Part shown: in pieces, positions 1 through 29,768 of the stretch
Layout: each line of letters begins with the position of its first letter
How positions within the stretch are numbered: the first letter of the stretch is position 1
NCBI GenBank assembly: GCA_018985225.1
Contig: JADGIF010000040.1
Coordinates: 1 to 29,768 of the forward strand
DNA: 29,768 bases
From: Amoeboradix gromovi X-113
Taxonomy: Eukaryota > Fungi > Sanchytriomycota
Direction: 5' to 3'
The notes under the pieces: model-generated
Databases searched by the model: none
The model's input: only the letters and a program-made list of their open reading frames with translations
What the model was told of the DNA's origin: nothing
Translations under genes and position numbers: made by a program

Positions 1-154
1 TGCAGGGTCTTCTAGTTTTATTTTAAAAAGAGGATTGAAAGTAATGAGAGAATCTTGGTACAACAGAAAAAGATCTTTTATTAATGATTTCCTCCGTATG
101 GAGCACCTCCTTTAAAAACGAGTTAGTCTAGTTTTATATTTGGTGTCCCACTCA
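1..154 (+). mobile_element. Family T (TIR, Fanzor1-like) element copy T1; right end only, cut by window start
   Basis: Ends in GTTAGTCTAGTTTTATATTTGGTGTCCCA, the same TIR as at 12845, 16687 and 25771; bases 1-150 align with the reverse complement of 16692-16841. Confidence 0.85.
2..115 (+). pseudogene. C-terminal fragment of a Fanzor1-like ORF (AGSSSFILKRGLKVMRESWYNRKRSFINDFLRMEHLL*)
   Basis: Frame is open from base 2 and matches the peptide directly after CTFC...FERD in ORF 16712-16993. The 5' part lies outside the window, so it could be intact or a remnant. Confidence 0.55.
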
Positions 155-627
155 CTTTAAGATGAAGAGATTGTTTTTGCAAAAATAAACCCAATATTAC
201 CAAAGGCAGTTTCTGTTTTTCAGAGGTAATTGAATAATATTTATTTAATTATAATCACTGTGTTAAAACAATGATGTAGCTACAATTCTTAGACGTGATT
301 TTTATTTCTTTTCGCTTCTTATATCTTTGGATCGAGCAAAATACTCAAATAACATCATTGACTAACTACAAAAGGAAAGATAGACTAAAAATTTGTGCTT
401 CAATAATAAGAGAAAGAATGTATACGGTCATTTTTTCGGCACATAGTTCAATGAACCATTTCGGTATGCATCTGTCTATGCCCAATGAAAAGCTGATCTA
501 CGTTTTCCCACAGGCTTTGGTCGTAATAACGACGCTGCTATAACATAGAAAATCTCGTGAAATGATACACAACCAGGTTAGTAGAAGATCCTGAATACAC
601 TGTTGTTTGAGAGAGTTTCAACGATTA

Positions 628-1125
628 TTCCTCGTTAAAAGTCCAGATTTTCGAGAAATCGAGAGTTTCCACGGAGAAACTAGCGGTGCTAGTAAATCCA
701 TTACAGTAATTGCTCATGCTTTCACCACCTTGAGGCGGGATTGAATTAGTATGTATATTCTTGATGTATACTCCTTGCTGCCATACTCTCTGATGTTGCA
801 CATGTAGCAAGACCAATCATATACAAATTATTAAATAAACGGTTTACAGGTCTATTTATCGTTGATCTCTTTTTACGATGGGTTAAAATACATCTAATTG
901 TTCCATGTTTGGATCAGCTCCTCAACTTTGATGAATGTATACTACAACTATTAGCTATTCTTTAGATTTGACGCATTCAGGATGACATCCATTAATTCCA
1001 TTTACCATTTGTGAAAAGGAAGATATCTAGTATTTAAACTATTGGAAAAGTCATGCAATTATACAAAAATACATGCAAATTCTCGATATATGATTTATTT
1101 TACAAAATTCAATGGCTGTTGCAAT
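628..1125 (-). mobile_element. Family I (IS607-like TnpA + Fanzor2/TnpB) internally deleted copy I1
   Basis: Right end TTTTAACGAGGAA; conserved block 628-742; frameshifted MAAR remnant; HTH-like remnant IHSSKLRS*SKHGTIRCIL; colinear with 20645-21134 over the whole length. Left boundary approximate. Confidence 0.85.
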
Positions 1126-1157
1126 AAATCTTACATATAATCAAGGGGTTTAGGAGT

Positions 1158-2891
1158 ATGACCCAACGCACAAGTTCATTTGACCGCAATAATGCAGATT
1201 TCTTCAATTACTATAAGTTGCAACAGATGATGAGCGACGATGATCTTTTCCAGATGTTTGAAGTTATGAGAGAACACCTGCCCATATCATTTAGATTAGT
1301 CAAGTATCACTTAGAGTGGACTAAGCATAAGATTGAATTTTCACCGCTGCCATTTCTTGATACTGCTTATCAGACCCCTTACAATAGGAAGGAATTTCGA
1401 GAATCCGAGATTTTTAATTTCATCACTTGTGAGACTCAAAAAGGCGGTGTTTGGCGTGCGGAAACTGTTAGTATGATTCCTCCTGTGTTATTAAATGTAC
1501 AGGAACATGATGTTGTACTAGACATGTGTGCTGCCCCTGGTAGCAAAACTAGTCAGTTAGCAGAAGGCCTAAATGGTACAGGATTGCTGATTGCAAACGA
1601 TGCTAATAAAAAAAGAGCCAGCATGCTTATACATCAGCTGAAGGTTATTAGTCCTAGTAACATGATATTCACATCGCACCCAGGCCAACAGTTTCCTGTT
1701 ATATACAAAAATGAAAATAATTCAATTGTTCCTATATTTTATGATAAGATATTATGCGATGTGCCTTGTTCTGGTGATGGTACTGCTCGTAAGAATGTTA
1801 ATATATGGCGTACTTGGTCAATTAAAGACGGACTAGGGTTGCACAATTTACAGTGTTCTATAGCAATGAAGGCAGTGCAACAGTTGAAAGTAGGCGGAAG
1901 AATGGTTTACAGCACTTGCTCTTTGAATCCTATTGAAAATGAGGCAGTTGTGTTGAAATTGTTAAAAGCAAATAAAAATTTGAAAATTGTACCTGGTCGT
2001 CATCTAATGAAAACTTTTAAAACCCGTCCAGGTCTTACTCATTGGGTATATCCAGAGGGACTAAGAGATGAGAAGGACAATGAGAAAATAAATGGCTTAC
2101 TGCCTGGGATGGATATATTAGAGTATGGTTTGCATGAATGTTTAAGGATATATCCACACGACAACAACACAGGAGCATTCTTTGTCTGCCTATTAGAAAA
2201 GACAGCCGATTCAGACTTTATCCCTCAGACTAGAACTATAAAAGAGCATGCTAAGCGGTACAACTTGGATGTTAAGGAATCAGGGCTGTTTCGTGATTAC
2301 ATAAATAGAGCTGACAAATTTAAAGCGTACTTTATGCAGCAGGGTTCGCAAGCAGACTTAAGATGCAGGGAAATGTTTCCATTTATGAAATATTGCAACA
2401 AACAGATTTTAGCAGTTGAGAGTGGTGGTCGCAATCGAGGATTCTTTTACATGACGGAGTTGTGCTATAATGTGGTAATGCATACTGTTCCATTGCATAT
2501 CGTAAATGCAGGATGCAAGTTCATGAGCGGTTTGCGTGGTGCAGTTCGGTTATGCGAAACTGACGATATGGCGCTGAAAGAAGCTCCAAGATTTCACGAT
2601 GAGTCTTTGAGAGATGTTATATCTCTACTGAAAGAGTACAGAAATCAGTTTATCATCAGTGTTGATCATCACTCATTAATTAATTTGATGAAGGGTAACA
2701 CGCACTATAGAGATTTAACAGCATCATTTGTAGATGTGGTGTCCAACTTGTCCTCTAGCGCATTTATATTAGAGTACCAGGGTATTCATGTGATGTATTT
2801 TGCAGCTTATAGATCGAAAGTATCGATAATACTTTTGCAGGACAAGGAGGATTTGAAATCAACTTTTGAAAGGCTGGGTGTTGCGGAATGA
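1158..2891 (+). CDS. NCL1: tRNA (cytosine-C5) methyltransferase Trm4/Ncl1/NSUN2
   Basis: RsmB/NOL1/NSUN motifs VLDMCAAPGSKT, ANDA, DKILCDVPCSGDGT, VYSTCSLNPIENE and RIYPHDNNTGAFF; ETVSMIPP and TCSLNP are typical of the NSUN2 subfamily. Confidence 0.92.
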   Translation: MTQRTSSFDRNNADFFNYYKLQQMMSDDDLFQMFEVMREHLPISFRLVKYHLEWTKHKIEFSPLPFLDTAYQTPYNRKEFRESEIFNFITCETQKGGVWRAETVSMIPPVLLNVQEHDVVLDMCAAPGSKTSQLAEGLNGTGLLIANDANKKRASMLIHQLKVISPSNMIFTSHPGQQFPVIYKNENNSIVPIFYDKILCDVPCSGDGTARKNVNIWRTWSIKDGLGLHNLQCSIAMKAVQQLKVGGRMVYSTCSLNPIENEAVVLKLLKANKNLKIVPGRHLMKTFKTRPGLTHWVYPEGLRDEKDNEKINGLLPGMDILEYGLHECLRIYPHDNNTGAFFVCLLEKTADSDFIPQTRTIKEHAKRYNLDVKESGLFRDYINRADKFKAYFMQQGSQADLRCREMFPFMKYCNKQILAVESGGRNRGFFYMTELCYNVVMHTVPLHIVNAGCKFMSGLRGAVRLCETDDMALKEAPRFHDESLRDVISLLKEYRNQFIISVDHHSLINLMKGNTHYRDLTASFVDVVSNLSSSAFILEYQGIHVMYFAAYRSKVSIILLQDKEDLKSTFERLGVAE

Positions 2892-2931
2892 ATAAACATT
2901 TATTAAATTAAATAATCGCTTACTTAGACGC

Positions 2932-3909
2932 CTACTGAACATGCTCTAATTGCAGCAGAAGTTCCTTATCAACCTTATTCTTCGAATATACGTTAAATCT
3001 GGCGTATTTAGTGATTTGATACCCGTTCTGCACTAGAGTGTAGTTTGAAAGACAGTAATGAGTGCCTAGAATGAATGAGTAGTGCTTGATTTTTAAATTT
3101 AATCCGCTGGCAAACAGATCGAGATTAAACGATGGACACGGAACCTTAACCAACACAAATGGAACGGAAAGAAAGCACCAGGGCAGGGAGTGCTGTTCGT
3201 TATGTATAAATGATATTTCTACTTGGTTTAGCAGCTTGGGTAAGATTGTGCATTTTAAAATATCATTCATTGATATTTGCAAAGAATTAAGATGAGGAAA
3301 TCCATGAGATATGTCGTTTATATTCTGTGACTCATACTCGCATATTTTAAGTTGTTTAATGAATGGATAGTGAATGTTACGCAGATCAAATTCATTTGAG
3401 TATAACACAGTCAAGCTAGTTAAGGTAGGGATGTTATTGGGGAAAGAGACAGACAAGTCGTATATGCTTAGAGCACTTAAACAATGATGTGAGATTTCAC
3501 TCAGAATGTGCTTGTATGAATGAAACTGGTCGTTTAATGCTGCTAAGATTTTGTAAACGCAATTGAAATCAAACTCAAGGGATATTGAATAATCGTCATT
3601 CTCATTCATGTTGTTTAGAACATAGATGTCAAATATCTTGCAGTTAGATAACGATTTGAAACGGCTTAATTCATAATGATTGTATTTGCGATGTAGAAAC
3701 ACTCCAAAGCGAATAATCCATTTCTCATATGCAAATACTGATCTTCTAGTTGTGTGTTTAAATATTGGGATAATGCAATTCTTTTGATAATAAATATGCG
3801 CATATTTTGGTTTCAAATACTTCATGGTGTATTTCTTATTTATTAAAAACATACTTGATGAATTAAAGCTCAGGATGATATCAATAATCTCATCCGGCAG
3901 TATTGGCAT
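2932..3909 (-). CDS. Putative F-box-like protein with degenerate leucine-rich C-terminus
   Basis: 325-aa ORF; N-terminal LPDEIIDIILSF resembles an F-box start; LRR-like segments IPTLTSLTV, FIKQLKI and FPHLNSLQI. Confidence 0.55.
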   Translation of the reverse strand: MPILPDEIIDIILSFNSSSMFLINKKYTMKYLKPKYAHIYYQKNCIIPIFKHTTRRSVFAYEKWIIRFGVFLHRKYNHYELSRFKSLSNCKIFDIYVLNNMNENDDYSISLEFDFNCVYKILAALNDQFHSYKHILSEISHHCLSALSIYDLSVSFPNNIPTLTSLTVLYSNEFDLRNIHYPFIKQLKICEYESQNINDISHGFPHLNSLQISMNDILKCTILPKLLNQVEISFIHNEQHSLPWCFLSVPFVLVKVPCPSFNLDLFASGLNLKIKHYSFILGTHYCLSNYTLVQNGYQITKYARFNVYSKNKVDKELLLQLEHVQ

Positions 3910-4050
3910 GGTATAATCTAAACATGGTGTAGCGTCTATTTATAGTAAATTATAGACCTGATAGGTCCGATGACATACATGTGGTACACCTAATCAATTT
4001 TTCAAACAAATATCTGAAATAGAACTAGTCGATTCGAAATGCTACACACT

Positions 4051-4500
4051 CTATAATCTATGTTGTGGGCGCCAACTCGCTGTTATGGACTCCTCCTGGC
4101 TAGCCAAGAATTTCAGAATTGCTACGTAGACTTTTTTGCTATGAGGACATTTGTACCAAGTATCTATGTAAAACACATCACTGCAGCTACACTGACGTAA
4201 CATTGAACCTCTATGTGACAGTGGAACGCTCTTGTGCATTTGAGCATTCATGAAATATGAAGCAATCTCTAAAAGTCGCAGACCAAGGAATAAGCAAAAT
4301 CTGCGTCTATCAATTAACTACCTGTACCTTGTTTGGTATATTGCAACGGCCCTTTCTGTTGTGCTATTAAGTGCGACCACAATAGTAAACTTTTTTTGTC
4401 ATGTCTTTCTCGATAAGTATTTCATATCCTTAGCCAAGGATTTTCAATAGGACGGGTTGTCTATATGTCAAATCTGCCTTTGTTGTGTTTTGCAGGTTTA
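4051..4500 (-). pseudogene. Possible decayed Mutator-like (MULE) transposase fragment with SWIM zinc finger
   Basis: CSCSDVFYIDTWYKCPH fits SWIM CxC-xn-CxH; upstream in another frame RFDI*TTRPIENPWLRI resembles the MULE TTNxxE motif; several stops and frameshifts. Confidence 0.35.
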
Positions 4501-4652
4501 GAGTGAGTGGAAGGCTCTGATTAGACTTACATACTGTATTTTGGATGGATTTTGGGCATCTTGTTATTCAAGAATTCTTTTACTAGCGATCTGCTTTTAT
4601 TCTCAGCCTAATTTTCCTTGAGACTGTCCCACTTCTTTCAAGGTTTCACTTA

Positions 4653-6396
4653 ATGCAATCAAATAGTTCAACTTCACCATTAAGCCCTACAGTAGATGCA
4701 CTAACTGAAGTATCAACAAAGTCAATGAAGAGGTTTTCTTCTCAATTAAATCTAACATCTCCGAATGAAGTTCAAACTAAACAAGGACTTAATAAAATAG
4801 ATCAAGAATTTTTAAAATCCGAATTCGTGATTGAATATCTAGACGTCAACCAGGTTTTTACATGCTCTTATAACGATTCTGCGAACACCGGTCGTATAGT
4901 TGTTACTCCAAAAATTCTTGGTTACATGGGCAACGATCTAAACTCAATAACTAAAATTAGCATCCAGCTACATGACATAATAAACATCGAAAAGCGAAAT
5001 ACCTCTAGTGTATTCCCTAATGCTATACGCATCTATACCACTCAGAATCACTATACTTTTGTATCTTTTCTAAAAAGAAATGCTGCTTTTAAACTGATTT
5101 TATCTTGTTGGGAGAACGCTTGCCTAGAACATGCAAGTTCTCGCAATGAGAACATCATACATATAGCCAATTTATCTGCTGACCATGACGCACATAGGGC
5201 CATAAGTGCTTCTGCGGATTTCCCCTCAGCAATAGATCAAAACGAGTCAAACACAAACGTTAGCACAAGTAGCGAGTTTATTGATCCAGTAGCAGTTGAA
5301 AGTGGCACTATGCAAAGTAAGCTGCTGGGATTTGACAACAATCAGTCTTTAGATCAACTAGAGAGCCAACAGCCAATCATTAAGAAAGAACCATCAGAGC
5401 AGGATGTATATGTTGACCCTGTTCCTTCCGCCAACAGCGACCCTTTAACATCTGCTAATGATCAAGTTAAGGCATTTTGGTCCAACATGGGAAAAAGCTT
5501 AATATCTATCCAGGCTCAAATAACTGAAAAAACTAAACCTAAAGCAAGAGCACCTAGTAGTAACTCCTTGTCTTCAACATTGGCAGCTACAACCAATAAA
5601 CTTTTAGATCCCTTGATGTCGCTTTCAGAGCCTCAATCCACCAGTGCCACAGTAAAACCACCTCCGCTGCCTCCAAGTTTAAAATCCTTAACAACTCCAT
5701 TACGCCCAATTCTTGTCCAGTCAATTAAACTAAAATGCAAATATGTTTATCGTTTTTTATTTGAAAGCCCTTTGCTTCAGAGAACTTTACAGCAGCAAGG
5801 TGCAACGGATTTAGAAATAACGCACTGGTATGATGCCAATTATAGTAATAACGGTACAACTGTAAGACGCAATGCTAGAACTATCAGTTATAAGATAAGT
5901 AGGCCCTCTGATATGTACAAATACACCGATGTTCACTATTTGATAAATTCAGATGAAGGACAAATGTATCGAATACTTATTTAGGTATGTTATAGAGGTG
6001 CACAGTAGTGGAGTATCTACATCTAGTAATCAGGGACCCAACTATACAATAATTCATAGAATAGAGATAACACAGGATCCCAGAGCAACAAACATCCAGG
6101 TTAGCATTCGGATAGACTATAAGAAATCGGTATTTCAAGAGAGCAAGGTAGATAAACGCGCTAGCGATAGAATCAAAAAGTTTTACTTAGACGAGATTAA
6201 TCAAATACGCAAAGGAATGCTTAAAAGAAAGAACAAACCCAAATCTGTAGCAGAAACTACTAGCGGATTAAAAGATTTTTTAAGAATGTTTATTAGTAGT
6301 TTGAATGCTGATGAGGTAGTATTAGGATTATTGATCGTAACAATACTCTTCAACATATTATTGATTATCCAATTTGTACTGAGAGCATTAGGATAG
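4653..6396 (+). CDS. GRAM-domain / VASt-like ER-anchored sterol transfer protein (Lam/Ltc/Aster family); join(4653..5965,5985..6396)
   Basis: GRAM motifs (FTCSY...GRIVVT, IEKRNTSSVFPNAIRI, YTFVSFLKRNAAFKLI..W), VASt-like segment (DLEITHW...RTISY) and a C-terminal TM helix; a 19-nt GT-AG intron joins the two ORFs in frame (EGQM|YVIEV). Confidence 0.8.
5966..5984 (+). other. 19-nt spliceosomal intron GTATCGAATACTTATTTAG
   Basis: GT..AG ends; removal joins ORF 4653-5984 to the frame of ORF 5953-6396. Confidence 0.8.
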
Positions 6397-6574
6397 TTGA
6401 ACTTAATAAATAATGTTATGCATATTCCAACGAAAACTTATATTCCCGTTCCTTATTAAAGTGATATCCTACATCTCATGTTGGCAAAAGCTATGTGCTT
6501 CATTACAATTTCTGTTATTTGAAGATTTAGCAAGAAACAGCATCACCAAGTTGCATTCGATGGTGTATTAACTG

Positions 6575-6867
6575 ATTTTATAGCTGGTTTGAGGACAAAC
6601 GCAATCCGTGAAGATGCATGCATACATTTACGCTAGATAAAGCCAGGTATCACATGTTCTTTCATCCATACTCTGGACTCTCGAAAGATTTATTTGAAGT
6701 TTACAAGGAATAACAAGCAATTCTTCGAGATAAAACCATATACTAGGTGAAAATAACCCCTTGATGCCCGTCATGTAGCACTGATGAACTATCTCTGAAC
6801 TGTACCCAAGGCATGCACTGAATATCTTATGGACAAAAATGATTTACTAATCACGAACTTGTGCAGT
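6575..6867 (+). pseudogene. Decayed IS630/Tc1-mariner-like DDE transposase fragment
   Basis: Frameshifted peptides FYSWFEDK, FTLDKARYH (DNAxYH motif), EYLMDK and NHELVQ occur in the expected order; in-frame stops; ends where element I2 begins. Confidence 0.5.
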
Positions 6868-7315
6868 CTCCTCGTTAAAATTCCTGATTTCCGAGAAAAT
6901 CGAGAATTTCCAGAGAGAAACTAGCATTAGTTTCTCCGGTACAGTGATCGCTCACGCTTTCACTACCCTGAGGCGGGATTGAATAAGGATGCATCTACTT
7001 GATGTATATGTTCCTTGCTGCCATATGATCTCTATCTATCTTCAAATAACAGCTGGTACAAGTGTATGTTTCTCAGTTGGTTTTCTTTAGAGTGCCACGT
7101 ATTGTACATGGCATCGAATTTCCGTGTTTCGACCAGCTTATTAGTCTGAGACGAATGTATGCTGTACCTGTTAATTATTTATTTAGAATTGATTTACCAT
7201 TTGTGAAAAGGAAGAATATCGAGTATTTGAGCTATTAGAAAAATCTTGAAATTATACAAAAATGCATACAAATTCGCGAAAAATGATTTATTCAAGAAAA
7301 TAGTCAAGTTGTAAC
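6868..7315 (-). mobile_element. Family I copy I2 (IS607-like/Fanzor2 remnant)
   Basis: Minus strand reads SMPCTIRGTLKKTN*ETYTCTSCYLKIDRDHMAARNIYIK (Zn ribbon + RuvC-III), fused to HTH remnant YSIHSS..ISWSKHG; right end TTTTAACGAGGAG. Confidence 0.9.
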
Positions 7316-8053
7316 AAAAATATGTGTCTGTTCGTCAAGAATGTGCGTGCCACTGCCTTTATTCTACACGTTTAGACAGCATTTTATTGGTCACCTAGAA
7401 ATTCTTGAATCTTCTTGATGTATCAGCAAAATCGTCAAGAAACCCCACCTGATTTTTGCTTTCGCAAATATTGATAGGGAAATCCTGAGCATCTCTTTAC
7501 GGAATTTCGGTAAGGAAAGCGTATGAAGAAGGATGTACAATGACATTTTCCAGCCGCACCTGGGAATCTTAAAGGTTCCGATTGAGATACTGATACTGTA
7601 GTACTTAATGAGAAACCGGTGGCAAGATTGGTAAAAGCAAAGTACCTTTGCCGATTCCTTATTTTAAAACATCAAAAGCTTATCAGCAATTATTGTAAAT
7701 TACAAGTATAGTAGCATTCAGCAGTCTCAAAGAGGTCCAAAGTTGAGCCACTACGCTCACTTGGTGCAGTTTGGGATAGAGCTTTTAATGCGTGTTGCAA
7801 GTATCTTAAAATAATAGAAGATCTATCGAGCAACGTTGCAAGTCCCGATTGGCAAAGAAGAGGAAATTTAGAGTTTTGCCTGGACATGGATTATGATTAG
7901 TTACGGGACATATCTGCGCTAATTAGATCCACTGTTTTGAAACTTTTGTTTGAAAAAGTGTGTTTAGTTTTTGTAGAATGTGTACCATGTGCAAAAGTAG
8001 AATGCATGCATTATGGCAGTCATGGTCGAGTAATTATGCTCCTTGAAAATAAA

Positions 8054-9067
8054 ATGCTGTCCATATACATCCCAATAGTATCTACTTTGTATTACGCACT
8101 AGGATTGGTTTTATATTTGTATAATTTCAAACATGTGGTGATATCAAGAAGATTGCCATATCTTTTGATAGTTGATCAAATATTAAATTACAGCTCAATA
8201 TTGATGCTATTCTGTGAGTCTCCATGTATTCTGTATCATCTAGCTGGTATACTTTCAGCTACAATTACAATTGTAAGGATGACATACATTTATCAGTTTA
8301 TTGGACACGACCACAAATGGTTGCAGATTATTAATAGAATGCTCTGGACTGCTGATTATAGGTTAAAGACAGGCTCTATGTTGATACTTCTATCCCTGTC
8401 CATGGCAGTTAGCTTGGTAACAACTGTTGCATATTCTGCAATAGTTGGAAACTTTAAGTCTACTTGCTCTTTGTATCCATATCCTATTATGTTTATTCAA
8501 ATGTATGCGTTGGTGCTTATCCAAGTGGTTTATATCACAAGCATTACCGCTGCAAAGTTGGGTGATAAAATTGGAATGAAATTGGAAATTGCTGGCAGGT
8601 GCTTTACATATGTAGCTTTTTCTGTTTTGTTTCTGCTAGTTACTACTTTACTGGACCAAATACCTTTCGAATATTACGGCATAACTCAAAAGCTGAATTT
8701 TATATTCTGGGGTACTTGGTTTCCGTGTATTTACATTTACATTGTTGACTCGAGATTTAAGATTATTAGACTTTCTGGTAGTGATTACAATGTAGCTAAT
8801 TTAGAGGAAATGGGGAAAGCTTACTATTGCAGTGAAAACATTCATTTTCTAGCAAAATACAGCGAGTATCTTAACAACGATAGAGATAACAGACTGTTGG
8901 AGGGTCTGCTAAATGATTTTGTGGAGTTGAATTCCAAATTCCAGTTGAATCTAAACCAGGAAATACGAAACAAAGTACTTTCAAAGCCAAAGTACATAGA
9001 GTTGGTATACGACGAGGTAGTAGAAATGGTGAGTCACAACTTGCTACCTTTTATAATAGAATTGTGA
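8054..9067 (+). CDS. Multi-pass membrane protein with C-terminal RGS domain (7TM-RGS), paralog 1
   Basis: About 6-7 hydrophobic segments, then RGS motifs YCSENIHFL and DFVELNSKFQLNLNQEIR; ATG 8054 chosen by alignment with the paralog. Confidence 0.8.
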   Translation: MLSIYIPIVSTLYYALGLVLYLYNFKHVVISRRLPYLLIVDQILNYSSILMLFCESPCILYHLAGILSATITIVRMTYIYQFIGHDHKWLQIINRMLWTADYRLKTGSMLILLSLSMAVSLVTTVAYSAIVGNFKSTCSLYPYPIMFIQMYALVLIQVVYITSITAAKLGDKIGMKLEIAGRCFTYVAFSVLFLLVTTLLDQIPFEYYGITQKLNFIFWGTWFPCIYIYIVDSRFKIIRLSGSDYNVANLEEMGKAYYCSENIHFLAKYSEYLNNDRDNRLLEGLLNDFVELNSKFQLNLNQEIRNKVLSKPKYIELVYDEVVEMVSHNLLPFIIEL

Positions 9068-10590
9068 ATTTATAAATAAATACGTTTGATGTTCAGTGTT
9101 TACGAGAGTAGGACACAAAATGTATTACATAGACTATCTTTAAATTTTGGTTTTGGAAGTAACCGAATTGCTATTAGAATGAGTAGTTCAATTGTAAATA
9201 GAGTATTAAGCCTGTCTAATTAGATTGAATAAAAATCAAGATCCATTAAGACCATCGAGACCTCTGCACATTATCAACAAGAGTGAATTGTAGAAGAGCA
9301 ATAAGGAAGACATTTGACTTGTTCGATATTCAAAACCCATCAAAAAAGTGCCCAAAACTGCATCATTAAATCTCATCAGATTGCTGCACTACGCTAATGT
9401 GCTAATGTCATCATTGATACCAGAAGCCTAGCAAAGGTCATAAACTCAGTCAACTAAACAGTTCCAAGGCTGAACATCGGAAAGTTATTGGCTCCGAATA
9501 GGAAATATGACCAAAGAGAAAGGCAGTGATTCAATATGTGGATGCAACTAATGAGCACAATCTAACAGATGCTCAAATAATCTGCAACAGGTAACTGATC
9601 GCTACATTGGAGGATAACACTGAATGCTTTTATTAGAGTGATGACTAACATAGTAGCACCCACACTCAAAGAACCTTAGATTTGTGCCAGTACAAACTTA
9701 GTCGTACAATCGTGGATAGCAACGTGAAAGCATTTTGCAACCACCTTCAATTCGTAGAACGTTAGTGGGGATACATAGGAAGACTTGTTAGCAACTAAGA
9801 TGAATGACTGACTACGATGACTTATTGCTTTAAGCTTGGCTCCTATGATATGCGACATTTTTTTTATTTTTTTACATTTTGAGGTACTTGTCTAGCAATT
9901 CTGTCTATTTTTTGTAGATTGCGGCTTGAATGTGCTACGTTGCAATAGTCATATTTCTTCAAAGCAATAAATTTATTATGTTTACGAATGTTGTTCCAAA
10001 TTTTAAGAGGCCGGTTTTATAGTGCATGTCTCAAGTATTGGTCGCGCTCTGGTTACTTTGAAGGTCTCTTGATACTATTAAAGTTGGTTTTCCTCAAAGA
10101 ATCTGCACACTTGCGAATTCCAATAAACATTGGATTCCTTTAGGCAGCACAGAACAGATGGTCTCTTGATCTATGCGGCTACTTACATCTCTTTATAATG
10201 CATTCTTAACTGTTTAAGCACGGAAGTTGTGTCTTGTGATCTGTCACTTAAAACTTTTAATCGTATACGAATGACTTTTGACGTAATTTTTTTAAGTTGG
10301 AAAACTGCTACTCTGAGTCCATTGACAGAATCCGTAGCAAATTTACATTAGTTACGCTGTAACAGATTTCTTTTTTTAATCTTCATGTGGTTTTGAGTCT
10401 CTTATAATTTATCATACCAGCCATTTTAACACGGCGTTACTGAAATACCGCAGATTAATTAAATTATGAGTTAAGTAAACGTTTTAAATGAATTATTACC
10501 TTGATGATCACGACGCTCATTACATGTGTTTTGGACATCTGGTCAAACTCTGCATATTGGTCATTCCATCAATCTTGCCCCTTGGGAACA

Positions 10591-11601
10591 ATGCTGCCGA
10601 TATGGGTGTTAGTGGCGTTTTCAGCTTACTTTTGGATAGGATATTCGATAATGGTATTAAATATTAAGAGCATAGTAATATCTAGTAGAATGCCATACCT
10701 GCTATTTACTGAGCAATTTTGTATTTTTTTGATAGTTTTGTTGTTAACATTCAAAACACCATGCCTAATCGAAGTAGCTCTTATTCTTATATGCTTTACA
10801 TCTACCCTGATACGGACATCTTATGTTTACGAGTATTTATCGGATGGAACTGGAATTGTCTCAAAATTAAATAAACTGATATGGAACAAAGATCATCGTA
10901 TCAAGAAACCTCACACTTGCATGTTTGCGTTTATAGTTGTGGGAATCTCACTAATACTTGGTCTTGTTTATGCAATTAGAAATGATAAACTATTCTCAAC
11001 TTGCGAGGGGTATCCGTGGTATGCTGGTTCATTAGCATTGGTACTCTTATGGCTCTTTGATCTACTATATGTGACATTCATTTGCATTCGGGGATTAAAG
11101 GATAAGATCGGTATGAAGGTGGAGATATTCGGGAGAATGTTTTCCACTGTATGCTATACAATAGGTTCGAATGTTTACAAGGCCAGCCATGAGATAGACA
11201 GTTCATTATCTACATACATAGTATGCATTAATCTGATATTCTGGGGTACCTACGTGCCTTTGATTTTTTTGTTCAGACATTTTTTAAGAACTCGCAATAT
11301 TCACTTGAATGGTTCACAATACAGTTTCCAGCAAATAGACTACATAAGCAGACAGTTCTATTGTAGTGAGAATGTTTTGTTTTTAAAAAGATATGATGAG
11401 TTTATATTGTGTAACGACGAAACTTTATTAAAAAACTTGGTTAGCGATTTTGTAGTAATAGGATCACCTTACCAATTAAATATAAATCAAGACACTAGAG
11501 ATAAAGTAATCAAAGATCCAAGCCAAATGGTCATAATTTATGAACAGGTAGTTCTTTTAATAAATGACAACATACTACCGTATATACAGTTGATGGCCTA
11601 G
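10591..11601 (+). CDS. Multi-pass membrane protein with C-terminal RGS domain (7TM-RGS), paralog 2
   Basis: Shares VISxRxPYLL, DKIGMKxEI, NxIFWGTxxP, YCSENxxFL and QLNxNQxxR with 8054-9067; ATG 10591 inferred. Confidence 0.8.
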   Translation: MLPIWVLVAFSAYFWIGYSIMVLNIKSIVISSRMPYLLFTEQFCIFLIVLLLTFKTPCLIEVALILICFTSTLIRTSYVYEYLSDGTGIVSKLNKLIWNKDHRIKKPHTCMFAFIVVGISLILGLVYAIRNDKLFSTCEGYPWYAGSLALVLLWLFDLLYVTFICIRGLKDKIGMKVEIFGRMFSTVCYTIGSNVYKASHEIDSSLSTYIVCINLIFWGTYVPLIFLFRHFLRTRNIHLNGSQYSFQQIDYISRQFYCSENVLFLKRYDEFILCNDETLLKNLVSDFVVIGSPYQLNINQDTRDKVIKDPSQMVIIYEQVVLLINDNILPYIQLMA

Positions 11602-11633
11602 AGCAACCAAGATAAAATAAATGATTAATTTAC

Positions 11634-12506
11634 TTAAAATATATTAAAATTTCCAATATCTTGAGTAGGGTCCTCAACATTAACAGACTGTCCAAACAAG
11701 CTGGAAATAAGCATATCAATATTCTCCTCCTCCCAGAGGCCTTTGTATCTCTTGATGCAAGGAACAAATCCTTTGATCTTTTCGTGCACTTTGGTAGTAT
11801 TCAATGTCTTAGCTTTGGAGCCTTTGTGATCAACCTCTCTGGTGTGTATCTTGATGGATTGCTTGAACTTCTTGATCTGAGCTTGTGCATCGGGACTATC
11901 AGACTTGGTTTCCAAATATTCTTTTAGTAAAATGGAGTAGAAATCACAATCATCAAAATTAGACTCGTGTTCCGTTTTAGATATACGATTCAGCTTGGTC
12001 TTTTTCACTAGTCTTTCCATGTCTTTATCTAGTATATTAACTATTTGCTCAGACACAGGTTGCATACCTTTCAATTTTGTATCTTGCTGGCTTTCATCTA
12101 ATAACTTGTTGTATAAAGAGTCCAAATCATCCGTAGATTTGAACTCACATTTATTAAGAAGACTGTAGTACGACTGTAGCTGGCTTTGTAGATCAGATTC
12201 TTGAAATTCGATCACAGGCATATCTTCAAGGTTATTGAAATGCTGCATTTTCTTTTGAAGTTTGATGCGATCTGACAGCAAAGTGTTATACAACTTCTGC
12301 TGCTCCATAACTGCTCTACCAACTTCCATCTCAGATACTTGAGATTCTAAATTATCCTCCTCAATACTTATATCATCCGAGTGCAAACTAATCTCTAAAT
12401 CTAGATCCGAAATCTCCTCGCTCGATGAATGGCTTTCATTGTTGTTATTTTCGCTTAGTTCTGATTGATTAATAGATTCAAAAGGATTGTCATATTGAAC
12501 TTGCAT
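11634..12506 (-). CDS. BFR2: Bfr2/AATF SSU processome factor
   Basis: Acidic N-terminus; [21 protein letters not shown]; C-terminal motifs [22 protein letters not shown]...VHEKI and LFG. ATG 12506 preferred because the upstream GTG extension overlaps NOP10. Confidence 0.85.
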
Positions 12507-12542
12507 CCTTTGTTTTTGAAAAATCACCCTTTCAAAACAGAA

Positions 12543-12728
12543 ATGACCCTCTCTCTTCACTACTACATGAAAGATGGTAAACGTGTTTACACTTTAAATG
12601 AGGCTACCAATGGAGAAATGAACCAGAGTGCGCATCCAGCAAAATTTTCCCCAGATGATAAATTTAGCAAGTATCGGGTCGGATTTAAGCAACGTCACAA
12701 TCTTTTGATATTTAGTAAATCTTCTTGA
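12543..12728 (+). CDS. NOP10: H/ACA snoRNP subunit Nop10
   Basis: GKRVYTL...[17 protein letters not shown] signature; 61 aa from ATG 12543. Confidence 0.93.
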
Positions 12729-12844
12729 ACATTAAGCAATATGTGCGTTAATTTTTTCTTAAAGAGTACACTTTTAACAAATTTGTGCATTAACACAGAT
12801 GTCAGTACCACTAGACGATAGTAGGCAATCAAAGCTCAATCTTT

Positions 12845-13119
12845 CAAGTGGGACACCAAGTATAAAAACTAGATAAAGTCATTTTAAAGGAAGTGCTCCA
12901 CAAGGAGGAAATACTATTATCAATAAAAGTCCTTCTTTCAAACCAATTTTCTTTCATTAATGTCATTCCCCTCTTTAAAATATTCGAGGTCTCTGAGTGT
13001 CTAAGCAAAAGGTGCAACCAATAAGATTAATTTAATTTACTATCGGTTAATACACACTTGATATAATGATTCAAACTATTTGAGAAAGTTAGCCTAGTTT
13101 ATATTTGATATCCCAAATG
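12845..13119 (-). mobile_element. Family T copy T2 (MITE-like, 275 bp)
   Basis: TIRs CAAGTGGGACACCAAGTATAAAAACTAG and CTAGTTTATATTTGATATCCCAAATG; retains CTFCLDTQRP remnant; left arm matches 25405-25495. Confidence 0.85.
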
Positions 13120-13631
13120 TTTGGATTATGTTTTTTAGTTCCTCAGATCCACACACGTCGGAGCTACAAGATCCGGCTTTCGCAACAGGATAGAAATGTG
13201 CAATACGGCCAAATGAAGTTACTATGAAAAGTAGACTGGGTAAAAATTGATGATAATACCATAAAGTTCCAAGGTTATCCGTTGCACCGACTGTGTTGCA
13301 GTTAGGAACAGAATTTTAAATGCGTATTACAACAGTCTTCAAATTGCAGGAAGTACAACGAGAAATGATATTAGTCCTGAATGGTAGAGAAGTTTGCATG
13401 AAAATGTTGTGAAGCAGAGTATAGATAGTAAAATATGAGGCGCTTCTCGACTTAACTGGCTTTACCATGAGGTATTTGGACAAGAGTTTTGTATCATTTG
13501 TTACAAAGTATGATTTCAGCTTTTTTTGAGCATAGAGTCTACTCACTAACAAGAGATTTGTATTCGGCGGCATCAAAAAATTTATCAGCAACAATATGCG
13601 GAGTAAGTTGTAATATCATATCTTATAAAAT

Positions 13632-15842
13632 TTATTTGTTGTTTATATCCACCACATGAATATGGTCCATCTTAATTTCTTTTCCAACCTTTATATTCAA
13701 AATATAGATGCTAAATAGCGACTTTAATTCATCCCCAACGTCTAGCTCAACTCTAAATCTCTTTCCGTCCCATTTACCTACATTTTTACTCTTGTAGGAG
13801 CTTATTTTGTAATCTTTCCTATCTTTGTCGTCTACACTGCAATCTTTAGCATATTCTAATTGAATATCAAATTCTAATTCGCTATCCTCGCATTCTAGTT
13901 CAATCTCTATACCTGGTTGTTTGTAGTCCACAAATGACTCTGTTAAGCACGGTGCTCCTACGTTTGTGTACCAATATGTCTGATTTGTTGCTTCTAAACT
14001 CAATGTGCCATTTTCTAGCCTGGCTGATTGACTTGTTGAATCGCAACCCATTCTGTATCCTCGAACATTCTTGTTTGGATCTCCGCCTGTAAAGTCATTC
14101 AAAACAAAGTAGGACTTATTAGCGTAGTGGTGGTGGTCATGGTAGTACTCGTCGCCGTGCTCATTAATCTTTGGCGCAGTAGTGTTACATGGCAACGTAT
14201 CATTTGTTGGCGTAGTGGTGTTGTTTGGCGTCGTGGTGTTGGTTGGTGCTCTCCATGTTAGTGGCGTTGTGTATGATGTCCAGTTTGCAGGTCTCCAAGT
14301 ACTTGCGTTGGATGGAGGTGTCCAAGTAGTTGCGTTGGATGGAGGTGTCCAACTAGTTGCGTTGGATGGAGGTGTCCAACTAGTTGCGTTGGATGGAGGT
14401 GTCCAACTAGTTACGTTGGATGGAGGTGTCCAAGGTGTAATAGGAGCCTCATCGCACTTATACAAGCTAACTTTGGTTAGTGTGATATGTCCATCAATAT
14501 TGAATCTGCTGAGTTTAATACCAGTCAACTCGCTAACATTATAAGCTTGTAGATCCACTAGCAAAGTTCTGCTCTTAACGGATTCAACTACAATTCTACT
14601 AAACCTACTTTTGATCCATTTATCGCCAGATTCAATCTTAATTGTAAATGCTAAACCAGCATCAGCAGAATATTCAATAACAGCATATTTATAAATGTCA
14701 AGGTTAATTGGGGATAGCTTTGGCACTGACCACGCTAGGGAGGATTTACTAGTAACATTGCATGATCCATTGTTATATGTCATAGACTCCAATGATCGGT
14801 TAAATCTGTCACCTTTATAAGTAGTAAAATCATCAATCAGTGTACTGTTACACTGATCCAATACATCAATGCGCTGTTTGTAGTGGGTCCATTTTGATTT
14901 AGGTGCCGGAGGAGACCAAGCAGGGTAAATCGAAACATTAGATGGGCTACCGGTCCAAGCAGGGTAGATTGCACTGTTGTTAGCAGGAGGAGACCAAGCA
15001 GGGTAAATGGCGCTACCGTTTGTCGTGCTGTTGATGTACTCATTGCAGGGTTCACCATGCCCGTGCTTGTGACCATAATGAATATCAGTAACATTGCTAG
15101 TAGTTTTGGTGGGTGTAGGTTTCCAAGCAGGATAGATTGCACTACCATTGCCAGTGCTGTTGGTTATATTGCTGTTAATATACTCATCGCAAGGCTCGCC
15201 ATGTCCGTGTTTATGTCCATAATGAATATGTAGAGGACCTGTAGAGTTATCTGTCGAATGTGATGATAAACCCACAGTATAATCTGAAGCATCATCTGTA
15301 GAAGGCATAGGACAGTCGATGAAAGAGAACTTGTCCACAGAATATTCATCAACACTAGATTCATCAATAATAAAAGACAAGATGTCAGTTTCTAACTTGA
15401 CTAGGAAGCCTTCGGTGTATTTACCAGAAGGAGTAGTCCATTCATTGCCAGTTTTGGAGATACTATGGGAAAACTTGTTGTTTTTACAATCAGTTGTAGT
15501 GACTGTAAAAGAACAATCTGAAGGGACCTGAATGTTTAACCAGATATACTTGTGATTAGTCTGGCATGAATCGAAAACAGTTTGTAAATTAGCATTCTTG
15601 CAATCCTTCACGTGAAGGGATTTATCACGGTGGTCAATTGTTAAGTTATTTGGGACAATGACTCCATTGTCAAAATGACTGTAATCTGTAGAATTAGATT
15701 TGAAGTCTTGGATCGACGATTGACAATGTGAATGAAGAGCGTGCCAGTTTGTCATGAGTTTGCAAAGGGGATAGTGGGAAAATCGGTTTTGCAAATCATG
15801 ATCAGTGCATTGGGGTAAAGCGTATGGAGTGAACCTAGACAT
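13632..15842 (-). CDS. Cys/Thr/Asn/His-rich modular repeat protein, probably extracellular; function unknown
   Basis: 736-aa ORF; repeats IHYGHKHGHGEPCxEYINS x2, IYPAW x4 and WTPPSN(A/V)(T/S) x5; many N-x-S/T sequons; no clear signal peptide at the annotated start. Confidence 0.75.
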   Translation of the reverse strand: MSRFTPYALPQCTDHDLQNRFSHYPLCKLMTNWHALHSHCQSSIQDFKSNSTDYSHFDNGVIVPNNLTIDHRDKSLHVKDCKNANLQTVFDSCQTNHKYIWLNIQVPSDCSFTVTTTDCKNNKFSHSISKTGNEWTTPSGKYTEGFLVKLETDILSFIIDESSVDEYSVDKFSFIDCPMPSTDDASDYTVGLSSHSTDNSTGPLHIHYGHKHGHGEPCDEYINSNITNSTGNGSAIYPAWKPTPTKTTSNVTDIHYGHKHGHGEPCNEYINSTTNGSAIYPAWSPPANNSAIYPAWTGSPSNVSIYPAWSPPAPKSKWTHYKQRIDVLDQCNSTLIDDFTTYKGDRFNRSLESMTYNNGSCNVTSKSSLAWSVPKLSPINLDIYKYAVIEYSADAGLAFTIKIESGDKWIKSRFSRIVVESVKSRTLLVDLQAYNVSELTGIKLSRFNIDGHITLTKVSLYKCDEAPITPWTPPSNVTSWTPPSNATSWTPPSNATSWTPPSNATTWTPPSNASTWRPANWTSYTTPLTWRAPTNTTTPNNTTTPTNDTLPCNTTAPKINEHGDEYYHDHHHYANKSYFVLNDFTGGDPNKNVRGYRMGCDSTSQSARLENGTLSLEATNQTYWYTNVGAPCLTESFVDYKQPGIEIELECEDSELEFDIQLEYAKDCSVDDKDRKDYKISSYKSKNVGKWDGKRFRVELDVGDELKSLFSIYILNIKVGKEIKMDHIHVVDINNK
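14295..14432. repeat. Five tandem 27-bp coding repeats (CCAACTAGTTGCGTTGGATGGAGGTGT)
   Basis: Directly visible; encode WTPPSNATS on the minus strand; no spacers. Confidence 0.95.
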
Positions 15843-16386
15843 GTGGTTGGAGTAAAATGAATAGGGGTAATAGATAACAATTAGATCCGTGCTTAGTGGA
15901 ATGAGTTAAACATTCACTATCAAAAGCTCATCTTTCAAGACTACATTTCTCACACAATAGTGATAATAGTTTGAATGGCAATTTTGCCTATCCGCGTGTC
16001 ATAATTTCTATCTACCTTTTAACACATTACTGATATCATAACTAGCATTTTAATTGCAATCAATACAGTGGAGCATATTTAATTTTGTACGCAAAAATGC
16101 TGGTTTTCTATCATTTTTGCAGCTCCAGTAGATTATCAACTTTTTCCTTCTAAAAATTCTTGCATTTGCATCTCATTACCTTAAAAGTTGTTTAGACATT
16201 AGTTGGTGAAGGTCACAAGCACAATTGGATAGCCGCTACTAAATATTTTGGGTTGATTTGCCCAGCTACTATCGGGGTACTGATAAAAATAGTGTGTTGG
16301 TCTTCTCTTTCGCTAGTGGTCATCAAAACAAACAGCTTGTTTATAATTAGCGGCTATATCGAAGCACATCGGCTCCAAATACATAA

Positions 16387-16530
16387 CCCGTCGTTAAAAA
16401 TCTTCATTTATGAGAAAACCAGTCGCTCTCTTACATTTGTCGCTCACGCTTTCGCTGACTGAGACTGGATTGTAAAGGTGCACATACACTTCAAGTCTAT
16501 GTTCCTTGCTGCCAAATGGTTTCTGTATGC
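16387..16530 (-). mobile_element. Divergent Family I-related copy I3
   Basis: Minus strand reads AYRNHLAARNIDLK, then AATCCAGTCTCAG..AGCGAAAGCGTGAGCGA and end TTTTTAACGACGGG; may extend to ~16680. Confidence 0.65.
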
Positions 16531-16686
16531 TTCCAAAGTATTTAATATTTCTGGTGCTTGAAATCCTTAAACACAGCACGATAAGTCTTTAACTTGGCTT
16601 TCTTTGCCTACTTGATATGACTCGTATTTGAGAGAGAATCTCTTTTGAGAAAATTGAGAAAAGACAAAACATTTTTAAATGTATAA

Positions 16687-17181
16687 CAAATTGGGACACC
16701 AAATATAAAAACTAGACTAACCCGTTTTTAAAGGTGCACCATACGCAGGAAATGCTATCTTTAATAAAAGATCTTCTATTATACCAATTTTCTTTCATTA
16801 ATTTCAATCCCCTCTTCAAAATAAAACTAGAAGACCCTGCATCTCGTTCAAATATATGAGGTCTTTGAGCATCTGAGCAAAAGGTGCATTTTATTAGACG
16901 GTACTCTTTTCTAGAGTCATTTTGTAATGCTATACTAACATCATTACTCTTGTCTATTTCTTTGAAGTGTAATAGTGATATTTTATTTGACATAAAGATT
17001 GGATGAAAGAGTAAGAGAATAGCTTTACAGAATATTTACTTATTTTCCTTTTATACTCGTCAACTCCGCAACTAGCTCAATGTCCACTCGCCTCTTAAAT
17101 CCATAAAATCAATAAAGCTAAAATAATGTTCCAAGTTATTACAGAAAGTTAGTCCCGTTTTTATATTGGATGTCCCAAATG
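16687..17181 (-). mobile_element. Family T copy T3 (495 bp) carrying a Fanzor1-like C-terminal remnant
   Basis: TIRs TGGGACACCAAATATAAAAACTAGACTAAC and GTTAGTCCCGTTTTTATATTGGATGTCCCA. Confidence 0.88.
16712..16993 (-). pseudogene. Fanzor1-like C-terminal fragment
   Basis: YRLIKCTFCSDAQRPHIFERDAGSSSFILKRG resembles the Fanzor1 xxLxCxxC...(W/F)xRDxNAxxNI pattern and sits next to the element's right end. Confidence 0.55.
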
Positions 17182-17399
17182 TTTAGCAATCTCTTTCCTG
17201 GTGTTAATAGATATCCGATAGGTCTTGAGGAATAACCTGTTCTTCATATCTAAGATATTTCTTTAGATTTAACGTATTGAAGATGAGAAGACTCGGATTC
17301 ATTGTCCATTGATGACAAGAAAGTATGACGAATTTTATGCAGTCGCCAAAGTTTAAAAAGAGAGTATATTGAAGAGATATAGCTCATGTTATCACGACA

Positions 17400-17870
17400 A
17401 ATGCTTATTTCAGTTAATACCGATAACTGTACTCAGTATTGTACAGTTGAACATTGTGAAAGAATGTGGAATAATGAGAAACGAAATAAACTGCATGAGA
17501 GTTAATCTAGGTGATATTTACTATAGGCGAAACAAGAAACTAGTGTACGCCGTCGTTACAAAGACATTTTCGTTGCCTATTCAAGATTAAAGAACATCCA
17601 AGGGGTGCTCAGCACCATTGGAAATGTTATATCAGATTGTTTGAGAAGAGAAATTAGTCGCAACTCATTTTTGCCTAGAACATTGAAAGGAAGTGCAGAC
17701 ATTTCTCTTAACTAATTTTACCTCTGAGACATCTCGATAACCTGTTTATATGTTCTTGCAGAGTCTGTCTGCCTACAATGGAGGTTTGGCACGATCGAGT
17801 TATGATTTGCACAAATCAATACCTGTTCAATGTAATAGGGTCAGTTTCTGATTGAATGTCTCATCGACTA
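17400..17870 (+). pseudogene. Possible decayed Ty3/gypsy integrase fragment
   Basis: Frameshifted peptides in integrase order: TDNCTQY, CERM, KGCSAPLEMLY..RREI, LYVL....QWRFGTI..NQYLF. Confidence 0.3.
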
Positions 17871-18852
17871 GTCTTAGAATTTCCTATAAATTATGTCTAC
17901 ACCCATGCCAACTTCAAGTCTTTGATTTAAATGAATTGACCATTTATCGCGATTACATGAATTTTATGATTCTAGTGTTCTTCTATAGTTTTTCATCGAA
18001 AAAGACAGGTTAATCTGTTTTTATCGTTTATAATAAGTATCTCAGCCAGAACATGACAAACTTCAAAGCATCAAAAACTTCTCGAAGTTAAGAAAGAGAT
18101 TCTCTACCATTTACACAATGAGACAATGATGGAATTTAATAAAGCATTTACTAGTCAAACTTACACAAAATTAAACTCTGGAAAAAATCTATTTGGAGAA
18201 TTGAGCATGAAAACTGTTATTTTGAAGTAGATGGAGAATTTGTATTTCAAATGCATGCATACTTGCTCAGTCCCCCTTAGGTTGCAGATATATCAACTGC
18301 TGGTGTAACAGATCGTAAGTTATTGCCAGCTTGTCTCGGAAATTCTTGATTTTCCAGGAAACCAGGACTTTAGCGAGAAGTGATTGGCCTCTTTGTAATT
18401 TTTCAATTTAAAAACTTTGTCTATCCAGACCCCCTCGAAATAAAATGTCGTCAAAACCTTCGAATAAAAAGTTTTATGCGAATCCAGAATTCCAAAATGC
18501 ACCAAATCCAAACGATCTTCCTATTCCTATTCTTCCAGTCACACCAAATAAGAAAGATAAGACTGAAGAGTTAAAAGCGATGCTGAAGTTATAATATCAC
18601 GTTATTCAGAAACTAACTATAATAAATTTATTCTCAACATCATAAGTCACTCAACGTTTCTATCCGTCGTTAAAAATGGTCAACTTGAATTTTTACAAGA
18701 TTTGTCCTTAAATAATCTCATTTGACTGTGTGCCATAGAAATATATAATCTTTCGACCTCTGCAGCAAATTCCTATAATATTACATTGCACATGCCTTAT
18801 ATTAATCACAATTAAGATATGCTCCTTCTAACGTAATAAATTTTGAGTTTGA

Positions 18853-19233
18853 ATGTCTGGACATGTCCGATTCAACGAAGAGAATCTGGAATTTAATAAA
18901 CAATTTCAAGGCAACCCCAAAATCGAGGAGCCGAAAACACCATTTATAAGGTATAGCATTGACAAGGATATGCTGTTAAACAAAGAAGGAATCCCTACTC
19001 TAAATTTAGAAGAAGCAGTTAGCAGTCCCAATCTCCCTGTGCCTCAAATGCAACAAAAGGAACTAGTTGATGAAATAGTGGATGATTGGAGTGAGAGTGA
19101 CGAGGACGAAGAGTTTGAGGAAGAAGATGAAGAATTTGTAGATCATAGAAAGCAGCATTATCGCAGCGAAGGTGAAGCTTTGAAGAGGGCTAAAGAGCTT
19201 TTGAAAAAGGAAGAACTTGAGGGTGATGAGTAA
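18853..19233 (+). CDS. GLC8: Protein phosphatase 1 inhibitor-2 (Glc8/IPP-2)
   Basis: VRFNEENL, KIEEPKTPF, acidic tract and FVDHRKQHY. Confidence 0.85.
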   Translation: MSGHVRFNEENLEFNKQFQGNPKIEEPKTPFIRYSIDKDMLLNKEGIPTLNLEEAVSSPNLPVPQMQQKELVDEIVDDWSESDEDEEFEEEDEEFVDHRKQHYRSEGEALKRAKELLKKEELEGDE

Positions 19234-19258
19234 AATTTATACTTTTTATTTTTATCAT

Positions 19259-20614
19259 TTAAACATTAACTTCTGTCGAATCCTGTCGAAGCAACTCCCT
19301 TCTTGTAGTCTGATATGCTGTTAATTGATGTTGCTCCGGTAAGGGTGACAATTTAATCCAGACTAAAGAAATCAATGAGATTGTAGCCATTAAATACATG
19401 GTGTATTCAGATAACAAAATATCAAAGAACAGTACACAAACAGCGCCAAGCCATGCACATGCTAGTGAAAGTGCAATTGATCTTGATTTCGCTTGTTCTT
19501 CAAATATTTGCATTACGGTCGAAAGGGATATAACTAGCCAGATATTAACTATACCAGAACATAGGCATAGGATAACAATAGATGCGACTACACTACTTTT
19601 TACATTCACTATGCATAGTACTACTGACAAAATGAATAAACAACCTGCAGAGATCAACATGGAATTCTTTCTCTTGAACTTGTAAATTATAGACCTATTG
19701 AATACCGAGAATACGAAGAAGCACACAGTAAATATCAATGATACCAATATTTTGGTGTAACCATTAAAATCATTCTTAAGCAATTTTGGGCCATAAAACA
19801 AAAGAGTAGCCGGGAAACTAGTAAAGGTAAAGAACATCAAGGTTGCCGAGATAAGAGTTCTTGATCTCAGCTTAGCAGTTAAAGGGGTAATGAGAGTAGG
19901 GCTCTTCAATTTCGCATTTCTGTATGCGATTTTAGCATCACTAATCTTTGTTTGAATATCAACATGGTTGATAGGCTTACCATAAAAAGCAGACATCACA
20001 CGACTAGCCGCATCATCATTGCCTTCTCTGATAAAGAACCAAGGCCCCTCGGGCAGGAATAAAGTGACCCAACAAGTCCAAACTATGCATAAGCCAATAC
20101 CAATATAGTACGGAATTCTAAACGATCTACTAAATACGTTCTCATCATAGGCAAGTAATGCAACAAAACTAGCCAATGCGCAGCCGCCTGCAAATCCGCT
20201 GATCAGAAATGACGAGTAACCCAAAATATTTTGAGTAGGTACTGCAAAACTTACAAACACACAATACTTTGTTAAAAGCATACCAATTGTTATTCCGAAT
20301 GCAATTCTGTCTATGACTATAATTTCTGGTGCGAACGCAAACGGCATAACAACACAGCACAAAATTGAAAGAAAAGCACCAAAGTAAACGACATGAGAAA
20401 GCTTGTATCTATCAAGGAAAGTCGGAGCAGCTAGTGTACCCAATAACATTCCAATTGGAGCAGCAACCATTCTATAGTTACCTGGGTAAAATGTTTGCAC
20501 CGCTGGGAAATGCTCTTGCAAGTTTAATGTGTACAATAAATATCCGATCCACAATCCAAATGTGGACGAAGTAACGCAAAGCGCGTGCCTCTGAGGATCT
20601 TTTACTTCTTTCAT
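19259..20614 (-). CDS. MFS transporter, sugar-porter-like
   Basis: About 12 TM segments; GMLLG...DRY, DRIAFGITIG, LPEGPWFFIREG and QIFEEQAKS motifs; ATG 20614 preferred over TTG 20641. Confidence 0.8.
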   Translation of the reverse strand: MKEVKDPQRHALCVTSSTFGLWIGYLLYTLNLQEHFPAVQTFYPGNYRMVAAPIGMLLGTLAAPTFLDRYKLSHVVYFGAFLSILCCVVMPFAFAPEIIVIDRIAFGITIGMLLTKYCVFVSFAVPTQNILGYSSFLISGFAGGCALASFVALLAYDENVFSRSFRIPYYIGIGLCIVWTCWVTLFLPEGPWFFIREGNDDAASRVMSAFYGKPINHVDIQTKISDAKIAYRNAKLKSPTLITPLTAKLRSRTLISATLMFFTFTSFPATLLFYGPKLLKNDFNGYTKILVSLIFTVCFFVFSVFNRSIIYKFKRKNSMLISAGCLFILSVVLCIVNVKSSVVASIVILCLCSGIVNIWLVISLSTVMQIFEEQAKSRSIALSLACAWLGAVCVLFFDILLSEYTMYLMATISLISLVWIKLSPLPEQHQLTAYQTTRRELLRQDSTEVNV

Positions 20615-20644
20615 TTTAAGGAGAAATAATATTGTTTGCAACTT

Positions 20645-21134
20645 CTCCTCGTTAAAACTCCTGATTTCCGAGAAAATCTAGAATTTCCACAGAGAAACTA
20701 GCAATGCCAGTAAATCCGTTACAGTGATTGCTCACGCTTTCACTACCCTGAGGCGGGATTAATTATGGATATAAATACTTGTTTATATTCCTTGCTGCCA
20801 TATAATCTCTATTTTTGCTCATGTGGTAAGACCAATGACATGAATTACTAAATAAATGGTTTACGGGTTTATTTATCGTTGATCTCCTTTGAGGATGGGT
20901 TGAAAAACATCTAATTGTTCCATGTTTGGGCCAGTTCCTCAACGCTGATGTATGCTGTAACAATTAGTTCTTCTTTAGATTTGACATATTCAGAATGACA
21001 TCCATTGATTCTATTTACCATTTGCGAAATGAAGAATGTCGAGTATCTAAAGTATTTGAAGAGTCATGTAATTATATAAAGATACATAAAGATTCTCAAT
21101 AAATTATTTATTTTGCAAATCCAACTCCTGCAAT
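20645..21134 (-). mobile_element. Family I copy I4
   Basis: Reads MVNRINGCHSEYVKSKE, then after a frameshift HTSALRNWPKHGTIRCFSTHPQRR (IS607 TnpA MerR-like HTH) fused to RDYMAARNI; right end TTTTAACGAGGAG. Confidence 0.9.
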
Positions 21135-21266
21135 TCAATCGAGCACCAACGTTTCACAGATTTCGTAAATCAATATTTAAGGAATTCCAGCCTCTAGAAA
21201 TCTCTAAACCGGCATCACTTAGCATTGCCGATCTGGATTTCGTATAATCCTAATTCAGGGTAAAAC

Positions 21267-21839
21267 ATGACTTCTGTTTTTAATCGCATATTAAAAGTTC
21301 TAAATACCAAACAGCATTATTACAACAGACTGGGATTGCAAATGCAACACAGCATTGAGCAACCTGTAATCGATTTTCAAAACTTTATTGTCAAAAGCAC
21401 AGATTTGCCGAACTCATTCCAAGTTTGGTACAGCAGCCAAATATTACATCTGTGGATGATACTTCCTCCATTACAAGCCGACCCAAAGCTATGTCAAAAC
21501 CTAATTGATTTAGTTTTTGTAGATGTTGAGGACAGGTTGGCTAAACTGGATATCCCACAAGAGAGGCTGTTAAAGAAGTTGTGGGAACAATGTTTGGGGA
21601 TGAGCAAGTCTTACAACACTGGGTTATCAAGCGACATTAATGCAGATAGAAAGATACTGGATACAAACCTTAGAAATGCGATAATCCGTAATGTTTTACA
21701 ACAACGAGATTATCCGAACATTGCTGACCTTTCTCTTAAATACATAAGAAGCAATCTACAATACACTACGAGCTTAAAAATTAAAGATTGTGAAGGCACT
21801 TTGGAATTTCCATGTAAAATAAAAGATTTAATAAACTAG
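21267..21839 (+). CDS. CBP3: Cbp3/UQCC1 cytochrome bc1 assembly chaperone
   Basis: LPNSFQVWYSSQILHLWM, QNLIDLVFVDVEDRL and LRNAIIRNV. Confidence 0.8.
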   Translation: MTSVFNRILKVLNTKQHYYNRLGLQMQHSIEQPVIDFQNFIVKSTDLPNSFQVWYSSQILHLWMILPPLQADPKLCQNLIDLVFVDVEDRLAKLDIPQERLLKKLWEQCLGMSKSYNTGLSSDINADRKILDTNLRNAIIRNVLQQRDYPNIADLSLKYIRSNLQYTTSLKIKDCEGTLEFPCKIKDLIN

Positions 21840-21973
21840 TGCAATGCAAAGCAATATCAACTCAATTAATATGTAGGCCCAAGAGTAGCTCGAGAAATTT
21901 GTTCTTTAACTTTATATAGCCTTCGGATTCTCCTTTAATTGTACATCGTTTATTGGTACATATTCAGGCTATA

Positions 21974-22861
21974 TTAAATCACAACTACTTCTTCGCCCAT
22001 GTCATTTCTCTTTTTTTCACCTGAATGGAATATCGCCAACCCTACAATTATCACTGCAAATGCAACGCCATAGATGGCAGTCAGTTTCAACCCGAATATG
22101 TACACCCCAGCAAGCAAATTGTAAAAGTCGCTGGTCAATATGCTCAAATTAAACATCGTAGCACTCGATTTTACTATAAGACGAGGAACTAAAGAGTATA
22201 ATAAAAACATGGATATAACGAACACGCTAATACACATACCAAAATGCATGGTAGCATTTGATTCCATTCTAAAATAGCTCAGTTCTTTATATTCAAACGC
22301 CAAAAGAATTAGAGAAAAGACAAAACCGTATCCTCCTATGCCGGTTAAATAGTCCTCAATGGGGCTATTTTTAATTAAATACTCCTGCAATACGTTGGCC
22401 ATAGCATATAGACTAGCACCAACAACACAAAGTATATCGCCAATCCAGCTAGCTTTTCCGTTGTTTTTATTATAATCTATGTACACAATCATCATCGAAC
22501 CACTTACACAGACTAGCATACCTAGATAATTCTTGGATTTGTATTTTGCATTCAAAAAGTACTTGCTCAAGGCCATTACTATAGGAATTGATAGTCTATT
22601 TAGCAACGAAATGCTCAACAAGTCGGTATACTGATATGCTTTTATCAGACAGTAGTTGGCCATCACATCTAGAAATGCTATTAACACATATCTAAAATCT
22701 TGAGGGATGCTTCTATAATATATTAGGTAACAGCACAAGCCGAAATATGTAGCGACCAATTGAAAAGTTGGTAGTTTGTATTGACTTAAAAATTGAGAAG
22801 AAGTAGAACAAAATGTCAACAGGATAGAGATTAATTGCCCAAATAGCACCACATGTATCAT
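21974..22861 (-). CDS. SLC35F1/F2-like (DUF914) DMT-family transporter
   Basis: GQLISIL, DVMANY..KAYQYT, GDILCVVGASLYAMANVLQEY and SATMFNLSILTSDFY. Confidence 0.87.
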   Translation of the reverse strand: MIHVVLFGQLISILLTFCSTSSQFLSQYKLPTFQLVATYFGLCCYLIYYRSIPQDFRYVLIAFLDVMANYCLIKAYQYTDLLSISLLNRLSIPIVMALSKYFLNAKYKSKNYLGMLVCVSGSMMIVYIDYNKNNGKASWIGDILCVVGASLYAMANVLQEYLIKNSPIEDYLTGIGGYGFVFSLILLAFEYKELSYFRMESNATMHFGMCISVFVISMFLLYSLVPRLIVKSSATMFNLSILTSDFYNLLAGVYIFGLKLTAIYGVAFAVIIVGLAIFHSGEKKRNDMGEEVVVI

Positions 22862-22903
22862 CCTGCTTTTCTGATTTCAATTAATTTCCAATCGCATTTT
22901 GGG

Positions 22904-23213
22904 ATTGCAAAAAATTTCTACAGCTTTGATATTTATTAAATATACCATTTTTCATGAGTATATTACAATTTCTTGATAAAAAGTATTTTCCAGATTTTTC
23001 TAATTGTTCAAGTACTCGATATTCGTCGTTTCCTCAAATGACCAATAGAATCAAGTTTGTAATCCCAAATATGCGAAATCTGAAGAAACAACTAAACGGT
23101 AATCCCGCCTCAGGGTAGTGAAAGCGTGAGCAATCGCTATAGCTTAGCGACTAAAATTGCTGGTTTCTCTGGAGACTCTCGATTTCTCGGATATCAGGAT
23201 TTCCAATGAGGAC
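22904..23213 (+). mobile_element. Family I copy I5 (left end joined directly to scaffold, no RuvC remnant)
   Basis: 22990-23095 matches the left arms of I1/I2/I4; 23101-23213 is the scaffold AATCCCGCCTCAGGGTAGTGAAAGCGTGAGCAATC...AATGAGGAC; left boundary approximate. Confidence 0.8.
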
Positions 23214-23375
23214 TAAAGCCTTTATCTTCAGACGCTTGCTTATTTAGATATTTTGGAATACCATTATGTTTAAAACTTGAAGGGAATCAAGAAAGATGAT
23301 AATCTGTATGGTTCTCGTTTCCTTTTTATAGCGATTTAATTCAAATTTATTTGCGCAAAATGCAGCATATTATAC

Positions 23376-24125
23376 CTAAATACATGTATTGTCATCAACC
23401 TCACTAAGGGACGTGCTCTGCTCTTTCTTAAGCATTCTTTGAATTATGGCCACCTGGTCAGGATTTAGTTTAATTTGGTTCATATAATCTTTAGTACCAC
23501 TTAATCCAAAAAAATTAGCCACCACAATTTTAACATCCTCTATTTTAAAATCCTGTATGTGCTCGACTAATTTACGTATTTTTTCAATAAGACAATTTGC
23601 TATGTTATTTATTTTGTCGTCCAAGTCTTTTTTGAGCTGCTGCTGATAATTTGCTTCTTCCTCATCCAGTATTAGTTGCCATTCCTCTGGACTAATACCG
23701 TTTCCTGTAGATGCTACTTCTTTGCGGTGAGCTTCAATTTTGTCTGACAAAAGTTTACCATTTTCATCATAAAAACCTTCATTATACTTAGAAATTAAAC
23801 CGATCTTCTTTAAACCGTCATTAATTGCATTAACATCTTGAATCTCAAATGGTTGCACAAGAGGTTTTTTACCATCATAATATATGCCTTGTTTCCTAGC
23901 TTCATCTTCGGAAGTATAACCATCTAAATAAGCCCGGAATGCATGACCGCCTACGAGATGCGGCTTCTGATGAAACGGATCAGGAACTTGTCCAGATGAT
24001 CTACTAGACATCTGAAGTGGTAGAACAAAACCACTGGTAGTTGCCAATGATGCTAAAATTGCGGCGGTCTTGGCCTTTTTTTTCGTAACTGGAAAACTGA
24101 GCACAAGAGAGTTTAAAAACAACAT
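23376..24125 (-). CDS. Hypothetical, probably secreted protein
   Basis: ORF of ~250 aa; short signal-like start MLFLNSLVLSFP; no recognised domain. Confidence 0.6.
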   Translation of the reverse strand: MLFLNSLVLSFPVTKKKAKTAAILASLATTSGFVLPLQMSSRSSGQVPDPFHQKPHLVGGHAFRAYLDGYTSEDEARKQGIYYDGKKPLVQPFEIQDVNAINDGLKKIGLISKYNEGFYDENGKLLSDKIEAHRKEVASTGNGISPEEWQLILDEEEANYQQQLKKDLDDKINNIANCLIEKIRKLVEHIQDFKIEDVKIVVANFFGLSGTKDYMNQIKLNPDQVAIIQRMLKKEQSTSLSEVDDNTCI

Positions 24126-24320
24126 TTGTAATTTCAAATATGGGACACTTTATTTGAAAAGCTGCATCACCTGAGTCTAAACCTGCCAATTAAAAGTGAG
24201 AAATATTACATCATTTTAGTCACCAAATACTCCTAGAAATCCGAGTTACACATTCCACTCATGAAAATCAATCAGCAAAAAGAACTCGTAAAAATGAGCT
24301 CATTAAAAAAGAAAGAGAAT

Positions 24321-24857
24321 TTATTGGTTGCCATTAGGTTTTTTAAAACCAGGTAGCATGTCTTTGATAGAGGTGTAATCCATTGGTGTTCTCGCCACGT
24401 ATGTTATCCTCCCATCCTTTTCTGCTCTTGGCTCAAACGCGTAATCTAACAGACTCATATACTTTTCCTTCTGTTCCTCAGTCATTCTAATGTCCGGGAT
24501 AGCATCATGTATTTCCTGTTGTTCAGTAGCCATGCCAACTGGTTGGACACTTTTTTTACTATTTCCTCCGAATACTTCTTTAAACTCTCTATTTACAGAT
24601 GCCTCGGTTAAAAAGGGACTGCTATTATCTTCTTGGAGTTGAACACTTGTACTTAAAATTTTGTGTAAATTAGGATTAATAGGTACTTCCGGATCCTCAG
24701 CGCTTGGAACTCTTTTGCTCTCTACGTCGAAAAGCGGCTTTTGGAAGTTGTAATTGCCGTAAAGTGGATGTACACTTTTAAAACCAATTGCAGATGTTAC
24801 TGTAGGCAGATTCCATGGGACTGGAATGGCGCTAATAAAAGACCATAAAAGTAACAT
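24321..24857 (-). CDS. Hypothetical, probably secreted protein
   Basis: 178 aa; signal-like start MLLLWSFISAIPV. Confidence 0.6.
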   Translation of the reverse strand: MLLLWSFISAIPVPWNLPTVTSAIGFKSVHPLYGNYNFQKPLFDVESKRVPSAEDPEVPINPNLHKILSTSVQLQEDNSSPFLTEASVNREFKEVFGGNSKKSVQPVGMATEQQEIHDAIPDIRMTEEQKEKYMSLLDYAFEPRAEKDGRITYVARTPMDYTSIKDMLPGFKKPNGNQ

Positions 24858-25404
24858 TTTTAGCTTTTGAAGTATTTCTCTTTTAATAGTTCACCTGACA
24901 CCAGAATTTCAGCATTGCCAATCATATCGATTGCGAATTACGTAACTTGATCAGGCAGTCCCCAATCAGGTGTAGTGATCTAAGATAAGTGCGATTCGGG
25001 GATTTATAAAAGAAGTTCATCGAGTAAACATCATTACTTCTGAGCTGCTCTGACGTAGTTGCAATTTGAAAAGTAATTAACGAGAATCTCCTTGCTGACT
25101 ACACAATCCATAGCGAAACACATGTTTAAAGATCAAACCTCAGAATTCCTAGTTGAGATAGACCTGCCGCTCTGGATTGATAACACATTAGTTTTCCAAA
25201 CTAATCGTGACCCACACGATGCGTTTACGTATTCAGACTGCTCACATTTAGAAGCTTTGGTGGAAAACACCAAAAAATCACTTCCTGCAGCTGAGAACAA
25301 CAAGCATTTCGATAAACTAGCACAATTAAGATTGATATCAGCTAGCAATATGTGCAGTAAATGCTGCAAAGTCTTAAAATTAAGTTTTAATATTCCAGTT
25401 TCTA

Positions 25405-25771
25405 CAGATGGGACATCAAATATAAAAACTAGACCAACTTTCTGAGACAGTTTGAATCATTATTTCAAGTGTGTATTAAGCAGTAGTAAATTAAATCACA
25501 TTAATCTGAGTGGTTCAAGTAAATTATTTTAGTAAAGAAGCTTTTCATCCATCAAAATCTTAGAAACAGTGATTAATAAGAAGAGAAAACAAAAAATAAG
25601 TTATACGAAGAAAAAGAAAATGGAACAGATAAGACACTCAAAGACCTTATTTGAAAGAGGTGAATAACATTAATGAAAGAAGTACTTTTATTAATAATAG
25701 TATTTCCTCCTTATGGAGCACCTCCTTTAAAAACGGCTTGGTCTAGTTTTTATACTTTGGTGTCCCATTTA
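25405..25771 (+). mobile_element. Family T copy T4 (367 bp) with TA on both sides
   Basis: TA|CAGATGGGACATCAAATATAAAAACTAGACCAA ... TTGGTCTAGTTTTTATACTTTGGTGTCCCATTTA|TA. Confidence 0.88.
25700..25771 (+). ncRNA. Candidate Family T omegaRNA scaffold
   Basis: Conserved in all 4 T copies; hairpins CTCC-N4-GGAG and TAAAAAC-N11-GTTTTTA; CACC complementary to the subterminal GGTG. Expression not shown. Confidence 0.4.
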
Positions 25772-25797
25772 TATACCGCGCAATTTATCTCTCCGTG

Positions 25798-26565
25798 ATG
25801 CAGAAAATTAAAATTGCAGTCGGTCAAATTTGTAGCAAAGCAAAAGTAACCAAAAATTTACAGGTTATCAACAGTCTTGTCAGGCAGGCATCTGAGGAAG
25901 ACTGCAAAATGATATTTCTACCAGAGAGTAGTGATTTTATGGAACAGTTATATGATGAATACAAAGACGCGTCAAAGGAGATACAGCAAATGGCCCAGGA
26001 AAATAATATTTGGATGAGTATTGGAATACACTCATTGACTTACAACATAACCAAATACAGAAATCGACAGCTGATAATAAACAATAGAGGCATTGTTGTT
26101 GATTATTATGACAAAGTGCACTTGTTTGAGCTACTTAAGGAAGGCGACAGATTCGAGGCTGGGGATCTACTTAAAGTAGTCGACAGTCCTCTAGGACCCA
26201 TAGGATTAGGAATATGCTACGACTTACGCTTTCCAGAGTTTAGTTGGAAATTAAGAGAAATGGGTGCCAATGTATTAACGTATCCAAGTGCATTTACGGT
26301 GGAAACTGGGATTCATTTTGAACCACTAGTGGTGGCTAGAGCAATAGAGACTCAGTGCTATGTAGTGGCGGCTTGTCAATATGGAAGACATACCGAGAAA
26401 AGAAGTACATTTGGAAATAGCTTAATAGTAGATCCGTACGGTAAGATATTGGCAAAAGGAACCAAAGAGCCTGAATTATTAACAGCTGAAATAGATTTGG
26501 ACTATTTAAATGAAGTAAGATACAAAATGCCTGTTCTTAACCATAAAAGACGTGACTTATACTAA
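25798..26565 (+). CDS. Nitrilase-family amidase (Nit1-type deaminated glutathione amidase)
   Basis: Catalytic triad contexts IFLPE, YDKVHLF and [10 protein letters not shown]; also YPSAFT and [13 protein letters not shown]. Confidence 0.9.
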
Positions 26566-26575
26566 GCCACCACGA

Positions 26576-28293
26576 ATGGGACTCTTTAAAATATTTAAAA
26601 ATAATAAATCATCTACCACTGATATTACTGAAGATTTTAAGTCGCCAAAAGCTGTCAAAGACGAGGAGCTCCCAGCAGCTGTTACTAAGACCGCGAACTC
26701 CACTGGAAAATCAGAAAGCTTGGGTATATTTGGATGCAGGGTATTAGAAGCTAAGAATTTGTACATTCCTCCAGGAGTGCTAGATAAAATAGCATTAGAT
26801 CAAAGAGATAAAAAATTAAAACTTGGAAATATGGAGTTTGTATACTATAACCCGTATGTTGTTATACAATATGATAAGAATGAAATAACAATGTACTCTA
26901 GCAGTGGCAAAATGGATGCGCCTAATTGGAAAGCAAAAGTAGCATTCGATTTTACGAGAGAAGCAGAACTTATATTGAATGTTTACCAGAAGACTGTTGA
27001 CGAGGAACAAGATCGTAAATTGTTTGAAGCGATAGAACAGCAGGCGGCAAAGGGTAGAGACAGAAAGAAGTCCGTTCAGCTCGTTGAAAAACATTTTGAA
27101 CAACAGGATATTCTAATTGGATCTGTAATTATTCCAATTCCTACTGTGTATGAAAAAACAGTTGATTTGTGGTTAGCTATACATCCTCCTGTTCCATTGC
27201 CTGCAGGAAGATCGCCTGGACAAATACATTTACAACTAAGCTTGACAAAACCACAAGACAAACCAATAACAATGGAAGACTTTGAACTAATGAAGGTAAT
27301 AGGTAAAGGAAGCTTTGGTAAGGTAATGCAAGTGAAAAAGAAAGATACCGGTCGAGTGTATGCCATGAAAATTATCAAAAAGTCTCATATTGTTGAAACA
27401 GATGAAGTCGAGCACACGTTAGCAGAAAGACAGGTCCTAGCTAAGATAAATAACCCATTTATTGTTTCGCTGAAATTTTCATTTCAATCCCCTGAGAAGT
27501 TATACTTTTGCCTTGATTTTGTGAACGGCGGTGAGTTATTTCACCATCTGCAGAACGAAGGTCGGTTTGGAGAGGTCCGATCCAAGTTTTATGCTGCTGA
27601 ACTTGTACTAGCTTTGGAATGTCTACACAAGTTTAATATAATTTGTATTTTCAAAATAATTTAGATCGCGATCTTAAACCAGAGAACATATTGCTGGACG
27701 GAACAGGGCATATTGCATTATGCGACTTTGGACTTTGTAAAATTAATGTATCAGGGCAGGAAAAAACGTCCACTTTTTGCGGAACCCCAGAATATTTAGC
27801 ACCAGAAGTCCTACAAGGAAAAGGATATACTAAAGCGATAGACTGGTGGACGTTGGGCATATTGTTGTACGAGATGATAACTGGTTTACCCCCATTTTAT
27901 GATGAAAATGTGCAAACAATGTACAAAAAGATCATGTTGGATCAACTTGTTTTTCCAAGTTATATGTCACCGTTATCAGTTCAAATACTACAGGGCATAA
28001 TTGAGAGAGATCCTTTAAAGAGATTTAATGAGCAACAAATAAAGAACCATGAGTTCTTTAAAGAAATTGATTTCGCAAAACTTTACAAGAAGCAGATAAT
28101 TCCTCCATTTAAACCTAGAATACAAGCTGCTGGAGACACTAGCAATTTCGATGAGGTATTTACTAATGAACTACCTAAAGATTCTTACGAGGAAGCCAGG
28201 TTATCTGACTCAATACAGAAACAATTTGTTGGATTTACTTTTGTTCCTGGAAGCGAACTTCAAACATACACGCAAAAATCGCAACTGCAGTAA
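26576..28293 (+). CDS. YPK1: AGC kinase Ypk1/Gad8 with C2-like domain; join(26576..27644,27665..28293)
   Basis: [31 protein letters not shown] after splicing, [21 protein letters not shown] and hydrophobic motif FVGFTF. Confidence 0.9.
27645..27664 (+). other. 20-nt spliceosomal intron GTATTTTCAAAATAATTTAG
   Basis: Removal restores the kinase catalytic loop IIYRDLKPEN exactly. Confidence 0.93.
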
Positions 28294-28354
28294 ATAAATG
28301 AGTTAACAGCAATTTGATTAGATCAATTTTGCCTTTTTCTTGAAATTAATTTTG

Positions 28355-28729
28355 ATGCAGTTCTCCTCTGAAAGTGAAGATGATATGCAAGCAGTTGTTG
28401 GAACCACTATATTTAGAAAAGAAGTGAACATTGAAAAAGAACTAAAAGCAGCGCAGGTTCCAAAACCAATCCTAAGCAAAGCAGTAGCTCCAAAAGAGCA
28501 GCGTGCCCATTACTTGATTGAAGCTGCAAACAGGAGGGCGCAAGATAAAGCCCACATAATGGCTGATCAGTTGAGCAAAACCAGAGAAGATGATACACCG
28601 GTGCAACTTTACAGAAAACCCGAACCGGCTCCCGTTACGAAGAAACGCAACACAAGTACCAGGGATGAAGCAATACAATCATACAAGGCGAGGTCCAAGA
28701 AGCGACAGAAGCTTCAAGATGTCTTGTGA
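28355..28729 (+). CDS. Small charged protein, weakly reminiscent of NSRP1/CCDC55
   Basis: MQFSSESEDD start; LIEAANRR and AIQSYKAR segments; identity uncertain. Confidence 0.45.
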   Translation: MQFSSESEDDMQAVVGTTIFRKEVNIEKELKAAQVPKPILSKAVAPKEQRAHYLIEAANRRAQDKAHIMADQLSKTREDDTPVQLYRKPEPAPVTKKRNTSTRDEAIQSYKARSKKRQKLQDVL

Positions 28730-28955
28730 TTATTATGAAATATGGCTTAAAAAGTTAGTGTCATTTTAACATAATTTCTGCTCTTTTTAACCTATGCTAA
28801 TCCATGGCTAGGAATAGTTAGGCTCTAGTATCTTTAACTTGTTCTTTCATGAAATGACATAATAAATGCTATTCATTTATACAAGTTTGCTATTACGTAG
28901 GAGTTGTGAAGAAACTCAATTTATAGTTTATAATACTTAGTGTCCTCCCCCAAAC

Positions 28956-29396
28956 ATGTCTGTCAAAAGAATTCAAGTGGAATTAAAGAATTTAATGGAG
29001 AACCCAATAAAAGGAGTACATATCATACCTAATGAAGATGACGTTCTATCATGGATTGTAAAGATAACAGGACCTGCGGGCACCCCGTATGAAAAAGGCA
29101 CGTTTTCAATCAATATAGTTTTTACTTCGGATTTCCCGTTTAAACCACCTAAAATATTATTTAAAACGAAGATATATCATCCTAATTTTGATAGTGATGG
29201 CAATATTTGCCTAAGTTTGTTAAATAATTGGAAACCTGCCTCCAGAATAAGTGTACTAATCACTGCTATTTTACAGCTGCTGTTAGAACCAAATCTCGAG
29301 GACCCGATAGCAACCGAGCCAGCGGAGCTCTACAGAACTAACAAAGATGAGTTTATTAAGAATGCCAAAGATTTTACCAAAAAATACGCGAAATAG
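28956..29396 (+). CDS. Ubiquitin-conjugating enzyme E2, Ubc4/5-like
   Basis: GPAGTPYEKGTF, FPFKPPK, FKTKIYHPN, GNICL (active-site Cys) and WKPA. Confidence 0.92.
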   Translation: MSVKRIQVELKNLMENPIKGVHIIPNEDDVLSWIVKITGPAGTPYEKGTFSINIVFTSDFPFKPPKILFKTKIYHPNFDSDGNICLSLLNNWKPASRISVLITAILQLLLEPNLEDPIATEPAELYRTNKDEFIKNAKDFTKKYAK

Positions 29397-29415
29397 TAAA
29401 TCTGTTTATTATCAT

Positions 29416-29530
29416 CTCCTCGTTAAAAGTCCTAATTTCCGAGAAAATCGAGAAGTTCCACAGAGAAACTAGCAATGCTAGATCTCCGTTACAGTGATTG
29501 CTCACGCTTTCACTACCCTGAGGCGGGATT
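29416..29530 (-). ncRNA. Candidate Family I omegaRNA (reRNA) scaffold; equivalents at 628-742, 6868-6980, 16387-16471, 20645-20760 and 23101-23213
   Basis: Lies between RuvC-III and the element end; best-conserved part of all copies; several hairpins; loop CCTC is complementary to the terminal GAGG. Confidence 0.6.
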
Positions 29531-29680
29531 GAATAAGGATGCAGATACTTGATGTATATGTTCCTTGCAGCCATATGATCTCTATCTATTTCCAAATGAC
29601 ATTTTGTACAGGTTCAGGTTTCTAAATTAGTTTTCTTTAAAGTACCATACCTCGTACATGGCATCGAATTTGTTCCTTGG
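29416..29680 (-). mobile_element. Family I copy I6
   Basis: Minus strand reads NSMPCTRYGTLKKTNLET*TCTKCHLEIDRDHMAARNIYIKY, then the scaffold and right end TTTTAACGAGGAG. Confidence 0.9.
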
Positions 29681-29732
29681 TGCCATGTGGCCCATGTCCA
29701 CTTCGAAATGACACTATGTACATGAATAGCTC

Positions 29733-29768
29733 TCCAAATTGGTTTTCTTTAGAGTGCCACATATTGTA
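29733..29768 (-). mobile_element. Second Family I Zn-ribbon fragment running off the window
   Basis: Reads TICGTLKKTNL and matches 7076-7107. Confidence 0.7.

Follow-up and report, generated by a model that had tools for sequence, protein, structure and literature searches.

The repeats scattered through this stretch of Amoeboradix gromovi DNA, a contig of 29,768 nt analysed over its whole length (the window), are internally deleted, non-autonomous IS607 transposons of a sanchytrid fungus, and we consider it probable that they belong to a family that inserted at CAG through an AG core and is now dormant or dead. The six elements (I1 to I6) named in a preliminary description of the window were recovered in their places by self-BLAST and alignment, with pairwise identities of 75–88% and E-values down to 1e-128. 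In addition, a seventh, older remnant (I7) was found beyond these six. The following features were delimited:

628 to 1115, minus strand: I1, complete non-autonomous IS607/Fanzor2 copy of 488 bp, TnpA-head subtype without a zinc finger; left flank ends in ACAG, right end GAGGAA
6868 to 7308, minus strand: I2, complete copy of 441 bp; left flank ends in ACAA, right end GAGGAG
6998 to 7108, minus strand: Fanzor2 remnant of I2, zinc finger and RuvC-III (DRDHMAARNI), with an in-frame stop
16387 to about 16555, minus strand: I3, old and badly decayed, with a RuvC-III trace; right end internally deleted
about 18121 to 18380, plus strand: I7, older remnant with a Fanzor trace and the right-end hairpin
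20645 to 21127, minus strand: I4, complete copy of 483 bp; left flank ends in GCAG
20900 to 21021, minus strand: remnant of the TnpA 5′ end in I4, IS607 type, MerR-like helix-turn-helix, broken; motif as in the TnpA at G000:C542
20645 to 20757, minus strand: omegaRNA-like scaffold of I4, a 3-bp hairpin, three further hairpins and the terminal AG core
20625 to 20644, minus strand: guide position of I4, in flanking host DNA
22924 to 23213, plus strand: I5, short diverged copy of 290 bp; left flank ends in ACAG
29416 to 29768, minus strand: I6, copy truncated by the contig end; scaffold pseudoknot predicted to be intact
29548 to 29658: Fanzor2 remnant of I6, zinc finger and RuvC-III, with a stop
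29668 to 29768: tandem duplicate of the zinc-finger segment of I6

The copies consist of a left end and a 5′ fragment of TnpA, an internal deletion, a 3′ fragment of Fanzor2 and a right end; in I5 the right end is fused directly to the left end without a Fanzor remnant, and the left end of I3 was unrecognisable. PF07282 was matched above its cut-off in the longer copies, one of which scored 72.8 bits (cut-off, 26.3). All Fanzor2 motifs (the DPG of RuvC-I, the shifted glutamate of RuvC-II, the C4 zinc finger and the RD of RuvC-III) were legible in L063 and L074, two long but broken copies of the family; the window copies retain the zinc finger and/or RuvC-III only. The TnpA is a serine recombinase, of which the N-terminal MerR-like helix-turn-helix remains in family copies, and in two decayed long copies this head continues into the start of the resolvase. 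These results support the IS607/Fanzor2 identity, as the preliminary description had proposed. Its merged zinc-ribbon and RuvC-III peptide held in part: the zinc finger occurs only in I2 and I6, I1 and I4 have the RuvC-III tail alone, I3 a trace and I5 nothing, and the leading SMP of that peptide is not Fanzor sequence but belongs to the TnpA helix-turn-helix where the deletion is joined. Likewise, the abrupt end that it ascribed to the elements is exact (TTTTAACGAGGAG) only in I2, I4 and I6, the others ending in GAGGAA (I1), GAGGAC (I5) and GACGGG (I3). No Rfam match was found in the window, and a search for RNA runs containing this DNA found none.

End logos from 62–66 copies, in which the information falls from 1–2 bits to ~0.1 bit at both ends, revealed sharp ends (RCAG/CT...GAGGAG/, with slashes at the junctions) and insertion at (W)R-CAG, both junctions carrying AG. 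Such boundaries lie far outside what chance would produce. Target duplication was absent at the CAG/CT...GAG/ junctions of these copies and is rejected by the logos, and no terminal inverted repeats were present. Furthermore, two cases of nested insertion into an older copy (L023 and L008) show the AG core: the reconstructed empty site holds a single AG, with nothing lost or duplicated. From this core and the insertion motif, we predict that the TAM of the family nuclease is CAG. A role as introns was rejected, as the ends read CT...AG on both strands and not GT...AG.

The family is abundant, as had been anticipated from the window. The 25-nt right end had 503 well-preserved matches in the genome, compared with 0 for the reversed control, and with worn relics included there are roughly 900–2,700 copies genome-wide. 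At ≥ 500 copies, the family makes up ~2.5% or more of the reduced genome of 10.5 Mb, the assembly of which comprises 1,319 contigs from amplified DNA, with many contigs breaking inside these repeats. Relatives of the family protein were absent from metagenomes, and among the members of the protein collection that were checked, the protein was found in A. gromovi only. The EukProt proteome of A. gromovi is inflated by dozens of ghost ORFs of 100–165 aa.

The right end is predicted to adopt a fold of the Fanzor2 omegaRNA type, including a pseudoknot, which agrees with the omegaRNA-like right end of the preliminary description. In I4, the hairpin loop CCTC is able to pair with the terminal GAGG, and the predicted pseudoknot is also intact in I2. 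Loop and 3′-end pairs covary across families, being CCTC/GAGG in this family, GCTT/AAGC at C542, CCTA/TAGG in L093 and CTTAC/GTAAG in L097. RNAalifold returned no consensus structure for 67 right ends because scattered private mutations defeat it, and the structure was assessed by a consensus fold and pair counts in its place. Paired cells amounted to 92% for this consensus-derived structure vs. 37–45% when it was slid, and the scaffold by itself folded only modestly more stably than shuffled versions (z −1.3 to −2.7). Of 67 well-preserved copies, 28 retain the hairpin, the pseudoknot and the terminal AG together, and only 6 retain every predicted pair.

Shared variants were rarer in stems (22/78 vs. 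18/36 columns) and preserved pairing (10 vs. 4.1 expected), whereas rare variants neither avoided stems (88/78 vs. 38/36 columns) nor kept pairing above the neutral rate (15 vs. 15.0 expected). In the coding remnant, pN/pS was ~1.0–1.2 for singletons vs. 0.12–0.18 for shared variants (Fisher p = 1e-4). Private mutations thus reveal no selection on the scaffold or the coding remnant; individual copies decay neutrally, and their ghost scaffolds are not maintained by selection. Setting constrained shared variants against neutral private ones is a simple test of ghost-locus maintenance, and here its answer is negative. A selected mini-protein of 125–145 aa in the longer ghosts was rejected, with neutral singletons and frequent stops, one of them common to six copies. 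These data also bear on the idea that the copies are cis-only MITEs, whose right end is kept solely as DNA for TnpA binding and recombination and whose RNA fold is incidental. IS607 TnpA requires only ~40–60 bp per end (bioRxiv 10.1101/2023.11.20.567912), conservation peaks in the final 45 nt, and the folding z-scores are modest; however, a conserved block of ~113 nt persists even in the shortest copy, I5, and starts exactly at the pseudoknot hairpin, and the covarying pseudoknot pairs and pairing-preserving shared variants also make this idea highly improbable.

The six guides listed in the preliminary description are the correct 20 nt beyond the right end, and their position in flanking DNA was supported. 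Guides differ from copy to copy because each is the flank of an insertion site, which is automatic for any such transposon. The right end of I4 is followed, 27 nt downstream, by the start codon (ATG) of an MFS-transporter-like gene, and the I4 'guide' is therefore the leader of that gene. That description went on to propose that the copies form a library of guides, spread over the genome, for a nuclease provided in trans, and a guide repertoire in trans has already been proposed for Fanzor1 ghosts (PMC10432273). Under a domesticated version, the host would retain hundreds of scaffold-and-guide cassettes in order to direct a Fanzor against viruses, transposons of other kinds or host genes, which accords with the very high density of the 503 well-preserved ends, with guides that are all different and with the overlap of some guides, as in I4, with gene leaders. 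However, base composition beyond the right end is random, and two tested guides had no CAG-adjacent match elsewhere in the genome, only at their own sites; one of the two was the I4 guide, searched with CAG in front. Moreover, copies decay neutrally, few keep every predicted pair, no acquisition step exists, as any DNA beside a CAG becomes a guide, and no cognate nuclease was found. The library is thus already largely contradicted, and we give it scant credence; the repeats look like the remains of transposons rather than a functional library of guides.

The fragmented assembly yielded neither an intact Fanzor nor an intact TnpA of the family. The family RuvC-I region occurs at only six places, of which the two readable ones are broken; at the others, a protein search turned up no long ORF spanning the nuclease domain, and the predicted proteins included no full-length family protein. 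Contigs C459, C46, C477, C977, C818 and C1104 were covered through search tables. Some long family copies end at contig ends, including several of those on C46, C477, C977 and C565, and the fragmentation may conceal an intact helper. As assembled, the genes for cognate helpers are broken or missing, which makes a dormant or dead family probable. The one intact Fanzor2 belongs to a sister element at G000:C542, a single-copy TnpA+Fanzor2 element with a left junction (ACAG/CT) similar to that of the family and a GAG end. Its Fanzor2 of 546 aa is uninterrupted, with all three catalytic residues, and together with a scaffold of ~62 nt represents a compact candidate nuclease; its TnpA matched PF00239 at 62 bits and has a stop inside the helix-turn-helix. 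Mimivirus ApmFz2 (9B0L) was the best PDB match of the nearest intact relative, P0001. The phylogenetic tree, computed in quick mode, had long branches and weakly supported nodes; therefore, no donor is claimed.

The copies look mosaic, with 36 marker combinations in 59 copies, all four pairings of the indel markers present and 69% of distant site pairs incompatible. A PHI-like/distance-decay recombination test was significant with near-adjacent sites only (p = 0.85 at 4–20 nt, pairs within 3 nt excluded); therefore, mosaicism is argued only from the indel markers and the general incompatibility, and recurrent mutation may be the source of single-base markers. Mosaics would arise by repair that switches between hundreds of template copies if the system were live and selfish, with an unassembled cognate or the C542 Fanzor2 loading ghost omegaRNAs and cutting empty donor sites. 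Such activity is consistent with the copies that retain hairpin, pseudoknot and terminal AG, with the uninterrupted C542 protein, whose best solved relative is ApmFz2 (PDB 9B0L), with the ACAG/CT...GAG junctions that C542 has in common with the family, and with the finding that SpuFz1 works with ghost omegaRNAs (PMC10432273). However, identity between the C542 and family proteins reaches only 48% over 183 aa, and the C542 scaffold is shorter than that of the family (~62 vs. ~113 nt) and different in sequence. Individual scaffolds are free of selection, I4 and its nearest relative share only 92–93% identity, and the recombination signal is confined to near-adjacent sites. Furthermore, in the contigs of the source run, which drop rare variants, we saw no joint skipping I7, I4 or I5, nor any excision product, circle or empty allele. 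We therefore regard a live system as unlikely. The fuller proposal, that ~1000 IS607 ghosts still feed omegaRNAs to a CAG-TAM Fanzor2 (a hidden cognate or that of C542) and that cut-and-repair at empty sites shuffles the copies, seems to us slightly more doubtful again; if true, it would represent a natural eukaryotic case of transposon homing guided by RNA, with mosaic copies as its product, in a compact fungal genome.

For the dormant or dead family that we favour, IS607 biology suggests the following history. TnpA from a full-length copy would have acted in trans to excise elements as circles, which would have recombined into CAG sites via the AG core. As long as the family had a cognate Fanzor2, transcription through the right end may have yielded an omegaRNA composed of the scaffold and ~15–20 nt of flank, directing cutting at CAG plus flank, that is, at the empty donor site after excision. 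Repair of the cut site from the filled sister would have restored the copy, and the filled site, with GAG and not CAG before the guide, would have been spared. The scaffold would thus have been constrained in spreading lineages, and the inserted copies would now be decaying neutrally. The mechanism and retention role of IS607 elements are described in bioRxiv 10.1101/2023.11.20.567912 and 10.1101/2023.08.09.552727.

IS607-Fanzor2 elements are known as ISvMimi/ApmFz2 of Acanthamoeba polyphaga mimivirus, ACa-1/2 and ISvNY2A (PMC3627910, PMC10530073, PMC11832414). Like these, the A. gromovi family combines a serine-recombinase TnpA overlapping Fanzor2, a DPG RuvC-I, a shifted glutamate, a C4 zinc finger and an RD RuvC-III with the absence of TIR and TSD and a right-end omegaRNA with a pseudoknot, here predicted. 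Unlike mimivirus, which has three copies, the A. gromovi nuclear genome harbours hundreds to thousands of internally deleted copies, and in contrast to ISvMimi-type elements these have AG as their core, CAG rather than GGG as their predicted TAM, a shorter scaffold (~113 nt) and no intact cognate found. For Fanzor1, ghost guide loci have been described before: the Spu-1 loci of Spizellomyces punctatus (~550 nt, 134 copies) lack the nuclease gene and keep ends and scaffold (PMC10432273), and our family resembles them in being nuclease-less and multicopy with ends and omegaRNA scaffold retained. However, Spu-1 has inverted repeats, 19 full-length genes in the genome and functionally tested ghost RNAs, whereas the A. 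gromovi ghosts are of the Fanzor2/IS607 type, lack inverted repeats, are ≥ 8× denser per Mb and have no intact partner found. As in bacterial IS607 elements with TnpB (ISXfa1 and CboIStron; 10.1101/2023.08.09.552727, 10.1101/2023.11.20.567912), recombination would have proceeded at a dinucleotide core, the predicted TAM corresponds to the insertion motif, and the right end differs from that TAM, which would leave the filled site uncut; retention there is TnpB-driven. The bacterial core is GG, whereas that of A. gromovi is AG, without a group I intron and in a eukaryotic host. Our literature search found no paper linking IS607/Fanzor2 to Sanchytriomycota, to which the range of these elements is now extended; in this tiny fungal parasite, an insertion sequence of bacterial type has multiplied to ≥ 500 copies. 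What is new here are the sharp ends, the lack of duplication, the AG core and the predicted CAG TAM, drawn from a large natural sample of insertion sites and unlike the GG/GGG of the IS607/Fanzor2 systems compared here.

We found all six of the related elements (I1-I6) reported in the preliminary description by self-BLAST and alignment of the window, with a mutual identity of 75-88%, together with an older remnant that it did not list (I7, window ~18121-18380). The six candidate guides, taken from the flanking DNA just past each right end, had all been read correctly. The exact end TTTTAACGAGGAG ascribed to the elements was present in I2, I4 and I6 and missing from the others, while the merged zinc-finger peptide was detected in I2 and I6 only, its leading SMP being derived from TnpA, the serine recombinase. 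The host is Amoeboradix gromovi (EukProt EP00835, which includes a protein of this assembly), a sanchytrid fungus and algal parasite whose genome was sequenced after whole-genome amplification (PMC8371127), and the assembly (10.55 Mb, 1,319 contigs, 36% GC) is eukaryotic. The window, contig C678, contains ordinary eukaryotic genes, and the elements sit between them. A paralogous pair of multi-pass membrane proteins (window 7937-9067 and 10501-11601) has a C-terminal part that is RGS-like by eye, and in a GRAM-like gene and an AGC kinase gene, overlaps of ~20-30 nt between reading frames (window 5953-5990 and 27643-27664) point to very short introns.

Complete copies (440-620 bp) begin with a left end and the first codons of the IS607 TnpA, from its helix-turn-helix; beyond a deletion, they continue with more or less of the Fanzor2 3' end and finish in a ~113-nt right end. 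Alignment of 62-66 copies gave the left junction (W)R-CAG|CT and the right junction ACGAGGAG| followed by random sequence, with no target duplication at these junctions. Two loci, L023 and L008, are insertions into older copies in which the rebuilt target reads CAG with the next base immediately after it; thus, the two junctions have the dinucleotide AG in common, in keeping with insertion by a serine recombinase via a dinucleotide core. The TAM of the family would be CAG, and the filled site puts GAG, as opposed to the CAG of the target, ahead of its own guide, the same self-protection logic as in the bacterial IS607 element ISXfa1 (10.1101/2023.08.09.552727).

The right-end pattern (25 nt, ≤3 mismatches) matched the genome 503 times, compared to 0 for the reversed control. 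Since 4/7 copies in the window and 5/27 chance neighbours in fetched loci pass this filter, recognisable remnants genome-wide are estimated at roughly 900-2,700, and the earlier density of ~1 copy per 5 kb is fair if relics are counted. A PF07282 profile search of the genome returned 560 candidates, and all 150 that were scored exceeded the cut-off. Dozens of predicted A. gromovi 'proteins' of 100-165 aa in EukProt EP00835 (P0121-P0163) are ghost-element frames rather than host genes.

In the predicted fold of the consensus right end, a 3-bp hairpin closes a 6-nt loop that is able to pair with the four bases preceding the terminal AG; three more hairpins make up the rest of the structure. This predicted pseudoknot matches the one described for the IS607 TnpB and ApmFz2 omegaRNAs, and both the sister element on C542 and two Fanzor2 loci from metagenomes have an equivalent loop/3'-end pairing in other letters. 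Taken by itself, folding energy sets the right end only modestly apart from shuffled sequences (z -1.3 to -2.7). The right end is predicted to be an omegaRNA-like scaffold.

The preliminary description proposed a genome-wide guide library serving a nuclease in trans. Copy-level analyses used 91 loci picked by similarity, which favours well-preserved copies. Rare changes in the scaffold were as frequent in stems (0.031 per site) as in loops (0.028 per site), and 15 preserved pairing versus 15.0 expected by chance; in contrast, changes common to at least four copies avoided stems and preserved pairing 10 times versus 4.1 expected. Likewise, pN/pS in the Fanzor remnant (34 copies) was near 1 for singletons versus 0.12-0.18 for shared variants (Fisher p=1e-4). 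Therefore, selection acted on the lineages that spread and not on copies once inserted. The hairpin, pseudoknot and AG are kept together in 28 of 67 well-preserved right ends, and every pair in 6. The I4 and I2 guides, each preceded by CAG, matched nothing in the genome except their own filled sites. Given this neutral decay and these self-matches, a functional guide library fails the tests run. Source-run contigs, which drop rare variants, showed no empty alleles of I7, I4 or I5 and backed the I4 sequence as assembled, with the depth of a single copy.

An intact TnpA+Fanzor2 master of the family was not found in the fragmented assembly, the readable nuclease and long TnpA copies being broken. 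The family RuvC-I region occurs in only six places genome-wide: stops and frameshifts interrupt the long copies L063 and L074, and a protein search found no long open frame across the nuclease domain at the remaining places. On C46, an N-terminal half is open and ends at the contig end. Two long family TnpA copies are broken. The sister element (G000:C542; L061:1477-3612, - strand) is a single-copy IS607 of 2.1 kb, its left boundary inferred from that one copy. Its Fanzor2 (P0001; best PDB match ApmFz2, E 7e-16) is uninterrupted, with 546 aa counted from the first Met past the TnpA overlap and all catalytic motifs, and the frame runs through the entire right end to a stop just outside the element; the overlapping TnpA has one stop in its helix-turn-helix. 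P0001 shares 48% identity with the family protein, read through from L074 with X at stops and at one of two frameshifts, the other being joined without spacer. The junctions are similar, the scaffold is different (~62 nt), and no ghosts derived from C542 were found in the genome. The C542 protein may cross-load family RNAs. Another distant element, on C459, combines an open TnpA frame with a Fanzor interrupted by a single stop. The genome gave at least ten more resolvase matches of the IS607 type (among them G000:C459:10329-11916, C690, C373, C578, C689, C787, C420, C392 and C46); thus, several IS607/Fanzor2 families appear to have entered this genome. Among the closest outside Fanzor2 relatives, L092 (ENA ERZ6863480) adjoins a family B DNA polymerase gene, which suggests a large DNA virus as its source; further close matches are from brown algae (~37% identity).

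Left-end types, two indels, internal deletion types and right-end types formed 36 marker combinations among 59 copies, with all four pairings of the indels, and 69% of distant informative site pairs were incompatible with one tree. These combinations and incompatibilities suggest sequence exchange between copies, for which template switching in break repair could be a source. The distance-decay test for recombination was not robust, and mosaicism therefore stays a lead. At L063:1314-2650 (G000:C385), a long family remnant lies head-to-head with an inverted piece of IS607 TnpA/Fanzor that is richer in GC and belongs to a different family; the rearrangement is either genuine or a chimera from amplification. 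Contigs C1201 and C817 (L002:1620-2039 and L004) overlap via one copy, with an identical flank and ~10 differences inside the element, which would be allelic variants, in-place conversion or misassembly.

Terminal inverted repeats starting GGGACAC and a C4 + 'ERDAG' tail similar to the RuvC-III of a Fanzor1 mark a second repeat family (window 1-152, 12846-13122, 16689-17184 and 25408-25770); the 1,567 genome matches to its end correspond to about 780 elements. The genome may thus hold two Fanzor-derived ghost families.

The family described here is non-autonomous IS607/Fanzor2, whereas the 134 ghost omegaRNA loci published for Spizellomyces, with the idea of a guide repertoire acting in trans, belong to Fanzor1 (PMC10432273). 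Seemingly unreported are the host group, the scale of amplification and an AG core paired with an inferred CAG target: the IS607 systems of the cited papers use a GG core with a GGG or TGGG TAM (10.1101/2023.08.09.552727, 10.1101/2023.11.20.567912, PMC11832414), while the A. gromovi family has an AG core and a probable CAG TAM.
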